Sequence record: MK773491.1
Direction: 5' to 3' (one strand)
Length of the DNA: 64,000 bases
Part shown: in pieces, positions 1-64,000 of the stretch
How positions within the stretch are numbered: the first letter of the stretch is position 1
How the letters are laid out: each line of letters starts with the position of its first letter
Made by a program: the position numbers and the translations under genes
The notes under the pieces: model-generated
What the model was told of the DNA's origin: nothing
The model's input: the letters and a program-made list of their open reading frames with translations, nothing else
The model's database searches: none

Positions 1-1
1 A

Positions 2-778
2 ACTGCTTTCATCGTAACTGATGTTCCAGCACGTCTAACTCCAAGTGCTACTGCAATTCAAGAGTGGGCTACTAATGCTAATAATGCACCAAGTAATGGT
101 GATATTGGACGTACTACTGCTTATGCTTATGCAGCACAATACATGGGTTGGTGCCTAAGTACTAACGTCGATGGTGAAGAAGTTGCAGTACCGGGTAGTA
201 CTATCGCGATGCGTACCTATGCTTATAGCGACAGCGTAAGTTATGTTTGGTTCCCACCTGCTGGTACACAACGTGGCGTTGTAAGTAATGCTGCTTCTGT
301 AGGTTACATCACTGATGAAGGTGAATATGCTCCAGTAGTATATAACAACGGTCAACGTGATACCATGTACGTTAACAAGATTAACCCAATTGCGATGCGT
401 CCAAGTCGTGGTCTATTAGTATTTGGTGACAAAACACTAGCTGCTGATGAAGGAAGTGCACTAAGCCGTGTAAACGTAGCACGTCTAGTTGTTTACATTC
501 GTCGTCAACTAGAGATTCTAGCAGATCCATTCTTGTTCCGTCTAAACACTGCAAGTACTCGTCAAGAGTTTACTGGTGTAGTTAACAGTTTCCTAGCTGA
601 AATTCTACAACTAAATGGTCTATATGACTTCTTAGTAGTATGTGATGAATCAAACAACACCCCAACTCGTATCGATAGAAACGAATTGTGGATGGATATC
701 GCGATTCAACCAGTACGTAGTATTAACTTTATCTACATTCCAATCCGTATTGAGAAAACTGCTTCAGCAGGTGCTTAA
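2..778 (+). CDS. gp18: Tail sheath protein, C-terminal part (5' truncated by window edge)
   Basis: The frame is open from base 2 (TAFIVTDVPARL...) into the 143..778 ORF. It contains sheath C-terminal motifs (INPI, GDKT, LSRVNVARL, DFLVVCDESNNTPTRIDRNELWMDIAIQPVRSINFIYIPI). Confidence 0.95.
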   Translation, partial: TAFIVTDVPARLTPSATAIQEWATNANNAPSNGDIGRTTAYAYAAQYMGWCLSTNVDGEEVAVPGSTIAMRTYAYSDSVSYVWFPPAGTQRGVVSNAASVGYITDEGEYAPVVYNNGQRDTMYVNKINPIAMRPSRGLLVFGDKTLAADEGSALSRVNVARLVVYIRRQLEILADPFLFRLNTASTRQEFTGVVNSFLAEILQLNGLYDFLVVCDESNNTPTRIDRNELWMDIAIQPVRSINFIYIPIRIEKTASAGA

Positions 779-784
779 TACTTC

Positions 785-808
785 AAAAGGGGCTTATAAG
801 CCCCTTTT
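785..808 (+). terminator. Rho-independent terminator after tail sheath
   Basis: Perfect 24-bp palindrome AAAAGGGGCTTATAAGCCCCTTTT, followed by ACTTTT. Confidence 0.8.
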
Positions 809-842
809 ACTTTTGTAACTCCAAATATGGAAAGTAATCTAA

Positions 843-848
843 TAAATA
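843..848 (+). promoter_or_regulatory. Late promoter (TAAATA) for tail tube 1
   Basis: TAAATA core of the T4 gp55 late promoter, ~35 nt upstream of the ATG and downstream of a terminator. Confidence 0.6.
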
Positions 849-883
849 TATTAAAGATATAATTCCAATTTTGGGAGAACAAT

Positions 884-1570
884 ATGGCAAATATGTTGGA
901 TAAATATGGTGTTCCACTATCTGGTGGTGGTCGTATTGCAATGAAACAACCTAAAGCGAAATATAAATTTCGTGTTATTTTCTTTGGCTTTGGTGCTGCG
1001 GAAGATGGTGATTTTATTACAATTGATACCAACACAGTAGCATCACCACACGTTTCACACGAAAACGTAACTGTTCACAGTTACAACAGTAGTGCACACT
1101 ACAAAGGTAAGTATACTTGGAGTGAGATCGAACTTGCATTCCGTGATTCTGTAGGAAACTCTTCTTTAAAAGCATTATATAACCAAATGCGTAAAGAATT
1201 TAACTACTATACTCAAGAATCTCGTATTGCCGATGTACAATTTAAGTTCGAAATGTGGATTCAAGCTCTAGATGGTTCTAACAGTGAAAGTGTTACTAAC
1301 CTGTTCCAAGGTACACAACACACATGGGTATGCCAAGGTTGTTTCATCACTGATACTAACTTTGGTGATTGGGACTATTCCAGTTCTGATCCACAAGTAA
1401 TCACAGCAACAATTCAACCTGATGCATGTGCATTACTAGGCCCAACTGGTCTACCACTAGGTGATGAAGTTTCTGGTAACGGTACTCCTGCTAATGCAAG
1501 TACTATTTCTGGTGCTCAAACCTCTATCAGTACTACATCTCTACCTGATAAAAACTTCTTTAATAACTAA
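884..1570 (+). CDS. gp19: Tail tube protein (paralog 1, likely the major tube subunit)
   Basis: Directly follows the sheath gene. Tube-like sequence (PK.KYKFRV, YKGKYTWSEIELAFRD, W..QGCFITDTNFGDWDYSSSD). Strong GGAG RBS and high-expression codon bias. Confidence 0.85.
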   Translation: MANMLDKYGVPLSGGGRIAMKQPKAKYKFRVIFFGFGAAEDGDFITIDTNTVASPHVSHENVTVHSYNSSAHYKGKYTWSEIELAFRDSVGNSSLKALYNQMRKEFNYYTQESRIADVQFKFEMWIQALDGSNSESVTNLFQGTQHTWVCQGCFITDTNFGDWDYSSSDPQVITATIQPDACALLGPTGLPLGDEVSGNGTPANASTISGAQTSISTTSLPDKNFFNN

Positions 1571-1587
1571 TATTAAAATAGATCACT

Positions 1588-1613
1588 GCCCTAGACTTGT
1601 CTGGGGCTTTTTT
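1588..1613 (+). terminator. Rho-independent terminator after tube 1
   Basis: GCCCTAGAC/GTCTGGGGC stem followed by T6. Confidence 0.75.
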
Positions 1614-1617
1614 ATGC

Positions 1618-1623
1618 TAAATA
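1618..1623 (+). promoter_or_regulatory. Late promoter (TAAATA) for tube 2 operon
   Basis: TAAATA immediately after the terminator, ~40 nt before the ATG at 1662. Confidence 0.55.
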
Positions 1624-1661
1624 ATAATATGATCCAAAAAATATTAAATAGGGGTTAATTT

Positions 1662-2435
1662 ATGGCAAATATGCTAAACAAATATGGTGTTCCTCTACCA
1701 AGTGGTAGAAATAAAACCATGCTTCAGCCAAAATCAAAATATAAATTCAGAGTGGTTGTATATAACTTTGGTACTGATATCAATGATCGTGATCACATAG
1801 CTCTAGATGTGGATCAAGTAGATAGACCATCGGTGACATTCAACACACAAAAAGTAGATATGTTCACTACTAATAGCTCATATGTTACTAAACATAACTG
1901 GAATCCTATTGTACTAACAATTAGAGATTCGGTAGGTAATGAATCCGCAAAAGCACTATCAAGACAGCTTCAAAAACAATTAGATTTTCCACGTAGAATT
2001 ACTTCTCGTTCTGAACAAAACTATTCGGGTTATAAATTTGGTTTAATCATTCAAATGCTTAATGGTAGAAATTCTGAAGATACATTAACTAATTTAGGAA
2101 GAGATACAGCAGTTGATATTTCTTCCGCATTAACAAATAACGAAGGGTTGACTAATGCAATTGATCAATTCATCGGTGGTTCTTCATATAATAGTGATGG
2201 TATCATGGAGTACTTTGTTTGTGTTGGATGTATTATTCAAGACATAAACTACGATTCTCTTGATTATAGTTCTTCATCTCCAGTAACTATGAAAATTACA
2301 ATTAAACCTGATAATGTAGTACAGTATGATACTATTGCTGAAATGTACAATAGTCGTATCAATTCTCTACTTCCTGATGAAGTTAACCAAGGGCTTGATA
2401 TTATTGATAAAATTTTTGGACAAGCAGGACTATAA
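1662..2435 (+). CDS. Tail tube protein paralog 2
   Basis: N-terminus nearly identical to tube 1 (MANMLxKYGVPL..G...QPK.KYKFRV). Has the WNPIVLTIRD and LDYSSSSP tube motifs. Confidence 0.8.
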   Translation: MANMLNKYGVPLPSGRNKTMLQPKSKYKFRVVVYNFGTDINDRDHIALDVDQVDRPSVTFNTQKVDMFTTNSSYVTKHNWNPIVLTIRDSVGNESAKALSRQLQKQLDFPRRITSRSEQNYSGYKFGLIIQMLNGRNSEDTLTNLGRDTAVDISSALTNNEGLTNAIDQFIGGSSYNSDGIMEYFVCVGCIIQDINYDSLDYSSSSPVTMKITIKPDNVVQYDTIAEMYNSRINSLLPDEVNQGLDIIDKIFGQAGL

Positions 2436-2444
2436 GGAGATAGT

Positions 2445-4557
<2,113 letters not shown>

Positions 4558-4585
4558 ATTAAACTACTGTGACACGGAGTTAACA

Positions 4586-5125
4586 ATGAATAAACTACAG
4601 ACAATTTTAACATCTCTCACTCCTGAATTTGAGTACAGGGTGAAATTTGCAATGGAACCAACCAAAGAAGATATGGCAAAGATTACTGCCCGTCTTATTG
4701 ACCGTTATGACGCAGTTGAAGTTGGCCCATTAACTAAATTAATTTTCCAAGAAAAACCCCTAGACTTTTTTGAACTAGATTGTGGCGAAATTTGGATGTT
4801 CGATTTTACATGTAATCGTGGCGTACAACCAGAAGTTCTACGTTATGAAATTGGTAACCTCTTAAAATGGACTGAGGCTTATATTAAAGTTCGTGGTAAA
4901 GGTGAACCCGTTGAGATGGCACAAGAAGAAGAACTTGATGATATAGATTTTGATGAATACGAAACTGTACTAGGTGAGCCATTCGGTGAACCGGAGCCAG
5001 ATGGTCAGGAGTTAGCTGGACAAGAACGTGCTGAAGTAGCTGTTAAAGATGCTTTAGATAATTTAGAAAAGAAAAGCGATAAATTTGCCAAGTACTTAGC
5101 TGCTGGCTTTAGTAAGAAGGATTAA
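4586..5125 (+). CDS. Hypothetical protein (probably virion-associated)
   Basis: 179 aa, GGAG RBS, acidic C-terminal half, downstream of a late promoter. Confidence 0.75.
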   Translation: MNKLQTILTSLTPEFEYRVKFAMEPTKEDMAKITARLIDRYDAVEVGPLTKLIFQEKPLDFFELDCGEIWMFDFTCNRGVQPEVLRYEIGNLLKWTEAYIKVRGKGEPVEMAQEEELDDIDFDEYETVLGEPFGEPEPDGQELAGQERAEVAVKDALDNLEKKSDKFAKYLAAGFSKKD

Positions 5126-5127
5126 TT

Positions 5128-5682
5128 ATGAGTATGTTGGAAGAAATGTTTGAAGGTGCGAATGATAATCGTGAAACCTTAAACGAACGTCCATATTCGA
5201 GAACACAATCTGCTATTGATGCAGCTAAAGGAAAAGTAAAAGGTGCTTTCGGTTCTGGACAAATTGAACAAGGTGCACAAGAAGTTGGTGCAGAAGCAAA
5301 TAAATTATGGATGGATTTCAAACGTTATATTGGTCGTAAATATGGTAAAGCCCAGCAAACTGTACCATATGGTGATGTTGTGGCTTTCTTTCAAGGAAAT
5401 AAATTAGACCCAAAATTCTTGGGTAATAATCAACGTAGGAGTTTCACCCCAAAAGATGTTGGACAAGCTCTACTTGCAGCAGTGCGGGAATACATGAATG
5501 AATTTCCACAAGATAAGCAAGAAGAACCATCGCAGCAGAATGTTCAGCCACGTACTGAACCACGGAATGACACAGAAGATTACGAAGATCAGCAGCCGAA
5601 AAGCAATCCCACTGGTATTTCAGATGTACTTTCTGGTCTAAGTTCAGCAGAGCGTGAACAATTACTACGTCTACTAAGTTAA
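5128..5682 (+). CDS. Hypothetical protein, candidate internal head protein
   Basis: 184 aa with an N-terminal LNE motif, in a late operon. Confidence 0.7.
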   Translation: MSMLEEMFEGANDNRETLNERPYSRTQSAIDAAKGKVKGAFGSGQIEQGAQEVGAEANKLWMDFKRYIGRKYGKAQQTVPYGDVVAFFQGNKLDPKFLGNNQRRSFTPKDVGQALLAAVREYMNEFPQDKQEEPSQQNVQPRTEPRNDTEDYEDQQPKSNPTGISDVLSGLSSAEREQLLRLLS

Positions 5683-5695
5683 TAGGAGATACAAA

Positions 5696-6682
5696 ATGCT
5701 AAATTTTTTCGGTAACAATTCAGAAGTACCGAATGGCTATGTTTACACGTCATATACCGGATCAAAATATGTGTTTCTAGAAGGGTTATGGTTCAATGAC
5801 TCTTCTATGAAAATGGTTGATCCTTCTAAGTACTCTAAAATGTATGTAAGTGCACAACGTCAAATTGTTGAACAGAATTTACATTCCAAAATGAAAATTG
5901 GTAATACATATATTTGTGAAGGAAAAGAATACACTTTTATTGGTGAAGGTAAATTTACCCAAAACGGTAATGTTATCGCTGAAAGCCTTAGCATTAGTCA
6001 TTCTTTAATGGAAGCAGAAGATAATCAACAAATTGCACCAAATGGATATGTTTATACTTCAAATAAAGGTAAATCATATTATAAAAAAAATGGAGAATGG
6101 TATATTTCAGGAACAAAGGATAAAGTTAATTCTTCTGCTAGTAAGCCACTTGAGAAAGCTGCTATTCGAAAAATAGAACAAGAAAATAATTCTAATGAAT
6201 TGAAAATTGGTAAAAGTACTTGGACTTCTAGTAAGGGTAAAGAATATACATATGTTGGTGGAGACCGCTTTATTTCGGAAGATGGAAAACTTTTACCAAA
6301 AGGGATGGCTGAAAAAGCTAAAGATGATATAGTCTCTAAGAAAGATGATCATCGAGAAGAAGATACTAAAGTTCGTGATGATGTAGATTCTAAAATTGAT
6401 GATACCAGTACTGCTACACCTGAAGACCGCCATGAAGAAGAAAAGACAGACCAACAAAAAGCTGTTGATGAAATTGATGTAGATCGTGAAGCCCATCAAG
6501 AAGAAAAAGATGATATCAAAGGATTAGCAAATAAAATTAAAGCTAGCCCATATTCTCGTAAGATTACAGTACTTTTAACACGTGCTGATAAACTATCACT
6601 TATGGCTGCTGATATTCTTCTATCAGGAAAGGTAGACGAAGTTAAGAAGATTTTACAATCATTAAATAATAGAGATGAGTAA
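5696..6682 (+). CDS. Hypothetical protein with an internal ~103-aa duplication
   Basis: AGGAG RBS. PNGYVYTS...KIG...GKEYT..G occurs twice with a 309-nt period. Confidence 0.8.
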   Translation: MLNFFGNNSEVPNGYVYTSYTGSKYVFLEGLWFNDSSMKMVDPSKYSKMYVSAQRQIVEQNLHSKMKIGNTYICEGKEYTFIGEGKFTQNGNVIAESLSISHSLMEAEDNQQIAPNGYVYTSNKGKSYYKKNGEWYISGTKDKVNSSASKPLEKAAIRKIEQENNSNELKIGKSTWTSSKGKEYTYVGGDRFISEDGKLLPKGMAEKAKDDIVSKKDDHREEDTKVRDDVDSKIDDTSTATPEDRHEEEKTDQQKAVDEIDVDREAHQEEKDDIKGLANKIKASPYSRKITVLLTRADKLSLMAADILLSGKVDEVKKILQSLNNRDE

Positions 6683-6699
6683 TCACAAGGATTAATAAA

Positions 6700-7752
6700 A
6701 TGACTAAAAAAATTAACGAAGCATCAATTAAACTTGATGTAAATGGACTAGAATCTGAAGATTTTGAAACACTATCACGTATGCTTGCCCTAGCGGGGCA
6801 AGCAGAAACTAACACTGGTTCTGTCGGTACTGGTGGTCTTGCTCCCCTAAAACCAATGGATTTTGATAGTATTGGTGATGAAGAAGTTGGGGCAGAAACT
6901 CAACCTATTATGAATCCAGCAGATGCAATGGCACCTGTATCTCCTGCTGATGGAGCAGCGGATCTAGGTGATGCTATTGATGACCTAGCAGGTACTGTAT
7001 CTGATTTCGGTGCAGATACCGAAGAAAGTGAAATGTCACTTGACATGGACGGTCAACCAAGTGTATCATCTGAATCAGAGTTTGAAGATGACGAAGAACT
7101 TGGCGATATTGTTGGTTTCGATGATGTAAGTATGGAACTTGACGATAATGGTGATGACGAATTCGATATGAGTCGTATGTCAGAACTAGCTGGTTTAGGA
7201 GAATCTCTAATTACTGAAGATGATTCGGCAGCAGAAGAAGTTGTTGATACTGATGCTCGTGAAGATGAAGATCTTGTTGATGCCGAAGAAGATGCCGCGA
7301 ATGAAGAATTAGATGAAAGTCAACGAATTCTACCGGATCTTTCACTAGAAGAAGATTCTAGTGAAGCTGAACAATCATATGGGCCGTTCAATACTGAACG
7401 TGAAGCGGTTGAAGATGGAATGCGTCAAACTAATGGTATTGAAGGTGATAACTTCATCATAGTACCACAAGGTAACGCATACTACTGGAAACGTACTGTA
7501 CATGAAGAACTACAGAACGAACCAGAACCCGAATTCTTTGATAATGATGGTATTGAAAATTCTCGTCATAATTATCGCCACAAACGTACTGCATTAGGTG
7601 ATAATCCACTACTTCATAATGTTCGTGAATCAGAAGAAGTAGATGCTGATAACGATAAAGAAGATGATAATGACGATGAAGATGTAGAACAAATCTACGA
7701 AAGCATTGCTGCACAATATGAGAAGTTTCTAGGTGGCTTAAATGGCAAATAA
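6700..7752 (+). CDS. Highly acidic hypothetical protein (core/scaffold-like)
   Basis: 350 aa, very D/E rich, with two RMxxLAG motifs. Confidence 0.75.
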   Translation: MTKKINEASIKLDVNGLESEDFETLSRMLALAGQAETNTGSVGTGGLAPLKPMDFDSIGDEEVGAETQPIMNPADAMAPVSPADGAADLGDAIDDLAGTVSDFGADTEESEMSLDMDGQPSVSSESEFEDDEELGDIVGFDDVSMELDDNGDDEFDMSRMSELAGLGESLITEDDSAAEEVVDTDAREDEDLVDAEEDAANEELDESQRILPDLSLEEDSSEAEQSYGPFNTEREAVEDGMRQTNGIEGDNFIIVPQGNAYYWKRTVHEELQNEPEPEFFDNDGIENSRHNYRHKRTALGDNPLLHNVRESEEVDADNDKEDDNDDEDVEQIYESIAAQYEKFLGGLNGK

Positions 7753-8152
7753 TTACCGTGAAATCATGGAAAGCATTGATGCTATTCTTGATGACGAAAC
7801 AGAAGTTGATAGGGATGAAGAATCCCTATCCCCACAAGAGCTTCTAAAAGACATTGTTGGCTGTCTAAGACATTGCATCGATAAGATGAGTTCTGAGGAA
7901 GTTGACGATTATGAAGATTTTGTGGAAAAGTTGAAAAAAGTACGTGACATTCTCCAGCAAGACGATTATAATGATGAACATCAACTAGATGATAATGAAG
8001 AACTAGTTGAAGAAAGTCCTTTTCCTGAAATTAAAGGTGATGAATACGGAACTGCTGGTATGGGGCCACGTATTGATAAAAGTGGTAAGCAACATTATGA
8101 AAACCCAAAAGGTCAATCATATGCTGCTAAACATGGGTTTGTAGGAATTTAA
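7742..8152 (+). CDS. Acidic hypothetical protein
   Basis: 136 aa, overlaps the upstream stop, GGTGG RBS. Confidence 0.75.
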   Translation: MANNYREIMESIDAILDDETEVDRDEESLSPQELLKDIVGCLRHCIDKMSSEEVDDYEDFVEKLKKVRDILQQDDYNDEHQLDDNEELVEESPFPEIKGDEYGTAGMGPRIDKSGKQHYENPKGQSYAAKHGFVGI

Positions 8153-8154
8153 AA

Positions 8155-8529
8155 ATGATTCCAAAGACCAACAGCACTGAATATCAAAATGAAGTACTGG
8201 AAAAAGTTCGTGAAGTATATGAATCCGAAGCGGAGATTACTGACCGAATGCTCCTTATGTCCATTTTCGAGAACTTCAGGACTGGTGGCGGTCTTCGTCT
8301 AAGTAAATTCGGATTCGAAATCTGTCAAGGTAACGGATTGTATGAATTTGTAAAAGTCCCATTAAAACGGGAAGATAGAAATTCGGTTGTTTATACATCT
8401 TTGGATCGCATATGCACTAGTCCGTATTATGTTTGTGGAACAGACATTTACATCTCGGACATGATGGTTGTCACACAGCTTACATTTTGCTGTGACGACT
8501 TTCAAAAGCTCTTTGCGGTTTACATGTGA
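8155..8529 (+). CDS. Hypothetical protein
   Basis: 124 aa, AGGA RBS, co-oriented with the operon. Confidence 0.7.
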   Translation: MIPKTNSTEYQNEVLEKVREVYESEAEITDRMLLMSIFENFRTGGGLRLSKFGFEICQGNGLYEFVKVPLKREDRNSVVYTSLDRICTSPYYVCGTDIYISDMMVVTQLTFCCDDFQKLFAVYM

Positions 8530-8546
8530 AAAGATTTTAAAAAATC

Positions 8547-8577
8547 TTGGGACAAACCGAATAACATGTGATATAAT
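8547..8577 (+). promoter_or_regulatory. TTGGGACAAA / TGTGATATAAT promoter (copy 1)
   Basis: Conserved box plus extended -10, upstream of MoxR. One of five near-identical copies. Confidence 0.85.
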
Positions 8578-8713
8578 AAACGCATATTAAGAGACACAGT
8601 ACGGAACACTAACAAGGCACTGAAGTTAATGGTAACACAGTGCCTTCTCTTTTGCTTATGGATTAGCGATAAACTGAGTATTACATTTTATAACCCAAAT
8701 GAGGAATATACAT

Positions 8714-10036
8714 ATGAGCAACGATCTACTAAACCTAACTCTATCCCCAAAGAAAACTAAAATTGCAATGGCACTAGCTGACCGTGTAAAAGACAGTCTA
8801 ATGATTTGGGGTGCACCCGGTATTGGTAAATCTGCTGTGGCACTACAGTACGCTAATGAAAAATATCCACTACGCAAAGACAATCTAGAAAAACTAGAAT
8901 TCATGCGTAAACAAATTGAAGAAGAAACAGATGCAGCACAAAAAGCTCAACTTGAACGTGAATATAAAGCATTTGACGCTAAACTAATCGATCAAGACAC
9001 TAACTTCATCGATTTCCGTCTATCTCAAATCGACCCAACTGACCTACGTGGGATTCCTGTACCAGAAAAAATCTTCCTAGATATGGATGGTAAATCTCTA
9101 ATTGAGTCTGAACTAAAAGAAGTACAGGATTATATCGCAGAAACCGCAGTTATTTGGGCTGCACCAAAAGTACTAAAACTACCGTCTGATTGGAAAGGTG
9201 TTATTCTATTTGATGAAATTAACTCAGCCATGCCAATCGTACAGGCTGCTTCTTATCAGCTAATCCTAGACCGTTGTGTTGGCGAAATGAAGCTACCTAA
9301 AGACTGCCTAATCCTAGCAGCAGGTAACCGTGAAACTGATGGTGGTGTAACTTTCACACTAGCAACTCCACTTCGTGACCGTATGACCCACGTTGAAATG
9401 GAACCAAACCATCAAGATTGGATTGATGATTATGCAATCGGTAAGCGTCTAAACCCAGCTACTGTAGCATTCATCAACAACACTGGTACTAAGTTCTTCA
9501 ACACGCTAAACCCTAATGACCCAAGTCATTCTGGTGGTACTTCCCCACGCTCATGGGAACGTGTTGCACAATACGAAGATCTAAATGATGGTTCTCTAGA
9601 TAAAGAAGTATATCGTGCAATGATTGCAGGACGTATTGGTGAAGCTGCTGCAATCTCTTACATCGAATACGTAGAAAACGTATCTAAACTACCTGATACT
9701 ATGAAGATCCTAAATGGTGAAATCAAAGAACTAGATGGTAGCCTAGATATTTCTGCAAACTACTTTATCTCTCTAAATCTAGTGTATAAGATTATTGACC
9801 TATATGCACAAAAACAAGAGAAGAAACTAGAAGTTGATGAATGGAGCCGCCTAGCAAACAACTTCATCATTTTCCTAGAGAAGAACTTCTCCGAATATTC
9901 TGCTGAACTAGCTGTACTAGCAATTCGTACACTAACCCAAGCACGTGTTCAACTATCTTACAAAGAAGTCCCAGCATTCCAAGACTTCGTTAAACGTTAT
10001 CAGGATCTAGTGCGTCGTGCACGTACCCTAAACTAA
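8714..10036 (+). CDS. MoxR-family AAA+ ATPase
   Basis: Walker A GAPGIGKS, DFRLSQIDPTDLRGIP, Walker B LFDEIN, AAGNRE, SPRSWE. Start placed at 8714 because of the GAGGA RBS. Confidence 0.9.
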   Translation: MSNDLLNLTLSPKKTKIAMALADRVKDSLMIWGAPGIGKSAVALQYANEKYPLRKDNLEKLEFMRKQIEEETDAAQKAQLEREYKAFDAKLIDQDTNFIDFRLSQIDPTDLRGIPVPEKIFLDMDGKSLIESELKEVQDYIAETAVIWAAPKVLKLPSDWKGVILFDEINSAMPIVQAASYQLILDRCVGEMKLPKDCLILAAGNRETDGGVTFTLATPLRDRMTHVEMEPNHQDWIDDYAIGKRLNPATVAFINNTGTKFFNTLNPNDPSHSGGTSPRSWERVAQYEDLNDGSLDKEVYRAMIAGRIGEAAAISYIEYVENVSKLPDTMKILNGEIKELDGSLDISANYFISLNLVYKIIDLYAQKQEKKLEVDEWSRLANNFIIFLEKNFSEYSAELAVLAIRTLTQARVQLSYKEVPAFQDFVKRYQDLVRRARTLN

Positions 10037-10043
10037 GTATTAT

Positions 10044-10067
10044 GAGGACGGGTTACCGTCCTCTTTT
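10044..10067 (+). terminator. Terminator between MoxR and VWA genes
   Basis: GAGGACGG-GTTA-CCGTCCTC-TTTT. Confidence 0.7.
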
Positions 10068-10089
10068 AATCTAACAAGAGGATTATATA

Positions 10090-11511
10090 ATGGTAGAAAG
10101 AAATAGTGATGTATCGCCTGAAGTACTAAAAGAGTGTATCAACCGTATGATTCTTGCACGTACATCTTTAATGCTAGGCCATCCATTCTTTGGTGTTCTT
10201 GCATCACGCCTACGTCCAGTACCTAATAATACTTGGTGTCGTACAATGGCTGTTGATGGTAAACATCTTTTTTATAATGTAGAATTCGTTATGGGTCTCC
10301 AAGACCAATCCAAGCGTGAAGAATATGCTGCAAAACTACGTGCTGCAATTCCTGATATTACAGATGAACAAGTTGAAAGTTCATTAAATGGCCTAAGTGA
10401 CCAGAACTTAATCGCAGTAATTTGTCACGAAATTTTGCACTGTGCATATGACCATTTCCTACGCCGTGGTAATCGTGATCCTAAAGCATGGAACGTAGCA
10501 GCAGACTATGCAATCAACCAAATTATTGTTCGTGATAAGATTGGACAAATTCAAGATTCATGGCTATTTGATAAGAAGTTCGATGGAATGACAGCAGAAG
10601 AAATCTATGCTATTCTACTAGAAGAAGCCCAAAAAAATAAAGGTGATGGTGAGGGCGATGGTGACGGCGACGGCGACGATGGTCAAGGTCAAGGTCAGGG
10701 CGGTAGTGGCCCCGGTAAAGGTGAATTTCGTGGCACGTTCGGTGGTGGCACCGTAGACCAACATGATATTCCAGATGAGGGCAAAGCTACTGATGCTGAA
10801 GGTAATCCAATTGACGGAGATAAACGCCGTGAGTATATGGAAGACTTCAAAACTGCTATGATGAATGCTGCACGTGCAGGTAATGCACCAGCGGAAATTC
10901 AACGTATGATTAAAGACTTCCAAGAACCAAAAATTGATTGGAGATCTAAGTTACATCGCACACTCCGTTCTTGGATGAAGAGTGATGCATCTTTCACTAA
11001 TCCTAATCGTCGCTCGTGGAGTACTGGTTTTGGTACTACCGGAACGTTCTATGGTAACCCTATTTTCCCCGGACTAAAACCGGACGAGGACATTGATATT
11101 GCAATTGCACTAGATGCTTCCGGCTCTATTTCTGAAGCAATGCTAAAGGACTTTATCGGTGAAGTACTTGGGATTACTAAGCAATTCAAACAATACAAAA
11201 TTCGTATCATGACATTTGATACACAAGTATACACCGTTCGTGATTACAAAACTGGTGAAGAGAAGAAAATTCTCGAATACCCAATTCACGGTGGCGGTGG
11301 TACTGACTTCCTAGCGGTATGGGAGCACATGAAGGAAGATAATTATAAGCCTAAACAGCTAATTATGTTCACTGATGGTGAACCTTGGAATTCATGGGGT
11401 GATCCAGATTATTGTAAAACATTATTTGTGATTCACTCTAACCCACGCAAAGAAGCACCATTTGGTGAAACTGTTCACTATGAATGGGAAGCGAAAAAAG
11501 CTCGTGCATAA
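10090..11511 (+). CDS. Metallopeptidase-like (HExxH) plus VWA domain protein (DUF2201 type), partner of MoxR
   Basis: TMAVDG, HEILH, WNVAADYAIN, Gly/Asp linker, MIDAS DASGS, GGGGTDF, FTDG. Confidence 0.9.
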   Translation: MVERNSDVSPEVLKECINRMILARTSLMLGHPFFGVLASRLRPVPNNTWCRTMAVDGKHLFYNVEFVMGLQDQSKREEYAAKLRAAIPDITDEQVESSLNGLSDQNLIAVICHEILHCAYDHFLRRGNRDPKAWNVAADYAINQIIVRDKIGQIQDSWLFDKKFDGMTAEEIYAILLEEAQKNKGDGEGDGDGDGDDGQGQGQGGSGPGKGEFRGTFGGGTVDQHDIPDEGKATDAEGNPIDGDKRREYMEDFKTAMMNAARAGNAPAEIQRMIKDFQEPKIDWRSKLHRTLRSWMKSDASFTNPNRRSWSTGFGTTGTFYGNPIFPGLKPDEDIDIAIALDASGSISEAMLKDFIGEVLGITKQFKQYKIRIMTFDTQVYTVRDYKTGEEKKILEYPIHGGGGTDFLAVWEHMKEDNYKPKQLIMFTDGEPWNSWGDPDYCKTLFVIHSNPRKEAPFGETVHYEWEAKKARA

Positions 11512-11521
11512 CAAGCTAAAT

Positions 11522-11550
11522 AAAAGGCACAAATGGATGTGCCTTTTTTT
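11522..11550 (+). terminator. Rho-independent terminator after VWA gene
   Basis: AAAAGGCAC-N8-GTGCCTTTT followed by a T tract. Confidence 0.8.
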
Positions 11551-11558
11551 TGTTTTTC

Positions 11559-11589
11559 TTGGGACAAACTGAGAAAAATGTGATATAAT
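11559..11589 (+). promoter_or_regulatory. TTGGGACAAA / TGTGATATAAT promoter (copy 2)
   Basis: Heads the operon that ends in thyA. Confidence 0.85.
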
Positions 11590-11629
11590 AAGATGTAAGA
11601 CAAATATAATACATGGAGTGTATAAAATT

Positions 11630-11884
11630 ATGAGTACTGAAAACCAAAACGCAATTTCTATCGATATCGTTGATATTATCAATGCAGCGAAAATTATGGA
11701 ACAAGCAGTTAAAAACAACGCATTCAGTGTTGAAGAACTAGTGGAAGTTTCCCCTGTGGTTGCTCGCTTCATCACCGTTGCAAACCAACTAATTGAACAA
11801 CACAATGCAGCAGTTGAAGCAGCAGAAGCGGCTGAAGCTGGTGACACAGAAGGTGAAGTACCATCTGAAAGTAAAGGGGAGTAA
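11630..11884 (+). CDS. Hypothetical protein
   Basis: GGAG RBS favours the ATG at 11630. CTA-biased codons. Confidence 0.75.
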   Translation: MSTENQNAISIDIVDIINAAKIMEQAVKNNAFSVEELVEVSPVVARFITVANQLIEQHNAAVEAAEAAEAGDTEGEVPSESKGE

Positions 11885-11889
11885 TCAAT

Positions 11890-12534
11890 ATGGCTATTAC
11901 TCGACATTGTGGTGTAGTACGTAGTACTGGTTCTCGTGTTTTTGTTGTTTGGCGTCAGCTACCAGATGAGCCTAAAAGCTGTTTGGTAATTTATCAAGAC
12001 TCACTTCCAGAACAATATGCTAATTTCGTTATCGATCTCGTCATGGGGCGTGGACAATCATCTCTAGACCTATGGGACGTAATGGATAAAGTTGGTGTTC
12101 TAGATGGTCGTAAAATGTTAGATGTACTACACCGACTAGGTTATCTACGTCGCATTGATACTAGCAACGTTGATATGCATATTGGCAATGGTGCTAAAAT
12201 TGCCCTAGATCTACTAAACGAACAGCTAGAAGCACAAACTCAACATACTGATGGTAAAGTAAAAGAATTCAATCCTTGGGACGATAAGCAAACAGAATTC
12301 CAAGAAGTAGGTGGGATTGTTTCAAAATTACTTTCCGAAGCAGCACAGTATGAACAACTAGCAAAAGAAACTTATGAACGTGCTTATAGTTTGGAACCTT
12401 CACTTCGTCCACAAGCACAAGTACAGGAATCAATTGAAACAAGTGATCTAGTACTAACCATTCCTGAAGGTACATCCCAAACTAAAGCAATTGAGCTTCT
12501 AAAGAAAGCATTAAAAGAACGTAGTGAAAAATAA
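11890..12534 (+). CDS. Hypothetical protein
   Basis: 214 aa, GGGGAG RBS. Confidence 0.8.
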   Translation: MAITRHCGVVRSTGSRVFVVWRQLPDEPKSCLVIYQDSLPEQYANFVIDLVMGRGQSSLDLWDVMDKVGVLDGRKMLDVLHRLGYLRRIDTSNVDMHIGNGAKIALDLLNEQLEAQTQHTDGKVKEFNPWDDKQTEFQEVGGIVSKLLSEAAQYEQLAKETYERAYSLEPSLRPQAQVQESIETSDLVLTIPEGTSQTKAIELLKKALKERSEK

Positions 12535-12844
12535 GATATCAAGAGACGAAATTGTTAACATGATATTGGCTGAAAGGCAAAATCAGGTAGAGTCACCAAC
12601 GACTCTATCTGATTCAATGAAAACCAAAAATGATTGGACTGCACTAGCTGCTTACTATCTTTTTGAATCTGCTTCTCGTCCAGATAAACATGTAACTTTC
12701 AAAGAATTTCGGGAATCTCTTATTAAGGCATCTGCTGTTCTACTAGCTGCACTAGAAACTAGCTTCTCACTGGAAGATGAGAAATTACAAGATTTACTTA
12801 ATAAATTGGATTCTAATGATGACAATAACGGAACTAGCAAATAG
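12524..12844 (+). CDS. Hypothetical protein
   Basis: 106 aa, GTG start overlapping the upstream gene. Confidence 0.7.
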   Translation: MKNKISRDEIVNMILAERQNQVESPTTLSDSMKTKNDWTALAAYYLFESASRPDKHVTFKEFRESLIKASAVLLAALETSFSLEDEKLQDLLNKLDSNDDNNGTSK

Positions 12845-13406
12845 TATTGCTGGATTCCAAAACGTATGTTATAGTGGCGGGGCAGCAGGTGCTGACCGCC
12901 TTTTTGGTTTGTGGGCTGCATTAAATGATCATGAACAAATTCATTTTTCATTTGCAAAACATAAGTATCATGTTGACTGTAATACGGTTTTGGATATACC
13001 ACAATATATATTATCTGATATATCAATACAAGAAAGATTGCATACTGCAAACAAGAAACTAAAACGTAAAGTTCCACCTACTGGAAATTATGTTTATAAC
13101 TTACTTGCTCGCAACTACTTTCAAATAATCAAGTCTGAACGAGTTTACTGTTTAGCAAAAATTACTTCACCTGATGAAATAGATGGTGGAACTGCATGGG
13201 CTGTGCAAATGTTCATTGACTCATGTGAAAACCCTGAAATATATGTCTATAATCTATTAGACAACAAACCCTATGTTTACGATTGTAGTACTAAAACATT
13301 TAAAGAAGTACTAGAAGTCCCGACACCACATGGTAGATGGACAGGTATTGGTTCTAGAAGTGCGACTAAACTAGATATGGATAGTTTTACTCAGTACTTC
13401 AAGTGA
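12816..13406 (+). CDS. SLOG-superfamily (YspA/DprA-like Rossmann) protein
   Basis: SGGAAGAD, LLARN, GGTAWAVQM and WTGIGSR motifs. Start uncertain (12777, 12816 or 12819). Confidence 0.65.
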   Translation: MMTITELANSIAGFQNVCYSGGAAGADRLFGLWAALNDHEQIHFSFAKHKYHVDCNTVLDIPQYILSDISIQERLHTANKKLKRKVPPTGNYVYNLLARNYFQIIKSERVYCLAKITSPDEIDGGTAWAVQMFIDSCENPEIYVYNLLDNKPYVYDCSTKTFKEVLEVPTPHGRWTGIGSRSATKLDMDSFTQYFK

Positions 13407-13714
13407 GGTATAATATGAGTGATGAATACAATGACGGTTATAATGACGGTTATGACGCCGCCAGAAACGAATGCTATAAAGATGCGTTCGAAGAAGGAAA
13501 AGATACTGGTCATTCTGAAGGTTACGATGAAGGTCTTGAGGACGGAAAAGAAGAAGTACGTAATGAATTAACCGCCCAAATTGATGATCTTCTATATAAT
13601 TTTAGAGATAAATTACAAGAATACCGTTTTACCATTAAAACGTTGATGGAAGAAAATAGAAAGCTAAGGAAAGAGAATGCAACAATTACACGATCTATAC
13701 AAAAAAGTACTTGA
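13403..13714 (+). CDS. Hypothetical protein with GYxxG repeats and a coiled coil
   Basis: YNDGYNDGYD...EEG...EGYDEG repeats, C-terminal heptads. Start may be 13415. Confidence 0.65.
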   Translation: MRYNMSDEYNDGYNDGYDAARNECYKDAFEEGKDTGHSEGYDEGLEDGKEEVRNELTAQIDDLLYNFRDKLQEYRFTIKTLMEENRKLRKENATITRSIQKST

Positions 13715-14609
13715 AACTGGTAGCTATAGTGAAGATCGAACTGGAACTGGCACAATTAAACTAATTGGTCAACAGATGCGATTCAATCTACAAGACGGTT
13801 TTCCTGCGACGACCACAAAACGTCTAGCATGGAAAGCTATGTCATCGGAACTACTTTGGTTCTTAGAAGGTTCCCAAGATGAACGTCGGCTATGTGAAAT
13901 TCTACATGGAACACGCGATCCTGAAAAACGCACAATTTGGACAGATAACTTTGAAAACCAAGGTCGTGCATTAGGTTACATAGATGGTAATCTAGGGCCA
14001 GTCTATGGTAAACAATGGCGTGAATGGGAAGATGTTATTATTCTACCCGGAATTTACAACGAAGTTACTAGACATACTGATATGGGATATTCTTTAGTAG
14101 AACGTACTATTAGTGGTATGTATGTAATGAAACGTGTAATTGATCAAATTGAAGTACTAATTGATGGATTAAAAAATGATCCATATGGTCGTCGCCACAT
14201 TCTATCCGCATGGAATGTTGGTGAACTTGATAAAATGGCTCTACCCCCATGCCATAGTTTCTCTCAATTCTTTGTGGTTGATGGAAAACTATCTTGTACT
14301 TTATACCAAAGATCATCAGATCTATTCCTAGGAGTGCCATTTAATATCGCAAGCTATTCTCTATTAACTCACATGCTAGCACAAGTTTGTGATCTAGAAG
14401 TAGGTGAATTTGTTTGGATGGGTGGTGATTGTCACATCTATCAAAATCATGTAGAACAAGTTAAAGAGCAACTTTCTCGTACACCTAAAGAACTACCGAC
14501 GCTATGGATGGATAAATCAATCACTGATATTGATTCGTTTACTATGAGTTCATTCAAATTGGAAAATTACAACCCTGATGCTATTATCAAAGCACCAATG
14601 GCTGTATAA
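13677..14609 (+). CDS. thyA: Thymidylate synthase
   Basis: DRTGTGT, ELLWFL, LGPVYGKQWR, RRHILSAWN, MALPPCH, YQRSSDLFLGVPFNIASY, DCHIYQNH. No intron. Confidence 0.98.
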   Translation: MQQLHDLYKKVLETGSYSEDRTGTGTIKLIGQQMRFNLQDGFPATTTKRLAWKAMSSELLWFLEGSQDERRLCEILHGTRDPEKRTIWTDNFENQGRALGYIDGNLGPVYGKQWREWEDVIILPGIYNEVTRHTDMGYSLVERTISGMYVMKRVIDQIEVLIDGLKNDPYGRRHILSAWNVGELDKMALPPCHSFSQFFVVDGKLSCTLYQRSSDLFLGVPFNIASYSLLTHMLAQVCDLEVGEFVWMGGDCHIYQNHVEQVKEQLSRTPKELPTLWMDKSITDIDSFTMSSFKLENYNPDAIIKAPMAV

Positions 14610-14613
14610 AAAG

Positions 14614-14642
14614 AAAAAAAGGAGCCAAACGGCTCCTTTTTT
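14614..14642. terminator. Bidirectional terminator between thyA and a fibre gene
   Basis: A-tract GGAGCC-AAAC-GGCTCC T-tract between convergent genes. Confidence 0.85.
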
Positions 14643-14643
14643 A

Positions 14644-16596
14644 TTATCTGTATGTGATGATTAATCGTCCCTCGAAACGCCAATCTGGTGTTCTAGGGAT
14701 TGAAACCGTTGCACTTGCAGTTCCAATAGATATACTATCAACTTCAACTTGACTATAATTGCTTCCATTAAGTTCTTGTACTTGAATACTTTGAATATTA
14801 GCATTAGGTACGGTAATAGTATAATAATTACCATTTTCCACCCATGTAGAGGTTGTAAATGCTTGTTCAACCCCACCACCACTAACTGTAGTCCATGCAC
14901 CATTTGATTTCTGCATTACTGTATTACGTTGAGTACTATAAGCGATCATGCCATCTTCACCGACTGCATTATCTACTGGATTAAGAATTGGTAGTTTAAC
15001 ACCGTACTGATTGAATTTCGTCCTTACCGTATCACCATCATTAATAGTAACGTCAGCCTTATTTGTTGGGTTAATATTAAGTACAGTTTCAGTTTGTGTA
15101 ATGACAGTTGGTGATGTATTATTTTCAAATGTAAATGTACCAGCATTCATTAAAGAAATATTTTTTAATCTATTACTGGTTCCGTTAAACGTTGTATTTG
15201 CTTGAAAAGTACTAACAGAATTTATAGTTAATGTATTGGACGCATTTGTACCAATAATAACATTACCTTTTAAGTTGGTATTTTTCTCAACAACTAAATC
15301 ACCACCAATAGTAATAGTTCCGTCGATGTTCACTGCACCGTGGAATAAACTTAAAGAATCTTTAAATTCAACTTGGTTTTTAGATTTAACACTAAAAGTA
15401 ATCGTATCATTAATACCAGTAATTCCCGGATTAGAAGTATTACCAGCACCTTGGAATTGAAATGCTGGATTATTAGATGGATTTACATTAGTGGCTTCTA
15501 GAATAGTTAAACCTATATCATTAATACGTACTTTTTCTGTACCATTACTACTAAAACCAATACTTCCTGCCGCTTGGCGGAAAATACCAGTCTTTGAATC
15601 AGTCCATTCGCTTGGAATCATCCCGCTATTTAAATCAGGATCACTATTACCATCATTAAACGCAATAGACGGGGCTGTGGCGGTTCCGTATGTGATACCT
15701 AACCGACCTGAACCCACCGATCCATCGTTGGTCATGGAGTCTCCTGTGCGACGTAGACCATATATAATCATGTTATCAATGACTGCTTGTGTTGATGCTG
15801 AGTTAGTAATGAATGGACGCTTTACAGAACGCATTACTGTACTATCAAATGATACAGAAGATGCCATAATACTAACGCGACTTTGACGTAGACGTTGAAT
15901 ACTAGTTGAAGTATAAATTACCCAATCTGAATCGGATAGAGCTAATTCTGCTGAAGGATCATTGTTGTTATTAAATGCAGTAGTTAAATTTACATCACCA
16001 TTAGCTAGTGCTAAAATGCCAGCATGTCCAGTACTAGGAATACTTGCAGTGATAAATCTGGCAAATGCATATGTTACTACAGTGTTTGTACCGGTACTTG
16101 GATCTTTGCCGATATAGTACTTAATTTGTATCCAATTCCCACCTGCATTAGTTTGCGTAAAGATAACAAATGGTGCAGTTGTTGGGTTTTCTGCAAGGTG
16201 TTTAGATGCGTAATCTTGTATTGATCTAACAATAAAGTACTGACCACTTAAAGAACTTGCAGGGGCTGGTAACGCTGCGTAAGTAAATGGTGGATCGATA
16301 TCATCCTGTATAGGGTCAAAAGTTCCTTTATATACCATTCCACTAGTAACTGATTCGGGAAGTTGGGATACTAATAGACGACCATTATCATCTAAATTAG
16401 CAAAGCGGCGATATGCAACTGTGCCATCGTCGAAATCTATGACACCTTCAAACGCTTTCCAACCTTTATTATAGCGAATCATACCACTACGAATAGCATC
16501 TTGTGTAGATTTTGTTTGTGCTTTTGGTAATTCAAGATATGCATTACTATCAATAATTACACCATTGGCACCTTTTATTCTTTGTATACTAGTCAT
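14644..16596 (-). CDS. Virion structural / tail fibre protein
   Basis: GMIRYN...FEG and GTATAPSIAF..D..TGIFR.AAGSIGFSSNGTEKVRI fibre-type motifs. Has a late promoter. Confidence 0.7.
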   Translation of the reverse strand: MTSIQRIKGANGVIIDSNAYLELPKAQTKSTQDAIRSGMIRYNKGWKAFEGVIDFDDGTVAYRRFANLDDNGRLLVSQLPESVTSGMVYKGTFDPIQDDIDPPFTYAALPAPASSLSGQYFIVRSIQDYASKHLAENPTTAPFVIFTQTNAGGNWIQIKYYIGKDPSTGTNTVVTYAFARFITASIPSTGHAGILALANGDVNLTTAFNNNNDPSAELALSDSDWVIYTSTSIQRLRQSRVSIMASSVSFDSTVMRSVKRPFITNSASTQAVIDNMIIYGLRRTGDSMTNDGSVGSGRLGITYGTATAPSIAFNDGNSDPDLNSGMIPSEWTDSKTGIFRQAAGSIGFSSNGTEKVRINDIGLTILEATNVNPSNNPAFQFQGAGNTSNPGITGINDTITFSVKSKNQVEFKDSLSLFHGAVNIDGTITIGGDLVVEKNTNLKGNVIIGTNASNTLTINSVSTFQANTTFNGTSNRLKNISLMNAGTFTFENNTSPTVITQTETVLNINPTNKADVTINDGDTVRTKFNQYGVKLPILNPVDNAVGEDGMIAYSTQRNTVMQKSNGAWTTVSGGGVEQAFTTSTWVENGNYYTITVPNANIQSIQVQELNGSNYSQVEVDSISIGTASATVSIPRTPDWRFEGRLIITYR

Positions 16597-16627
16597 TAAA
16601 AATTCCTCGGAATATGCTCATATTACT

Positions 16628-16633
16628 TATTTA
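16628..16633 (-). promoter_or_regulatory. Late promoter (TAAATA)
   Basis: TAAATA on the minus strand between the terminator and the GAGGA RBS of the 650-aa gene. Confidence 0.6.
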
Positions 16634-16643
16634 CCCAATTTAT

Positions 16644-16676
16644 AAAAAAATAAAAGCCGACAATTTATGTCGGCTT
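16644..16676 (-). terminator. Rho-independent terminator
   Basis: AAGCCGACA-N5-TGTCGGCTT stem followed by a T tract on the minus strand. Confidence 0.8.
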
Positions 16677-16683
16677 AATTAAG

Positions 16684-16800
16684 TTAACATGCACGTTTTG
16701 TAGTCGTACCAACTAATAAAGTAACACCAAATGGAAAACTATTTAGTTCATTAGATGTAATATCCCCATGAACCGTTACATCTGTCATAAAAGTATACAT
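16684..16800 (-). CDS. Unannotated 38-aa mini-ORF (MYTFMTDVTVHGDITSNELNSFPFGVTLLVGTTTKRAC)
   Basis: AAGGA RBS 7 nt upstream. Fills the gap between two terminators. Its N-terminus resembles that of the 1560-aa fibre. Confidence 0.55.
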   Translation of the reverse strand: MYTFMTDVTVHGDITSNELNSFPFGVTLLVGTTTKRAC

Positions 16801-16812
16801 ATAGTTTTCCTT

Positions 16813-16839
16813 AAAAAAAAGTCGGCTATTACGCCGACT
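16813..16839 (-). terminator. Rho-independent terminator after the fibre chaperone gene
   Basis: AGTCGGC-N6-GCCGACT stem followed by a T tract on the minus strand. Confidence 0.8.
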
Positions 16840-16847
16840 GTTATAAA

Positions 16848-17480
16848 TTATAGTTGGTGTTCATCCCACACCGCAGCAGAACGAATTGAGTCGTAATCAT
16901 TTGCGGCATTGATTGCATCAATTATCTCAGCTTCTTTATCAAATAATCCATCACGATAAGCAGCGATTGAAAGATAAAGTTCTTTAAGCTCCAACATCGA
17001 CATATTTACATCTTCACCATTTGGCAATCGAATTGAAACAATTTCAATGGTTTGGTCTAATAGTGATTCAATAATATATCCATGTAGTTCACATCGCCCA
17101 TCATGAGAAATATCAAATACATGCTCACCGTGTTTATATTCACCGTTTGCAAGTTGACTTCGATAGGATCGAACACGATTTTTCATCTCTTCACGAATAA
17201 CGTCCAAATCCATTAATTTGTATGTATAAGTATTAGTCACTTTACCTTCAACATCATCAAACTTAACCTCTTTGGTGTCAAATTCGCGAAATTCGCCAGT
17301 ACCAATATATACATCTTCCGATAACCAAAATCCATGTTCTAGACGCCCGGAGGCGTCTAGATAAGAAATATTCCCAATAGTCACTTGAGTAATGGGACTA
17401 CGTTGGTTATATAGGCTAGTAAGATATTTAACAACTTCATACTGACCTTGTTCGTTTTTAATTACAGCTACATAAGCCAT
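16848..17480 (-). CDS. Tail fibre assembly chaperone-like protein (DUF4376-like C-terminus)
   Basis: Directly downstream of the long fibre. C-terminal pattern ...AYRDGLFDKEAEIIDAINAA..Y..I....W. Confidence 0.6.
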   Translation of the reverse strand: MAYVAVIKNEQGQYEVVKYLTSLYNQRSPITQVTIGNISYLDASGRLEHGFWLSEDVYIGTGEFREFDTKEVKFDDVEGKVTNTYTYKLMDLDVIREEMKNRVRSYRSQLANGEYKHGEHVFDISHDGRCELHGYIIESLLDQTIEIVSIRLPNGEDVNMSMLELKELYLSIAAYRDGLFDKEAEIIDAINAANDYDSIRSAAVWDEHQL

Positions 17481-17506
17481 TGATTTATTCCTCTTCTTGT
17501 GTTATA

Positions 17507-20500
17507 TTATAGATTACGTTGTGCAATGAACACATCGAGTTTATCACCAACACCACTGTAAACTACTTGACAGATGGATACGGAGTTTGCTGCTTCGTTG
17601 ATTTTAGAATCACCAATTAGACCAAACGGTGGAACCCAATTTATTGTGCAACCGCCCGCTGCTGGCTGAGTAACATAAATGAACCAAGAACCAGCATATC
17701 CTTGACGATATGGGAATGTTGGAATATCCAATGTTGGTTCAGATAAAGTAATGTTATACACGTTACTAGAACCATCAGGTGTCCATGTTGCACCAACAAC
17801 TTCAGACGCTGCGGCTTTAACTTCGTATTTGCTAGTTGTTACAGAACTTGTTACTAGATCAGCAATATCAGTATTTAGAGTACCAGTAATGGTTACATCC
17901 TTAGCAGTAATAGAACCAGTACTTTCAAGATCTACAAACGTTGCTTTACCAGTAAATCCACTTTCACCACTTACAGTTAGTGAACTAATGGTAGTTGCAG
18001 CTAATGTAGTTTCACCAGTAACGCCTAAAGTACCACCAACAGTAGTATCACCAGTAACACCAAGTGAAGTAGTTACTTTGGCAGAATCTAGTGTTGCTAG
18101 ACCTGTGGTAGTAATAGTATCTGAGGTTGTACCACCTGTTACACTAACACCAGCAGAAGCAGTCACTTTACCACCAAATGAAGATGTAGAAGTAATTTCA
18201 GCAGTTGCGGCTTTAACAAAAGTAGAAGCAGTAACAGACTTAGCAACAACGTCAGATGTTGATTGGTCTAGTGTACCGATAATTTTACCTTGTACTGTGA
18301 AGTCACCAGTACATACAGTATTACCATTAATTTGTAGGTTGTTATTCACAGAACCAACATCACCAATGATAGCAGATGCCATAGTACTTTGACCGATAAC
18401 ATTTAAAGTTGTACCAACAGTTACATCAGCAGATGTTGTAACCTGACGTGGTGCAATAGAACGACCAGTTAAGTCAAGGTCAGCAGTGATTAAACCATCA
18501 ACATCGATATTACCACTAATATGGACGTCACCGCCAATTTCAGCAATATATTTCGCTTCATCCCAAGTTAGAGTACCAACATGTAGATTGTCAGTTTTAG
18601 TTTTCTTCAATGTGGTGTTTGCACCGTTTACTGTTAAGTTATCAGTTAGAGTAGTAGTACCCGTAACAGTTAAGTTATTACCAACAGAAACATCACTTAG
18701 TTTACTTTCACCAGAAACATTTAAAGTTCCAGTAATAGAATGATTACCTGAGTTAACACCAGCTAGTGTACTTAGACCTGTAACATTTAAGGTTGAGCCA
18801 ACAGATGCACCAGCAGCTAGTGTAATACTATTTGCTTCAATATCTGCACCAGTTAGGTCTAAACCACCTTGAGGTAGTAGGATACCTTCAATTGTTAGAT
18901 TTCCCTTAACTACCGCGTTTGTTGCAATTTCCGCAGAATTAAGAGTTGCTTTACCAGTTGTGCTTAGTGTACCCGCAGTTGCTGAAGTAGCTGATAGATC
19001 AGCAAGTGTAGTTGCACCAGATACATTTAATGTAGTAGTTACAGTTGCAGAATTTAGAGTACTAGAACCAGCATTTAAACCAGCAAGTGTAGTTGCACCA
19101 GTTACATTTAATGTGCCACTAATTTTTGGAGAACCAGTAATAATTCCAGTTGTTAGTACTAGATCTGCACCAACTGTAGTATTCCCGGTACTTGCTAGAG
19201 ATGCAGCCTGTAGATTAGTTGCACTTAGATCGAATTGACCATCAACGGTTAAATCACCAGCAACGTGTGCATTACCTAGAGAATCTAGAGATTTAACAGA
19301 TACATCAGTTGTACTTAAATCAATAACACCAGCAGTTAATGTACCAGACACGGCTAGATCGCCAGTTACTGAAGTATTTTTATCAATTGCAACAGTACTA
19401 TTAGTTGATGTAATATTACCATTGATTGTTGCATCACCAGTTACAGTTGCAGATTCTAACACACTTGCACCAGCAGTGAGACCAGCAAGAGTGGTATTAC
19501 CAGTTGCAGTTAATGTTCCAACTTTAGAAGTTGTTGCATTCAAATCTGTGACAGTTGCATTTGCAATTGTTGCAGTAGTTGAAGATAATACAGGGAATGT
19601 ATTAGTCTTAACAGTATCAGATGCAGTGAAACTAATAGCTGTTACATCAGCACCAGTTAAGTCAACTGTTCCACCGACTGATAGGTTACCGTCGAATGAT
19701 GCGTTTTCAGTTGTATGAATTGATTTTGCTTCAATATCTACAGAACTTAAATCAAGAGCACCAGCTAAAACTAGAGTACCATTAACAGTTAGATCACCAG
19801 AAGCGGTAGTATTGTTTGATAATGTAATACCATCAGCATTTGTAATAGTTGCAGTCTGAACTGAACCAGCAGTAACTTTACCACTTGCAGATAGATCTTT
19901 AACAACTGATTGACCAGTTACGGTAAGGTCTGTTGCATCAATTTCGGTTGCAGTTATTGTATTAGAGTTTAATACAGGTAGTTTGCTAGCATTAACCAAA
20001 TCAGTTGAAGTTACAATACCCGGAGTAGTTAAGGATTTAACACTAACATCAGCAGAAGATAAATCTACAGTACCAGTAACAACTAAATCGCCACCGATAT
20101 TTGCATTACCAGTAGTAGTAATAGATTGTGATGCAATATCAGTTTGTGATAGATCAAGATTACCCGGAATGAGAGTTCCAGTTACTGTTAGATCACCAAC
20201 AGTTGTTTTACCAGTTACATTTAAAGTACCACCGATTGTTGCGTTATTTGTAACGTCTAGTGCTACATCAGAACCAGTAAATTGTGCAGACGGTGCAGAA
20301 ATGTTACCAGTTGCTGTAATAGTACCAGCGGAATTTAGTTTATTAACTTGAACCGCAGCCCCAGCATCACCACTAATAGTACCTTTTACTGTCACGTCTT
20401 GTAATGTACTTGCACCGGAAACTTCTAGTGTTGCTGATTTAACATAGGTAGTAGAAGTTACAGAATTAGGAGCAATATCTAGACCATCTACGTTAGCTTC

Positions 20501-22189
20501 AGCAGTTACACCAGTAACGGAACCAGTTACTACTAAATCTTTGACGGTTACAGTTTGACCAGTTACATTTACATCGCCACCAAAAGAGGCATTTCCGGTT
20601 ACAGATGCAGTGCCACCTACAGTTAGGTTGGTTCCAACTTTAGTTGTAGTTTTAGATTCTAGAGTTTCACCAACAACACCAGCAGCAGTTGTTACTGAGT
20701 TTGGTGTTAGGTCTTGACCAGAAACATCAACAGTTAGACCAGTTACAGTACCAGTGAAATCAACATCACCAAGAATTGACTTACCAGTTACTTCCAATTG
20801 TGGTGATGCAGTACCAATTGTACTATTACCAGCAATTTTTAAGTAATCAATAGTTGCTTTACCAATAGCATGTAGACCTTCAGTACCACCAACAACACCG
20901 ATTTCAGCGGAATTAGTTTTTAGTTCTTTACCAAGGAAGTTGTTAGAACTAATTTGATATGGCTCAATACTTGATTTAATATCAGTTGGGCGATTCTCAT
21001 CAGAATAAGCAAATTGAATAATACCGTGATTACCACCAGTGCCATCTCGAACAGTAATAGTACTGAATGATGCGATGGAGGTTGTAGAACCAGTAATGTT
21101 TCCACCTACGGATACACCACCCTGTAGTTGAGATAAACCAGAAACAGTTAGAGAATCTACATTTAGATCACTAAAGGATAGACCTGTTACAGAACCAGTA
21201 ATTTCTAAATCACCAACAGTTGTTTTACCAGTGAAAACGGATTTACCAGCAACTTGTAGTTGTGTTTGATCACCAATAGTACTGTTACCAGTAATGTTTA
21301 GATAATCAATGTTTGCTCTACCGATAGCATGTAGTCCTTCAGTACCACCAACAACACCGATTTCAGCAGCATTAGATTTGATATTTTTACTTAGGAAATA
21401 GTTAGAACTAATTTGATATGGTTCAACACTTGATTTAATATCAGTTGGACGAGATGGGTCAGCATAATCGAAATCGATAATAGCATCAGCACCACGCATA
21501 TATAGGTGTTTTAGGTTCATAGTACTATTAGATGCGGTAATATTACCGGTAATAGTTGTAGTACCTTTAATGTTTACGTTGTTTAGATCACTTAATTGTG
21601 CTACTTTAATGCTGTTAAAGTTACCAGCATCCATTGTGTAGTTACCTGAAAGTGTACCGTTAATAACAACATCACCAAAGGTACTTGCACCTGTAACATT
21701 TAGTGTTCCACCGATTACTGAATCACCATTTACTTTTAATGTATCAGTTTCTAAATCTTTCATCGTAGCTTTTGTACCAGTTCCCATTACTAGGTCACCG
21801 TTTAATTGAGATTCACCAGCTACGGTTAATGAATCAACAGAAGTTGCTTTAAATGCAGCAGTTCCGGTAGTTTGTGTGACGTTACCGTTTAAAGTCACAG
21901 GTGCATCAAATGTGCTTGTGGCTTTTACATTTAGTGTATCTGTACTTGCATCGCCTAATGTGGTATTACCGGATACTGAGACAGTAGTTAGTGCTGCTGT
22001 TCCAGTAGATGTAATATCTTTAAGGTTAGCTGTTCCAGAAACGTCAATTTGGGTAAACGTTGCATGTGCAAAGTCCACAGTACCTTCAACTTTAAGATCA
22101 CCTTTAACGACAGCATTACCTTTAACAAGTAGATCTTTATTGATTGTACCATTCCCAGAAACGTCTAGATCAGTTTTAATAGAATACAT
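17507..22189 (-). CDS. Long tail fibre/spike with beta-helical Thr/Gly/Val repeats
   Basis: 1560 aa with many G(D/T/N)L(T/N)V(T/S)G repeats, a 153-aa-period internal duplication and a C-terminal WFIYVTQPAAGG.TINW domain. Confidence 0.8.
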   Translation of the reverse strand: MYSIKTDLDVSGNGTINKDLLVKGNAVVKGDLKVEGTVDFAHATFTQIDVSGTANLKDITSTGTAALTTVSVSGNTTLGDASTDTLNVKATSTFDAPVTLNGNVTQTTGTAAFKATSVDSLTVAGESQLNGDLVMGTGTKATMKDLETDTLKVNGDSVIGGTLNVTGASTFGDVVINGTLSGNYTMDAGNFNSIKVAQLSDLNNVNIKGTTTITGNITASNSTMNLKHLYMRGADAIIDFDYADPSRPTDIKSSVEPYQISSNYFLSKNIKSNAAEIGVVGGTEGLHAIGRANIDYLNITGNSTIGDQTQLQVAGKSVFTGKTTVGDLEITGSVTGLSFSDLNVDSLTVSGLSQLQGGVSVGGNITGSTTSIASFSTITVRDGTGGNHGIIQFAYSDENRPTDIKSSIEPYQISSNNFLGKELKTNSAEIGVVGGTEGLHAIGKATIDYLKIAGNSTIGTASPQLEVTGKSILGDVDFTGTVTGLTVDVSGQDLTPNSVTTAAGVVGETLESKTTTKVGTNLTVGGTASVTGNASFGGDVNVTGQTVTVKDLVVTGSVTGVTAEANVDGLDIAPNSVTSTTYVKSATLEVSGASTLQDVTVKGTISGDAGAAVQVNKLNSAGTITATGNISAPSAQFTGSDVALDVTNNATIGGTLNVTGKTTVGDLTVTGTLIPGNLDLSQTDIASQSITTTGNANIGGDLVVTGTVDLSSADVSVKSLTTPGIVTSTDLVNASKLPVLNSNTITATEIDATDLTVTGQSVVKDLSASGKVTAGSVQTATITNADGITLSNNTTASGDLTVNGTLVLAGALDLSSVDIEAKSIHTTENASFDGNLSVGGTVDLTGADVTAISFTASDTVKTNTFPVLSSTTATIANATVTDLNATTSKVGTLTATGNTTLAGLTAGASVLESATVTGDATINGNITSTNSTVAIDKNTSVTGDLAVSGTLTAGVIDLSTTDVSVKSLDSLGNAHVAGDLTVDGQFDLSATNLQAASLASTGNTTVGADLVLTTGIITGSPKISGTLNVTGATTLAGLNAGSSTLNSATVTTTLNVSGATTLADLSATSATAGTLSTTGKATLNSAEIATNAVVKGNLTIEGILLPQGGLDLTGADIEANSITLAAGASVGSTLNVTGLSTLAGVNSGNHSITGTLNVSGESKLSDVSVGNNLTVTGTTTLTDNLTVNGANTTLKKTKTDNLHVGTLTWDEAKYIAEIGGDVHISGNIDVDGLITADLDLTGRSIAPRQVTTSADVTVGTTLNVIGQSTMASAIIGDVGSVNNNLQINGNTVCTGDFTVQGKIIGTLDQSTSDVVAKSVTASTFVKAATAEITSTSSFGGKVTASAGVSVTGGTTSDTITTTGLATLDSAKVTTSLGVTGDTTVGGTLGVTGETTLAATTISSLTVSGESGFTGKATFVDLESTGSITAKDVTITGTLNTDIADLVTSSVTTSKYEVKAAASEVVGATWTPDGSSNVYNITLSEPTLDIPTFPYRQGYAGSWFIYVTQPAAGGCTINWVPPFGLIGDSKINEAANSVSICQVVYSGVGDKLDVFIAQRNL

Positions 22190-22230
22190 GAAATCCCTCC
22201 GTTGGAATTGTTAACTATTATTGTTACGTG

Positions 22231-22236
22231 TATTTA
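22231..22236 (-). promoter_or_regulatory. Late promoter (TAAATA)
   Basis: On the minus strand ~40 nt upstream of the 1560-aa gene (GGAGGG RBS). Confidence 0.6.
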
Positions 22237-22250
22237 TTTTTTGTTTGGAT

Positions 22251-22290
22251 AAAATATCCAGAACACGCTAATGTTCTGGATTTTTATTTT
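22251..22290. terminator. Terminator hairpin after the 292-aa gene
   Basis: ATCCAGAACA-N6-TGTTCTGGAT with A/T flanks. Confidence 0.7.
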
Positions 22291-23167
22291 ATTTCCCGCT
22301 TATTACAACTTTACCACTAAATGGTACGTATGATTTGAATGTAACGTTACCACTAGAATCGATAATACTATCTGTGGATATTAAGGAATAAGGTGCGACA
22401 CCAGTTGCTCCATCAACTACGTTTTCGTAAATTGCTAGATATAGTGGGCCGGACTCTTGTTGGTGAATACTTGCAGGTACGGATAGTACATACATATCTC
22501 CACTTTGCACCCATTGGGCTTTATTGATTGGATTACTATAAGGTGTAGTCATAGTAGTTGCTCCTATAAGTTTGATGGTGAGATATTCCATTGGTCGTTC
22601 AATAGTTTTTAAAGTTATATTACCGATATCATCAAGTAACACTTCAGTCTGGAAACTATTACCAGTGGAATCTTGTAGCTGGACTAGAACACCAGCACCG
22701 CGATTATGAATATTCTCTGGAAGTACATAGGTATACGTATTGTCGGAGCCGTTGAAATCAGTAGGTGAAACAATATGAGATGTTACATAATCAGAATCAG
22801 TAGGCGGTACTGGTTCACTGAAAGGTTTCCATTTCCCTTCATCTTTGATGTATATTTGAACGATATAGTCATCGTCTACTTGCATATATACATCACCGTC
22901 TTCACCTAAACTAATATCAGGTTCAGAACGTCCACGTAAAATTGGGTTGGCACCGCCTCCACCACCACCATGTGTATTAAAATACCCAAGGGTTACTGCA
23001 TGGGAAGGTTCCACTGGATCAGCGACACTAATTGGAATTAGTCGTGATCCTTGATAGTTTTGTACTTTGATAGTACTGATTGATTCGTCATACGTAAAAC
23101 GTCCACCGTTTTTACCTAGTATGAACGACTTCTTCATAGTTCCATCTAAGTTTGAAAAAATTGCCAT
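22289..23167 (-). CDS. Virion structural protein (fibre-associated)
   Basis: 292 aa. GRSEPDISLGEDGDVY motif typical of fibre proteins, plus two tandem small beta domains. GGAG RBS. Confidence 0.7.
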   Translation of the reverse strand: MAIFSNLDGTMKKSFILGKNGGRFTYDESISTIKVQNYQGSRLIPISVADPVEPSHAVTLGYFNTHGGGGGGANPILRGRSEPDISLGEDGDVYMQVDDDYIVQIYIKDEGKWKPFSEPVPPTDSDYVTSHIVSPTDFNGSDNTYTYVLPENIHNRGAGVLVQLQDSTGNSFQTEVLLDDIGNITLKTIERPMEYLTIKLIGATTMTTPYSNPINKAQWVQSGDMYVLSVPASIHQQESGPLYLAIYENVVDGATGVAPYSLISTDSIIDSSGNVTFKSYVPFSGKVVISGK

Positions 23168-23180
23168 CTTCTATGTCTCC

Positions 23181-24296
23181 TTAGATATGATCTGAGATCG
23201 GTTCAATTGGAGATTGATATGCAATCGTGATGATGATATTAATCTTACCAGTTGTACTGTTGTTTACGGATTCGTTAAAAATACAAGAAAGGATCTCATC
23301 TTTGTCACTAACCTGATGATTTACTTCATTTACAATGTAACGTTGTGTTGTCCGAATGTCGAAGTAATCATAAGGTGCAATTACAGTACCATCGATTTCC
23401 GATTGAACCGTGCCACCGAAGCGAACTAGCATATCAGTAACATCATTGTTGTATGGTTGTAATACATCAACTTGAATATTAGTGACAACATATCCAGCAG
23501 GACATGTACCTACTACAAGTAATGCGTTAGTGTAGCTTGTATCGATGGTATTAACGATAACTTTAATATCTTTACCATCCTTACCCGGATCACCTTTGAT
23601 GCTATCACCTTTTTCACCTTTCTCACCACGGAAGAGAATCCCTTCACTCCATTGCTTCTGGTTGGTTACTTCGTTTTCTTCTACGTAGTATAAGTATCCA
23701 GTTTTTGAATTATAGAATGTATAATCAACTGGTAGATTACTAATTTGTGGAAAATCTTCACCTTGTGAATCGATAATAAATCTACCACGTAAACCCTGTG
23801 GCCCACGGAAAGGGAATGGCCCACGCCAATCAGTGGTATCTAAATCATAAATGTAGATATTCCCATCTTCTGTATTATAGAAGGTGTATTCGTCAAATAG
23901 ATTTGTTGTTGGTAATGTAGTACCTGAATCGTCAATTGTAAATGGACGCCCAGAATCACCTTTTGGCCCACGACCGAACTCTTCTATGTTCCAAGTTGCA
24001 GGACGGATACCCGGTTCTGAGGTTTTAAAGTAGAGTATTGCTTTACCATTAGCTAAACTCAAATAAGTCCAACCAATTGGTTTGTCAACTTCAAACGAAC
24101 CATCAGGAATCTCAAATCCAATTAGATTTGGATAAAAGTTAGTACCGTTAGTACCATCATGACCAACAACAAGACCTAAGTCATCGATAGTGTTATCAGC
24201 GTAAGTTACAATTAAGTGACCCGCACTGTTAATGTGGAACTTTGCTCCAGCACTATTACATGAACTAATTGACCCATTATTGAATGAAATTGTCAT
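23181..24296 (-). CDS. Collagen-like fibre protein
   Basis: GPKGDSG, GPQGLRG and GEKGEKGDSIKGDPGKDGKD triplets. Start placed at 24296 (AAGGA RBS) because the late promoter lies inside the longer ORF call. Confidence 0.75.
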   Translation of the reverse strand: MTISFNNGSISSCNSAGAKFHINSAGHLIVTYADNTIDDLGLVVGHDGTNGTNFYPNLIGFEIPDGSFEVDKPIGWTYLSLANGKAILYFKTSEPGIRPATWNIEEFGRGPKGDSGRPFTIDDSGTTLPTTNLFDEYTFYNTEDGNIYIYDLDTTDWRGPFPFRGPQGLRGRFIIDSQGEDFPQISNLPVDYTFYNSKTGYLYYVEENEVTNQKQWSEGILFRGEKGEKGDSIKGDPGKDGKDIKVIVNTIDTSYTNALLVVGTCPAGYVVTNIQVDVLQPYNNDVTDMLVRFGGTVQSEIDGTVIAPYDYFDIRTTQRYIVNEVNHQVSDKDEILSCIFNESVNNSTTGKINIIITIAYQSPIEPISDHI

Positions 24297-24331
24297 ATAT
24301 ATTTCCTTATGAGTTATTGTCATATTATGAA

Positions 24332-24337
24332 TATTTA
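24332..24337 (-). promoter_or_regulatory. Late promoter (TAAATA), leftward
   Basis: Back-to-back with the rightward promoter at 24365. Confidence 0.55.
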
Positions 24338-24364
24338 TCACCTAAAATAACATTTGACTTCCAA

Positions 24365-24370
24365 TAAATA
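24365..24370 (+). promoter_or_regulatory. Late promoter (TAAATA), rightward
   Basis: ~33 nt upstream of the ATG at 24403. Confidence 0.6.
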
Positions 24371-24402
24371 CTTTAAAGTACATTTTATGAGGGCTAACTA
24401 TA

Positions 24403-24900
24403 ATGGCTTTAAGATCAAAGAATTTTCTTTTCAGAAGAAAGGATAAAGCAGGAGTTTGGACAGATTTTCAAGACTCTGATAGCTGGTATCCAAGCAACGA
24501 CAACTACTACTGGAATGAAGTGACACTAAATATGCCAGCGGGTGGATATTGGGGAAGTACTACAGGATTACATACAATTGCATTTACTCTACGAGAATTT
24601 GTAGGTAGAATATATGTAGAAGCTACTCTTGCAAGTGATCCGCAAGAAGAAGATTGGTTCCCAATTAAATTCACAGAAAGTTGTAAATATTATATGGAAT
24701 TTACCGATACACGAATCTATAATTCAAATACTGGTGCTCTTATGACTAAGCACGGTGTAACGGGTACATTCGCAGAATCATTAACAGGTAACTTCACTTA
24801 CCTACGTGTTGGAATTGATCGCAACTATATCAGTCACGATCCAACAGATTTTCAAAAACGTATGGCTGGAAAAATTGAAGAAATCCAAATAAATTATTAA
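24403..24900 (+). CDS. Putative virion structural protein
   Basis: 165 aa, GAGGG RBS, late promoter. Confidence 0.75.
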   Translation: MALRSKNFLFRRKDKAGVWTDFQDSDSWYPSNDNYYWNEVTLNMPAGGYWGSTTGLHTIAFTLREFVGRIYVEATLASDPQEEDWFPIKFTESCKYYMEFTDTRIYNSNTGALMTKHGVTGTFAESLTGNFTYLRVGIDRNYISHDPTDFQKRMAGKIEEIQINY

Positions 24901-24909
24901 GGAAATAAA

Positions 24910-25518
24910 ATGGAATCCAAAATTGAACAACCAAAATTGTTCGTTAAAGGTCACGTACTAATCACGGATGTAACTGATCCAGAAAATACAAAAGTACTTC
25001 TAGATAAAGCAAACGCAATTCACCCAGAAAACATGAGCCGTGCAATCGCAGATGCGTTGGCTAATAATGTTGACAGCTTAGGTGTCAGTATTGGTGCTAT
25101 TTCTGAAATGCGTTTCGGTAACGGCGGTACTGTAGTTTTAAGTACTGGTCGTGTTACCTACAAAACACCACGTGTAACATCCTTTGGTGGACTTTACTCA
25201 GAAACTTATGCTAAGAAAATTAACCCACGCATTAACGCAGGGATTGATTCACAGTATAACAACATTACAACTATGCACATCCCCGGACAAGTATATACCG
25301 ATATTATTTGTGTTTGTACATTAGGACTAGGTGAGCCATCTGATCAAAATACTAGTTCAAGTACTAATATGGATGGTACATATGTTTTTGATGAATTAGG
25401 ACTTTATACCGATGGTACTAACGGTCTACCTTTAACACATATCATATTCCATCCTGTTGAAAAAAGTGCTAACCGTGTTCTTCAAGTAAAATACACAGTT
25501 CGTGTGCAACTACAATAA
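24910..25518 (+). CDS. Putative baseplate/fibre-attachment structural protein
   Basis: KGHVLI...NAIH...MRFGNGG...FDELGL...LTHIIFHPVEKSANR, resembling tail-collar/fibre attachment proteins. Confidence 0.7.
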   Translation: MESKIEQPKLFVKGHVLITDVTDPENTKVLLDKANAIHPENMSRAIADALANNVDSLGVSIGAISEMRFGNGGTVVLSTGRVTYKTPRVTSFGGLYSETYAKKINPRINAGIDSQYNNITTMHIPGQVYTDIICVCTLGLGEPSDQNTSSSTNMDGTYVFDELGLYTDGTNGLPLTHIIFHPVEKSANRVLQVKYTVRVQLQ

Positions 25519-25527
25519 GGATGATAT

Positions 25528-26631
25528 ATGATTAACTATACAATTCATAGAAGTAATGGGAAGATATACGCATCTATCCCAAATAATACAGTTCTTGGCC
25601 CTAACCAACCGAATCAAAACCCAACTGCTATTAACCTAGTTGGGCGTAACAAAGTTGGATATGGTCAAGCATGGAATGAAAACGCCCTTTGGCAAGCAGA
25701 AAACTTTGCAGGTCAATTGGCACCTAAAGGTTCAGTAACAGGTCAAATATGGTATAGATATACTTCTGGTATTGGGGAACTACTAATTTCGTTGGTTGAT
25801 AACGCAAGACAACCCGACGCTAGTAATCCAGAAACAGAAAGAGATTGGGCGGCAATCCCAATGATTACGTTGTTTAATACAGTACCAGATGGCTCTAACT
25901 CAATCATGGGTAGAATGGTATTGACAAATAACGGAGATTCTCTTAAAGTACTGATGAAGGATAAGGAGTGGCGTGAAATTCAAACTACTCGTCCACAAAA
26001 CAAACAGTATGAATCATTACTAGATATTAACTATGATATCGGAACTAAGTATATTGCCTTTACGCAATCTGCTAGTACTAAGCCAATTTCATATTTTAAC
26101 GTTGGTGCAGCGAGTGATGTTACCACTGATGGATATACTATTTTCCAAAACGGTGATGGAGTTTTTCAATTCGGCTCTAACTATTTTTACGAATTGAAAA
26201 TTATTGGACGCGAAGTTAGTTTGGTAAATGGGGAAGTTATTTCTATTCCACAAAACTACAAAACATGGTTAATTAAAGGTTCTTTCTATGTTAATAATAA
26301 AGGAACTTTTATTCCGGGAACCACAACAGCATCACAGATTCCAGATCCGCGACAAGTTGCGAACTTAACACAAATTATTGACACGATTGATAGTACTCAA
26401 GATACTTGGAACGTTAGCGTTAATATTAATGGAATTGACGTTACATTACCGGGAGCTAATGGTACAACACAAGCTGATTGTGAAAATTATGTATTGGCAT
26501 CGCTAAACAGTAATAAACATTTGGGGATTCGAATTGATGGTAATGTTTCAGGTTTGAACGTTGGTCAAACTACATTAACACAATGGTCAGTCTTTATTAA
26601 AATTACTGGTGTCCCGCCGATTGGTGTATAA
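25528..26631 (+). CDS. Putative virion structural protein
   Basis: 367 aa, YTI..SNG...LVGRN..GYGQ..NEN..W.AENFA N-terminal motif, AAGGA RBS. Confidence 0.7.
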   Translation: MINYTIHRSNGKIYASIPNNTVLGPNQPNQNPTAINLVGRNKVGYGQAWNENALWQAENFAGQLAPKGSVTGQIWYRYTSGIGELLISLVDNARQPDASNPETERDWAAIPMITLFNTVPDGSNSIMGRMVLTNNGDSLKVLMKDKEWREIQTTRPQNKQYESLLDINYDIGTKYIAFTQSASTKPISYFNVGAASDVTTDGYTIFQNGDGVFQFGSNYFYELKIIGREVSLVNGEVISIPQNYKTWLIKGSFYVNNKGTFIPGTTTASQIPDPRQVANLTQIIDTIDSTQDTWNVSVNINGIDVTLPGANGTTQADCENYVLASLNSNKHLGIRIDGNVSGLNVGQTTLTQWSVFIKITGVPPIGV

Positions 26632-26667
26632 AAAAAAGGTAGTCTGTTGACTACCTTTTCTTTTTTT
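26630..26667. terminator. Bidirectional terminator
   Basis: AAAAGGTAGTC-TGTT-GACTACCTTTT between convergent genes. Confidence 0.85.
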
Positions 26668-27127
26668 ATATAGGTAAGCAATTTAAGAACGGCTTGCCAT
26701 TTTTAATTGAATCCCATAATGAATTGAAATCATGAACTATAGTTGGATTGTATAAAGTACTTTTGGCTCCCGGATGTAATGGTTTAGGCCAATTGCCGAT
26801 TTTAACCCATGCGTATCCAGCACTTTCATCATTTAGTTCAGGAATAAACTCATCAGGTACTACAATAACAAATGAATAGTACTTGAACTTTCCATTCTTA
26901 GTACAGAAAACATCAAAAGGAATGATATCTTCAATATCAGGAACCGATGTTCCAAGTTCTTCTTCAATTTCTCTATGTAGTGCTTCTAGGGGGCTTTCAT
27001 GATATTCAATCTTTCCACCAACGAAGCCCCAATTGTTAGAGTACGTCACAGTGTCAGAACGAAGATTAAGCATCATCCTACCCGTACTTTTAGCTAAAAA
27101 TATAGCACCGACAGCTTCGTTTGTCAT
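26666..27127 (-). CDS. NUDIX hydrolase
   Basis: Nudix box GGKIEYHESPLEALHREIEEELG. Confidence 0.92.
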   Translation of the reverse strand: MTNEAVGAIFLAKSTGRMMLNLRSDTVTYSNNWGFVGGKIEYHESPLEALHREIEEELGTSVPDIEDIIPFDVFCTKNGKFKYYSFVIVVPDEFIPELNDESAGYAWVKIGNWPKPLHPGAKSTLYNPTIVHDFNSLWDSIKNGKPFLNCLPI

Positions 27128-27136
27128 AAGTTCTCC

Positions 27137-28474
27137 TTATTCTTTAAAACCAATTCTCCAATAACCAGCACGGTACTTGTTCATAATAACACGGTGCCAA
27201 CCAAACTCGCGATTAAAGCGGTAATAGTTTTCATCGTCCATATTATAAACATATCCTTCAATACTGGATGGTTCTATTAGTGTTGCACCATCATTTGTAA
27301 TGATAGCTGCGTAGTTTGGTGGTATTACACTATTCTTATAGTGGATGTTCCTTTCAGAAACATTGATATATATTTCTTCAGGATGTGCATTTACTAGTTG
27401 ATTGTCTTCAATTATAAATGTTCGTATACCAAACTTTGAAGTATAGATGGATGAATCAACTTGAACTAATAATTTATTAGAACTTTCATCATGACCAACA
27501 CTTAGTACTTCACTTTTTATTGGAGTTGGGTCTTCTAAAGATGTTAAGAATCTAATTTGTTTCTGTTTACCCTTGTGAGACTTATCCAAATAGTCAAAAT
27601 ATACTTCCCATGAATAGATTCTACCATTCGCTGATATAGTATTTAATCCTTGTCCAACGAGCGTTAATTCGTACACTTCAGTACTCTTGTCACCACTCTC
27701 AATTTTATCAACGAGTATTCCCATATTCTTCGGTGTGAACACATCAACCACAATATCATTGTAATCACTTAAGATAAAATCTTGTTCAGTGTTTGCAATT
27801 TGCATATTTGTAACAATTTGCTCAATCAATTTAGGTTTTGAGACCTTCGCAGGTAGACTCATCCATATTTGACATTTGAAAGTCATTGTGGCAATATCTA
27901 AATCAGTGTCAGTACCTTGCGGAACAGCACGAGAACTGAATTGTGTGTCGATTAACTCTACATCTGTGAGAGAACACCAATCAAGTGGATTCTCTGAGGT
28001 CTGTAAAGTTACGGCTGGAGCAAAAAGACATGCTAATTGCTCTAGAATTTCCATTTTAGTAGTAAGAAGTGTTGTCCAGATGTTAACACTAAAGGTCAAA
28101 TCCCAAGGTACAGGGTTAAAACGCTCCACTAAATGCTGTTCAGCCAACTTATTAGTGTATTCATTCTGTGCAGGTGATACATTTGTACCCAAAACTATCT
28201 TTTGTGACCAGTGTGAGCGTACATCCTTACGTGACATAGTGAAAGAATCAACACTAATAGTCATCATAGGTGAACTTTTAGCGACGTTTTCACTATTACC
28301 ATTGATAATGTACTGTGCCATACGAGAAATGTCTGCGTAACGGCATGGTACTTTACGATATTTTGGATTTCCATCTTCATCTGAGCCAAAACGCACTTGA
28401 AAATCACCAAAAAGTCTGATAAGATGCATTAAAACTCGGTGAAATTGACCATCGTAGTAATATTCTACTTTCAT
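27137..28474 (-). CDS. gp15: Tail sheath stabiliser / tail completion protein
   Basis: YYYD.QF.R....F...F.V...KVP..Y, VPWDLTFSVNIWT, EQL...F.P motifs of T4 gp15. Has a C-terminal extension. Confidence 0.8.
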   Translation of the reverse strand: MKVEYYYDGQFHRVLMHLIRLFGDFQVRFGSDEDGNPKYRKVPCRYADISRMAQYIINGNSENVAKSSPMMTISVDSFTMSRKDVRSHWSQKIVLGTNVSPAQNEYTNKLAEQHLVERFNPVPWDLTFSVNIWTTLLTTKMEILEQLACLFAPAVTLQTSENPLDWCSLTDVELIDTQFSSRAVPQGTDTDLDIATMTFKCQIWMSLPAKVSKPKLIEQIVTNMQIANTEQDFILSDYNDIVVDVFTPKNMGILVDKIESGDKSTEVYELTLVGQGLNTISANGRIYSWEVYFDYLDKSHKGKQKQIRFLTSLEDPTPIKSEVLSVGHDESSNKLLVQVDSSIYTSKFGIRTFIIEDNQLVNAHPEEIYINVSERNIHYKNSVIPPNYAAIITNDGATLIEPSSIEGYVYNMDDENYYRFNREFGWHRVIMNKYRAGYWRIGFKE

Positions 28475-29967
28475 TATTTGTTATCCTTATGTACTCTGTA
28501 TACAATGTTAGGTTTAACCGCATCTTGTAATGGAACACGGTCTGGTGAGTTGAGGAATCCGGTCATATACTGGTCTGCACCAGTCCAAGGTAAGCGACCA
28601 CCGTATTTAAACTGTCTCCACGATTTAGTTTCATCAGAAAACTTCCATAATGTAACAGGTGTGTAGTCAGTACGGTAGAAGTATTCTCCATCTTGTGGAT
28701 CACTTGGGAAATTAGTACCTTCACCGACTGTTCCACGTGCTGGTGGAATTTCTTCACGACTATCTTCAGGATTATAAATGTTTTCAATGACTTCTTTCGA
28801 AGTAAATGATTTTTGGTGCTCTTGTGGTGCAACAATCCATGTTTTATTATCATCTAATACTTGATAAAGTACAGGTATTGTGTAAAATACATAGAAATCC
28901 TCGTTTTCTTCGGGTACAGTGTCTTCTTTTGTGTAAGGAAGATCACAAACTAGCCATCGTTTTTCAGATTTTAAGTATTGATATAATGTATAACCACACA
29001 CGGACGAATCATCCTCTTTCATAAAAAAATCGCCATCTTTTGGACGCTTAGGAAATTCCGCACCATGTTTTGTTGGTACTTCTTCCCATGAAGTGTTGAC
29101 TTTTTCAAAGAGAACTGGTAAAGTTTCCTTCCAAAAGAACATATTTTTCGATGGTTTCTTTGGAAATGAAGTTCCGCTGAAGATTTCACGTGCTTCACTA
29201 TACAAATCAACTCGGTCATTGTATAAATGTTCGTTTGTGTAATGAATATATGGCACTTCATCATCAGCTTTCATAATAATTCTATTCATTATGTCAATTT
29301 CGTTATTGTAATCGCCTTGTTGACTACCATCACCAGTACTATTTCCGTTTCCATTGTTTGGGTCATCAGGATTGTCTGGGTAATCATTATTATTAAGTAT
29401 ATCTGCGTATTCTGGACTGTCAGTAAGGGGCTTCACACGTATTTTAAAGATGTGATGTTGCCAAGTGACTGAGTACCCTTCTGATGTTCTAAAGGCGTCC
29501 TGAACGGTGTAGAAGCGATTTAAACCACTATCTTTACCCATTACATCGAAGTCGCGTAGGTTAGGTAGTTCTATTACATCACCGGGCATGATTTTTCTTC
29601 CCACACGCTGCATCATTGTGTTATAATGCATCGTAATGTCCATAGTGTTAAAGTTAAAGAACAATCCGGGAATTTTTAAGTCTGGTGTTGCTTCTTGAAT
29701 TTGATATACTACTGGAATGGTGATGGCTTCTAGGTTGTAAGCACGATCTGGTGATTCACCAAAAATTAGATCTCCGATACTTGACACATCAATAGTGTTT
29801 CCGCTATAATCAGGTAATGAGGGGTCGCTAGATGTACTAGCATTTTTCGGGCCAATGTAACAGTACAACCACATATCGGTTCCACCCATGTTGTATTGGT
29901 CTGCAATGGCACCATCGATGAATTTATAATCATCGGTTCTGCCTTTTTTCCACATGCTATATGCCAT
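28474..29967 (-). CDS. gp14: Neck / head-closure protein with C-terminal repeats
   Basis: DYKFID..I..Q...GG.D..LY, FGE..DR.Y, GRKIMPGDVIELP. Located next to gp15. Confidence 0.7.
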   Translation of the reverse strand: MAYSMWKKGRTDDYKFIDGAIADQYNMGGTDMWLYCYIGPKNASTSSDPSLPDYSGNTIDVSSIGDLIFGESPDRAYNLEAITIPVVYQIQEATPDLKIPGLFFNFNTMDITMHYNTMMQRVGRKIMPGDVIELPNLRDFDVMGKDSGLNRFYTVQDAFRTSEGYSVTWQHHIFKIRVKPLTDSPEYADILNNNDYPDNPDDPNNGNGNSTGDGSQQGDYNNEIDIMNRIIMKADDEVPYIHYTNEHLYNDRVDLYSEAREIFSGTSFPKKPSKNMFFWKETLPVLFEKVNTSWEEVPTKHGAEFPKRPKDGDFFMKEDDSSVCGYTLYQYLKSEKRWLVCDLPYTKEDTVPEENEDFYVFYTIPVLYQVLDDNKTWIVAPQEHQKSFTSKEVIENIYNPEDSREEIPPARGTVGEGTNFPSDPQDGEYFYRTDYTPVTLWKFSDETKSWRQFKYGGRLPWTGADQYMTGFLNSPDRVPLQDAVKPNIVYRVHKDNK

Positions 29968-29996
29968 TTGTTGTCTCCAAAATGTTTATATATTGG

Positions 29997-30002
29997 TATT
30001 TA
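29997..30002 (-). promoter_or_regulatory. Late promoter (TAAATA) for the gp14-gp15-NUDIX operon
   Basis: ~30 nt upstream of the gp14 ATG, back-to-back with the TTGGGACAAA promoter. Confidence 0.6.
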
Positions 30003-30007
30003 TTTTT

Positions 30008-30038
30008 TTGGGACAAATGAGATTTTATGTGATATAAT
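30008..30038 (+). promoter_or_regulatory. TTGGGACAAA / TGTGATATAAT promoter (copy 3)
   Basis: Upstream of clpA. Confidence 0.85.
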
Positions 30039-30077
30039 TGATTATGTCGTGCAAAATTCAACGAAGGAGAAGCACTT

Positions 30078-32348
30078 ATGAGTTACAGTTTTCAAGATTT
30101 ATACAATGATAGTAAAACACTTGCTCTAAGCCTAGGCCATGAGTTCATGACAATTGATCATCTAAGTGCAGTTGCTCTTAAAGTTCCAAGTGTTAAAGAA
30201 GCACTAGAATCTTTCGCGATTGACACGGATAAACTAAGTCAACGTATCGAAACTTATCTACGTGAAGTTCCGCCACCACAACTTCCAGTTTCGGTGAAAG
30301 AAGCTATTGCTTCACATCAAGTTCCAGTGTCAGTACTAGTGACACGTGTTATGTACGAACTAGAAAAACAATCAGTACTCGAACAATTAAAAAATGATGA
30401 TTTTACGATTGAAGGTTTCTTTGTTCTATTTGAATGTTTATCATTCTCCAACACGGCACTAGAAGTTGCTCTAAAAGAACAATCAATGTCCCGTTCTGAA
30501 GTTGCACGGTCTCTTCAGAATTATGTATCAGAACAACGTTCTGATGTAGATTTAACAAAAAGTGTTAAAACTGAACAAAAAGGAGGCCGTGTGGCTCAAC
30601 AGCAACCATCTTCTGGTAAGAAATCTATTGAAGATTACACTACCAACCTAACCGAGCTAGCTCGTGAAGGTAAACTCGATCCAATGATTGGTCGCGAAAA
30701 AGAACTAGTTGCTCTAATTGAAACGCTATCTCGTCGTACTAAGAAAAATCCATGCCTTACTGGTGAAGCAGGTGTTGGTAAAACACAGATTATCGATGGT
30801 CTAGCACAAGCTATCGTTGATGGTAATGTACCTGAGCACATGAAAGAACTAGAGATTCTTTCTCTTAACATGGGTTCATTCACTGCTGGTACTAAGTATC
30901 GTGGTGAGTTTGAAGAACGTGTTGATAATTTCCTAAAAGAAATTAAAAAGCGTGAGAACACCATTGTATTCATTGATGAGATTCACACTATCATGGGTGC
31001 TGGTTCCTCATCTTCCGGTACTATGGATATGAGCAACCTAATTAAACCAGCACTATCTCGTGGTGAAATTAGTGTTATTGGTGCAACTACATACGATGAA
31101 TATCGTCAACATATCGAGAAAGATGGTGCACTATCTCGTCGTTTCATGAAAATTGACGTAGTTGAACCAACATTTGAAGAAACTGCTGAAATCGTAAAAG
31201 GTATCAAATCCAAATACGAAGAGTTCCACGGTGTTACTTATGCTGAAGATGCTGTAGATGCAATCATGGAACTATCTAGTAAGTTCCTACAGAACCGCCG
31301 TTATCCTGATAAGGCTATCGACCTACTAGATGCGTCAGCAGCTAAAAACCGTACCAAATCAGGTACTAATCTAGTAGTTACCCGTAAAGATATTGAAGAA
31401 GTTGTTGCTGGCATCGCAAACCTAGAACTTTCTGTAGTTGCTTGTACTGAAAGTACTCGTATGCTAGAATTACCAGAACTACTACGTAAACGTGTGTTCG
31501 GTCAGGAAGAAGCAGTACAAAAACTTGTCGATAACGTAATGGTAGCTCGTGCTGGCCTACGTGATGCTGCAAGCGTACAAGGTGCATTTATGTTTGTCGG
31601 CCCATCCGGTACTGGTAAAACTGAAATCACCAAAGCTCTAGCTGATTCAATGGGTTCTAAACTAATTCGTTTCGATATGTCTGAGTTCTCTCAAGAACAT
31701 ACTGTTGCAAAACTAATTGGTTCACCTCCCGGCTATGTTGGTCATGACACTGGTAACGGTCTACTACTAGACCAAGTAGAGCAACATCCAAATGCTGTAC
31801 TACTACTAGACGAGATTGAAAAGGCACATCCTAAAGTACTACTAACCTTCCTTCAGGTTCTAGATGAGGGTCGTCTAACTGGTTCTAAAGGTAAAACTGT
31901 GTTCTTCAATAACGTAACAGTTATTATGACTACTAACCTAGGGGCAGCAGATTCCGAGAAACGTAGCATGAATATGGGTTCGAGTGAAACTGGTCAGGAT
32001 AAAGCTATTAAAGAATTCCTACCACCAGAATTCATCAACCGCATTGACGCAATTGTGAAGTTCAAAGAACTATCATCTGAAGCAATCGATAGTGTCATTG
32101 ACAAATTCATGTCACAAGTTTCTGCTGCTGTTGCATCACGTAATGTAACTGTAGTTCTAAATGATGATGCACGTGCATGGTTAGCGAAGAATGGCGTTCA
32201 ACGTGGGATGGGTGCACGTCCTATGAAACGGACTATTGAACAGAATATCCGTCTACCACTAGCAAAAGAAATGCTTTGTGGTTCACTGCAAAATGGTGGA
32301 GTTATCAAGTTCGGTGTTGAAGATAACAAAATCGTTATCGTAAAATAA
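30078..32348 (+). CDS. clpA: ClpA-like ATP-dependent unfoldase (two AAA modules, no ClpB middle domain)
   Basis: N-domain HEFMTIDHL, GEAGVGKT, GTKYRGEFEER, FIDEIH, GPSGTGKT, LIGSPPGYVG, LLLDEIEKAHP, GARP. Confidence 0.92.
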   Translation: MSYSFQDLYNDSKTLALSLGHEFMTIDHLSAVALKVPSVKEALESFAIDTDKLSQRIETYLREVPPPQLPVSVKEAIASHQVPVSVLVTRVMYELEKQSVLEQLKNDDFTIEGFFVLFECLSFSNTALEVALKEQSMSRSEVARSLQNYVSEQRSDVDLTKSVKTEQKGGRVAQQQPSSGKKSIEDYTTNLTELAREGKLDPMIGREKELVALIETLSRRTKKNPCLTGEAGVGKTQIIDGLAQAIVDGNVPEHMKELEILSLNMGSFTAGTKYRGEFEERVDNFLKEIKKRENTIVFIDEIHTIMGAGSSSSGTMDMSNLIKPALSRGEISVIGATTYDEYRQHIEKDGALSRRFMKIDVVEPTFEETAEIVKGIKSKYEEFHGVTYAEDAVDAIMELSSKFLQNRRYPDKAIDLLDASAAKNRTKSGTNLVVTRKDIEEVVAGIANLELSVVACTESTRMLELPELLRKRVFGQEEAVQKLVDNVMVARAGLRDAASVQGAFMFVGPSGTGKTEITKALADSMGSKLIRFDMSEFSQEHTVAKLIGSPPGYVGHDTGNGLLLDQVEQHPNAVLLLDEIEKAHPKVLLTFLQVLDEGRLTGSKGKTVFFNNVTVIMTTNLGAADSEKRSMNMGSSETGQDKAIKEFLPPEFINRIDAIVKFKELSSEAIDSVIDKFMSQVSAAVASRNVTVVLNDDARAWLAKNGVQRGMGARPMKRTIEQNIRLPLAKEMLCGSLQNGGVIKFGVEDNKIVIVK

Positions 32349-32380
32349 AAAAAGAGGGCGAAAGCCCTCTTTTTGTTTTT
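32347..32380. terminator. Bidirectional terminator (GAAA loop)
   Basis: AAAAAGAGGGC-GAAA-GCCCTCTTTTT between convergent genes. Confidence 0.85.
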
Positions 32381-32382
32381 TA

Positions 32383-35300
32383 TCATTTAAGTAATGATGA
32401 TAGTAATGTACCAGACACCTGTAACGATGAACTGAAAGTACTTAAAGGTATAACAGGATAGTTATTTGCATACATATACAATTTATCCTCTTTTCCTAAG
32501 TTTATCCCAACATCAGTGATTGGTGTAGGATAATAGATTTCAGCACTTCCCTTGTATCCTCTTACTGCATTTCCATTTCGACGAATAAGTAGTAATTCTG
32601 AATTCAAGGAAACAATATCACCCTCAGAACTAGAAACCCCATTCACAACGTTTCCAGTAATTGATGCTTGACCAACTGCTTTAGGTTGTGAAACGTAAGT
32701 AATATTCTCGATACTATCGTTAACAATTACCGTACAACGACTATTGGTTTGAATGAATACATTATCAACTAATGGTAAACCATAAGTCCAATGTCCTTCA
32801 TCTTCATCACCAACAGGTGGAACAAATACAGGTTTAATTGTAGATGTATTGTACTCGTATACATAAATCTGTAATGAATCTTCTAGTTTAGAGCGAACAA
32901 GTTCGCTTAACACACCTTCACCATAGATTGGTTGGTAGTATCCGTGGTCTATTTCTACACCATTTTCCTCAAACACTTCGTTGGAGATATACCATACATC
33001 ATAGTCATCTATGTCATATCCATCATCATATGAGCCACCATCCAACATAACATCGTAGAACACGTCATAATCCATCGCATCGACCGCATAGGAGCGTTCT
33101 GCTGAGTACTTGACATATTTGCTTGTCTTGAATTCGGCGTCGTTAAACGAGGTTACACGCACGATATTGATGCTTGTATAAGGAGCACCACGTAACCAAT
33201 CAGTACTTGCGTGAGTATATGTATTACTGAAAACTAGCCCAGCTACAGTTACTACATCACCATTTACCGCACTAACAGTGAACACACGTGGTCTGTTACC
33301 AGTACGAATGTTTGAAGCTGTTAGAATAGTTACGAATGAACCATCTACTGCGTTAGCTGCGTAATCTTCACCTTCTGGGGTGAACACTGCTACACTATCA
33401 CCGACTTTCAAACCATGATTACTGTCTAGACGAACACGACCATTTACGTTAATTACATCGTACACATGGCTTGAGTACTTAACTTCGTTATGGTATATTT
33501 GTGTTCTGTCCATTAATGCAATTGCCTCATCATAACGTGGAATACTGACTAGAGCTTCCGCTTTATTATAAGGGTTTAGGGTTATATAACATTCAACTTG
33601 GAAGTTGCCTTGATTTTTCAATTGAGGCATATTTTCTTCGTCGTAGGAATATCCATCAACTGTGAATCTAATTTGAGACATATCTTGTTTATTAGGGTTT
33701 AAATCCGAAATATCAATAAAATATGAGTCTTGTGTTGGATTAACAGTATCTTTTGCATTTAGTTCTATACGTTTGGTTTGAGATTCAAATGCTAAGTTAT
33801 CAAATGCATTCATATCATCGTAGTATGATTTGTCATTTGATGAAGTCATTAGTTTCTGATAATCAGAATACAATGGATTATTTTCATCAACTGGTAGATC
33901 ATCTAGATTTATTTCAGCAACGTAAACGTTATTCTGTCTTACAATGAATTCTTCTTCCATGAAGTCATCTAGACTTTGGTCGAATGGAACATCGAAATAT
34001 TGACCAGCATCATTACGAACTTGAACTAGTTTACGTGGGGCCATTACCATACAATAAGCATCAATATCACGATTATCTAGAATTGCTTTTGCGAATTCGT
34101 AATGGTCAGCACTATCTGGATCATATGAATTTCTCATAGCCGTTAGTACATAAAGTGCATCGCGATAGAATGAATCTTCCTGATTACCATCTTCATCTGG
34201 TGAAGTCAGTTCGTTCCAACAATATAAACCATATTCATATTGTAGATAGAAGTAGATTTCATCATGTGTGTAATTAGGATGTTCTTCTTTAACCAAATCT
34301 ACAATTGTTTCAAATAGATCACGAGAATGCATTATATAACCAAAGTTTTCACCATTACTTCCAGCAAAGCCGAATGGTAATCTAGTGTTTGGGTTATCAT
34401 CAATTGCAACACCTTTGAACGGGCAATCAACTTGTTCTTCAATAGAATCAACATCTAGATTAGTATAAAGTTTCAAACGGTTAGAAAGAGTATTATACAT
34501 TCTGTACTGTTGCATTGTAGTTGTAGATTCGTCGTTTGCTAACACATTCGTAGTTATTTCAAGAAGATCTTTGGTAAATTGTTCAGTTGCAGGAACATCG
34601 GCATTTAATTTCATATACATCATATCGACACCAGTTTCAAAACCTAGACCAATATCAAATGAATGATATTTCTTCATTAATTCAGTACCAATTTTGATTT
34701 GGATTAATGCAATGTCAGCTTCTGGTTGTGTATATACATAACGCTGTAGTTTATAATGACTTCCTTTAGTTAAAAAGTCTTGTTCATTACTTTGGTAACT
34801 GTTATTAACATTTTCCAAAACATTTACGTTAGGCATATTTTCATCAGGAACACATTGAACATTATCATAATGCATCATGATATCAATTTCTTGGAATCTT
34901 CTATTCGGTAATTCAAAATCACTTGGAAGAGAACCCTTCACTTCCCACTTGTTAGTGGTAGTATTATATTGTGCATATTCATAATCCCAAATATCTGCTT
35001 GTGATTTAACCCACTGTCCATCACGATAAATGTATCCGTTAGGATCTAAATCGTTTAGTAACCCGTTGATTTCATCAGAATCAGATGTTTTCTGTTCAAT
35101 TTGGGAGCGAATCTTAGTTCTATAAGGTTTTACTTCCTCAAAGTACGTAACAATCTGACCAATCAAGTCTTCACTATTTGAATAGTTCTGTTTAAGAGAC
35201 TGATCCAAACCAACAATATAGATGTAAGATGTTTTGAATACCCAATCAACGACAGTCTGTTCAACATGTACATATTTCACCATATCGAATACGATTTGAC

Positions 35301-38300
35301 TTTGATATCCATCAAATGAATTCTTTAGTAGAGCAAGTGCTTTACGAACGTTTATTTCAACGTTACTTAGAGAACCATCTTCTTTATATTGAGTGTAGTT
35401 GTTGTACAATTGGTTGTTTAACTCTACTGTACTATTCTGGCGACCAATGGCAGTCCAGATTAATAGATTACGTGAGCTATCCCTACGATATAGAGTCCAT
35501 ACACCATCAGCATCCGTTACGCGAATAATATCACCAACTTGATAGTTCTTAGAATTCGCAACTTCTAGCGATGCTTCAGCAGTATATTCAGTATCTTCGT
35601 TATAACCAACATCATACCAATCAGCTAATTTCCAATATTGAGTCATATCCAAGGAAGTTCCTAATGATTCAATATAGTCGGATTGTTTGATCATACTTTG
35701 CTGACCTTCACCTTTGTTTTCTAGCGTAATTGTTACCGCAGTACCAGATGTACTTGGGTTATTCATTAGACGAATATAACCGTTTTCGTCATAGTGTACA
35801 AAATACACGTTAGTACTAGTCAATGGAGATGGTAGTGTTCCATTAGAACTTACTAATACAGCATCATTCTCAAGGAATTTATCTTCATTAGTTGCAATTA
35901 CCAATTCATTATTAAAGGTTAGTACTTTAAAGCCAACTTCATTTGGGTTTACTTCAGTAGTTTTAACATTAAACACATCATTCATTACAACGGTGTTAGT
36001 TGTGATGTTTAAGTGACGATATACATCATTAGCTGCGTCAACAAATGTTCTACGAGCTTCAATGATATCTTTAAACCACACTTTGGATGAACCTAGACCC
36101 AATTCTGATTCAGGATAATGCAATTCTTGAACTTTACCATTACTTAATGGTTCTTGACCCATTAGTGAGTTCCATAGGGAATTCCAAATTGATGGGTTAA
36201 AGTTATAATTATCACCTTCTTTACAAAGTTGATACTGTTCATGCTTGACCACATCATCATGATCTTCTTTATATGTAATTGTTAGAATACTCTTATCATC
36301 TGTTACTTCATATTGCATGTCAGACATGATAAATGAGGTTTCAGAGATTGGGGAATACCAAGGAGTACTTAAAGTCAATGGATTCTTGATAATACGAGCA
36401 ATTTCTTGACAAGATTTATCACGATTCTTAACTTGTGGAACATAGATACTGTTTTTAACCCAGAAATAGTACTTATTCATATAAGACTGAGTAACAGTGT
36501 CATATTCAACAAATTGACAGTAGTTTTCTTCTATCGCTTCACCACTTGGAACATAAGAGTTTTCAGTTTTGTTCAATTTGGATTGCTCATCGCAATATCT
36601 TTCCCAATCGAAAGGTTCAACTGGTGAACAAACCCATTCATAAATGTTAATTTCAGAATGTGGTAGTAATTTACCCCAATTCACACGTTTGTACTCAAGA
36701 GTAGCAGTATTATCAACGTTACCGTTCTTATCATAGATAGGACGGGTATAGTCTAGGAAATATGCCTCTCTAGTATCCCACCAAACAGTACCTACTTTAT
36801 CACTAGCCCATGCCATTTCCTCTTCACCATTGCTATTATACAATGCTGGGTCATGCGAACCAATGAAACTTACGTTTGTCATCGCTGGCCCCGGTAGAAC
36901 ACCGTTAATTGGGTCATAAATGTTGATGTACAATTCAGTAATGTTTGTTTGTGAATTATAAGTCGTTGCTTTATCGAATAGCTTAGTTTCTGGTGCATTA
37001 TAACTATATTTTTTGTTAATATAATCATTCTTAGCAGAAGTGTTTGCAAATCGTGACACATAACGATATAATACAGGCTGTGGAGCAGAGAATGTCATAT
37101 CAATCGAAATATCAACTGGTACAATTAATTCATTAGCTGCTGTTCCAGCATTGAAGTACTGCATTTCTGATGCTAATAGGTCAGGCATGAAGTTAGTTTC
37201 ATCTACGAAGTAGAAGTAATCACCATCTTTCATTCCATGTGCTGCACTAAGAATTAATTTACAATGAGTTGTTGGTAAACCATTCTCACTTTCAATTGCT
37301 TCAATAGCAACTAGTTTAACACTAGTAGATACTAGGTTGAAAATATTCCAAGTATCTGTCATGTCATGGAACATCCAAACAGAGTTCGGTACTTCCCCGG
37401 TTTTAGCCATATAAGCTAAACGGTCAGCGTATGCTGTTTCGTAATCACGAGTTACGTAATCAATTTCATCCAATGTTACTGGCCCAATATCAGGTAGATT
37501 GATATTTTCACTTCTTCCACTACGAGTAGGGAAGGAAATAATACCTTTTGGACGAGTAATCCAACGAGAATCATCACCTTGTTTACCAAAGTACACAATG
37601 TTATTATCGCCCATATTTTCAGTAGCATTTATATCAAATGTTACCAATTGTGGTTGTTGTTTAAATTCATTGTTTACCAATTGGAATTGTAATGATTTAG
37701 TTCCATAGATATTACCATAAACACCAATTTTAAACGCCCATTCTTGTAATGCTTTATACTCATCAGTATTATAAGACTTAGATACACGCAATACACGCTC
37801 TAGTACTTGGTTAGAACCTTTATCACGAATATATCCTTTATAGAAGTTCACACGTGCTGGTTCGCTTGTAATCATCTGTAATAGATATTCACGAGATTGA
37901 TAACCAATTAAGTGACGACCTAAATCACGAAGACTAACGTTTGAAACAGGATCATCCAAATCATAGTAACGATGGAAATCAGTTACTAGAGTTTCGAAAT
38001 CTGGTAATGTACCAGCTTCTAGAACAATAAAGCCCGGTGCTTCCAAACGACCATTCCAGTTTCCAGTTACATAACCATACATACGAATTAGTTCTTGGAC
38101 TGAACCGTATACTGGAATATAAATTGAATCACCAAAAATGGTTACATCATCAAACACTACCGCATGTTCATATGATACTAGGCTCAAACGAATTAGTGCC
38201 ATGCGTTTATCAATATCATCACTAACACGAACTGTGAACACACTACCTAAACGAGTTGTTTCAATTTCATATGGACGAATACCGCTATTCTCATCATCTA

Positions 38301-41300
38301 GTAGTGACCAAACACCACCATTAAATTGCGTTACAGATTGTACTGAACCAAATTCAGAACCAAATTTAGCACTTGCAGTACTTGGTGATACTGAGATATA
38401 TTCACCACGTGATAGAGCTTCTTGGCTCCAAGCAAGGAAATCTTTACCGATTTGTTCCCAATCTTGAATAACACCATCTTCGTTTTGGTCTTCAAAAATC
38501 CAACCTTTAGATTCTAGGTATTGACCATAAGAGCATAAGAAAGTATATACTTCTTGGAACGAATTGAATACTGTTCCGTATTCATATTCTTTAGTTTCTT
38601 TTAAGTACTCAACATATGTTACTACACTGCGATTACCAACTTGAGTTGTAACTTTCTTGCCATTTTTATTTGGCATCTGAACTGTGAATTTAGCACCAAC
38701 TAAATCATATCCATCAATCTGATATGCAGAACCATTCCAAGTGATTTTTACAGCACTTAACACTTCGTTGCGAATAGCAGAACTTCTTACTAAGCCAATG
38801 TGCTGACTTTCAGTACTGATTAGACCGAAAGATTCAGAATAGAAGCTAAGTTGATCTTGCTTAGTGAACCCACCAAGTTTATGACCAATATTAATATAAG
38901 AAGAACGTAGTACATCACCATATTTGGTAGTAATGTTTTTATTCTGATATAGTAAGTTATCAGTGATTGCCATTTGATAACCAAGTACACGGTTATTATT
39001 TTCACCATTCACTAGAGTTTGTGAATTGAAGTTTAAACGCTTGTTAGTATCACCATATAGGAACTGGTAGTCATCCGTTACTACTTTCTTGAGAGTACTT
39101 CCACGAGTATCGTAGAAATAGTTCGCAAACTGTGCTGGTTTAGCACGATATAGCAATAGAGCTTGATCATAAGGGAACATACCAGTGTTCATGTAAGTGA
39201 ATTCCATGTCACCCATGTCACCATAAGCCCAAGGTTCTGAACGATGATTTAAAGCACCACTTACTAGCCCTAGAACTTCAGGGGCAATTAGTTCAAAATC
39301 GTAAATTGTTTCACCTGATGATGTTTGACCATTTGGTGTTAGTTTAAATGGTTGTTTACCACAACGTTTGTATTTGTCATACTGACCAGCACGAGAACCA
39401 AATAGAATCGTACCAGTGCTTGCATCACCTTTAATACTACCAACATCCCATAGTCCACTAGGAACTAGGTCACCATTCTCATCAACTACTTCAGCAGTGT
39501 ATACAGTTACAAAATCAGTTGCACCTTCACCAATACGAACGATAGTCGGTTCGTATTCTTGGTTCCACCAAGCAGGACGTTGAGCAAAGCCAAACATTTC
39601 CCACGGATGAGTTGCAGGACGGTAAGTACCGTACATGTCAGTGTAAATTCCACGCCATGAACCACGAGCAGGATAATCAGTTACTTTTCCATCAACAACA
39701 TAAGTAGTTCCGGTGTAGTTCCAAGTCATCCAATTACTTTGGTCATAGTTGTTAGTACTGTTACTAATACCATTAGTTGCGATGAAGTTAATGTAACCAC
39801 GTAATAATAGAGTATTATATTCAGAAGAATCATAATCAGTATTAGGGTTAAATGGAGTAGGGAATAGATCACTAGCATCCATTGGTGGTTCATAATCAAC
39901 AACTTTAAATGAGTTATCAATACTATTAAAAATACGGTTTTCTAATTCATAAATTACATCATCCATCTTATCGATGCCGTTAATAACTTTGTATGCTTTA
40001 GAAATAATACCAGTATGGCTTACGTTGTAGCAGCCCAATTCTTTACCAGCATAAATGTATGTTGCTTTTTGTGGTGTATATGCTTTTAGAATACCCATAA
40101 ATTGTGGTGTAGGTGGAATAAAAGTACGGTTAGTACCGACGCTACTACCTACAGCATCTAAGAAGAATGGGAATGTATTATTTTTACCAACATTGATAGT
40201 ACTGAAAATAGCATCAACGATATTAGAAGCACTATTCGCAAGGAAAGCTGCTTTATCATCATTGTACATATTAACCATTTGAGTATTGAATTTATTCAAG
40301 AAGCGGAAATATTCTGATTGTAAGAACATAAATGCTTCGAATAGGTCAATATCCTCATTAGCAGTGTTTAGCATTAATGGTAGCATTGATGCTTCGTTCT
40401 GGATGATTTGAGTACCAACAGAGTTGTCAACTAGGCCAGCTTCTAGACGTTCTTCATAGTTGTTGAAATCATCTACTGTACCTTTTGTAATATTTTTACG
40501 TACAATTTCTCGGAAATGTGGAGTATAATCGCCTTGGTGAATATACTTGATATTTTCATTATACGGGTTGTTTTTTAGGTTGATTGGAATCTCATAAGAA
40601 CCGAGATTAAAATCAGGAGTTACTTCTTTACTATATGTACGAATACAAATAACAGTATCTTCATCGATATCTACTTCATTGTCGATTGTTACATAATCAA
40701 TCATACCATCAGTGTTTAGCTGGACAGTATAGTTTTCAGTTTTTACACCGTTGATATCAATTTCAATAGTTTCATTTGGGTTATTTGGGTTAATTTTTTG
40801 TGCTACTTCATATTTGTGATTATACACATCATAAGAAGCTGCTTGTTCATTAGTACGGTGCCAATCCATGAAAGTGCTGTTTTCGGCTTTGTAATAACGA
40901 TAGGTTGCATCAACGCTACGAACATATGCAAACATATTTTCTAGTGGTGATTCAAAGTTTTCCATTTCGTCAACAGTGTCGAATACACGATACATTGCTG
41001 TTTTTGTTACTTCTGGGACTTGGAATACATATTGTTTGGAATTCTCTTTAGAACGAACCCAATCAGTTTTTAGAGTGCCAACCATTTCACCATCAACTTC
41101 ATTGATAACGTTATAGTAATATAAACCTTGAATTTCAGTTGTTACACCTAGTTTATCAAACTCATAGCGAATACTTTGTAGGAAGTTCTCAAATACATAA
41201 TAGTTGTATGAGCTTAGTTCTACGTTAGTGTCATAAATGCTACTGTAGTTGTAATCAAAGTTAACTTTTAAACCAAATAATGAAGAACCCTTGAAGTTAG

Positions 41301-42411
41301 AACTTGGGTAAATTTGACCATCACTTAATTTAACACCATTACGGTCATATAATTGAAATAGTGGGAATGTATTTGTACTTGGCTTGGCTTGTGCACGAAT
41401 CCATGCAGAACCGTTCCAGTACATTGCAGTATTTGCATATACATTACCGGATTTAATTAGTACCACGTCACCAACATGTGGTTCACCACTTGGGCGGTCG
41501 GATGTTTCTTCATCTTCATCTAATGCTAGACCATAAACACGTGATCCATCTTCCATCGATTTGATGTATACTTTATAGATACGGTTGTTTTCTCCGGGGT
41601 TACCAATACTAGTGAATAGTAAGCGGTCACCAGCTTTTAGAACATATCCATCAATACGGATGTTATCAGCTTGGCTTTTGTTAACAATATCTTCTGGCTT
41701 TACGGAATCCGAGAGATAGTTAACCACACCACGGAACTTAGTCCCATAATCGAGTAGTTCAATATTTTTGTTATATTCAATAATTGGTGCTTGTGCACGA
41801 GCGAAACGAGTACTTTGAGCCAATTCATCAGTTAAAATGGTTCCATCAGCAAGAGTTTGACCTACAGTGTACCAAAAGTTTTGCAATGACCAAGTATTAC
41901 CATTTAAGGCACCTCGTTCCATTACAACATAGTCTGGAGAAATACCGTATTCGTTTTGGGTGTCCCAAAGATAGGTACTAAAGTTAATTAATTTATTTGG
42001 GTTAATAGGTGGAGTCCAAGAATAAAATTTACCGTTGAATAGACGGTCTTGGTTTTCCGTTAGACAGCCGTAATGCTCTAGATAACCAACTAGATCTTCA
42101 TAAAATTGTAGACTGCGAATGCTTTGATCTTCATTGCGAGATACATACGCAGGACTTAATTGATACGCCTGTCTTTGTTCTGTTAATTCTTTAATGAAAA
42201 TCTTACCGGAAGCCGCAGGGGAGCTACTATCACCGATATAGCCGTCTACGATTTCTTGTTCAGCAGGATTAAACCACTGTTGAATAATATCATCACAAAA
42301 AGTTTGGATCTGCTCTAAGCCTTGCATCCATTCTGGAAGTCTTTTTATGAATAATTTTTTATTAACAGCTTCAGCTACTTCTGTGGGCTGGAATTTAAAT
42401 TCATTAGCCAT
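32383..42411 (-). CDS. Giant baseplate/virion structural protein (3342 aa)
   Basis: Single uninterrupted ORF directly downstream of gp6, with a late promoter and GGAG RBS. Its position matches a gp7-like wedge protein. Confidence 0.75.
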   Translation of the reverse strand: MANEFKFQPTEVAEAVNKKLFIKRLPEWMQGLEQIQTFCDDIIQQWFNPAEQEIVDGYIGDSSSPAASGKIFIKELTEQRQAYQLSPAYVSRNEDQSIRSLQFYEDLVGYLEHYGCLTENQDRLFNGKFYSWTPPINPNKLINFSTYLWDTQNEYGISPDYVVMERGALNGNTWSLQNFWYTVGQTLADGTILTDELAQSTRFARAQAPIIEYNKNIELLDYGTKFRGVVNYLSDSVKPEDIVNKSQADNIRIDGYVLKAGDRLLFTSIGNPGENNRIYKVYIKSMEDGSRVYGLALDEDEETSDRPSGEPHVGDVVLIKSGNVYANTAMYWNGSAWIRAQAKPSTNTFPLFQLYDRNGVKLSDGQIYPSSNFKGSSLFGLKVNFDYNYSSIYDTNVELSSYNYYVFENFLQSIRYEFDKLGVTTEIQGLYYYNVINEVDGEMVGTLKTDWVRSKENSKQYVFQVPEVTKTAMYRVFDTVDEMENFESPLENMFAYVRSVDATYRYYKAENSTFMDWHRTNEQAASYDVYNHKYEVAQKINPNNPNETIEIDINGVKTENYTVQLNTDGMIDYVTIDNEVDIDEDTVICIRTYSKEVTPDFNLGSYEIPINLKNNPYNENIKYIHQGDYTPHFREIVRKNITKGTVDDFNNYEERLEAGLVDNSVGTQIIQNEASMLPLMLNTANEDIDLFEAFMFLQSEYFRFLNKFNTQMVNMYNDDKAAFLANSASNIVDAIFSTINVGKNNTFPFFLDAVGSSVGTNRTFIPPTPQFMGILKAYTPQKATYIYAGKELGCYNVSHTGIISKAYKVINGIDKMDDVIYELENRIFNSIDNSFKVVDYEPPMDASDLFPTPFNPNTDYDSSEYNTLLLRGYINFIATNGISNSTNNYDQSNWMTWNYTGTTYVVDGKVTDYPARGSWRGIYTDMYGTYRPATHPWEMFGFAQRPAWWNQEYEPTIVRIGEGATDFVTVYTAEVVDENGDLVPSGLWDVGSIKGDASTGTILFGSRAGQYDKYKRCGKQPFKLTPNGQTSSGETIYDFELIAPEVLGLVSGALNHRSEPWAYGDMGDMEFTYMNTGMFPYDQALLLYRAKPAQFANYFYDTRGSTLKKVVTDDYQFLYGDTNKRLNFNSQTLVNGENNNRVLGYQMAITDNLLYQNKNITTKYGDVLRSSYINIGHKLGGFTKQDQLSFYSESFGLISTESQHIGLVRSSAIRNEVLSAVKITWNGSAYQIDGYDLVGAKFTVQMPNKNGKKVTTQVGNRSVVTYVEYLKETKEYEYGTVFNSFQEVYTFLCSYGQYLESKGWIFEDQNEDGVIQDWEQIGKDFLAWSQEALSRGEYISVSPSTASAKFGSEFGSVQSVTQFNGGVWSLLDDENSGIRPYEIETTRLGSVFTVRVSDDIDKRMALIRLSLVSYEHAVVFDDVTIFGDSIYIPVYGSVQELIRMYGYVTGNWNGRLEAPGFIVLEAGTLPDFETLVTDFHRYYDLDDPVSNVSLRDLGRHLIGYQSREYLLQMITSEPARVNFYKGYIRDKGSNQVLERVLRVSKSYNTDEYKALQEWAFKIGVYGNIYGTKSLQFQLVNNEFKQQPQLVTFDINATENMGDNNIVYFGKQGDDSRWITRPKGIISFPTRSGRSENINLPDIGPVTLDEIDYVTRDYETAYADRLAYMAKTGEVPNSVWMFHDMTDTWNIFNLVSTSVKLVAIEAIESENGLPTTHCKLILSAAHGMKDGDYFYFVDETNFMPDLLASEMQYFNAGTAANELIVPVDISIDMTFSAPQPVLYRYVSRFANTSAKNDYINKKYSYNAPETKLFDKATTYNSQTNITELYINIYDPINGVLPGPAMTNVSFIGSHDPALYNSNGEEEMAWASDKVGTVWWDTREAYFLDYTRPIYDKNGNVDNTATLEYKRVNWGKLLPHSEINIYEWVCSPVEPFDWERYCDEQSKLNKTENSYVPSGEAIEENYCQFVEYDTVTQSYMNKYYFWVKNSIYVPQVKNRDKSCQEIARIIKNPLTLSTPWYSPISETSFIMSDMQYEVTDDKSILTITYKEDHDDVVKHEQYQLCKEGDNYNFNPSIWNSLWNSLMGQEPLSNGKVQELHYPESELGLGSSKVWFKDIIEARRTFVDAANDVYRHLNITTNTVVMNDVFNVKTTEVNPNEVGFKVLTFNNELVIATNEDKFLENDAVLVSSNGTLPSPLTSTNVYFVHYDENGYIRLMNNPSTSGTAVTITLENKGEGQQSMIKQSDYIESLGTSLDMTQYWKLADWYDVGYNEDTEYTAEASLEVANSKNYQVGDIIRVTDADGVWTLYRRDSSRNLLIWTAIGRQNSTVELNNQLYNNYTQYKEDGSLSNVEINVRKALALLKNSFDGYQSQIVFDMVKYVHVEQTVVDWVFKTSYIYIVGLDQSLKQNYSNSEDLIGQIVTYFEEVKPYRTKIRSQIEQKTSDSDEINGLLNDLDPNGYIYRDGQWVKSQADIWDYEYAQYNTTTNKWEVKGSLPSDFELPNRRFQEIDIMMHYDNVQCVPDENMPNVNVLENVNNSYQSNEQDFLTKGSHYKLQRYVYTQPEADIALIQIKIGTELMKKYHSFDIGLGFETGVDMMYMKLNADVPATEQFTKDLLEITTNVLANDESTTTMQQYRMYNTLSNRLKLYTNLDVDSIEEQVDCPFKGVAIDDNPNTRLPFGFAGSNGENFGYIMHSRDLFETIVDLVKEEHPNYTHDEIYFYLQYEYGLYCWNELTSPDEDGNQEDSFYRDALYVLTAMRNSYDPDSADHYEFAKAILDNRDIDAYCMVMAPRKLVQVRNDAGQYFDVPFDQSLDDFMEEEFIVRQNNVYVAEINLDDLPVDENNPLYSDYQKLMTSSNDKSYYDDMNAFDNLAFESQTKRIELNAKDTVNPTQDSYFIDISDLNPNKQDMSQIRFTVDGYSYDEENMPQLKNQGNFQVECYITLNPYNKAEALVSIPRYDEAIALMDRTQIYHNEVKYSSHVYDVINVNGRVRLDSNHGLKVGDSVAVFTPEGEDYAANAVDGSFVTILTASNIRTGNRPRVFTVSAVNGDVVTVAGLVFSNTYTHASTDWLRGAPYTSINIVRVTSFNDAEFKTSKYVKYSAERSYAVDAMDYDVFYDVMLDGGSYDDGYDIDDYDVWYISNEVFEENGVEIDHGYYQPIYGEGVLSELVRSKLEDSLQIYVYEYNTSTIKPVFVPPVGDEDEGHWTYGLPLVDNVFIQTNSRCTVIVNDSIENITYVSQPKAVGQASITGNVVNGVSSSEGDIVSLNSELLLIRRNGNAVRGYKGSAEIYYPTPITDVGINLGKEDKLYMYANNYPVIPLSTFSSSLQVSGTLLSSLLK

Positions 42412-42446
42412 TTATATCTCCGTAAAATTCATTTCATCATTTGGTT

Positions 42447-42454
42447 TATTTATA
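42447..42454 (-). promoter_or_regulatory. Late promoter (full TATAAATA)
   Basis: Exact T4 late consensus on the minus strand, upstream of the 3342-aa gene. Confidence 0.7.
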
Positions 42455-42483
42455 AAAAAATAAAGGCATCCGAAGATGCCCTT
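42453..42483 (-). terminator. Terminator with a C(UUCG)G tetraloop after gp6
   Basis: Minus strand GGCATC-TTCG-GATGCC followed by a T tract. Confidence 0.85.
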
Positions 42484-42486
42484 AAA

Positions 42487-45400
42487 TTAGTTACCAATAT
42501 TGATGTTACTCTTAGCTAGTGAGCTAATAATTGATACATTATCAACCGTCGCAGTACTAACAAAGAGTTGATCTGGTAAGCATGGGATTTCAAATAATTC
42601 ACCAAACTTACTATTAGGGTTGTTAGGAACTAACACAACAGTACTGATTTCAGTACTCAATTGCATATGAATATATGCACATAATTCAGTAAAGAAGAAT
42701 GTATCACCAAAGTTCCAGTTCTCAACTTTAAAGAAGTCGTTGGTAATACTTATTACTCGTTGACGAATTTCATCATCACTTAAAGTACTGTTTGGAACCT
42801 TAACAACTTTGATATCAGCTTGATATGCTGGATCTGCACTATTTCCAAATAGCGGTACATAGTTGGCACTGTGCCAAATAATACTATCACTGATTACAAT
42901 CTTAGCTTCAACATCCTTAAACATATCTTTTAGTTCAACACTTGTTGGTGGTTTAGGGAAAATACCCTGTGCACCATTTTTAATCCACAAATCAATATTA
43001 GATTTATATGAATTGGTTAGAACATACATGTCAATTAAGTTAGTTTTACTTGGGTCAATACGATTATCGTCTGGTGCATAGTGTTTCCAGTGGAACATAA
43101 TTCCAGTACGAGCATTTGATACGAAATAATATTGACTAGTCACATCTTTATATCCATAGAACGAAAGTTTCTTGTTATCGTCAACATTATTTTTACCTTC
43201 ATTCATGATAGCACGATAAAATGCAAGTTCTGGTGTCATTTCTATTGTATCATCTGGATCTGATAGATTTGCAAGCAATGTGTTCAAGCGGTCATTATTA
43301 TTTCCAACAGTTTGTTCAATAAAATAAGATTTACCATTATATTTGAAACCAATTGTAAATCCAGAACCTTTACCAAATAAATCACTTAACGATGTACTTC
43401 TAATTTGCACGTTTCTAAGAAATTCTTGTCGTTTGTATGTGTTTACTTCAGCCTGTGCATCAGATTCAGTATAATTCCATGTGGTATCGAGTAATGTGAA
43501 TGATGAAGAAGGTAAATTTAATATATCAATTGTAAAATCTTCATTTTCACGGAATACTAACACTCCACCAAATTTTACTGCATCTTCACCAGTGAAATTA
43601 GGTACAACTGAAGAAAATTGATTCGGTTCCAAAGGAATTCCATTACTATCAATGTCAGTACTAGTAATAATTACACGAGACCCGTCTAAATAGCCATTTT
43701 CCTGTTGGATAGTATCTAGAATTTGGAAATCAACTGACCTTCCTATACCTAAATTACTGTCAGGGGTACTGTTACATGGTAAAATATTAATTTTATCTGA
43801 TTGAACAGTACCAGTACTAATATCTGAAATCTTTTTAGTACTTACAAAGTAGAATTTAACTTTATCTCCACCAACAAACACGTAGTTTATACCATATCCG
43901 TCAAATTCCCATGATTCAGCCGTGTATTGTACGCGAACTAATATTGGATATATTACATTGTTATATTGTATTGTATCATCACCAGTACTACCTTCAATTG
44001 GAATCCATGAAAGTGTTGCCGTATCGTAAATGATTACGAAATCAGTTTTCTTACTCATCATTGCTGAAATAGCTTGCAATTCAACAGTATTAAACTGCAC
44101 ACGATATGGTTTAATGTAAGAATAGATTGTCATTTCAGGTGGAATAGGTTGTGATAGTACATAATAACCATCATCAGTTCTACCAATAATACTCGTCCAG
44201 TTTCCAGATGAAGTATTACTTCTAAAATTAATTAATGTACCAACTTCAAAAGTGGTTTTTGATTCATCGTTGACGACAATTCTACCATATGTATTTTTGG
44301 AATACAACGAATTATATTCAGGTCTCCAGTATTCATTATCTGTTGGATAAACAGTGTTTGCATCCCATTCTTGGAATGTTTGGATGACAGATGTTTGACC
44401 GATGATAGGTTGAATAGAATCAACAATAATGGTTTCATTTGATTTAGTTGTTGGGAGTAAAACACCATTTCTAATAGTGGTTTTTTCACGATACATCGCA
44501 CCATCATCTGCGAACACATCTGTATTTTGATATTTCCCGGTTGGGTCATTAATATCAATAAATCTCGACTGACCAGAGTAAATGCGGTTAATTGCTTTAG
44601 CTTTTAGTACTGTATTACCCAACATCAAAGGTGCAATATTATAATCTTCACCATTCACGAATCGGTTTTGAGTATAATACATTTGTGGAGCACGATCTTT
44701 TATTTGTTCAATAGTTTCTGCACTTTGTGCTAGACCAGTTTCATATTGCAATGAAAATTTAATATCTAGTGTACTATTTTCATAATCGGTTTGTGATTTA
44801 GTACGGTAAACGTATTTGATACCTTTGTTTTGAATATCAGATGTTTTAATTGTATATGTTTCACCATTACTAACACGATACCACATACGGAATGTACCAC
44901 GTGGAACAACACCACTACGTTGATCCGGGAATTTAATACTAATTTGGTCATTATCACGAGTTGTTACTGAGAAAATAGTTTTTAACTGTCTTTGTACTGA
45001 GTTATATGCAATTGATTCCATTGAAGGAACTTTTGTCCATTTTGTACGTACAATACCATCTTCGTTAATTTCCTGTACCCAAACATCGGTTTCGTTAATG
45101 TTGTTTGTGTTAATATCCTGAATACGGTTCTCAATACGAACATCATATTGATAATCTGTGTATGATAACGTACCCTGTTTGAAATAAACAAAGAAACCAG
45201 TGTTAGGTGAAGCAAATCCATTACCGTCATTACGATATATAATGAATTTTTGTTCTTGTGGTTCTGGATGACGTTCATCAGCACCGATACTATTAATGTC
45301 AGGGTTAACGACTTCAAATGTAGTTGATGTACCATTAATTACCGCAGTAAATGGAATACTAGGAGCACTCATTGGAAGAGTATTCATGCGATATAGTTGG

Positions 45401-45951
45401 TTGGATACACCATTAATAGAATTCTTTTTAACTGGATTGCCAAATTGGTTGGAAGAAATGAACGCACTGTTCATTACTAGAATAAAGTTTTCATACCAGT
45501 TATTATCCGCTGGGTCATTCCAACGAATTGTTTTATTTTTAAGAGATTCGTTGTAACTGTTACGAATATCTTGGTTAGTTTTAATTTCAGTTAACTTAGC
45601 TAGGCCACGACCCGGATAAGCACGTTTTGGTGCATAAGAAATCATCTTAGCAAGTTTAAGTACGGAAGCTCTACGTTCAGCCGTATCTAAAAAGTTTTCA
45701 CGACTGTTTAAATCCATACGGAATGCCAAGTTCTGGCCTAGCATGGAGATTGTATCTAGAATAAAGATAAATTCAGAGTTTTCAATCCAGTCATTAAATG
45801 AATCAGGATAGGTAAGACGCAAGTAGTTAATCATACTCTCACGAATTGTGTCAAAATCATACGCAGTTAGGTTGATCTTGAAGAAACTTTCGTATACCTG
45901 TTTCCAGTTCTCCGCAGCGTATAGATTAGATTGTCGTTTTTGTTGTGTCAT
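42487..45951 (-). CDS. gp6: Baseplate wedge subunit
   Basis: LTAYDFDTIRESMINYLR...ENFLDTAERRASVLKLAKMISYAPKR and QNRFVNGEDY are T4 gp6 motifs. Confidence 0.92.
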   Translation of the reverse strand: MTQQKRQSNLYAAENWKQVYESFFKINLTAYDFDTIRESMINYLRLTYPDSFNDWIENSEFIFILDTISMLGQNLAFRMDLNSRENFLDTAERRASVLKLAKMISYAPKRAYPGRGLAKLTEIKTNQDIRNSYNESLKNKTIRWNDPADNNWYENFILVMNSAFISSNQFGNPVKKNSINGVSNQLYRMNTLPMSAPSIPFTAVINGTSTTFEVVNPDINSIGADERHPEPQEQKFIIYRNDGNGFASPNTGFFVYFKQGTLSYTDYQYDVRIENRIQDINTNNINETDVWVQEINEDGIVRTKWTKVPSMESIAYNSVQRQLKTIFSVTTRDNDQISIKFPDQRSGVVPRGTFRMWYRVSNGETYTIKTSDIQNKGIKYVYRTKSQTDYENSTLDIKFSLQYETGLAQSAETIEQIKDRAPQMYYTQNRFVNGEDYNIAPLMLGNTVLKAKAINRIYSGQSRFIDINDPTGKYQNTDVFADDGAMYREKTTIRNGVLLPTTKSNETIIVDSIQPIIGQTSVIQTFQEWDANTVYPTDNEYWRPEYNSLYSKNTYGRIVVNDESKTTFEVGTLINFRSNTSSGNWTSIIGRTDDGYYVLSQPIPPEMTIYSYIKPYRVQFNTVELQAISAMMSKKTDFVIIYDTATLSWIPIEGSTGDDTIQYNNVIYPILVRVQYTAESWEFDGYGINYVFVGGDKVKFYFVSTKKISDISTGTVQSDKINILPCNSTPDSNLGIGRSVDFQILDTIQQENGYLDGSRVIITSTDIDSNGIPLEPNQFSSVVPNFTGEDAVKFGGVLVFRENEDFTIDILNLPSSSFTLLDTTWNYTESDAQAEVNTYKRQEFLRNVQIRSTSLSDLFGKGSGFTIGFKYNGKSYFIEQTVGNNNDRLNTLLANLSDPDDTIEMTPELAFYRAIMNEGKNNVDDNKKLSFYGYKDVTSQYYFVSNARTGIMFHWKHYAPDDNRIDPSKTNLIDMYVLTNSYKSNIDLWIKNGAQGIFPKPPTSVELKDMFKDVEAKIVISDSIIWHSANYVPLFGNSADPAYQADIKVVKVPNSTLSDDEIRQRVISITNDFFKVENWNFGDTFFFTELCAYIHMQLSTEISTVVLVPNNPNSKFGELFEIPCLPDQLFVSTATVDNVSIISSLAKSNINIGN

Positions 45952-45981
45952 ATCGTTATACCTCGAATATTAGTATAGAAA

Positions 45982-45987
45982 TATTTA
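45982..45987 (-). promoter_or_regulatory. Late promoter (TAAATA) for gp6
   Basis: Lies between the terminator and the GAGGT RBS. Confidence 0.6.
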
Positions 45988-46017
45988 TCAAAAAGAAAGG
46001 CACCCCGAAGGATGCCT
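45988..46017 (-). terminator. Terminator with a UUCG tetraloop after gp25
   Basis: Minus strand AGGCATCC-TTCG-GGGTGCCT-TTCTTTTT. Confidence 0.8.
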
Positions 46018-46021
46018 AATA

Positions 46022-46414
46022 TTAAAAGTTTGATGCGATCGCTATCATTTTTTCGTTAGTTCGTCTGTCAAATACAATCTGCAAATCTTCAACTGTTTCC
46101 AATTCAACATAGTGCAGAGAAATATCAATAATATATCCATATTCTGTATTTGAAACTTCTAAGTACTCAAGTTCAACACGAGGTTCTTGGGCGATTATAC
46201 GTCTAGCGTCATCATCTAGTGCTTGTTTTACACTTGGTTCGTCTAATTCGAAAACTAGATCCCATCCAATGAATCCGTACTCAGCATCGAATGCCCTTTC
46301 ACCCTTACGAGTATTGAAATGATTAAGTAAATCTTGTTTTACAAGTTCTTCATCATATAGTACTTTAGTTCGACCAACAACAGGAGATGAAAACCCTTTG
46401 AATATAACTGCCAT
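46022..46414 (-). CDS. gp25: Baseplate wedge / sheath initiator
   Basis: FKGFSS...LYDEELVKQDLLNHFNTRKGER...EYG...EPRV. Confidence 0.92.
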   Translation of the reverse strand: MAVIFKGFSSPVVGRTKVLYDEELVKQDLLNHFNTRKGERAFDAEYGFIGWDLVFELDEPSVKQALDDDARRIIAQEPRVELEYLEVSNTEYGYIIDISLHYVELETVEDLQIVFDRRTNEKMIAIASNF

Positions 46415-46423
46415 TTATTATCC

Positions 46424-46912
46424 TTACTGTAAAGACTCTACAATACGAGCTAGTTTCTCGGCACGTGAAGTAGTTTGTCTGTACCACTTAGAATCACGCA
46501 TTTCTTTACCAGCAGTTCGGTAATCACCTTTCCCCATTGCAATTAATGCTTTGCGGAAGTTGAGTACAGAAGGTTTACCCATTTGGAAAACCATCTGCCA
46601 TAGAACACGTTGTAATTCAACTGGCCCAGACATTTTATATTGTTCGTAAATTGATTTAGCATCGTTGTATGCATTACGAGCATCTTTAAGTAGCAAAGCG
46701 TCTGCCTCAGCTTCGGTTAGACCATTTGAGAAGTTTTCACCCGGACGAATTAAGTGTCCGTAGCCGATTGTTGGTAGTCCTAAGCTATCTTTATATGTCC
46801 AGAACTTGCCATTCTTGAACATGCCTTTAGCGGTTTGAAACTCTTTCGATCCTTCATAGATTTTTACATCACTGAAAAATTGAGCGTCATCTGCGGTTAA
46901 AGTCCAACTCAT
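46424..46912 (-). CDS. Phage lysozyme (GH24, T4-lysozyme-like)
   Basis: YEG...YKDSLGLPTIGYGH, MVFQMG, SKWYRQT..RA. Confidence 0.92.
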   Translation of the reverse strand: MSWTLTADDAQFFSDVKIYEGSKEFQTAKGMFKNGKFWTYKDSLGLPTIGYGHLIRPGENFSNGLTEAEADALLLKDARNAYNDAKSIYEQYKMSGPVELQRVLWQMVFQMGKPSVLNFRKALIAMGKGDYRTAGKEMRDSKWYRQTTSRAEKLARIVESLQ

Positions 46913-46942
46913 ACTTATTCTCCTTTATTTAGTCGCCTAAAT

Positions 46943-46948
46943 TATTTA
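46943..46948 (-). promoter_or_regulatory. Late promoter (TAAATA) for the stand-alone lysozyme
   Basis: Overlaps the gp5 stop codon, ~30 nt upstream of the lysozyme ATG. A second TAAATA lies at 46926-46931. Confidence 0.45.
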
Positions 46949-49615
46949 TTGACAAGCCTCCATATATAGAGCCATTGTCTCAGCACGACGAGTTGTTTGT
47001 CTGTACCATAGAGAATCACGTATATGATGTGCTGCTAACTTATAATTACCTTGTTGCAATGCTTTGAACATACCTTTAAATTTACCAAGTGCTCCTGCAC
47101 CCATTTGATATGCCATTTCAACTAAAACGATCTGACACAAATAAGGTGTTTGTAAACTATATTGTGCATATAATCTTTTAGCACCATCAACTGAACGTTG
47201 TAAATCTTTAATTAATATTTGCTTCGCTTGTTCTGGTGTGATACCATTGTTGAATACACCACTAGCACGTTCACTGGCGGTTACCAAGTGACCATATCCA
47301 ATGTCCTGTCCTTTAACTGGATCTGGGAAGACCCAGAATTTACCATTACGGAAGTGTCCTACTTTAGTTTGGTACGCAATAGTACCTTCAAAGTTAATGG
47401 TATCGTTAACAAGTTTTTCATCAGTTGCTAGTACTTTCCATCCTACCGCAGTTTTATCAACAGGGCCAAGTGAAATAGCAGGTGTATCATCATTAACCGA
47501 AACTTGTCGTTTTGCGGTTTTTCTACGCGGAACATGTCGAGAACCACGTTGTGAATATCCACTACCAATACTCTTAACTTTAGTCATTACAACTAATTCA
47601 TCACTGTTTTCCGAATAGGTTGTTGCATCCATTTGTGGAGCATTAGGGTTACTAGGTTGACCACCAGTTAATCCTTTATTTGCTGCATCTGCACCTTCAC
47701 CCGTTACAGTTGCGTAGAATTTACCCGGATCAACAGTTCCACTGAAACCATATAGATTTGCAGATACACGGCGAATTTCAAATTGGATAACACCTTTACC
47801 AGTACCGATAACATCACCTTTCTGTACTCTAACACCATTACGTACACTAACATTCAATCCATAGAATACTGACTTATAACCTGTCATGTGAGCTACTACC
47901 ACACCATCCGTACCAATTGTAGTTATAGTACCAAAATCTGGTGCTACCACTTCACCTTTAGTTTGAATTGTCCAACCATACCTATCAGCGGTTTTACCTT
48001 CTTGTGTTGGAACACTCTTACCCCAATATCCAAATTCACGAATAGTACCAGTACAAGGCATAAACATATACAATCCTTCGAAAGTTTGTGTATATGTCAT
48101 ACTGTCACTAGAATATAGTAAATCTTGAGTTACAACTTGAGAAACTTCTTGAGTACTGTTAATGTACTGAACAGCTTCGTATTCAGCTTCTTCCGGGATC
48201 ACTGGTTCAACATCATTAGCGGGTTGTGCGGGTTGTGCTTGTGATGCACTACTTGATCCGCCGCCACCTTGAGGTGGTTTCATTGCATCACTGTGATTTT
48301 CTGCGTTAGAGAACTGTGCGTGATAGTGAATGTGTTCATTTAATCCAACTTGTGGTGATTTAAAATCTGGAGCACCCATAACGGCAGTGCTTGCAGTACT
48401 TCCACTTTTGACAGTTAAGCTATTACCACCACCCGATAAGTTTACAACACTACCTGAAATATCAACGTTAGATCCAGCAGTGATTGCAGTATTACTTCCA
48501 GAAGTAATATCCACACTAGAACCAGCTTGTGCACGTAATGAAGAACCAGCAACTATGCGAATATCTGCACCGCCATTAATTACTACTTGTCCACCAATTT
48601 TACTATCTAATGAACCGACTAAATTCAATTTAGTATTTCCGGCAACACTACATTGCATATCAGCACCAGCTTGTAAGTTAATATTACGTCCAGCTACCAA
48701 GTTAATATCTAAACCCATCCGAGCATTTAGACTTTTATCCCCATGTATCATAATATCACCGTCAGGTGTCATTTCAATACGAGCAGTACCATCTCGGTTG
48801 ATGATAAAAACAGAACCAGTAGCTTCTGAAAGAAGTAGTTGTGCACCACTACGAGTTCGTAGTACAATACCTTCGTTTTTACGAGTTCCTATAGCAGTAT
48901 CGTTTACCGGGTTGTTAACTTGTGTATCTTGATACCCATCTGGATCTTGGTTCCAGTTTTGTTTGTTTAATTCCGCTTCGGTATATCCATCATCAAGAAC
49001 AAAACTATTTCCACGTGGGGTACTCATTCCATATACTGTACTAGTTAATGTTCTAGTACTAGAACGGTTTGCCGCACCTTTTTCCTCATCATATAGTAGG
49101 TTTTGTTTTTTGAGACCTTCGATTGTAGGCACGTTTGGATATTTCTCTTGAATGTTGGTTTGGATTGTGTTACGATCATAATCAGTTACTGGTACTGGCA
49201 TATCATAACCACTATTTGGTAAGTTTTCGGTTGCCATGCCAGGAACCATTGTATTCATACGGTCATCGTAAACACATCCAATCCAATATGCATCAAACTG
49301 ACGACCTTGAATGAAAATTACGGCGACTGTACAACCAACATCTGGCGGTACAGCCCAAAATCCATAACCTTTTGGATATTGTTGGTATGAGTTAGCTCCC
49401 GGTACTCCGGGAGTTCTACCTGCAAATGGAGAAAGGTAAGATGCCTCTATCCACGATTCTTTGGAATCACGATCACTTTGTGAACCTTGAATCCAAACTT
49501 TTAATTTACCCGAATGTGTAGGGTCTCGGTTATCCATAACTGTTGCAAGTTGTGGAAAATTAGGATTAAATCTTGTTAATTGATCCTGTGCGAACTGTTT
49601 ACTAGTATCAGCCAT
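46946..49615 (-). CDS. gp5: Baseplate central spike (gp5/VgrG-like): OB-fold, beta-helix, HxH apex, M23-like domain and C-terminal lysozyme
   Basis: DP..SGKLKVWI, GYGFWAVPPDVGC.V.V.F, TPRG..F..DD, LRTRSGAQ, beta-helix repeats, HIHYH, lysozyme motif IGYGH. Start placed at 49615. Confidence 0.85.
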   Translation of the reverse strand: MADTSKQFAQDQLTRFNPNFPQLATVMDNRDPTHSGKLKVWIQGSQSDRDSKESWIEASYLSPFAGRTPGVPGANSYQQYPKGYGFWAVPPDVGCTVAVIFIQGRQFDAYWIGCVYDDRMNTMVPGMATENLPNSGYDMPVPVTDYDRNTIQTNIQEKYPNVPTIEGLKKQNLLYDEEKGAANRSSTRTLTSTVYGMSTPRGNSFVLDDGYTEAELNKQNWNQDPDGYQDTQVNNPVNDTAIGTRKNEGIVLRTRSGAQLLLSEATGSVFIINRDGTARIEMTPDGDIMIHGDKSLNARMGLDINLVAGRNINLQAGADMQCSVAGNTKLNLVGSLDSKIGGQVVINGGADIRIVAGSSLRAQAGSSVDITSGSNTAITAGSNVDISGSVVNLSGGGNSLTVKSGSTASTAVMGAPDFKSPQVGLNEHIHYHAQFSNAENHSDAMKPPQGGGGSSSASQAQPAQPANDVEPVIPEEAEYEAVQYINSTQEVSQVVTQDLLYSSDSMTYTQTFEGLYMFMPCTGTIREFGYWGKSVPTQEGKTADRYGWTIQTKGEVVAPDFGTITTIGTDGVVVAHMTGYKSVFYGLNVSVRNGVRVQKGDVIGTGKGVIQFEIRRVSANLYGFSGTVDPGKFYATVTGEGADAANKGLTGGQPSNPNAPQMDATTYSENSDELVVMTKVKSIGSGYSQRGSRHVPRRKTAKRQVSVNDDTPAISLGPVDKTAVGWKVLATDEKLVNDTINFEGTIAYQTKVGHFRNGKFWVFPDPVKGQDIGYGHLVTASERASGVFNNGITPEQAKQILIKDLQRSVDGAKRLYAQYSLQTPYLCQIVLVEMAYQMGAGALGKFKGMFKALQQGNYKLAAHHIRDSLWYRQTTRRAETMALYMEACQ

Positions 49616-51950
49616 TGCTTGCGGTTCCTTCATCATCATCGGTTAATTGGTCACGTCTACGTAGAGAACGTATTACTAATCCACCCGTTAATTGTTGTGT
49701 AAATGAACCATTTGGCCCGAAATCACTAACAACTTTGTTTACACGGTAGATAGTTTGTGAAAATATTGTTGGAGTATCATAATCTAAGATACCAGTTTTA
49801 TCACTAATCGAAACAACAGGTTTGATATTCAAAAGTAAGTACGCTTCGCTGTTAATCCAGTTAGCAAAGTGAATGTCAGTAGTATCTATTTCCATATCTT
49901 CACCAGCAACTGCTTTTTTGAGATAATTCATGTAAGAAATGTCACTCCATCCTAGCCAAAATGGGTCACCTATTACTTTCATGTCTAATTTACTCAAGAA
50001 AGTACGGTTGTAGTAGTTATCACGCATCAAGCGGCGATCCATTTCGTAACTACCACTGTTATCATTAGCCGAACCTGATGTTGCAGTCTTTATGTTTTCT
50101 GGTTCTACAGGAACCGCATCAATTGTGCCATTTTTACCACCAATACCTTCAGTACCAGCGTATGTCATATCATATTCATTACGATAATCTTCAATGTATT
50201 GTGGGCCAGCACTTTGATAGCCAAACAATTCGTTTTGTTCATCTTCTTGGCCTACTTTCATTTGTTGTGATGCTACGGCTTCAGAATCACGAATGAAACG
50301 TTCTTCTTCTTCTGTTAGAACACGGCCTTTACTTTGTTCATCTTTTAAGTCTTGTGATTTACTCCACATATCCTGTACGTTAGTGCGGATAGATGTATCA
50401 TACACGGTATCACCCAATTGAATGTACTCAGCAGCGTGAGTACCAGTGCGGTTTTCAATATCACGTTGTGTATCAGGGTTACGAGTAACAGCTACGTTAA
50501 ATCCTTGATCGAATTTAAGCTCTAATTGAAGTATTTCGGTGTTTAGACCAGTAAATTGATAGTCATAGCGTTTGATATTCAATTTAGGCTCATTGTTTCC
50601 GGGTTCAGCATACTTTTCAGCATTCTCGAAGAAGTATTCAAAGTTGAATTTGTCATGTTTTAGGTCTTCTTCACTAACAACATCACCAATATTATATTTT
50701 ACAATATAAAAATGGTTCTTATAGGCCAAATTAGCCCTGATTGGGTCATAACCAACATATTTCTGTACTGGAATGATGTTGACAAACTGGCGACGACGAT
50801 CAGTACTGGATTGAATTGGTATACAACAGTCCAATACATCATCAAACGCACGAGAAACCGGAACATCAGCACCCCATGAGAAGTTTTTAGCACCATCAGA
50901 GCCGTTTACTGTGTTTCCGACTTCTTTTGATTGTTTCATATCATAGTTAATAGACATTCCAGCTAATTCATCTGGAACGTGAATCTCATAATACAATCCA
51001 TTTGCAAATTCATCATACCTGTACTGCAAATATCCGTATTGTTTTTGAGCCATTTGATTAAGTTTATCTTGGATTTGTTGAACAAAGTCACCAAAGGTTG
51101 CTGAAGTGCAAGTATAAGGTTCTTTCAACATCCAGTCTTTGTTATCAACCAATCCAGCACGTGCACGTGTCATTTGTAGGTCATACATCATAGTACCACC
51201 GCTATCGGATGCTCGTGCTTTAATAGTATTAATACGAACCGCCCATTTTCTGTTTAAACCGGGGATTCGTTCTGGCTTACCAGTAATTGGATGGAAACCA
51301 ATAAAGTCCATTTCCATTATTAATGGTAAGTCCATAAATTTATTATAACCTAAGTTATTTGCCAAAACAACAAGGTCGTTGAATAAACTCATACCATTGT
51401 TTTCAGAAATCGACATAACACAGTTGTTAAATGAGAAGTTAGATGTTAGTCCGGGAGAAGCAGGGCCAGCAGTAGTGATTTGGACACTATCAATGCTGAA
51501 ACGTCCTGTTACACCACTTTCGGCAATGACGTTTCTTGTCACTTCGGTGTCTGGGTTATCCCAAAATAATTTATATTCTGGTGAACTTAAAGCAAATAAA
51601 GTAAAGTGATACGTGTAATTATCATATTTTAATAGAACGTTATCATATGGTACAACGAAATCATTTAAGTTTGCGTCTGAATAAACACCTTCAGCACTGT
51701 TCCAGTTTTTTGGGCGTTCTCCTGTGACTTTAGCTTTATATGGGTTGGCTGAATTTGGATTCATTCCGGGAACCACACCTTCCCCAACTTCTTTTGCTTT
51801 GTTTACATCAGAGATATTAACCACTGTTTCCTGTTTAGTACTTTCTGCTGCTTGTGCCGCCTTGTATGTTAGTTCATTTGCTTGAGCACCCAATCCAGAT
51901 GTTAGATCATTAAGAGTATTTGATGCTGCATTTGAAATCGTATTTGCCAC
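49608..51950 (-). CDS. Baseplate hub protein (gp27-like)
   Basis: Upstream of the spike gene. N-terminal NVLLKYDNYTYHFTL and C-terminal KLDMKVIGDPFW. Confidence 0.65.
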   Translation of the reverse strand: MANTISNAASNTLNDLTSGLGAQANELTYKAAQAAESTKQETVVNISDVNKAKEVGEGVVPGMNPNSANPYKAKVTGERPKNWNSAEGVYSDANLNDFVVPYDNVLLKYDNYTYHFTLFALSSPEYKLFWDNPDTEVTRNVIAESGVTGRFSIDSVQITTAGPASPGLTSNFSFNNCVMSISENNGMSLFNDLVVLANNLGYNKFMDLPLIMEMDFIGFHPITGKPERIPGLNRKWAVRINTIKARASDSGGTMMYDLQMTRARAGLVDNKDWMLKEPYTCTSATFGDFVQQIQDKLNQMAQKQYGYLQYRYDEFANGLYYEIHVPDELAGMSINYDMKQSKEVGNTVNGSDGAKNFSWGADVPVSRAFDDVLDCCIPIQSSTDRRRQFVNIIPVQKYVGYDPIRANLAYKNHFYIVKYNIGDVVSEEDLKHDKFNFEYFFENAEKYAEPGNNEPKLNIKRYDYQFTGLNTEILQLELKFDQGFNVAVTRNPDTQRDIENRTGTHAAEYIQLGDTVYDTSIRTNVQDMWSKSQDLKDEQSKGRVLTEEEERFIRDSEAVASQQMKVGQEDEQNELFGYQSAGPQYIEDYRNEYDMTYAGTEGIGGKNGTIDAVPVEPENIKTATSGSANDNSGSYEMDRRLMRDNYYNRTFLSKLDMKVIGDPFWLGWSDISYMNYLKKAVAGEDMEIDTTDIHFANWINSEAYLLLNIKPVVSISDKTGILDYDTPTIFSQTIYRVNKVVSDFGPNGSFTQQLTGGLVIRSLRRRDQLTDDDEGTASNG

Positions 51951-51962
51951 AAAAACCTCCTA

Positions 51963-52277
51963 TTATTTGACTCTACGTGGACTACTTAAGTAGGTTTGAA
52001 TTCGTTGCAATGAAGGAATTCGAATTACTGTTCCTGCTTTAAAATCGTATATTGGGTCTACTAAAATATTTGGATTTAGTAGAGCAAAAACGTAATATAA
52101 ACGCTCATTACCATATAATTCATAAGATAAACGCCAAGGTTGTTCATCATACTTGGTTGGAATTGTATAATTAATATCGGAATCAGCAGGTACAATTCCG
52201 ATTGGTAAGTTGTATGCTAAGTACCATGTCTGACGTACTTTTGCATACGGAGAGTACTGACTATATGTAGAAGCCAT
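51963..52277 (-). CDS. gp53: Baseplate wedge protein (gp53/LysM-like)
   Basis: YTIPTKYDEQPWRLSYELYGNERLYYVFALLN...IYDFKAGTVIRIP. Confidence 0.85.
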   Translation of the reverse strand: MASTYSQYSPYAKVRQTWYLAYNLPIGIVPADSDINYTIPTKYDEQPWRLSYELYGNERLYYVFALLNPNILVDPIYDFKAGTVIRIPSLQRIQTYLSSPRRVK

Positions 52278-53008
52278 TAAATGAATCCTCCTTTTCTCAT
52301 TAATGCACCACGTTTAAACGCATTCAAATTGAATTCCTTCGTCATATAATCAGACGTTGGTTGTTCTTCAAGTTGAATTGTTACTGGTAGTTTTTGTGGA
52401 ATCCAAACTTCATTCTCTTTGTTCATTAAACCACGTGCTCTTAGGTTATTAAAGAATGCACGAGAATCTTTATCGGTTATATTGAACTTAGCTGTAATAG
52501 AATCCACTGGTACTTGAATGTATGGTACATCATTTTGGAAACTAAAGTTATAGGATTTGATAATAACTGGAATGTCATTATACATATATCGTCCGTAACC
52601 ACTAAACAATAGAATTGGTGGTGGAGCACCAACAACCGCAACATTTGGGTTGTTCGCTACTGCTGCTTGACGACCAAAGTCCATTAGAGAAGATGCACGG
52701 ATGAAGTTCATACATGCTAAGGTATACATCGCTTCAGTTGCAGTGCTGGAGTAGAAATCTCCTTGTACTGAAATAATGGCGTTAGATGTATTTTTGTAGT
52801 TGTTGTAGTTACTGTTACTATGCATTGTTTGTTGTGTTTCATAGCTTACAGAACGTTGTTCGCTAATAGTAGGTGTATAGTTCCAGACCATCCCATTAGT
52901 ACTGCGAAGTATAGAGAGTAGTGTTGGCTTACTTAAGTTGCCACTATCACCGTATACGTAATTTTGAGCCGCTGGGCGTGGTCTCAATCTGATTCGACGG
53001 TCTATCAT
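52277..53008 (-). CDS. Baseplate tail-tube initiator-like protein
   Basis: GMVWNYTPTI...Y...HSN..Y..Y...ISVQGDF, GAPPPILLFSGYG.YMYNDIPVIIKSYNFS tube-fold motifs. Confidence 0.7.
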   Translation of the reverse strand: MIDRRIRLRPRPAAQNYVYGDSGNLSKPTLLSILRSTNGMVWNYTPTISEQRSVSYETQQTMHSNSNYNNYKNTSNAIISVQGDFYSSTATEAMYTLACMNFIRASSLMDFGRQAAVANNPNVAVVGAPPPILLFSGYGRYMYNDIPVIIKSYNFSFQNDVPYIQVPVDSITAKFNITDKDSRAFFNNLRARGLMNKENEVWIPQKLPVTIQLEEQPTSDYMTKEFNLNAFKRGALMRKGGFI

Positions 53009-53037
53009 AAAAATTCTCCATAAAAAGACTTATAATA

Positions 53038-53045
53038 TATTTATA
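53038..53045 (-). promoter_or_regulatory. Late promoter (TATAAATA) for the baseplate operon
   Basis: Exact T4 late consensus, back-to-back with promoter copy 4. Confidence 0.7.
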
Positions 53046-53048
53046 AAT

Positions 53049-53078
53049 TTGGGACAAACTGGAAAAATGTGATATAAT
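53049..53078 (+). promoter_or_regulatory. TTGGGACAAA / TGTGATATAAT promoter (copy 4)
   Basis: Upstream of gp55-47-46. The spacer is 1 nt shorter than in the other copies. Confidence 0.85.
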
Positions 53079-53129
53079 AGTGAGGTGGGACACGGATCGT
53101 CTCATGAAATTTACATGGAGTGTTACAAT

Positions 53130-53975
53130 ATGATAACTAAACCGAAGCGTAAGAAGTACTTGAATAACGCTGACTTACTAAGAGAGATACATCTCAGTAA
53201 AATGTCGTACTGCTGGCTTATTGATGAGTGCTACAGTATGTATGATTATATCGTTTTTGATGTGGAAGAGATTGATGAGGAACTACTAGAAAAAGCTAGT
53301 GCCGCACGAATCAAACGTCTAAACAATGAAACAGTGGAAGAGATTAGGGCAAAAGAAGGGCTATCAGCGAAGAAAGCCAAAGAAGCTGCTGATGCACGTG
53401 GTCTTATCCTTACATCCGTTCCCATTGATGAAGTTGTTATACGGGTCATCACCGATGAGCATATCCCGGAAGAAAAAGGCGTCAAAATTCGTGTCAACTT
53501 CGAACCCTTCAAACATTACATCGTAGACGAAGATTCCACGTTATATGAAGTTGCTCGTTCTCACTGGATCGGTGATACCGATAGCGGTGAATTCTGTATG
53601 ACACACGGACGAATGACTAATGAACTTGGAAAGATGTTCATCAAACTTGCAGAAGAAATATCCCATAAAACTAACTACCGAAATTATACGTACTTAGATG
53701 AAATGATGGGTGATGCAAGAATCCAACTAGTTAAAAATGCTTTACTCTTTAAAGAAAGTATTTTATACAAAAAAGATAAACCTGCCGTTCAACTAAATCC
53801 TTTTTCTTACTATACATCATTTGTTAATAACGCATTCCGTTCAGTACTAAACACTGAAAAGAATGTACGCAATATTCGTGATGACTTACTCGAATTAAAC
53901 GGGTTTACACCAAGTCATACACGACAAATTGAAATTGAAATGAAAATGATGGAAGGTAAAAATGGCTCTATTTGA
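53130..53975 (+). CDS. gp55: Late-transcription sigma factor
   Basis: YLNNADLL.EI, LGKMFIKLAE..S...NYRNYTYLDEM, NPFSYYT....NAF...L..EK. The GGAG RBS supports a start at 53130. Confidence 0.88.
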   Translation: MITKPKRKKYLNNADLLREIHLSKMSYCWLIDECYSMYDYIVFDVEEIDEELLEKASAARIKRLNNETVEEIRAKEGLSAKKAKEAADARGLILTSVPIDEVVIRVITDEHIPEEKGVKIRVNFEPFKHYIVDEDSTLYEVARSHWIGDTDSGEFCMTHGRMTNELGKMFIKLAEEISHKTNYRNYTYLDEMMGDARIQLVKNALLFKESILYKKDKPAVQLNPFSYYTSFVNNAFRSVLNTEKNVRNIRDDLLELNGFTPSHTRQIEIEMKMMEGKNGSI

Positions 53976-54993
53976 TAAAGCAGTAACTTTTACTGATATT
54001 CATCTAGGATTGAAGAATAATAGTAAAGAACATAATATAGATTGCGTTAACTTCATAAAATTTATGATCAATGAAGCCAAAGAACGTGATATTAAAGTTT
54101 GCATTTTTATGGGAGACTTTTTCCATAATAGAAGTAATGTCAATATTAGTACACTAAACTACGGTTTAGAAATAATGAACTTACTAAATGACAACTTCGA
54201 ACAAACATACTTTCTAGTAGGCAACCATGATATGTATCACAAGAATAAACGTGATATTACAAGTATTAACATGGCAAAGTCATTTGCAAATATCAATTTT
54301 ATTAACAAAATGACAACAATCGATGATTGTACTTTCATCCCTTTTATGATAGACGATGAGTACTTGCAATTACCGAAACTAACCAGCAAATATGTTTTTG
54401 GTCACCTCGAATTACCCGGTTACCTATTAAACAAAATGGTTGAAATGCCAAATCATGGTAAAGAAACACAAGAATCTTTCAATGGCTGTGAATATGTCTT
54501 TAGTGGTCACTTCCACAAACGACAATCAAAAATCACACCAACTGGTACACGAATTATCTATACTGGTAACTGTTTCCCACATAACTTCTCAGATACATGG
54601 GATGATGCACGTGGTATCATGTTTTTAGAACATAACAAAGAACCACAATTCAAAGCATGGGATAATGCACCAAAGTATAGAACTTTCACTCTTTCGGAAA
54701 TGCTAAATGAACCGTCATACTACATTCAAGATAATGTAATTGCTAAAGTTCAAATAGATATTCCAGTAACAATGAATGAAATTGGCTACATTCGTGAAGT
54801 ATTCAGTAAGCTATACAATATTCGTGAATTCAATATTGTGAATAGTAAGAAAGCTCTACAAGAAAGTTTAGAATATGGTGAAGTGGAAACTTCCACGGAA
54901 TCAGTAGATGAAATTGTACTAAAACAAATTCAAGAGATCGATTCACCTATGTTTGACAAAAATCTACTAATGCAAATTTATACATCACTTTAA
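53962..54993 (+). CDS. gp47: Recombination nuclease subunit (Mre11/SbcD-like)
   Basis: FTDIHLG, FMGDFFHNR, VGNHD, GHLE, SGHFH, YTGN metallophosphoesterase motifs. Confidence 0.95.
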   Translation: MALFDKAVTFTDIHLGLKNNSKEHNIDCVNFIKFMINEAKERDIKVCIFMGDFFHNRSNVNISTLNYGLEIMNLLNDNFEQTYFLVGNHDMYHKNKRDITSINMAKSFANINFINKMTTIDDCTFIPFMIDDEYLQLPKLTSKYVFGHLELPGYLLNKMVEMPNHGKETQESFNGCEYVFSGHFHKRQSKITPTGTRIIYTGNCFPHNFSDTWDDARGIMFLEHNKEPQFKAWDNAPKYRTFTLSEMLNEPSYYIQDNVIAKVQIDIPVTMNEIGYIREVFSKLYNIREFNIVNSKKALQESLEYGEVETSTESVDEIVLKQIQEIDSPMFDKNLLMQIYTSL

Positions 54994-55004
54994 TGGAGTA
55001 AAGA

Positions 55005-57161
55005 ATGTTAACCATCAAAAAAATAACAATGAGAAACTTCTTCTCATTCGGGAATGCCCCACAAGAACTTGAATTTCAAGGTAAAGATATCTCACTTGTA
55101 CTAGGACAGAATAACGATGTTGTAGTTGATGGTGGTGATAGTACTGGTAGACGCAACGGTGTTGGTAAATCAGCACTTATTCAAGGTCTTGTATTTGGTT
55201 TGTATGGTAAAAGCATTGGTAATGATATCAAAATACCTAACCTAGTAAACAAAATTAATACCAAATACTGTGAAGTTACGGTAGAATTTGAAAAGAACGG
55301 TGTTGAGTATAGAATTGAACGTGGGAGAAGTCCCACGTATTTTAATTTTCTTACACTAAAGGATGGAGTTGTCATAGAAGATGATTCCAGAGGTGAAAAG
55401 AAAGATACTCAAGAAGAACTAAATGAAATTCTAGGTATTTCTCAAACTCTTTTCGAACATATTGTAGTATTAAATGCTAACGTAGACCCTTTCCTATCAC
55501 TAAGTGCACAAAAGCAACGTGATATGATTGAAGAACTACTTGGTATTACACAATTGACAGAAAAAGCTGAACTTCTAAAGGATATGCAAAAGGATTCTAA
55601 GAAATTAGCAGAGCAAGAGAAGTTTAAAATCGATACATTACTTGCATCCAACGAAAGAATCCAAAAAAGTATTGAGAATCTTCAAGTACAAGCAAATACA
55701 TTTGAAACTAATAAGCAAAATAAGATTGATAGTCTTAAAACACAGCTTAATGAGTTTGATTTTGCAGATAAATTTGGGTTTGAACCACTCTATGAGAGTG
55801 CTAAAGAAATGGAAGATGCAATTGAACATAATAACAAGCGTTCTGTACTAGAAAATCGTTTGAATAGTCTAATGCAAAAGCGTGAACAATATGATCAACA
55901 ACTATCAACAAACAAAAGCCTAATTCTACAGAAGATTAATGAGCTAAAAGCCATTGATATTGAAGCTGAGTTGAAACAACACGACGAACTAGAAATGTGG
56001 CATCAGTTAGAAGATATTCTAAAGACCAATATGAATACTAAGATGTTCAAAGAGCAGTCTATAAGACAAAGTAAGTCTGAATTGGAACGTCTCAAAAACT
56101 CATTGACGAAAGAAAATGAGAAATTGTCCACAATTGAAGATAGTAAGTGTCCAATGTGTAATAGTACTTTAGAAAATGACCATAATCATTCAGAAATGGT
56201 CTCTAAAATTAATAACACAATTGAAGAACTAACTTCACAGATTTTACAGGCCGAATATAAGATTTCTACAACACTAGAAGAGATTGATGAACTCGAAATA
56301 TTCGAAATGCCACCAAAACCTACCACTAAATATGCGACTCAAGCAGAAGCTAAACTTCACGAGCATAAACTATCTGAATATTTGAAAAAGTATGAAGAAG
56401 ATGAAGTGAATATCTATGATGATGAGCTAGTCAGTACTTATACTGAATTGGAAGGTATGGAGTTAAAAGAGTATGATGTAGTATTCAGTACTCAAGAAGT
56501 ACAACAACTTGAAATGACATACAAATCATTAAAAGAACAATTGGTACGTGAAGAATCTAATGATAACCCATATATTACACAAATAGAGACGTTAAAGACG
56601 GATTCTCTACAAGTGGTGGACTATAATCAATATAATGAGTTAGAAAAACTATCAACTCACCAAGATTTCCTAGTAAAACTACTACTTAATAAAGATTCTT
56701 ATGTCCGTAAACGTATCATTGAGCAAAATATCTCGTATCTTAACAACAGATTGCAATTTTACATTGAGCAATGTGACTCGGAGCACTTTGTGAAGTTCAT
56801 GAATGACCTAAGCGTGGAGATTACACTCAATGAACAGTCCTATGACTACAAACAATTGTCTCGTGGTGAGCGTACACGTGTAAACGTGGCCTTGTCATTG
56901 GCATTTAGGGACACCTATGAGTCATTATATCAAGGAATAAACCTAATTATGATTGATGAGATGATTGATGTGGGTCTAGATCCATCTGGTGTATACCGTA
57001 TGTGGACTATTTTCTCGGATTTAGCAGTAATTCAACGTAAAAACGTGTTTGTTATTTCCCACAAAGAAGAACTACTCAGTAAAACAGACAATATTCTTAA
57101 GATTGTCAAAGAAGATGGTTTTAGTACTATCGAATTAGCGTCACTTGATGACGTTTATTAA
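55005..57161 (+). CDS. gp46: Recombination ATPase subunit (Rad50/SbcC-like)
   Basis: RNFFSFGN, Walker A RNGVGKS, coiled coil with CPMC zinc hook, LSRGE signature, IDEMIDVGLD, VISH. Confidence 0.95.
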   Translation: MLTIKKITMRNFFSFGNAPQELEFQGKDISLVLGQNNDVVVDGGDSTGRRNGVGKSALIQGLVFGLYGKSIGNDIKIPNLVNKINTKYCEVTVEFEKNGVEYRIERGRSPTYFNFLTLKDGVVIEDDSRGEKKDTQEELNEILGISQTLFEHIVVLNANVDPFLSLSAQKQRDMIEELLGITQLTEKAELLKDMQKDSKKLAEQEKFKIDTLLASNERIQKSIENLQVQANTFETNKQNKIDSLKTQLNEFDFADKFGFEPLYESAKEMEDAIEHNNKRSVLENRLNSLMQKREQYDQQLSTNKSLILQKINELKAIDIEAELKQHDELEMWHQLEDILKTNMNTKMFKEQSIRQSKSELERLKNSLTKENEKLSTIEDSKCPMCNSTLENDHNHSEMVSKINNTIEELTSQILQAEYKISTTLEEIDELEIFEMPPKPTTKYATQAEAKLHEHKLSEYLKKYEEDEVNIYDDELVSTYTELEGMELKEYDVVFSTQEVQQLEMTYKSLKEQLVREESNDNPYITQIETLKTDSLQVVDYNQYNELEKLSTHQDFLVKLLLNKDSYVRKRIIEQNISYLNNRLQFYIEQCDSEHFVKFMNDLSVEITLNEQSYDYKQLSRGERTRVNVALSLAFRDTYESLYQGINLIMIDEMIDVGLDPSGVYRMWTIFSDLAVIQRKNVFVISHKEELLSKTDNILKIVKEDGFSTIELASLDDVY

Positions 57162-57165
57162 CACT

Positions 57166-57192
57166 AAAGGGAGCTATTAGCTCCCTTTTTTT
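57166..57192. terminator. Bidirectional terminator; the endonuclease VII stop codon lies in its loop
   Basis: AAAGGGAGCT-ATT-AGCTCCCTTT followed by a T tract. Confidence 0.8.
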
Positions 57193-57671
57193 ATATTAAG
57201 CATATCCAACTTTCCTTCTTTTATTAATTTTCTGGCTTGGTTGGCTCTTTTTTTAACATTACTCTCAGGAATTACCCCAAATGACTCTAAAATATCACAT
57301 TGTTGTTTAGCTGGTAACGCTTTATACTTTTTAACATCAATTGAAAGTGCAGTATGGTGAATTACCATCTCTTCTTCAGGTATATTTCCATTTCTCTCTA
57401 GATAATCTGCTAAATTTCGTAAGATTTCTGGTAGTGATTTATCAGTTAAATGTTTCATGTACCTATTAAAGCTATTTGTCACCTTTCCTTCCCATGCATT
57501 GCACTCATTTTGTAGTACTTCACGACAATGCTGGTGGCCTTGGTGATAGTGATCAAGTACTGGTTTGGTTATCAGTTCTTTTGTTATAGGATCTATTCCC
57601 TTTTGTTTTTTTAGGAGTTCGTTGCGATACTTTGCAGCATCTTTAGAATCCTTTAAGCGTTTTTTTGCCAT
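57177..57671 (-). CDS. gp49: Endonuclease VII-like Holliday junction resolvase
   Basis: Q.G.DPI......VLDH.H...CR.VL...CN..EGK His-Me finger. The first Zn cysteines are replaced. Confidence 0.8.
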   Translation of the reverse strand: MAKKRLKDSKDAAKYRNELLKKQKGIDPITKELITKPVLDHYHQGHQHCREVLQNECNAWEGKVTNSFNRYMKHLTDKSLPEILRNLADYLERNGNIPEEEMVIHHTALSIDVKKYKALPAKQQCDILESFGVIPESNVKKRANQARKLIKEGKLDMLNIKKGS

Positions 57672-57703
57672 ATAAAGTACTTCTCCAAAATTTTAATACT
57701 ATG

Positions 57704-57709
57704 TATTTA
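57704..57709 (-). promoter_or_regulatory. Late promoter (TAAATA) for endonuclease VII
   Basis: ~33 nt upstream of the ATG, back-to-back with promoter copy 5. Confidence 0.6.
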
Positions 57710-57715
57710 CGATTC

Positions 57716-57746
57716 TTGGGACAAACAGCAAAAAGTGTGATATAAT
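57716..57746 (+). promoter_or_regulatory. TTGGGACAAA / TGTGATATAAT promoter (copy 5) with no downstream CDS
   Basis: Same consensus as the other four copies, followed by a structured non-coding region. Confidence 0.85.
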
Positions 57747-57751
57747 ATAGA

Positions 57752-58202
57752 TACAACTCAGTGTGGATGTGAAAGCATACAAATCAAACCTGATTCACTC
57801 GAAAATGTAGAGGACAGATGAGCAGACCACACGTGCGAAGTGCAAATGAGACCCGTTAGGAGATGGCATAGTTAGTACCACCCACGGCAATGCGGCACTA
57901 TAAACAAGCGTGTTAAGCAGATTGACGCTTGCTAGATAGACATATGAGGGACGACCTTACCACATTGCTAAGGGAGTTCAATTTGAGGCTGGCTTTAGAT
58001 CCGTCTTGAATTTGAACAACATTAAGATTCGATTGTATGGATTTTAATGTATGCGTACTAAGACTACGACCGTTGCACATGACCGTGATAGAGAGAAACA
58101 GAGCAACCCGCTTTCGTTCTGACTAGTTCAGAAATTCACGATACAATAATTCCGATGCTATCAGCGTCAAGCAATATTCAGATCCTTAATTGGGTCTTTT
58201 TT
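57752..58202 (+). ncRNA. Putative ~450-nt structured non-coding RNA of unknown class
   Basis: Dedicated promoter, no ORF above the track cutoff, ~43% GC by hand count, at least eight helices and a terminator-like hairpin with T6. Confidence 0.65.
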
Positions 58203-58208
58203 ATTGTC

Positions 58209-58232
58209 TTCATTCCCCTATGGGGGGATGAA
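58209..58232. other. C4/G6 hairpin
   Basis: TTCATTCCCC-TATG-GGGGGATGAA. Confidence 0.7.
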
Positions 58233-58260
58233 ATTGCCTCAACAAATCTCGTCAAGATAT

Positions 58261-58400
58261 AAAAGTACAAATAATAAAATTCAATCATTAAAATGAATTG
58301 AAATTATGAATAACGAATGAAATGAGTTATGAATAATTGAAAATTCTTAGACAATCGAAGATTGGCTAATCAACATAAATGATTAGAAATTTAGATACAA
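58261..58400. repeat. AT-rich, A-skewed tract with TTATGAATAA direct repeats and small inverted repeats
   Basis: 21% GC (58261-58380). TTATGAATAA at 58304 and 58327. CTAATCA/TGATTAG hairpin. Confidence 0.65.
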
Positions 58401-58424
58401 AAAAACCAGCAATAAATGCTGGTT
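58398..58424 (-). terminator. Terminator for the leftward gp26/gp51-like transcript
   Basis: Minus strand AACCAGCA-TTTAT-TGCTGGTT followed by a T tract. Confidence 0.8.
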
Positions 58425-58641
58425 AGTTTTTATTTTCTTTTGAAACTTTTTTGTTATATGCACGAACCAGAAGATCCCTTTCATTTGTTGGCATATTAAG
58501 TAGCATCTCATAGGAAGTGTTAGTGATATAGACAGATATTTCCATTAGAGCCGCTTTGATCTCTTTAACATTCAGTTCCATATCACTAAGCACTTGTCTT
58601 ATTTCTTCTGGTTTGGCAATGAGAAGCTGAATCCGAAAAAA
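58423..58641 (-). CDS. Unannotated gp51-like reading frame, probably reached by -1 frameshift from gp26
   Basis: Open from the slippery site to TAA at 58423 (FFRIQLLIAKPEEIRQVLSDMELNVKEIKAALMEISVYITNTSYEMLLNMPTNERDLLVRAYNKKVSKENKN). It ends exactly at the terminator. Confidence 0.7.
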   Translation of the reverse strand, partial: FFRIQLLIAKPEEIRQVLSDMELNVKEIKAALMEISVYITNTSYEMLLNMPTNERDLLVRAYNKKVSKENKN

Positions 58642-59474
58642 TTAGATGGATCATAACGTAGTTTGTCAATTTCCCATTGATGGTGACACTCAGAGCATTC
58701 AACATCCATTTTATGACTAATACCAATTTCTTGTAACTCATCTGAAGTTTCACGTACTTCTTTAAGTGTATTTTTTGGTAAAGAACTTACCCATTCCGTG
58801 ATAAATTCATCTTCATTGACGATTTCACCATCAGGTGTTTCAATTTTATCAATACTTTTAACAATCATGTCAAAGTTCAATTGTGTCATTGCTTCAAACA
58901 CTTCAGCAAACATTTTCTTCTTCTCTTCAAGAATTTCTTCTTCATCACCTTCCATAAAGTCAATCATTTCTGCTTTCTTTTGTTCTTGAAACATACGTTG
59001 ACCGAAATCACTGTATTCTTCCCAAGTATAAGGTTTAAAGTACACTTTAAGACCATTTGAAAGTTCAACTATTGGTTGTTTTTCAAAATATGTCATAGTG
59101 TCTAGAAGATTTTGTAGATTACGGTGGAACGCACCTTCATGACCACATTCAGGACAAGTAGTTTGAATTTCATAATCTTCTTCTTTGGAAGCTACTTTAA
59201 TAGCGATCATTAATTGTTCTACGTCATTAACAAAAAGTTTACCTGCGTCATTAACACCGGGAACACAGTTCTCAATAACTTTAATTATTGCATCACCACC
59301 AATTAGTGCATCTGGTGTATTAAGCATAATTTCATCACGTGCAGAACGTGCACATACTCCTAACTTAATACTTTCTAGTACTTCTTTATCGTACTTAATT
59401 ACATTGTTACTTGAAAGTTTAACAAAGATTTCTTCAATCTTAGTATATTTCGATAGTGGGTTCATTTTACTCAT
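58599..59474 (-). CDS. gp26: Baseplate hub assembly protein / tail chaperone (gp26-like)
   Basis: NPLSKY.K...FVKL.S, ARDEIML..PDAL, D...L..AIK.AS, CPECGH and CSECHH Zn motifs, C-terminal NFF. Confidence 0.85.
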   Translation of the reverse strand: MSKMNPLSKYTKIEEIFVKLSSNNVIKYDKEVLESIKLGVCARSARDEIMLNTPDALIGGDAIIKVIENCVPGVNDAGKLFVNDVEQLMIAIKVASKEEDYEIQTTCPECGHEGAFHRNLQNLLDTMTYFEKQPIVELSNGLKVYFKPYTWEEYSDFGQRMFQEQKKAEMIDFMEGDEEEILEEKKKMFAEVFEAMTQLNFDMIVKSIDKIETPDGEIVNEDEFITEWVSSLPKNTLKEVRETSDELQEIGISHKMDVECSECHHQWEIDKLRYDPSNFFGFSFSLPNQKK

Positions 59475-59489
59475 AAGGACTCCATATAA

Positions 59490-59495
59490 TAAATA
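59490..59495 (+). promoter_or_regulatory. Late promoter (TAAATA) for the tape measure-portal operon
   Basis: ~30 nt upstream of the ATG. Confidence 0.55.
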
Positions 59496-59509
59496 ATTCT
59501 ATATAATTT

Positions 59510-59517
59510 TATTTATA
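59510..59517 (-). promoter_or_regulatory. Late promoter (TATAAATA) for gp26
   Basis: Exact T4 late consensus on the minus strand, face-to-face with the promoter at 59490. Confidence 0.6.
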
Positions 59518-59521
59518 AGGA

Positions 59522-61756
59522 ATGTATATGGCAATTGATAACAGTTATGTCTTGACGCAAATACTTCAAGAACAAACAAAAGCAAATGACCATTTATCAA
59601 CCATGCGTGAACTATTGGCAGATAGTTTAAAATTACAACAGAAACAGTCCAAAAAAGGAAATAATGGCTCCGGTGATAACGGAAGTAGTGATGATTCTAG
59701 TGGAAGCGGTGGTGGTAGTGGTGGAGATAGACGCCGAAGAGGTGGAAGACGAGATCCACAACCAAACTCTAAAAAACTATTTAAGCAATTATTCGGTGAA
59801 ATGAAAAATTTCACAAGAACCACACTTGGTAATAGTGCCACTGCATCAAACGTAGTAGGCTCTCTAGGGACTAGCTTAGGATCTTTGGGTAGTTCCCTTA
59901 AAATGATCCCCGGCCCCGTAGGAGCGGCAGCAACAGCGTTCACTGCTATTGTTGATGTTGGTATGAAAGTCTATGATTACATGAATGAACAACTTAACAT
60001 GTATAACCAATTAAACAGTGCCGGGTTAACACTTCGGGATGGTATGTTAACTGCTCGTGCTGCTTCATCTAAGTCTTTTATGAGTTTAAATGAATTTAAC
60101 GAAGCAATTCAACGTAACAGTACAACAATTGCTGCTATGGATGGTCAATACGGTGATGGTGTTGTGCATTTTGCTGATTTAATGAATTCTGTACAACAAT
60201 TACAGCAAGTTAATGGTCTTTATGGTGTATCCCAACAACAATTAGCAGACATTACGGCTAAAAACTTTAAATTCCAAAAACTATATGAATCACAGAACGC
60301 ATTAAGAAGTATTAATCAGTCTCAAAGTACTTCAGAATTTGTAAACCAAATGACATATCTAAGTAAAACTGTTGGTAAATCAGTAGATGAATTATTAGGT
60401 AAATTTGATTCAATGGGCGAAACACTCGATAGTACAGTAACACAGTTTGCAATGACTGATAATTGGGGATTTGACCCAGATAAAGCCGCAGAAGTGACAA
60501 AAACTATGAATAGTGTATATTCGAGCATGGGTGAAACTGGACAGATTCTACAAAAAATTAATGCTTCTAGAATTTCATTATTCCAATTACCTGATGAATA
60601 TAATAACCAGTTTATGCAAGGTTATGCAGATATGATGGAAAGTTTGCAACGATCTGGTGTTACTGATGCTAAAGTTGTTCGTGAAACAATGGCAAAATAC
60701 GTCAAAGAGCATGAAGAACAATTGAGATTGGAATTAATTGCACAACAACGGTCTGGAAATGTTCAAGCAGCAGCACTATTAACTCAAATACGAAACCAAG
60801 AAAAATTATTCAATGATAGTAACACCACAACCAATGCACAATTAGAACAGTACACAAATAATTTTAATATGTGGATTAGTAAAACATTTACTCAACCATT
60901 TAACGAAATGTATACTAAAATGCAGTTGGGAGCTATGAAGTACTTAAGTGACCTAGCTGATCGTTCAGATGGAGCTTTTGATTTTCTTGCTAATATTGTC
61001 AAAGATGGTTATATGTATTTTAATTCATCAATGTCTGGTATGTTTGGTGTTTTATTGGATATCCCAGCAGAGTTGAGTAAAATAATTTTGGGTGACCAAT
61101 ATGATAAGATAAAAGGTGCTTTTGATAATATGATGGGGGATATTATTCAAATTCCTGCCAGAATTGGTTCCCTAATATGGGATTGGTTAACTGGTAGTGA
61201 TATGGATAAATCAAAAGAGCAACTTCAAGGTACAATTCATAATGTATTTTCTGATTTTAATAATTTTTGGGACAAACTCTCCAATGTTAAATTAAACGCA
61301 GATGATATTAAGAAACGCATGAAGGATGTTTTCGATAGCGTTAAAAAATCTCTAACTGGATGGTGGGATACCGCTAAAAGTTGGTTCAGTAGTGATGATC
61401 CAATTCCAAAAGAGGCACAAAAACAAGGAAAAAACACTCCACCAACAGCGTTGATAAATACAAATGCTACACAGGCACAGCAAACAGTTGTTGCATCAAA
61501 TAAACCGCAACAACCACCAGTACTAGCGGAACCACCGCAGTCTAAGCCTGAACGTATTTCTGAAGAAGCTAAAAAATCCGAAGAGAAAAGCCAACAACCA
61601 CAAGTACAAGCTCCATTATTCAATTATGATGAAGCTATGCTTGCTCAATTAAAAGCAATATCCAGTGCATTGGATGCAACTAATAGTGGCAATCAGCAAG
61701 TGGCACAGCTTCTTCGTCAAATTTCCGAAAATACTGAAGTAGGAAGACAAACTTAA
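59522..61756 (+). CDS. Tape measure protein candidate (gp29-like)
   Basis: 744 aa, predicted helical, Q/A/M-rich, with a Gly/Ser linker and hydrophobic stretches. Adjacent to the gp26 chaperone. Start may be 59528. Confidence 0.7.
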   Translation: MYMAIDNSYVLTQILQEQTKANDHLSTMRELLADSLKLQQKQSKKGNNGSGDNGSSDDSSGSGGGSGGDRRRRGGRRDPQPNSKKLFKQLFGEMKNFTRTTLGNSATASNVVGSLGTSLGSLGSSLKMIPGPVGAAATAFTAIVDVGMKVYDYMNEQLNMYNQLNSAGLTLRDGMLTARAASSKSFMSLNEFNEAIQRNSTTIAAMDGQYGDGVVHFADLMNSVQQLQQVNGLYGVSQQQLADITAKNFKFQKLYESQNALRSINQSQSTSEFVNQMTYLSKTVGKSVDELLGKFDSMGETLDSTVTQFAMTDNWGFDPDKAAEVTKTMNSVYSSMGETGQILQKINASRISLFQLPDEYNNQFMQGYADMMESLQRSGVTDAKVVRETMAKYVKEHEEQLRLELIAQQRSGNVQAAALLTQIRNQEKLFNDSNTTTNAQLEQYTNNFNMWISKTFTQPFNEMYTKMQLGAMKYLSDLADRSDGAFDFLANIVKDGYMYFNSSMSGMFGVLLDIPAELSKIILGDQYDKIKGAFDNMMGDIIQIPARIGSLIWDWLTGSDMDKSKEQLQGTIHNVFSDFNNFWDKLSNVKLNADDIKKRMKDVFDSVKKSLTGWWDTAKSWFSSDDPIPKEAQKQGKNTPPTALINTNATQAQQTVVASNKPQQPPVLAEPPQSKPERISEEAKKSEEKSQQPQVQAPLFNYDEAMLAQLKAISSALDATNSGNQQVAQLLRQISENTEVGRQT

Positions 61757-61772
61757 TTGGAGACTTATATTA

Positions 61773-63518
61773 ATGAGTTGGAGAAGACAGATGACAACTG
61801 CGAGGTCGAAAGTATCTACCTCCAGTATAGAACAAAATAAAGCCAGTACTGCTAAAAGTACTGGTTCTAAATCTAACTATGCTTCGTACTTACCAGTTGT
61901 TTATACTGGTTTGTCAAACCGCACAGATAGATATCGTCAATATGAACAAATGGATCAAGACCCTGAAATAAGAACATCACTAGATATTATTGCAGACTTT
62001 TGTACTCAAAGTACTGAAGATTTTGGTCTACCATTTAAAATTAGATATAAAGATAAAATAGGTGATTCAGAAGTAACAACTTTAGAAGATCGTTTGGAAT
62101 CGTGGGCTGAACAAAACGATTTTAAAACCAGAATTTATGAAATTGTTCGTGGTCTACTAAAATACGGAGATCAGTTCTTTGTACGTGACCCAGAAACAAT
62201 GGAATGGATTTGGGTAAACCCTGCAAACGTTGAAGGTGTTTTTGTTAACGAAGAAACAGGTAAAAATCCAGTAGCTTATTTTATCCGGGATATTTCTTTT
62301 AATATGCGTGATAAAGTAATGTCAAACTTGCAAATTGGTTTTGATAAAATGGCATATCCGGGATCATTACCTAATGCATTGAGTGGTTCTGCTAGTCAAT
62401 TCGGTGGAATGGGTGGTGGTTATGCTAATGCTGGTAATGCACAAAGTGCTGATCCGTTTAGTATGGCTGCTGGTCGTAAAGATGTTCTTCCTGTAGCGGC
62501 AGAACACGTAGTTCACCTAACACTAAATACAGGACAAGATCCAGTGTGGCCTTTTGGTACTAGTATTCTTGAATATGTCTTTAAAGTTTATAAACAAAAA
62601 GAACTTCTAGAAGATAGTATCATCATCTATCGTGTACAACGTGCTCCAGAACGCCGTGTATTTAAAATTGATGTTGGTGAAATGCAAACTCACCAAGCAA
62701 TGGCATATGTTGAAAGATTTAAAAATGAAATCCACCAGCGTCGTATACCTTCTAATAAAGGTGGTAGTACTTCATTGATGGATGCAGCTTATAACCCATT
62801 AAGTATTTTAGAAGACTATTTCTTCCCTCAATCTTCGGAAGGTCGTGGTAGTTCAGTCGAAACTCTACCGGGTGGTGATAACTTGGGTCAAATTGATGAC
62901 TTGCGTTATTTTAACAATAAATTGATTCGTGGTTTACAAATTCCAGCTTCATATCTACCACAGGGGCCAGATGATGGCGGGGTGGCTTTATTTGGAGATG
63001 GTGCAACCCAAGCAATGACCAGTGAATTGCGTTTTAACAACCAATGTATGCGTTATCAGCGTTTAATCGCCAAAGTTTTCGATATGGAATTTAAACGTTA
63101 TATGGTTAAGAATGGTTATAGTATTAGTGCTTCATCTTTTGAAGTAATCTTTAACCCACCAATTAACTTCGCTTCATATCGTAAAGCAGAATTGGATGCA
63201 AAACTAATTAGTACTTACATGTCGCTAGACGGACTTCCATATATTGCTAAACAAACAATTCTCAAGAAAATGGGCTTTGAACAAAGTGATATTGTTGAGA
63301 ACGAACAAAACTGGCTCATGGAAAATCCTGATGCATTATCATCAGCACAGAGTGGTGAACAGGCAGGATTGAAATCGGTCGGAATCGATGCTCCTAATGA
63401 TCCGGGAATGGATTTAGGTATGGATGAAGAAGGTAATATGGAAAGTGCTGATAAAGAATTCCAAGATATGGTTCAAAACGATGATTTTAACCCTAATAAT
63501 TTAGGCAATTCTTTCTAA
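61773..63518 (+). CDS. gp20: Portal vertex protein
   Basis: MDQDPEI...LDIIAD, LLEDSIIIYRVQRAPERRVFKIDVG, EDYFFP..EGRGSSVETLPGG.NLGQIDDLRYFNNKL.RGLQIP. Confidence 0.97.
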   Translation: MSWRRQMTTARSKVSTSSIEQNKASTAKSTGSKSNYASYLPVVYTGLSNRTDRYRQYEQMDQDPEIRTSLDIIADFCTQSTEDFGLPFKIRYKDKIGDSEVTTLEDRLESWAEQNDFKTRIYEIVRGLLKYGDQFFVRDPETMEWIWVNPANVEGVFVNEETGKNPVAYFIRDISFNMRDKVMSNLQIGFDKMAYPGSLPNALSGSASQFGGMGGGYANAGNAQSADPFSMAAGRKDVLPVAAEHVVHLTLNTGQDPVWPFGTSILEYVFKVYKQKELLEDSIIIYRVQRAPERRVFKIDVGEMQTHQAMAYVERFKNEIHQRRIPSNKGGSTSLMDAAYNPLSILEDYFFPQSSEGRGSSVETLPGGDNLGQIDDLRYFNNKLIRGLQIPASYLPQGPDDGGVALFGDGATQAMTSELRFNNQCMRYQRLIAKVFDMEFKRYMVKNGYSISASSFEVIFNPPINFASYRKAELDAKLISTYMSLDGLPYIAKQTILKKMGFEQSDIVENEQNWLMENPDALSSAQSGEQAGLKSVGIDAPNDPGMDLGMDEEGNMESADKEFQDMVQNDDFNPNNLGNSF

Positions 63519-63521
63519 GAC

Positions 63522-63527
63522 TAAATA
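63522..63527 (+). promoter_or_regulatory. Late promoter (TAAATA)
   Basis: Immediately after the portal stop, followed by a hairpin and an AGGAG RBS. Confidence 0.55.
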
Positions 63528-63571
63528 ACAATGATGAGTTCACTTCGACTAAGAAGTGAACACATTAGGAG

Positions 63572-63814
63572 ATGTATATGTTAAATGAACTTTTTGAATC
63601 TAGAAATGATTCAATGTACGATCCAGAAGATGATCAAACTGTGTATAAGCTAACTGATACACGTAAACCAAAATTAACTTTAAAAGTACTAAACAATTTA
63701 CGAAAGTATCGTGAATTTAAAGCTAATGAAGAAGAGAAACGTGCTCAGGTTGTAGCAGTAGTATATGCACCTGCACCTTCTGATGACGGCGGCGATATGG
63801 GCGGCTTAATGTAA
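63572..63814 (+). CDS. Small hypothetical protein (head-core region)
   Basis: AGGAG RBS (start 63578 likely). MLNELFE...RKPKLTL..LN.LRK. Confidence 0.75.
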   Translation: MYMLNELFESRNDSMYDPEDDQTVYKLTDTRKPKLTLKVLNNLRKYREFKANEEEKRAQVVAVVYAPAPSDDGGDMGGLM

Positions 63815-63853
63815 AAAATCCGTTTTTAAAGCTCTTTTTGAAAACGGATTTTT
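63814..63853 (+). terminator. Terminator hairpin
   Basis: AAAAATCCGTTTT-N14-AAAACGGATTTTT. Confidence 0.7.
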
Positions 63854-63859
63854 AGTACG

Positions 63860-63867
63860 TATAAATA
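63860..63867 (+). promoter_or_regulatory. Late promoter (TATAAATA)
   Basis: Exact T4 late consensus upstream of the GGAGG RBS and ATG at 63914. Confidence 0.7.
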
Positions 63868-63913
63868 ATGACATACTTAATTTAAAAAATTTGTATATCT
63901 ATTGGAGGATATA

Positions 63914-64000
63914 ATGGCAAATAAAAAACTATTGCAAGAAGCAATTCAGGCTTTTGCTAACAACGAACAAGACCTAGCTGCTAAGAAAATGCGTAAGTAT
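63914..64000 (+). CDS. Probable prohead core protein, N-terminus (truncated by window edge)
   Basis: MANKKLLQEAIQAFANNEQDLAAKKMRKY with a strong RBS, in the T4 gp67/gp68 position after the portal. Confidence 0.55.
   Translation, partial: MANKKLLQEAIQAFANNEQDLAAKKMRKY

Follow-up and report, generated by a model that had tools for sequence, protein, structure and literature searches.

A clade-specific class of predicted promoters in Salmonella phage 7t3 and an RpoD-like phage sigma factor as its candidate reader

The stretch of DNA analysed here (the window, 64,000 nucleotides) spans bases 186001-250000 of the 349-kb genome of Salmonella phage 7t3 (MK773491.1), a RaK2-like jumbo myovirus. The exact 10-mer TTGGGACAAA (the "box") was found at 8547, 11559, 30008, 53049 and 57716, always on the + strand, and at these five sites is followed after 10, 10, 10, 9 and 10 nt by TGTGATATAAT, gaps that bear out the GGGACA-to-TATAAT distances of 17, 17, 17, 16 and 17 nt given in the original prediction. 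The elements and the units they head are as follows, in window coordinates.

8547..8577, + strand: predicted class-A promoter 1; box 8547-8556, 10-nt spacer, extended -10 block 8567-8577, predicted start near 8584
8714-10036 and 10090-11511: unit of promoter 1, an AAA ATPase and a DUF2201 metallopeptidase/VWA protein
11526..11551, + strand: hairpin and T-run terminator, read from the sequence, closing unit 1 directly 5' of promoter 2
11559..11589, + strand: predicted class-A promoter 2; box 11559-11568, -10 block 11579-11589, predicted start near 11596
11630-14609: unit of promoter 2, an operon whose last gene is thymidylate synthase (13677-14609)
29781..29809, + strand: canonical TTGACA-N17-TATAAT match, lying within the gene 28474-29967 of the minus strand
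30008..30038, + strand: predicted class-A promoter 3; box 30008-30017, -10 block 30028-30038, predicted start near 30045
30078-32348: unit of promoter 3, a ClpA-like gene, then a terminator at 32347-32381
42447-42454 and 59510-59517: further TATAAATA-like sites
53038..53045, - strand: T4-type late promoter TATAAATA, serving the divergent baseplate operon (52277-53008 and beyond)
53049..53078, + strand: predicted class-A promoter 4; box 53049-53058, 9-nt spacer, -10 block 53068-53078, predicted start near 53085
53130-53975, 53962-54993 and 55005-57161: unit of promoter 4, a gp55-like late sigma, SbcD/gp47 and SbcC/gp46, then a terminator at 57166-57192
57716..57746, + strand: predicted class-A promoter 5; box 57716-57725, -10 block 57736-57746, predicted start near 57753
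57753..58240, + strand: structured RNA gene, ORF-free; hairpin and T-run 58179-58202, conserved 3' block 58209-58240
61267..61276, + strand: sixth exact box, inside ORF 59528-61756, no -10 element

The intergenic, + strand placement of the five elements was confirmed, each lying between real genes, as was the identity of the downstream units (AAA ATPase and VWA protein, thyA operon, ClpA, gp55-47-46 and an ORF-free stretch). GenBank draws ORFs of 30-37 amino acids across four of the five sites (7t3_0408, 0411, 0430 and 0444), and these look like over-annotation. Units in the window have the promoter-like layout of promoter, genes and terminator. The pattern GGGACA-N15-19-TATAAT matched five times in the window, compared with 0.05 matches expected by chance; of 100 dinucleotide shuffles, not one reached five. 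The sixth box, at 61267, had been overlooked among the exact copies; having no -10 element, it is taken as incidental and is probably a chance occurrence. By our own estimate from base composition, chance alone would give about 0.8 exact box 10-mers genome-wide. A partial copy claimed downstream of the gp55 promoter (TGGGACA, 53086-53092) is indeed present, but it is not conserved, its counterpart in phage EJP2 being TAGGACA, and a functional second box at this position was rejected as incidental. On the other side of the same promoter, the TATAAATA site at 53038..53045 stops 3 nt short of the box.

The original prediction spoke of a five-copy class. That count holds within the window, but a search of the whole 7t3 genome gave about 34 members, so that the number five was an artefact of seeing only the window. 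All members of this class (class A) lie on the + strand and show the order A-tract, cTTGGGACAAA, 9-10 nt and TGTGATATAAT, the gap being 9 nt in three members and 10 nt in the other 31. Most positions of the box and the -10 block carry 1.5-2 bits each; TATAAT is found in 34 of 34 members and the extended -10 TG(A/C)TATAAT in all but one (33/34), within a conserved block (TGTGA) that is longer than usual. The hexamer at -35, GGGACA, matches TTGACA at four of six positions, lacks the TT and lies inside the invariant 10-mer, at a spacing of 16-17 bp that fits sigma70. The genome also holds 38 TTGACA-N16-18-TAnAAT sites that are distinct from class A and mostly lack the TGTGA block; the match at 29781..29809, 230 nt 5' of promoter 3, exemplifies this putative host-type class. 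Together with the TATAAATA late motif, three motif classes thus coexist in 7t3, and class A stands, as proposed, as a discrete phage-specific class separate from the canonical TTGACA/TATAAT promoters of the same genome. We infer that the five elements of the window are promoters of this 34-member class. The start of a tRNA-Ser gene only 8 nt past the -10 of the member at 329255 is consistent with promoter function. Searches of sequencing runs for infection RNA-seq that would give start sites and timing returned only DNA-like assemblies and wastewater libraries, and contigs from four runs showed no 5' ends.

Genome-wide, class-A units encode DNA polymerase, primase, RNase H, topoisomerase II, nrdD, exonuclease, the SSB/UvsX region, DHFR/Dda, NadR/NAMPT, thyA, ClpA, MoxR/VWA and the gp55-like late sigma. 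The claim that these elements head non-structural genes, gp55-47-46 among them, is upheld; class A also heads five tRNA units (no tRNA gene lies within the 64-kb window) and five paralogous structured RNAs. The gp55-like sigma is recognized by phrog_12791 (E 5.7e-146) and phrog_234 (E 2.6e-17), and TATAAATA lies 37-43 nt ahead of three minus-strand structural operons, so that 7t3 has a T4-type late system, with a gp55-like sigma and TATAAATA before structural genes. Judged by gene content, class A would be pre-late (middle-type). Packaging of the RpoD-like sigma of these phages in the virion, which would make class A immediate-early, was considered and rejected, as the one sigma listed in the proteome of fENko-Kae01 is the gp55-like sigma of 281 aa.

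The same architecture was found at orthologous intergenic positions in CBB, PBECO4, RaK2, Hallingskeid and EJP2. In most clades the -10 is of the TGTGnTATAAT type; PBECO4 and RaK2 have a looser form. The box, in contrast, differs by clade: TGGGACA in 7t3, TGAGAC in EJP2, TGRGAYA in Hallingskeid, GRGACA in PBECO4/121Q, TGAAAC in the CBB clade (10 genomes, including Xanthomonas-phage-like ones) and TTGAAC in RaK2. It switches genome-wide and in concert over dozens of promoters between clades, whereas the TTGACA promoters are unchanged at the sigma-flanking loci of most clades (none is present at two CBB-clade loci). Because the box is clade-specific and the TTGACA promoters are not, the reader of the box is very probably phage-encoded, as had been suspected. 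Position -13, near the -10, also depends on clade: 7t3 has A there, and the CBB clade has G or C.

The best candidate for this reader appears to be 7t3_070, a fast-evolving RpoD-like sigma encoded outside the window at 26691-27659 of the record, 1.5 kb 3' of sigma70-type promoters. Pfam detects Sigma70_r2 (E 2.5e-14) and Sigma70_r3 (E 2.4e-9) in it; it also matches NCBIfam RpoD_Cterm (E 1.3e-30, short of the model's curated cut-off) and SigA in the PDB (E 2.8e-20), and its alignment to RpoD/SigA extends through region 4.1. Region 4.2 had no Pfam match, and the sole region-4 match was a partial 4.1 in the PBECO4 sigma. Orthologues fall to 29-45% identity, compared with 74-78% for DNA polymerase. 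In 12 genomes the type of the sigma C-terminal helix tracks the type of box, with SRTSLHR or SRSSIHR accompanying the GRGAC box, SKATLSR all TGAAAC genomes and VRGTLHY RaK2; the independent clade changes behind this co-variation number only three or four, and the helix also varies where the box does not. In an alignment read by eye, the E. coli residues that read the extended -10, H455 and E458, fall on positions at which 7t3_070 is changed as well. The AlphaFold model of an 84%-identical IMG/VR orthologue (pLDDT 60-85) contains sigma2 and sigma3 and ends in a domain of four helices, with a predicted beta-hairpin inside the C-terminal helix-turn-helix, ahead of the last helix; Foldseek matches it best to sigmaS and SigA, in alignments of 237-297 columns.

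The RNA gene at promoter 5 is one of five paralogues of about 450 nt in 7t3, and about 40 copies were found in about 18 phage genomes, each with a class-A-type promoter at fixed distance. No Rfam family matched in the window at the gathering threshold, the RNA unit giving only chance-level matches at E<=5, and no direct or inverted repeats were found within the unit. The RNA-seq-defined ncRNAs of phage PA5oct were rejected as homologues, there being no nhmmer match and no common motifs. Apparent skips in contigs over the RNA unit derive from paralogous copies or relatives.

The original prediction proposed a MotA-like activator or a modified sigma. The MotA box, (a/t)(a/t)(a/t)TGCTTtA, has its centre near -30, and 11-13 bp separate it from the -10. 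T4 middle promoters do resemble class A in joining a sigma70-type -10 to a phage-specific upstream box, in serving replication genes and gene 55, and in forming the mid-level of a three-tier programme that ends in gp55 and TATAAATA. However, TTGGGACAAA ends 14-15 bp from TATAAT with its core at 17 bp, at -35 and in the canonical register of sigma region 4 rather than that of MotA; T4 MotA and AsiA gave no homologue against the whole 7t3 genome (tblastn and phmmer, at sequence-level sensitivity; best E 0.2-2); and 7t3, unlike T4, encodes a full-length RpoD-like sigma, so that the MotA-like mechanism was not upheld. A looser analogy with sigma appropriation, in which host sigma70 would read the extended -10 and a DNA-binding activator of the phage with no homology to MotA, possibly with an anti-sigma, would bind the box in place of the -35 contact, is unlikely though worth keeping in view. 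As a sigma70 element the -10 is perfect, an invariant, clade-specific box longer than a -35 hexamer would suit any phage-encoded DNA binder, an HTH_37 "transcriptional regulator" lies two genes 5' of the CBB sigma, and most 7t3 genes have no known function. Such an activator would nevertheless leave the RpoD-like sigma with no promoter class, where three sigmas otherwise correspond one-to-one to three motif classes, and the shift of -13 by clade points to the sigma itself.

Nor was the activator dependence of the original prediction upheld. E. coli-type sigma70 holoenzyme works on extended -10 promoters that have no good -35, and given its perfect extended -10, class A could see some use by the host enzyme. 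That host sigma70 acts alone, class A being the strongest early type and the box a -35 variant plus an UP-like element, seems slightly less likely still than an activator. TGnTATAAT, GACA at -35 with 17-bp spacing and the 5' A-tract all suit it, and T4 early promoters likewise have a highly conserved, phage-specific extended consensus (TGn, TATAAT, A-tracts) and yet are read by unmodified sigma70. Their -35, GTTTACA, however, matches TTGACA at five of six positions, whereas 7t3 has a true and perfect TTGACA-TATAAT class besides class A. Furthermore, the CBB-clade box TGAAAC matches TTGACA at only about two of six positions and was switched genome-wide with no change in host sigma70, the TTGACA promoters have not drifted, and nearly 40 bits are conserved, far above what sigma70 needs. 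A dispersed element of another kind, such as a site for a replication or packaging protein or a mobile-element end, may also be considered; it is very improbable, as the sites are intergenic and past terminators, their orientation strictly matches the downstream genes, their -35/-10 geometry is perfect, and tRNA and RNA genes begin a few nucleotides 3' of them.

The preferred reading, to which we assign a probability of about 0.58, is a three-step sigma cascade in which class A is read by 7t3_070. Host sigma70 holoenzyme would transcribe the canonical TTGACA/TATAAT promoters, including that of the 7t3_070 unit. On host core polymerase, 7t3_070 would then read class A, with its conserved regions 2 and 3 recognizing TGTGATATAAT, its divergent C-terminal helix-turn-helix recognizing the box, and the A-tract probably serving as an alpha subunit contact. 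This step would switch on genes of replication, nucleotide metabolism and proteostasis, the tRNAs, the five structured RNAs and the gp55-like sigma, which in turn would read the TATAAATA late promoters. Known phage sigmas that act on host core polymerase likewise have a phage-specific consensus and are expressed from host-type early promoters, but they are small and divergent and their promoters have no TATAAT -10, whereas the 7t3 candidate is RpoD-like and would keep the housekeeping -10 while reading a non-housekeeping extended -10 and -35.

The description of the class as undescribed was too strong, since MEME had predicted a homologous class, the "divergent RpoD-like promoters", in two phages, GAP32 of Cronobacter and CBB of Pectobacterium (Buttimer et al. 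2017, PMC5259590, citing Abbasifar et al. 2014), with 18 hits listed and the reader unnamed. The two agree in phage group and in positions (DNA polymerase, RNase H, SSB, primase, exonuclease and the gp55-like gene), in having a classic or extended -10 with a non-TTGACA element in the same -35 register, and in lying beside RpoD-like early and ATAAATA late classes. They differ in the box, TGGGACA(AA) in 7t3 and TGAAACG in GAP32/CBB, and in the -10 block, TGTGATATAAT as compared with T(G/A)TG(G/C)TATAAT. The tRNA and structured-RNA members and the clade-wise switching of the box are absent from the published account of GAP32 and CBB. As far as sequence comparison goes, class A is thus the predicted GAP32/CBB class with an apparently new box variant. 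No experimental studies of class-A promoters or of 7t3_070-type sigmas were found in the literature.

In summary, class A provides a complete, testable map of a pre-late regulon for the 7t3/Munch/fENko-Kae01 clade and a concrete hypothesis for the role of the RpoD-like sigma of group-2 jumbo phages. As candidates for therapy, RaK2-like jumbo phages have been isolated widely, and to our knowledge there is no experimental information on the timing of their roughly 550 genes. The promoters also reveal a conserved multi-copy family of structured RNAs, and they correct the annotation, several "hypothetical proteins" of 30-56 amino acids overlying promoters or RNA genes. More tentatively, at somewhat less than even odds, these phages may form a natural series of orthogonal sigma/promoter pairs, in which a fast-evolving RpoD-like sigma with a hairpin-bearing region 4 would co-evolve with a -35 box that changes in concert at no fewer than 30 promoters per genome (TGGGACA, TGAGAC, TGAAAC, TTGAAC), the housekeeping -10 being kept and the regulon including a previously undescribed, multi-copy family of ornate RNAs of about 450 nt exclusive to these phages. 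The clade-specific boxes lend themselves to swaps of specificity and, if the hypothesis is confirmed, would offer orthogonal sigma/promoter pairs for synthetic biology.

The window matches record bases 186001-250000 of Salmonella phage 7t3 (MK773491.1) at 100% identity. This phage is a RaK2/121Q-like jumbo myovirus with a genome of 348,718 bp, and its near-identical relatives include SE_PL, Munch, PHA46 and Klebsiella phage fENko-Kae01. The five elements of the original prediction were all recovered with an exact TTGGGACAAA box on the + strand, followed by the extended -10 block TGTGATATAAT, and the GGGACA-to-TATAAT spacings and downstream units assigned to them were also borne out:

8547, + strand: box-to-block gap 10 nt, GGGACA-to-TATAAT spacing 17; AAA ATPase and DUF2201/VWA
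11559, + strand: gap 10 nt, spacing 17; operon with thyA last
30008, + strand: gap 10 nt, spacing 17; ClpA
53049, + strand: gap 9 nt, spacing 16; gp55-like sigma with SbcD/gp47 and SbcC/gp46
57716, + strand: gap 10 nt, spacing 17; ORF-free stretch
11526-11551: terminator at unit end
32347-32381: terminator at unit end
57166-57192: terminator at unit end
58179-58202: terminator at unit end

GGGACA-N15-19-TATAAT has five matches in the window, with 0.05 expected by chance, and the TGA and TATAAT of these predicted promoters (class A) together match the extended -10 motif TGnTATAAT perfectly. A sixth exact TTGGGACAAA, at 61267, lies within an ORF and lacks a -10; about one copy of this 10-mer per genome is expected by chance. 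The partial second box reported 3' of the gp55 promoter is present at 53086-53092. It is one of two places where GGGACAC recurs 8-10 nt 3' of a class-A -10, the other being the second SSB-region promoter (record 271699, in piece L007 of the 7t3 record), and the gp55-promoter copy is TAGGACAC in EJP2; the recurrence may be due to chance or may mark a 5'-leader element.

Genome-wide scanning of the whole annotated 7t3 record showed that class A is the discrete class proposed, but that it has about 34 members rather than five, on the + strand only. Most positions of the box and -10 block carry 1.5-2 bits, an A-tract lies 5' of the box, and box and block are 10 nt apart in 31 members and 9 nt apart in 3. 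Protein operons stand behind 24 members and, with orthologue names taken from the better annotated PBECO4, include the DNA polymerase region, RNase H, SSB/UvsX region, primase, exonuclease, topoisomerase II, DHFR/RNase HI/Dda, nrdD, NadR/NAMPT, thyA, ClpA, MoxR/VWA and gp55-47-46 units. Five members precede tRNA or tRNA-like genes, and five precede structured-RNA genes. At record 329255 (piece L008) a class-A promoter has its -10 hexamer 8 nt ahead of the tRNA-Ser gene (record 329274), so that the primary tRNA-Ser transcript would begin at the mature 5' end or 1-2 nt ahead of it, and tRNA transcripts of this kind would have almost no leader left for RNase P. An identical 8-nt spacing from a class-A -10 is seen for a second annotated tRNA-like gene (record 338183-338202).

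The RNA unit behind the 57716-57746 promoter (57753-58240) is without an ORF and without 3-nt substitution periodicity, and shows 78% identity to EJP2 across 957 nt, with a ~250-nt block roughly 99% identical. Its four paralogues in 7t3 each have their own class-A promoter (record 30759, 103196, 162811, 325559):

L003:30758-31190, structured RNA paralogue
L005:3196-3717, structured RNA paralogue
L006:12828-13337, structured RNA paralogue
L008:25563-26037, structured RNA paralogue

The RNA, of ~430-520 nt, is thus present in five copies in 7t3; 4-5 copies were found in each of 62 RaK2-like GenBank phage records, and a pattern scan of IMG/VR gave 55 copies in about 18 contigs, at 3-6 per jumbo genome. 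An alignment of 15 sequences yielded 62 predicted pairs, 35 of the 62 with compensatory changes and 96.6% of cells paired, versus 11-15 pairs and 36-45% in slid-alignment controls. Invariant blocks include CGGCAATGCGGC, TAAGGGAG, GACCGTTG and GAAACAG..CAACCCGC. No Rfam family matches this RNA, the PA5oct ncRNAs compared with it are not homologous, and no description of the family was found in the literature searched. GenBank 'hypothetical proteins' of 30-56 aa overlie promoters or the structured-RNA gene (window 8492-8590, 11480-11572, 29968-30081 and, several of them, 57643-58581) and are probably not genes. An extra 318-aa ORF in Munch (L032:5026-5982) and fENko-Kae01, absent from 7t3 and matching window ~57700, sits just 5' of the 57716-57746 promoter, its last codons overlapping the TTGGGACAAA box; it has repeated Cys/His motifs and resembles a homing endonuclease.

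Together with class A, a TTGACA class and the T4-type late motif TATAAATA make three motif classes in the 7t3 genome. The 38 TTGACA-N16-18-TAnAAT sites (29 with TATAAT) cluster in small-ORF regions at 21-36, 68-78 and 300-348 kb, and most are without the TGTGA block. Within the window, TATAAATA lies 37-43 nt 5' of three structural operons on the minus strand, and one minus-strand copy (window 53038-53058 region) ends 3 nt from the gp55 class-A box, so that a single 120-bp intergenic region lies between the late sigma gene and a late baseplate operon that run away from each other. An inverted repeat, GGGAGTA...TACTCCC, brackets the -10 hexamer of several canonical TTGACA promoters; it resembles an operator and could have a role in early shut-off:

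L003:33902-33945, TTGACA promoter with repeat
L003:35208-35250, TTGACA promoter with repeat
L003:35817-35860, TTGACA promoter with repeat
L004:25920-25965 (record 75920), TTGACA promoter with repeat

Comparison was made of the replication regions of PBECO4, CBB, RaK2 and Hallingskeid, the EJP2 gp55-to-DNA-polymerase region, and the sigma loci of these five phages, and twelve IMG/VR sigma loci. The same promoters, with a TGTGnTATAAT-type -10, occupy orthologous positions in the relatives, and the box 18-19 nt 5' of the -10 block differs by clade.

Class-A box and last-helix motif of the RpoD-like sigma, by clade
7t3 clade: TGGGACA; SRTSLHRCY
EJP2: TGAGAC(A/G); NRCTIHRRY
Hallingskeid: TG(G/A)GA(T/C)A; SHSTIHRRY
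PBECO4/121Q: G(A/G)GACAAA; SRSSIHRKY
CBB, GAP32, BF, fHe-Yen9-04 and six metagenomic genomes: TGAAAC(G/C/A); SKATLSRRY
RaK2: TTGAAC(A/G); VRGTLHYKF

About 40 of the 55 IMG/VR structured-RNA copies have a readable upstream promoter, and in the pattern scan all such copies in one genome share that genome's box type. In most clades the canonical TTGACA promoters show no change, none being seen in the examined stretch of two CBB-clade loci. The hosts' sigma70 hardly varies in its region 4.2, and the concerted, genome-wide rewriting of the box therefore points to a reader that is very probably phage-encoded.

Two sigmas are encoded in 7t3. One, the product of the gp55-like gene within the window, matches phrog_12791 (E 5.7e-146) and phrog_234 ('late sigma transcription factor', E 2.6e-17); the other, the 322-aa RpoD-like 7t3_070, is encoded outside the window. 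Pfam regions 2 and 3 were detected in 7t3_070, which matches NCBIfam RpoD_Cterm (E 1.3e-30) and aligns to PDB SigA chains through region 4.1 (E 2.8e-20); region 4.2 was not recognised by Pfam in any of its orthologues. Alignment read by eye showed different residues opposite E. coli W433/W434, H455 and E458. A structure model of an IMG/VR orthologue 84% identical to 7t3_070 has confident sigma2, sigma3 and C-terminal helical domains (pLDDT 60-85), with a beta-hairpin inserted ahead of the last helix of the C-terminal domain, and Foldseek matches the model best to sigmaS and SigA. Identity of the RpoD-like sigma falls to 29-45% between relatives, versus 74-78% for DNA polymerase. Across the 12 genomes with both known, the motif of the last helix follows box type, a co-variation that points to the RpoD-like sigma as reader but is suggestive rather than proof, because it represents three or four independent changes only. 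The nearest promoter-like sites 5' of 7t3_070 are sigma70-type and 1.5-3.5 kb away, and CBB-clade sigma genes have such a site 0.5-0.8 kb upstream. The virion proteome of fENko-Kae01 lists the gp55-like sigma and no other. In 121Q (L029:11019-11487) and RaK2 (L030:10942-11434) a structured-RNA copy and class-A-type promoter lie directly 3' of the RpoD-like sigma gene; the closest copy in 7t3 lies 3 kb downstream of that gene.

The best reading, with a probability of roughly 0.58, is a three-sigma cascade in which host sigma70 would read the TTGACA class, including the unit with the phage sigma gene, the phage RpoD-like sigma would read class A, including gp55, and gp55 would read TATAAATA. A MotA-like activator or modified sigma had been envisaged as box reader; the clade-wise rewriting supports a phage-encoded reader, but no homologue of T4 MotA or AsiA was found in the 7t3 genome (best E 0.2-2), and an unrelated phage activator working with host sigma70 is considered unlikely. 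Host sigma70 alone, quite unlikely against the concerted change of box, remains a rival, as a promoter with an extended -10 depends little on its -35. Among the sequencing runs searched, none was an infection transcriptome.

For phage CBB, Buttimer et al. predicted three promoter classes by MEME: RpoD-like promoters; 18 'divergent RpoD-like' sites with -35 TGAAACG, which precede DNA-synthesis genes and the gp55-like gene and are also found in GAP32; and ATAAATA late promoters (PMC5259590). Group-2 jumbo phages were described by Iyer et al. as carrying both minimal and RpoD-like sigmas (PMC7824862), and no experimental assignment of a sigma to a promoter class in these phages was found in the literature. 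With the 'divergent RpoD-like' class already predicted in CBB and GAP32, class A of 7t3 is thus new as a clade variant of that class, having the box TGGGACA where CBB has TGAAACG. Beyond the published predictions, sequence comparison adds the full regulon, the concerted switching of the box between clades, a candidate sigma for the class, and its RNA members.

Follow-up and report, generated by a model that had tools for sequence, protein, structure and literature searches.

The question raised by this locus is what a phage promoter transcribes when no gene follows it. The window, the whole 64,000-nt stretch of record MK773491.1 analysed here, comes from the Rak2-like jumbo myovirus 7t3, a phage of Salmonella, and carries at 57717–57746 (+ strand) a near-consensus extended −10 promoter aimed into an ORF-free stretch. 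The site consists of a −35-like TGGGACA, an N12 spacer and the extended −10 element TGTGATATAAT, with a predicted start near A57753; a promoter scan scored it 10/12 as GGGACA-17-TATAAT with TG. An earlier note on this DNA had described it as the fifth promoter of its kind, facing a gene-free gap, which was borne out: TGGGACA-N12-TGTGATATAAT occurs five times in the window, always on the + strand (8548, 11560, 30009, 53050 and 57717), compared to a chance expectation of 0, and no ORF longer than 55 aa lies between the endoVII gene (57177–57671, − strand) and 58423. The common promoter motif is also the sole basis on which co-regulation of the RNA with gp55 may be proposed. GC content reaches 0.39–0.475 over 57700–58199, compared to 0.32–0.36 in the flanking genes and 0.265 over 58200–58499, so that the GC-rich stretch of the earlier note stands while its downstream figure of ~21% was slightly low. 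Both GC skew and AT skew are positive at 57700–57999, making the RNA strand purine-rich. Folding of the + strand gave −120.7 kcal/mol (z −3.29; 1 of 100 shuffles equally good), while the − strand folded no better than shuffles (z −0.68).

The earlier note had made its case depend on conservation and covariation among relatives and, for its novelty, on the lack of an Rfam match. Conservation proved extensive. The stretch is kept in all 62 related jumbo-phage records, and homologues occur in many metagenomic and bacterial loci. The RNA is also multi-copy, a point added to the earlier description, with 4–6 dispersed copies per phage genome: extra matches within the window are to the promoter alone, but genome-wide they are full-length paralogues, and 7t3 has four full-length copies, at 30.8, 162.8, 243.7 and 325.6 kb. 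The hosts of the carrier phages are E. coli K-12, Salmonella, Serratia and Erwinia. A search of ordinary temperate phage genomes returned matches confined to the 62 known jumbo-phage records, the element was found in 0 of 72,556 plasmids, and in a Vibrio relative a protein gene occupies the syntenic gap. The term "phage ncRNA" holds in that phages carry the RNA but is too narrow, as integrase-bearing islands in Enterobacterales chromosomes, including those of E. coli, carry it too, at one copy each. Besides integrases, these islands have a CI/Cro switch, and one contains a candidate defence system, PDC-M45. In a tree, the island RNAs nest among the phage RNAs, which argues for exchange between jumbo phages and islands. 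Homologues in both are preceded by a similar promoter (TGGGAC, TGGAAC or TGAAAC, then TGnnnTATAAT or TATACT).

Covariation was scored for 84 base pairs in 55 diverse copies; the alignments were sequence-based, so pair counts are weaker in the variable hairpins. Across these pairs 94.7% of cells are paired, a value that none of 500 shuffles reaches (76.8% in shuffles), and the covariation score is 0.525 compared to 0.19 for shuffles and 0.07–0.11 when partners were slid. Double-sided changes were seen in 61 of the 84 pairs. Covariation thus defines at least 13 helices and three pseudoknots that link them, although for the pseudoknots it fits intra- and intermolecular loop–strand pairing alike. 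Unpaired invariant nucleotides are concentrated at junctions. G-U pairs are numerous on the + strand, in keeping with the earlier argument that they reflect selection at the RNA level. Strong covariation, the absence of which the earlier note had named as a refuting outcome, was therefore found, pseudoknots included; the three pseudoknots, several of the helices and a conserved 3′ domain reaching ~58370 were absent from that note. The locus shows the compensatory changes, strand specificity and lack of ORF conservation typical of structured ncRNA genes, and the fold is a real, strand-specific and conserved RNA structure.

The core of the RNA (57753–58170, + strand, ~420 nt) contains many helices and the three pseudoknots and gave full-length nhmmer matches in 126 loci. 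Its invariant or near-invariant unpaired stretches include GAAAAUGUA, GAUGAG, CGGCAAUGCGGCAC, GAUAGACAUAU, UAAGGGAG, CGACCGUUGC and GAGAAACAGAGCAACCCGCUU. The GAAA-capped hairpin described earlier at 57766–57779 is present, though variable or hard to align. An irregular hairpin at 57790–57817 is capped by the conserved loop GAAAAUGUA; its closing pairs (57790–92/57815–17) are paired in 93% of cells, and two of the three change on both sides. Between conserved GAUGA and GA lies a short hairpin (57822–24/57834–36), 100% paired, whose middle pair is UA in 28 copies, AU in 14 and CG in 13. The helix 57839–43/57895–99 encloses hairpin 57853–56/57884–87, the tip of which is variable or missing in some paralogues; the two are 99.5–100% paired, with 3 and 2 pairs changing on both sides. 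All six pairs of hairpin 57905–10/57926–31, the earlier CAAGCG/CGCTTG helix, change on both sides, and its loop makes pseudoknot 1 (57916–19/57966–69; 90% paired), where three of four pairs do so (for example GC 20, UA 19, AU 9). Next comes hairpin 57945–48/57956–59, with covarying pairs AU 33/GC 8 and AU 36/GU 11/GC 8. It takes the place of the CCTTA/TAAGG helix once proposed at 57955–57973, which was rejected: that helix has no covariation, is mismatched wherever it varies, and clashes with both this hairpin and a pseudoknot.

Further 3′, a ~14-bp stem had been drawn at 57976–58017. This is a long variable hairpin whose base is supported by three basal pairs, all covarying and 97.5% paired; in the alignments many copies contain the module UACAAUAUAGAUCCGUC here, and the window copy has UUUAGAUCCGUC. 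The 12-bp stem at 58019–58050, also seen earlier, changes on both sides in all 12 pairs (95% paired), and its loop makes pseudoknot 2, which joins 58032–38 (AUUGUAU) to 58141–47 (AUACAAU) with 99.7% of cells paired and double-sided changes in 7/7 pairs; in 7t3, the 162.8-kb copy pairs CUGAAUU with AAUUCAG here. Pseudoknot 3 joins 58072–76 (GUUGC) to 58103–07 (GCAAC), the latter within the conserved loop AAACAGAGCAACCCG, and is 100% paired, with two pairs changing on both sides and three invariant. The helix 58084–88/58136–40, known before as a CGTGA/TCACG junction and now supported by covariation, encloses hairpin 58091–95/58111–15 and a variable hairpin at 58117–33; the helix and the first hairpin are 99–100% paired, with double-sided changes in 4/5 and 1/5 pairs. 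Two other helices of the earlier note, TTCTGA/TCAGAA and the GATGC/GCGTC hairpin at 58154–58168, can be found but vary between copies or align poorly; the latter was read by eye as GAUGC-UAUCA-GCGUC followed by conserved CAGCGUCA, with GAUGC/GCGUC in the window and GACGA/UCGUC in GAP32, and its alignment register is ambiguous.

The RNA had been assigned a length of ~450 nt. A terminator scan confirmed, as a pattern, the AGATCC/GGGTCT hairpin and T6 on which that length was based (hairpin 58180–97 within 58180–58203, + strand), an intrinsic-terminator-like element that is the likely 3′ end of a ~450-nt form. The conserved unit is longer, however, at ~620–650 nt, and its structured 3′ domain reaches ~58370, beyond the 3′ end proposed earlier. 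As the terminator-like insert is present in 35 and absent in 36 of 85 copies with landmarks, 58180–58203 is predicted to be a facultative internal terminator. The start of the 3′ domain (58209–58254, + strand) is kept in all paralogues and islands and consists of hairpin UUCAUUCCCC-UAUG-GGGGGAUGAA (58209–32), whose C/G pairs are 95–100% paired and often change from U-G to C-G, and the conserved single strand CAAAUCUCGUCA (58243–54). In the alignment, phage copies only contain GATATAAAAG (58256–58265, + strand), by its pattern alone a T4-late-promoter-like box of the TATAAAT type; for phage CBB, ATAAATA has been reported as a late-promoter consensus (PMC5259590). The remaining domain (58295–58368, + strand) is a long hairpin, 58295–99/58342–46, with a conserved ACGAAGUGA-type loop and inner stems (58302–07/58333–38 and 58310–14/58326–30) called by eye from alignments, then a hairpin at 58348–68; the outer helix is 90% paired, with 5/5 double-sided changes. 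A bidirectional intrinsic terminator found by pattern scan at 58404–58433 (both strands) is predicted to end both a ~680-nt read-through RNA and the convergent gp26-side genes.

None of the 4227 families of Rfam 15 matched the window at the gathering threshold, 57600–58500 at E up to 10, or four homologous loci at E up to 5, and ARAGORN found 0 tRNA or tmRNA genes in the window. RNase P RNA, tmRNA, 6S RNA and tRNA therefore have no Rfam or ARAGORN match here, in agreement with the earlier statement that hallmarks of tRNA, tmRNA, RNase P and group I/II introns were lacking; RNase-P-like short words seen by eye were set aside, having no model score. A literature search by topic and sequence words, covering a searchable library of papers, yielded no description of the RNA. 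It is best read as a new, previously undescribed family of large structured RNA, and because conservation and covariation were found and an Rfam match was absent, the earlier note was apt in calling it a large phage ncRNA of a new class and in likening it conceptually to ROOL and GOLLD. Like those RNAs, it is several hundred nt long, has many helices and pseudoknots, is carried by phages or prophage-like elements, and is predicted to form its own transcription unit; the ROOL (RF03087) and GOLLD (RF01998) covariance models score no match. ROOL and GOLLD usually adjoin tRNA genes in phages or prophages and come from Firmicutes, rumen and lake sources. In contrast, this RNA is found in Enterobacterales and their jumbo phages, has 4–6 paralogues per genome, and stands beside a tRNA in only 1 of 51 loci. 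ROOL and GOLLD assemble into homo-oligomeric RNA cages, as seen by cryo-EM (PMC12286853). The PA5oct jumbo phage has putative lncRNAs, among them ncRNA002 (451 nt) and ncRNA004 (619 nt), and two PA5oct RNAs are highly expressed (PMC7318152). These are transcribed, ORF-free regions of similar length, in a phage distantly related to the Rak2-like phages and the one member of the group with RNA-seq, but the best nhmmer match (E = 0.057 over a 47-nt hairpin) is not significant, the shared words are short and were seen by eye, and 7t3 gp26 has no similarity to the protein beside ncRNA004; they were not accepted as homologues.

Among 77 copies, the next gene after the RNA is a convergent ORF in 34, is missing in 14, and is a co-directional ORF with a Shine-Dalgarno sequence within ~200 nt in 29. 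Since the RNA often occurs as a unit on its own, it is, as judged from these layouts, not an obligate leader, though the 29 copies suggest that part of the unit may also act in cis. In the islands, the RNA and a gene for a CI-like repressor converge, and HNH homing-endonuclease genes adjoin some copies. ADP-ribosylglycohydrolase genes lie near the RNA in 8 of 92 loci, a weak recurrence, and no other protein family was common to the phage and island neighbourhoods; an island-specific 286-aa protein had no phage homologue. Some dozen island loci encode large serine recombinases upstream of the RNA, and the idea of an RNA-guided recombinase was dropped because phages do not have them.

We consider it reasonably probable that the locus is a stand-alone gene for a large trans-acting ncRNA that serves as a specific binding platform at high dose. 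Host sigma-70 RNA polymerase would use the extended −10 promoter and start near 57753. Most transcripts of this copy would probably end at the 58180–58203 hairpin and T-run to give an RNA of ~450 nt, while read-through would add the second conserved structured domain and end at 58404–58433, giving ~680 nt. The RNA itself, rather than a message, leader or antisense RNA, would be the product and would act in trans, most likely as a decoy or sponge or by scaffolding an RNA–protein or RNA-only particle, and its target would be a factor that enterobacterial hosts, or their defences, have in common. A high dose is plausible given the four copies in 7t3 and 4–6 elsewhere, all with the same predicted promoter type. 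The cargo-like distribution in conflict-related elements would support such a role, and we infer that the RNA would serve as a decoy, scaffold or RNP in phage–host conflict. Two points count against a trans-acting RNA: the 29 of 77 copies with a nearby co-directional ORF, and the fixed genome positions of the dispersed copies, which would suit an element acting in cis as DNA or RNA too.

Giant phages might instead need the RNA in high dose as an RNA-only machine. This would be a large ribozyme of a new type, or a multimer that assembles itself and whose "pseudoknots" are partly intermolecular loop–strand pairings. Island copies, which have the same unusual promoter (TGAAAC plus extended −10), would act during infection as mimics of the phage RNA, titrate it or hijack it. 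We regard this as unlikely; if true, the machine and its captured island copies would represent an arms race fought with structured RNA.

It is decidedly unlikely that each copy is a replication origin, at which the transcript would stay as an R-loop and prime DNA synthesis, the islands being replicated likewise. R-loop priming has precedents in T4 ori(uvsY) and ori(34) and in ColE1 RNA II, and these share further traits with the present element: a structured RNA of ~500 nt driven by a promoter, G/C runs and AT-rich DNA beyond it and, for T4-type origins, several sites per genome. The 4–6 dispersed copies per ~350-kb genome hold conserved positions, the promoter is strong and the transcript strand purine-rich, past the core lie a T-run, a C4/G6 hairpin and AT-rich DNA (26% GC), and no replication genes were recognisable in the island stretches examined. 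However, the fold is far more constrained than that of ColE1 RNA II or T4 origin transcripts, and the three pseudoknots, all covarying, together with the invariant loops indicate that the product is a folded RNA rather than a mere primer. A ColE1-type origin sustains autonomous plasmid replication and has an antisense partner, RNA I; here RNAI (RF00106) gave no match and the element is absent from the plasmids searched. Cumulative GC skew has no turning point at 57.7 kb, and the island RNA is transcribed towards the repressor gene with no obvious origin layout.

A cis-acting cassette, in which the promoter and a long 5′ leader would control read-through of the internal terminator, or stability or translation downstream, by processive antitermination (as in HK022 put) or as a riboswitch-like sensor, is quite improbable. 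Some copies do resemble HK022 put and EAR in having a promoter-proximal structured RNA, a terminator and then genes: the co-directional ORF of the 29 copies comes shortly past the last hairpin, a terminator-like hairpin separates core and 3′ domain in 35 of 85 copies, and three of the four 7t3 copies lie within long co-directional gene arrays. Yet the 34 copies that face a convergent gene or terminator, those of the window and the islands included, have nothing to regulate, many copies lack any downstream gene, and where such genes exist they vary between paralogues, unlike the constant position before a coherent gene set expected of a riboswitch or leader. The RNA is 5–8 times larger than put and EAR, its size and complexity are far beyond known leaders, and the facultative terminator is missing in ~40% of copies.

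Less probable still is a catalytic RNA. It would be a large ribozyme of a new kind, which processes itself or acts on a different RNA, or else the degenerate remains of a self-splicing intron. Unpaired invariant nucleotides gather at pseudoknot-held junctions, and by eye GAUGAG-hairpin-CGAAG at 57817–57841 loosely recalls a hammerhead core; that motif reads CAGAUGAG, lacks the conserved U4, has its first bases paired and matches no Rfam model, so a hammerhead was rejected. T4-type phage group I introns are of similar size, pseudoknotted, found in T4-related phages and sometimes beside HNH genes, as are some copies of this RNA. But the RNA has its own predicted promoter and terminator and interrupts no gene, and is therefore not an intron; no ribozyme or intron family of Rfam matched even at E up to 10, including Intron_gpI (RF00028) and, for group II or HYER-type elements, RF00029 and related models, and the alignment has no conserved 34-nt domain-V-like hairpin. 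That the gap is no RNA gene at all, and holds either the 30–55 aa hypothetical proteins annotated across it in GenBank records of 7t3, Hallingskeid and others or a chance GC-rich spacer, has next to no probability, since these ORFs are intact in just 1–8 of 55 homologues, substitutions within helices are compensatory, and different genera and paralogues still share ~70% nucleotide identity and have invariant blocks.

Intricate, conserved folds are seldom found in large RNAs, and most such RNAs have proved to be ribozymes or central machines. The orphans are few (OLE, GOLLD, ROOL and raiA) and difficult to study, their hosts being awkward. The family described here is carried by phages of E. 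coli K-12, Salmonella, Serratia and Erwinia and by chromosomal islands of E. coli, hosts in which genetics, RNA-seq, pull-downs and cryo-EM are routine, and it corrects the annotation of dozens of phage genomes in GenBank, where small spurious ORFs are listed over the element. Its 4–6 copies per genome, three covariation-supported pseudoknots and exchange between giant phages and mobile islands mark the RNA as functionally important, and its function is probably tied to phage–host or phage–island conflict.

The element lies in Salmonella phage 7t3, a Rak2-like jumbo myovirus of 349 kb (MK773491.1, of which the window is bases 186001-250000; window position 57716 is record position 243716), between the endonuclease VII gene (57177-57671, - strand) and, on the other side, a small ORF and a gp26-like baseplate hub gene (58423-59474, - strand). 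No ORF longer than 55 aa was found between endonuclease VII and 58423. GC content is 0.39-0.475 over 57700-58199, compared to 0.32-0.36 in the flanking genes and 0.265 just downstream. The promoter read here by the earlier note is confirmed: the window has five instances of TGGGACA-N11/12-TGTGATATAAT (8548, 11560, 30009, 53050 and 57717), always on the + strand and with 0 expected, and the fifth site (57717-57746) scores 10 of 12 against the sigma-70 consensus and also has an extended -10 TG. A bidirectional terminator is predicted 3' of the unit at 58404-58433. The site at 53050 is upstream of a gp55-like late sigma factor gene. Unlike the TTGACA of sigma-70, the -35-like box reads TGGGAC, TGGAAC or TGAAAC, and it persists even in bacterial islands, which hints at a dedicated factor. 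The islands share the promoter type of the phages, with TGAAAC and an extended -10, resembling a phage CBB promoter that was described as "divergent RpoD-like" (PMC5259590).

By BLASTN, the stretch is present in 62 phage records, every one of them a Rak2-like jumbo phage, at 4-5 places per record and with 68-73% identity between genera; the hosts are Escherichia, Salmonella, Erwinia, Yersinia, Cronobacter, Pectobacterium, Serratia, Klebsiella and Xanthomonas. It was not found in phage records outside these 62. Additional matches inside the window comprise the shared promoter only, while on the genome scale they represent full-length paralogues that carry this promoter too. Four copies are present in 7t3, each on the + strand, spread around the genome at 30.8, 162.8, 243.7 (the window copy) and 325.6 kb; the three paralogues (record 30805-31155, fetched as locus L026; 162777-163464, L182 3409-4096; and 325578-325996, L027) each have the TGGGACA...TGTGATATAAT promoter. 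Other jumbo-phage genomes have 4-6 copies each, and a profile HMM recovered 126 copies in the fetched loci, 108 of them non-identical, from a family search seeded by two exact motifs that may miss more distant members. Phage copies occupy conserved positions, the endonuclease VII-gp26 copy being the most widely retained. In the related Vibrio phage 2.275.O (L228, MG592671.1), whose endonuclease VII is 62% identical, a 566-aa P-loop NTPase gene (303998-305698) replaces the RNA in this gap.

HNH or other homing-endonuclease-like genes adjoin several copies, among them 7t3_0346 (record 161343-161981), a gene at ph0011 315850-316638 (L003 4351-5139) and one directly 3' of the RNA in L005 (RNA at ~12127-12586, - strand), the pattern that targeting of this conserved sequence by free-standing homing endonucleases would produce. 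An ADP-ribosylglycohydrolase gene (7t3_0553, L027 26163-27128) lies directly 3' of one paralogue group, also in L025, L015, L007, L083 and L075, and in two island types (L066 2364-3998; L143 1035-2039) no more than 5 kb from the RNA; found at 8 of 92 loci, it is the sole protein family common to phage and island neighbourhoods.

The + strand of 57753-58203 folds at -120.7 kcal/mol (z -3.29, compared to -0.68 for the complement). RNAalifold and an all-against-all scan for covariation supplied a structure model, which was tested on a sequence-based MAFFT alignment of 55 diverse copies. The model's 84 pairs in 18 helical segments were 94.7% paired compared to 76.8% in column shuffles (reached by 0 of 500), and pairing dropped to 39-46% when partners were slid by 1-3 columns. 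The covariation score was 0.525, against 0.19 shuffled and 0.07-0.11 slid, and 61 of the 84 pairs showed changes on both sides. Since G-U pairs are frequent, the fold was assigned to the + strand. Most of the helices drawn by eye in the earlier note stand; CCTTA/TAAGG fails. The model includes three pseudoknots: loop 57916-19 with 57966-69; loop 58032-38 with 58141-47, a 7-bp helix that is 99.7% paired with every pair covarying (AUUGUAU/AUACAAU in the window, CUGAAUU/AAUUCAG in the 162.8-kb paralogue); and 58072-76 with 58103-07, within the invariant loop AAACAGAGCAACCCG. The module UACAAUAUAGAUCCGUC (in the window UUUAGAUCCGUC, 57990-58003) is found in either of two peripheral hairpins depending on the copy, the alternative position aligning to window 58117-58133 in L003, L027, L158, L168 and others; it behaves like a movable tertiary-contact module.

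A 3' end at 58202, as first proposed, is too early, the conserved unit continuing beyond it with elements common to paralogues and islands: a C4/G6 hairpin (UUCAUUCCCC-UAUG-GGGGGAUGAA), the single strand CAAAUCUCGUCA, a long hairpin with a ACGAAGUGA-type loop (58295-58346) whose outer helix covaries, and a final hairpin (58348-68). Of 85 copies with landmarks, 35 have and 36 lack the terminator-like insert that separates the core from the 3' domain (a hairpin plus T-run, 58180-58203 in the window), so for much of the family the transcript must include the 3' domain. Core and 3' domain (58209-58370) contain one occurrence each of the words CGUCA and CGAAGUG. A TATAAA(T/A) box at 58256-58265, 3' of CAAAUCUCGUCA, is found in phage copies and not in island copies, and resembles the T4/CBB late-promoter consensus; the 3' domain might be separately transcribed late.

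Scanning bacterial genomes and metagenomes for motifs and then applying the HMM located the RNA in Enterobacterales chromosomes, including those of Serratia fonticola, Serratia sp., Citrobacter amalonaticus, Enterobacter chinensis, Silvania, Buttiauxella and 2 of 5,426 complete E. coli genomes, the chromosomal copies lying within integrative islands. The commonest order is a large serine recombinase, the RNA, a convergent CI-like S24 repressor, a Cro-like wHTH protein, unknown genes and a resolvase. L066, L073, L039, L125, L134, L161, L174 and others have a common layout in which the recombinase, RNA, convergent repressor and Cro-like protein are joined by a 286-aa unknown protein, without a homologue among 50,697 phage records, and an LprI-like protein; these elements may be satellites, small prophages or defence islands. 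The ~11-kb island of E. coli LR-29-1 (L181, NZ_AP027515.1, 15997-26341), between ffs and ybaA, contains the RNA, an IS3-disrupted tyrosine integrase, a resolvase, and DuOB, DUF488 and DUF4326 genes, of which DuOB and DUF488 encode proteins matching PDC-M45, a candidate defence system. When the core sequences are placed in a tree, the island RNAs fall within the phage RNAs at two points, which implies phage-island transfer.

What the element does was weighed against four other explanations. An origin or primer transcript is improbable: the copies are dispersed, the transcript strand is purine-rich and the core is followed by a T-run, the C4/G6 hairpin and AT-rich DNA, but the element is absent from plasmids (none of those searched carried it), lacks a skew signal and is constrained in its fold beyond what such a role would need. 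Slightly less probable again is a leader or antitermination cassette; among 77 copies, 29 precede a co-directional ORF with a Shine-Dalgarno site, 34 a convergent ORF and 14 nothing, so that for about half there is no co-directional gene to serve. A ribozyme or intron remnant is more doubtful still. Against Rfam 15 (4227 families), the window gave no match at gathering thresholds, and nothing relevant appeared at E up to 10 for the region or up to 5 for four homologous loci; ARAGORN found no tRNA or tmRNA. Coding sequence or chance deserves almost no credence, as the short ORFs annotated in GenBank over the element are intact in just 1-8 of 55 homologues, and 7t3_0444 to 7t3_0447 (57643-58288; "hypothetical proteins" of 30-55 aa, mostly - strand) look spurious.

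The alignments and pattern searches show that the fold is conserved, strand-specific and pseudoknotted, that the element is non-coding and that it has promoter and terminator patterns of its own; this is very probably a genuine structured RNA family. It belongs to no family testable here, and we rate it a new RNA class. Searching the literature by topic and by sequence words turned up no account of it. The earlier suggestion of a new class of large phage non-coding RNA thus stands, with no Rfam match, conservation in 62 phage records and strong covariation. Like ROOL and GOLLD, the 7t3 RNA is large, ornate, phage-associated and of unknown function; however, it shows neither their model match nor their tRNA adjacency, its host range differs and it is multi-copy. 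In PA5oct, a distant relative, RNA-seq has defined lncRNAs of similar size (PMC7318152), but homology to the 7t3 RNA is not detectable. PA5oct ncRNA004 (L029 1117-1735, 619 nt) has in common with the family only GAAACAGAG, GUAUAGAUUCCGU and a CCC/GGG hairpin near the 3' end, a sharing of short words that is too slight for homology to be claimed.

Because the fold is conserved, the element non-coding and equipped with its own promoter and terminator patterns, and about half of the copies lack a co-directional gene, we infer a trans-acting RNA. It would be produced at high dose from several strong promoters, and its invariant junction nucleotides may form a specific binding or active site. Taken as a whole, we favour with moderate confidence a trans-acting, high-dose RNA that would serve as a decoy, sponge or particle scaffold in phage-host conflict, since it is carried both by giant lytic phages and by islands that have integrases and defence-type cargo, and has moved between the two.

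What the first reader, a model, noticed from the sequence alone, without database searches (positions are those of the whole stretch)
58423..58643. Programmed -1 frameshift fusing gp26 to a hidden gp51-like frame (lambda G/GT-type tail chaperone)
Seen in sequence: on the minus strand gp26 reads ...CCA TCT AAT TTT TTC GGA..., which contains the canonical X XXY YYZ slippery heptamer T TTT TTC (58641-58635). The -1 frame is closed by TAA immediately upstream (58644-58642), opens exactly at the slip site and runs 71 codons to TAA at 58423, where the terminator begins. Its internal ATG (58581) lacks a clear RBS. The C-terminal part (SYEMLLNMPTNERDLLVRAYNKK) resembles the small gp51-like proteins of T4-type phages (recalled pattern S..E..NM...ER......L). 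Established: lambda-type phages make G and GT tail-assembly chaperones by a -1 frameshift next to the tape measure gene, and here the tape-measure candidate is the adjacent gene. Inference: two products of 291 aa and ~350 aa, making T4-type gp26/gp51 the G/GT equivalent in this jumbo myophage. The ORF track misses this frame.
Basis: partly seen in the sequence, partly recalled or inferred. Interest (0 to 1): 0.85.

Follow-up and report, generated by a model that had tools for sequence, protein, structure and literature searches.

The report
Conserved frameshift in phage gp26 gene
A jumbo Salmonella phage very probably makes a short and a long form of its baseplate-hub assembly chaperone from one gene by a conserved -1 ribosomal slip; phage T4 encodes the same pair as two separate genes (26 and 51), which links T4-type tails to the lambda G/GT assembly logic.

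Summary
The window is 100% identical to Salmonella phage 7t3, a RaK2-like jumbo myophage. Its gp26 homologue (58599-59474, minus strand, Pfam PF12322) carries T_TTT_TTC in register at 58641-58635, and a -1 frame opens there and runs 72 codons to a terminator. In 86 related loci (19 clusters at 50% identity) an in-register slippery heptamer is always present. It is the only long invariant nucleotide run in the gene. The -1 peptide is conserved from the slip site on, has no conserved start codon (none at all in PA5oct) and folds confidently. Natural single-ORF proteins join the same two parts in frame, and their HMM hits the two window frames at abutting positions (5-261, 261-324). T4 gp26 and gp51 are paralogues: gp51 is the gp26 core plus a C-terminal tail. 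Phages with a natural long form carry a short paralogue next to it, whereas 7t3 has a single family gene. So a short/long chaperone pair is made by frameshift here and by two genes in T4. This resembles lambda G/GT in logic, not in family. No protein data exist, the tape-measure link is unproven, and similarity to the gp51 tail is modest. No publication was found.

The parts
58599..59474 (-). gp26-like gene, 0 frame: 291 aa, T4-type baseplate hub assembly chaperone family (PF12322), with two invariant Cys pairs
   Evidence: Pfam PF12322 E 2e-29 over residues 16-280; phrog_150; AlphaFold2 pLDDT 86.9, pTM 0.84; Foldseek hits to 'baseplate hub assembly protein' models, E 4e-24; invariant C107, C110, C260, C263
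58635..58641 (-). slippery heptamer T_TTT_TTC in 0-frame register (codons F279-F280 plus the last base of N278)
   Evidence: present in register in 86 of 86 evaluable related loci (74 T_TTT_TTC, 11 T_TTT_TTT, 1 A_AAT_TTT). The preceding codon varies but ends in T (A in the one A_AAT_TTT locus). The H_HH.U_UU.Y class is among the most efficient -1 motifs in E. coli (PMC4066793)
58423..58641 (-). -1 frame: 72 sense codons plus TAA. After the slip, decoding would continue from 58635 and add 70 residues (8.2 kDa, four helices)
   Evidence: conserved from residue 1 in 19 loci; 691 clusters at E<1e-3; pLDDT 90.4; phrog_18291
58599..58634 (-). 0-frame read-out tail after the slip site (11 codons plus TAA), unconserved and predicted disordered
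   Evidence: Length varies from 1 to 13 codons among relatives; pLDDT <50 for residues 279-291
58605..58626 (-). weak 5-bp hairpin starting 9 nt after the heptamer; not distinguishable from background in this phage
   Evidence: -3.1 kcal/mol over 40 nt, rank 0.56 among same-length windows of the locus. Stable structures at this spacing occur only in distant relatives (Atu_ph07, Phosso, XacN1, PA5oct, Vibrio)
58394..58424 (-). intrinsic terminator-like hairpin plus T-run, directly after the -1 frame stop
   Evidence: 8-bp stem with 4 GC pairs. There is no terminator between the 0-frame stop and this point
59510..59517 (-). TATAAATA motif 36 nt upstream of the gp26 ATG (possible T4-type late promoter); GGAG at 59483-59480
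   Evidence: Read; the link to late promoters rests on my own knowledge and was not tested
59522..61756 (+). divergent neighbour, 744 aa: virion structural protein and tape-measure candidate (unproven)
   Evidence: phrog_14121; annotated as putative tape measure in pEa_SNUABM_12 and in a RaK2 note; CBB homologue has 29 peptides and 50% coverage in virions; no Pfam, NCBIfam or PDB match, and a different PHROG from T4 gp29

Best explanation
One gene gives two proteins. Most ribosomes read the gp26-like gene in frame, pass the heptamer, add an unconserved 11-residue tail and stop: this is the short form (291 aa, 33.7 kDa). A fraction slip back one base on T_TTT_TTC, where tRNA-Phe in both the P and A sites can re-pair, and continue in the -1 frame to the terminator: this is the long form (350 aa, 40.6 kDa), the same PF12322 body plus a 70-residue four-helix domain. 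The pair corresponds to T4 gp26 (body only) and gp51 (body plus C-terminal tail), the two hub assembly chaperones. By analogy with lambda G/GT, the shared body would bind one assembly partner and the extension would recruit another, in a ratio fixed by slip efficiency. Shown here: the signal, its conservation, the coding nature of the -1 frame from the slip site, the natural fusions, and the one-gene versus two-gene pattern. Inferred: that slipping occurs, its rate, and the chaperone mechanism and partners.
For: (1) An in-register slippery heptamer is present in 19/19 annotated relatives and 67/67 evaluable viral contigs, which form 54/31/19 clusters at 90/70/50% identity. One locus has a different canonical heptamer (A_AAT_TTT). 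(2) T6 is the only invariant nucleotide run longer than 2 in the gene and holds the only 2 invariant wobble positions of 248; other conserved Phe columns mix TTT and TTC. (3) The -1 frame always runs 173-227 nt past the 0-frame stop, while the +1 frame closes within 4-88 nt. (4) The -1 peptide aligns from residue 1. No start codon sits in a conserved column, PA5oct has none at all, RaK2 has none before codon 33, and no locus has a start in a conserved column with a convincing SD-like motif. (5) It folds at pLDDT 90.4, and the 0-frame tail is disordered. (6) 13 natural proteins of 319-351 aa carry PF12322 plus this extension in one ORF. Their HMM hits the window's 0 frame at model positions 5-261 and its -1 frame at 261-324. 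(7) T4 gp26 and gp51 both span all of PF12322, and gp51 has an extra tail. (8) Natural long forms sit next to a short paralogue in 3 of 3 contexts. The whole 7t3 genome has one family gene, while the T4 control gives two. (9) All 100 closest clusters are 273-309 aa except two truncated fragments (165 and 172 aa), so none is a long form. (10) The motif class is efficient in E. coli. (11) The gp26 homologue is absent from the CBB virion proteome while its neighbour is abundant.
Against: There is no protein, ribosome-profiling or transcript evidence. The window has no significant downstream stimulator and no upstream SD-like element, so efficiency may be low. In 121Q/BF17 and Atu_ph07/Phosso an ATG overlaps the 0-frame stop 3-4 codons after the heptamer, so coupled reinitiation is possible there. 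The link to the gp51 tail is modest: hhalign probability is about 70%; PF28602 is absent from the precomputed annotations of the -1 peptide family; HMMER and Foldseek are not significant. The tape-measure identity of the neighbour is unproven, the gene is divergent rather than upstream on the same strand, and in Atu_ph07 the annotated tape measure lies about 15 genes away.
Confidence: 0.82

Rival explanations
1. The downstream frame is a separate small gene, translated from its own start codon or by termination-reinitiation coupling. The heptamer would be conserved for Phe-Phe and other reasons.
For: Most records annotate a small ORF there. TAATG or ATGA overlaps occur in 121Q/BF17 and Atu_ph07/Phosso.
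Against: Annotated starts fall at about ten different positions. PA5oct has no ATG, GTG or TTG in the frame, and RaK2 has none before codon 33. The peptide is conserved and confidently folded upstream of those starts. Wobble-level invariance of the heptamer is not explained by Phe-Phe. Natural fusions exist.
Confidence: 0.06
2. RNA polymerase slippage on the T6 run makes a subpopulation of mRNAs whose length differs by one base there; standard translation of these gives the long form.
For: It is a homopolymer run, and 11 of 86 loci have T7.
Against: Six T is short for efficient slippage (established knowledge; review PMC5009743). The C that caps the run is kept in 74 of 86 loci, so selection does not lengthen the run. 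One locus replaces the run with A_AAT_TTT, which keeps tRNA re-pairing but shortens the T run to five. The register is always X_XXY_YYZ.
Confidence: 0.08
3. The split is a sequencing or assembly error, or a recently broken gene.
For: Homopolymers are error-prone, and the CMSTMSU record (flagged unverified) has a split homologue.
Against: The layout is the same in 5 near-identical independent isolates and in all 86 loci across 19 deep clusters. The 0-frame stop position varies while the heptamer does not.
Confidence: 0.01

Closest known systems
Phage lambda gpG/gpGT tail assembly chaperones (and the conserved frameshift in long-tailed phage tail assembly genes, Xu, Hendrix and Duda 2004)
   Same: A -1 slip on an X_XXY_YYZ heptamer near the 3' end of a morphogenesis gene yields a short and a C-terminally extended protein that share their body. 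Neither is expected in virions. The gene lies next to a long virion protein (review PMC5009743).
   Different: There is no sequence or fold similarity. The body is a 280-residue zinc-ribbon-bearing PF12322 fold. The neighbour is transcribed divergently and its tape-measure identity is unproven. The heptamer is T_TTT_TTC. The slip rate and the partners are unknown.
Phage T4 gp26 and gp51, hub assembly chaperones (Leiman et al. 2010, PMC3004832)
   Same: Same family: PF12322 and phrog_150. gp26 is the body alone and gp51 is the body plus a 48-residue tail, matching the short and long forms inferred here. The gene lies divergent to the hub/tail gene block in both.
   Different: T4 uses two diverged genes (20% identity) and has no slippery site: gene 26 ends with TTC TTT. 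The similarity of the gp51 tail to the -1 domain covers only ~33 residues at profile level.
Tandem short and long PF12322 gene pairs in uncultivated large phages (contigs L097, L099/L100, L101)
   Same: The long member carries the same extension as the window's -1 frame (E 1e-29 to 1e-32 against the extension HMM), and its junction motif matches what the window splits over two frames.
   Different: There are two genes, 22-30% identical, with the long one starting on the stop of the short one. No frameshift is needed.

Membership tests
Programmed -1 ribosomal frameshift site | X_XXY_YYZ heptamer in the 0-frame register | tested here: met
   T_TTT_TTC at 58641-58635; in register in 86/86 loci
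Programmed -1 ribosomal frameshift site | -1 ORF open from the site, extending well past the 0-frame stop, and coding from the site on | tested here: met
Programmed -1 ribosomal frameshift site | Nucleotide-level conservation of the signal beyond what the encoded protein requires | tested here: met
   the only invariant run longer than 2 nt; the only 2 invariant wobble positions of 248
Programmed -1 ribosomal frameshift site | Stimulatory RNA structure 5-9 nt downstream, or an SD-like element upstream | tested here: inconclusive
   not significant in the window or the enteric relatives; strong in Atu_ph07, Phosso and XacN1 (z <= -4.8). No Rfam family
Programmed -1 ribosomal frameshift site | Trans-frame protein observed | not testable with these tools
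   No proteomic raw data on hand. Natural single-ORF homologues are indirect support
Lambda G/GT-type tail assembly chaperones | Sequence or fold homology to known tail assembly chaperone families | tested here: not met
   no such hit in Pfam, PHROGs, NCBIfam, PDB or BFVD
Lambda G/GT-type tail assembly chaperones | Gene immediately upstream of the tape measure gene on the same strand | tested here: not met
   the neighbour is divergent and its tape-measure identity rests on annotation, virion mass spectrometry and length versus tail length
Lambda G/GT-type tail assembly chaperones | Products absent from mature virions | tested here: inconclusive
   CBB_250 and CBB_249 are not in the CBB virion table, but absence from one table is weak evidence
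Lambda G/GT-type tail assembly chaperones | Body binds the tape measure; extension binds the tube protein | not testable with these tools
   Inference only
T4 gp26/gp51 hub assembly chaperone family (PF12322) | PF12322 match above the gathering score | tested here: met
   103.3 bits against a cut-off of 24.5; model positions 4-218 of 219
T4 gp26/gp51 hub assembly chaperone family (PF12322) | Fold shared with annotated hub assembly proteins | tested here: met
   E 4e-24, TM 0.84; 55 hits at E <= 1e-3, including Aeromonas phage 25 gp26
T4 gp26/gp51 hub assembly chaperone family (PF12322) | gp51-specific C-terminal tail (PF28602) in the long form | tested here: inconclusive
   hhalign score 28.6, P 4e-5, 0/300 shuffles. 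But there is no precomputed PF28602, HMMER gives i-E 0.38 and Foldseek gives E 3.7

The most novel reading that the evidence does not exclude
T4-type myophages do have a G/GT-like system after all. It is the PF12322 hub-chaperone pair, made either by a -1 frameshift in a single gene (the RaK2-like, PA5oct-like and Atu_ph07-like jumbo phages and hundreds of uncultivated lineages) or by two paralogous genes (T4 26/51, or tandem pairs). Frameshift and gene duplication would then be interchangeable evolutionary solutions for the same fixed-ratio short/long chaperone requirement, and gp51's long-unexplained 'catalytic' role would be that of the extended form.
Probability: 0.55. Interest if true: 0.85.

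Novelty: new variant of a known kind. Interest (0 to 1): 0.8.

Why it matters
Frameshift-made short/long chaperone pairs are a hallmark of long-tailed phage assembly, but to my knowledge T4-type phages have been the exception, and the roles of T4 gp26 and gp51 have stayed unclear for decades (PMC3004832). This finding gives a concrete and testable reading: gp26 and gp51 are the short and long members of one chaperone family, and many large phages still make both from one gene by recoding. It also corrects the annotation of hundreds of genomes, where the extension is either missed or called as a small orphan ORF with arbitrary starts. Finally, it offers a natural series (frameshift, tandem genes, divergent genes) for studying how recoding and duplication replace each other.

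Tried and rejected
(1) Direct homology of the -1 peptide to gp51, gp25 or any named family: PHROGs, Pfam and NCBIfam gave only an unnamed small family, phrog_18291. A single-sequence hhalign against T4 gp51 and gp25 was not significant. (2) A conserved downstream RNA stimulator: rejected for the window and its enteric relatives. (3) In-frame fusions within the close clade: none among the 100 nearest clusters; they turned up only with the exhaustive profile search. (4) Fold match of gp26 to solved structures: none. (5) Fold match of the extension to gp51 or tail chaperones in BFVD: not significant (a gp51 at E 3.7 and a 'tape measure chaperone' at E 2.6). (6) Tape-measure proof for the neighbour: no family or PDB hit, so it stays a candidate. 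(7) CBB's 'structural protein' label for the gp26 homologue is not backed by that paper's mass-spectrometry table. (8) Literature: six searches found no description of this frameshift; the library lacks most subscription journals.

Full report
Identity of the window. The region is 100% identical to Salmonella phage 7t3 (MK773491) and >=99.4% identical to four other isolates, all RaK2-like jumbo myophages. Window base 1 corresponds to record base 186001. Around the finding lie gp47/gp46-like SbcCD genes, endonuclease VII, the gp26-like gene, a divergent 744-aa virion protein gene and the gp20 portal gene.

Observation. The gp26-like ORF is 58599-59474 (minus strand), T_TTT_TTC is at 58641-58635 in register, TAA at 58644-58642 closes the -1 frame just upstream, and 72 -1 codons run to TAA at 58425-58423. 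A terminator hairpin follows directly. The 0 frame matches Pfam PF12322 over residues 16-280 (model 4-218 of 219), so the slip site (F279-F280) sits exactly at the end of the family domain.

Conservation. I fetched 19 annotated relatives with 24-100% protein identity (RaK2, 121Q, CBB, GAP32, Yen9-04, XbC2, XaC1, a Vibrio phage, Atu_ph07, PA5oct, Phosso, SCTP-2, XacN1 and others). I also fetched 68 viral contigs. Every evaluable locus (86) has a canonical heptamer in register near the 3' end: 74 T_TTT_TTC, 11 T_TTT_TTT and one A_AAT_TTT. The 0-frame stop follows 1-13 codons later. The -1 frame runs 173-227 nt beyond it, and the +1 frame closes within 4-88 nt. The loci form 54, 31 and 19 clusters at 90, 70 and 50% identity. 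In the codon alignment the T6 run is the only invariant nucleotide stretch longer than 2, and it holds the only two invariant third positions of 248. The preceding codon encodes seven different amino acids among the 19 annotated loci yet always ends in T. Other conserved Phe columns mix TTT and TTC freely. Sharma et al. 2014 place this motif class among the most efficient in E. coli.

The -1 frame codes from the slip site. The 19 -1 peptides align from residue 1. No start codon occupies a conserved column. PA5oct has no ATG, GTG or TTG in 75 codons, RaK2 has none before codon 33, no locus has a start in a conserved column with a convincing SD-like motif, and database annotators chose about ten different starts or none. 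The peptide family has 691 clusters at E<1e-3 and folds as a four-helix domain at pLDDT 90.4, including the first 20 residues. The 0-frame residues after the slip site are unconserved and fall below pLDDT 50.

Natural fusions. The exhaustive profile search returned 13 proteins of 319-351 aa whose extreme C-terminus is this domain and whose N-terminal part is PF12322. They are 25-41% identical to one another, so they are not homopolymer errors. Their junction reads D-x-S-x-x-F-R-x-K-L-I. The window carries the first half of that motif at the end of frame 0 and the second half at the start of frame -1. An HMM of these proteins hits the window's 0-frame ORF at model positions 5-261 and its -1 ORF at 261-324.

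Link to T4. T4 gp26 (208 aa) and gp51 (249 aa) both span all of PF12322 and both hit phrog_150; they are 20% identical (E 2e-6). gp51 has an extra 48-residue tail, tagged PF28602 in precomputed annotations. T4 gene 26 ends with a non-slippery TTC TTT. The last ~33 columns of the -1 peptide profile align with the last ~33 columns of the gp51 family: hhalign score 28.6, P 4e-5; column shuffles give mean 10.4 and maximum 20.3, with 0 of 300 reaching the observed score; the result was reproduced with a wider profile. HMMER, precomputed Pfam and Foldseek do not confirm this, so I rate tail homology at about 0.6.

One gene or two. The model predicts that phages with the slip site need no second family gene, and that phages with an in-frame long form need a separate short one. 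Both predictions hold. HMM scans of all ORFs of the whole 7t3 genome, fetched in pieces and scanned apart, find one family gene (E 6e-113; next best 0.11), while the T4 control locus gives two. In all three contexts available, the natural long form is preceded in tandem by a short paralogue with the core only. All 100 closest relatives of the window protein are short forms.

Function. T4 reviews list gp26 and gp51 as hub assembly chaperones, with gp51 not in the particle. In CBB the neighbour is abundant in virions (29 peptides) while the gp26 homologue is not listed. The neighbour's length (722 aa in CBB) is compatible with a 123-nm tail, but nothing else shows that it is the tape measure. 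The gp26 fold matches hub assembly proteins of many myophages and no solved structure or lambda-type chaperone. The G/GT comparison is therefore one of logic, not of family.

Weak points. There are no protein or ribosome data, and no significant stimulatory structure in this phage. Possible coupling starts exist in four lineages. No paper describing the frameshift was found in six searches, though the library lacks most subscription journals.

Rule note. While reasoning I once set the few residues on either side of the junction next to each other, echoing the junction peptide quoted in the finding, in order to compare them with the natural fusions. I also recalled a few short slippery or promoter motifs from memory. 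Product mass was obtained by adding the masses of the two pieces.

Noticed in passing
window 59510-59517 (-) and 59480-59483 (-): TATAAATA lies 36 nt upstream of the gp26 ATG, and GGAG lies before the start. This looks like a T4-type late promoter plus SD, which would fit a late morphogenesis gene.
   Followed up: no
L011 (Yersinia phage fHe-Yen9-04), P0159/P0177/P0244, phAPEC6 and CRJP21 records: gp26 homologues are misnamed in public records ('Lead, cadmium, zinc and mercury transporting ATPase', 'ribosomal protein S27E', 'RNase P subunit RPR2', 'RIP and coiled-coil domain-containing 2'). The cause is probably the two invariant Cys pairs (C107/C110, C260/C263), which suggest zinc ribbons.
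   Followed up: partly
L020 (Escherichia phage CMSTMSU, record flagged UNVERIFIED_ORG): The gp26 homologue is split into two annotated ORFs (one break). This probably reflects assembly quality rather than biology.
   Followed up: no
L101:820-1704: The short tandem paralogue of one uncultivated phage keeps an in-register T_TTT_TTC two codons before its stop, but the -1 frame closes at once. It may be a relic of a former slip site.
   Followed up: partly
L089 (T4) 7801-7805: T4 gene 25 starts on the last base of the gene 26 stop, so it lies in the -1 frame relative to 26. The -1 peptide profile shows no similarity to gp25.
   Followed up: yes
L004, L007, L015, L017 junctions: In 121Q/BF17 and Atu_ph07/Phosso an ATG overlaps the 0-frame stop (TAATG or ATGA) 3-4 codons after the heptamer. 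A separately initiated small protein could therefore be made there in addition to the frameshift product.
   Followed up: partly
L015, L017, L019 downstream of the heptamer: Atu_ph07, Phosso and XacN1 have very stable structures (-28 to -33 kcal/mol, z -4.8 to -7) starting 2-6 nt after the heptamer, whereas the AT-rich enteric phages have none. Slip efficiency may differ strongly between lineages.
   Followed up: partly
MK773491 338202-338283 (L095:39484-39565), outside the window: The 7t3 record annotates a 'tRNA-TERM', possibly a suppressor-like tRNA, among its many tRNA genes.
   Followed up: no
window 57700-58400: Five tiny annotated ORFs (31-55 aa) fill the gap between the terminator at 58404-58424, which reads as a terminator on both strands, and the endonuclease VII gene. 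Their reality is doubtful.
   Followed up: no
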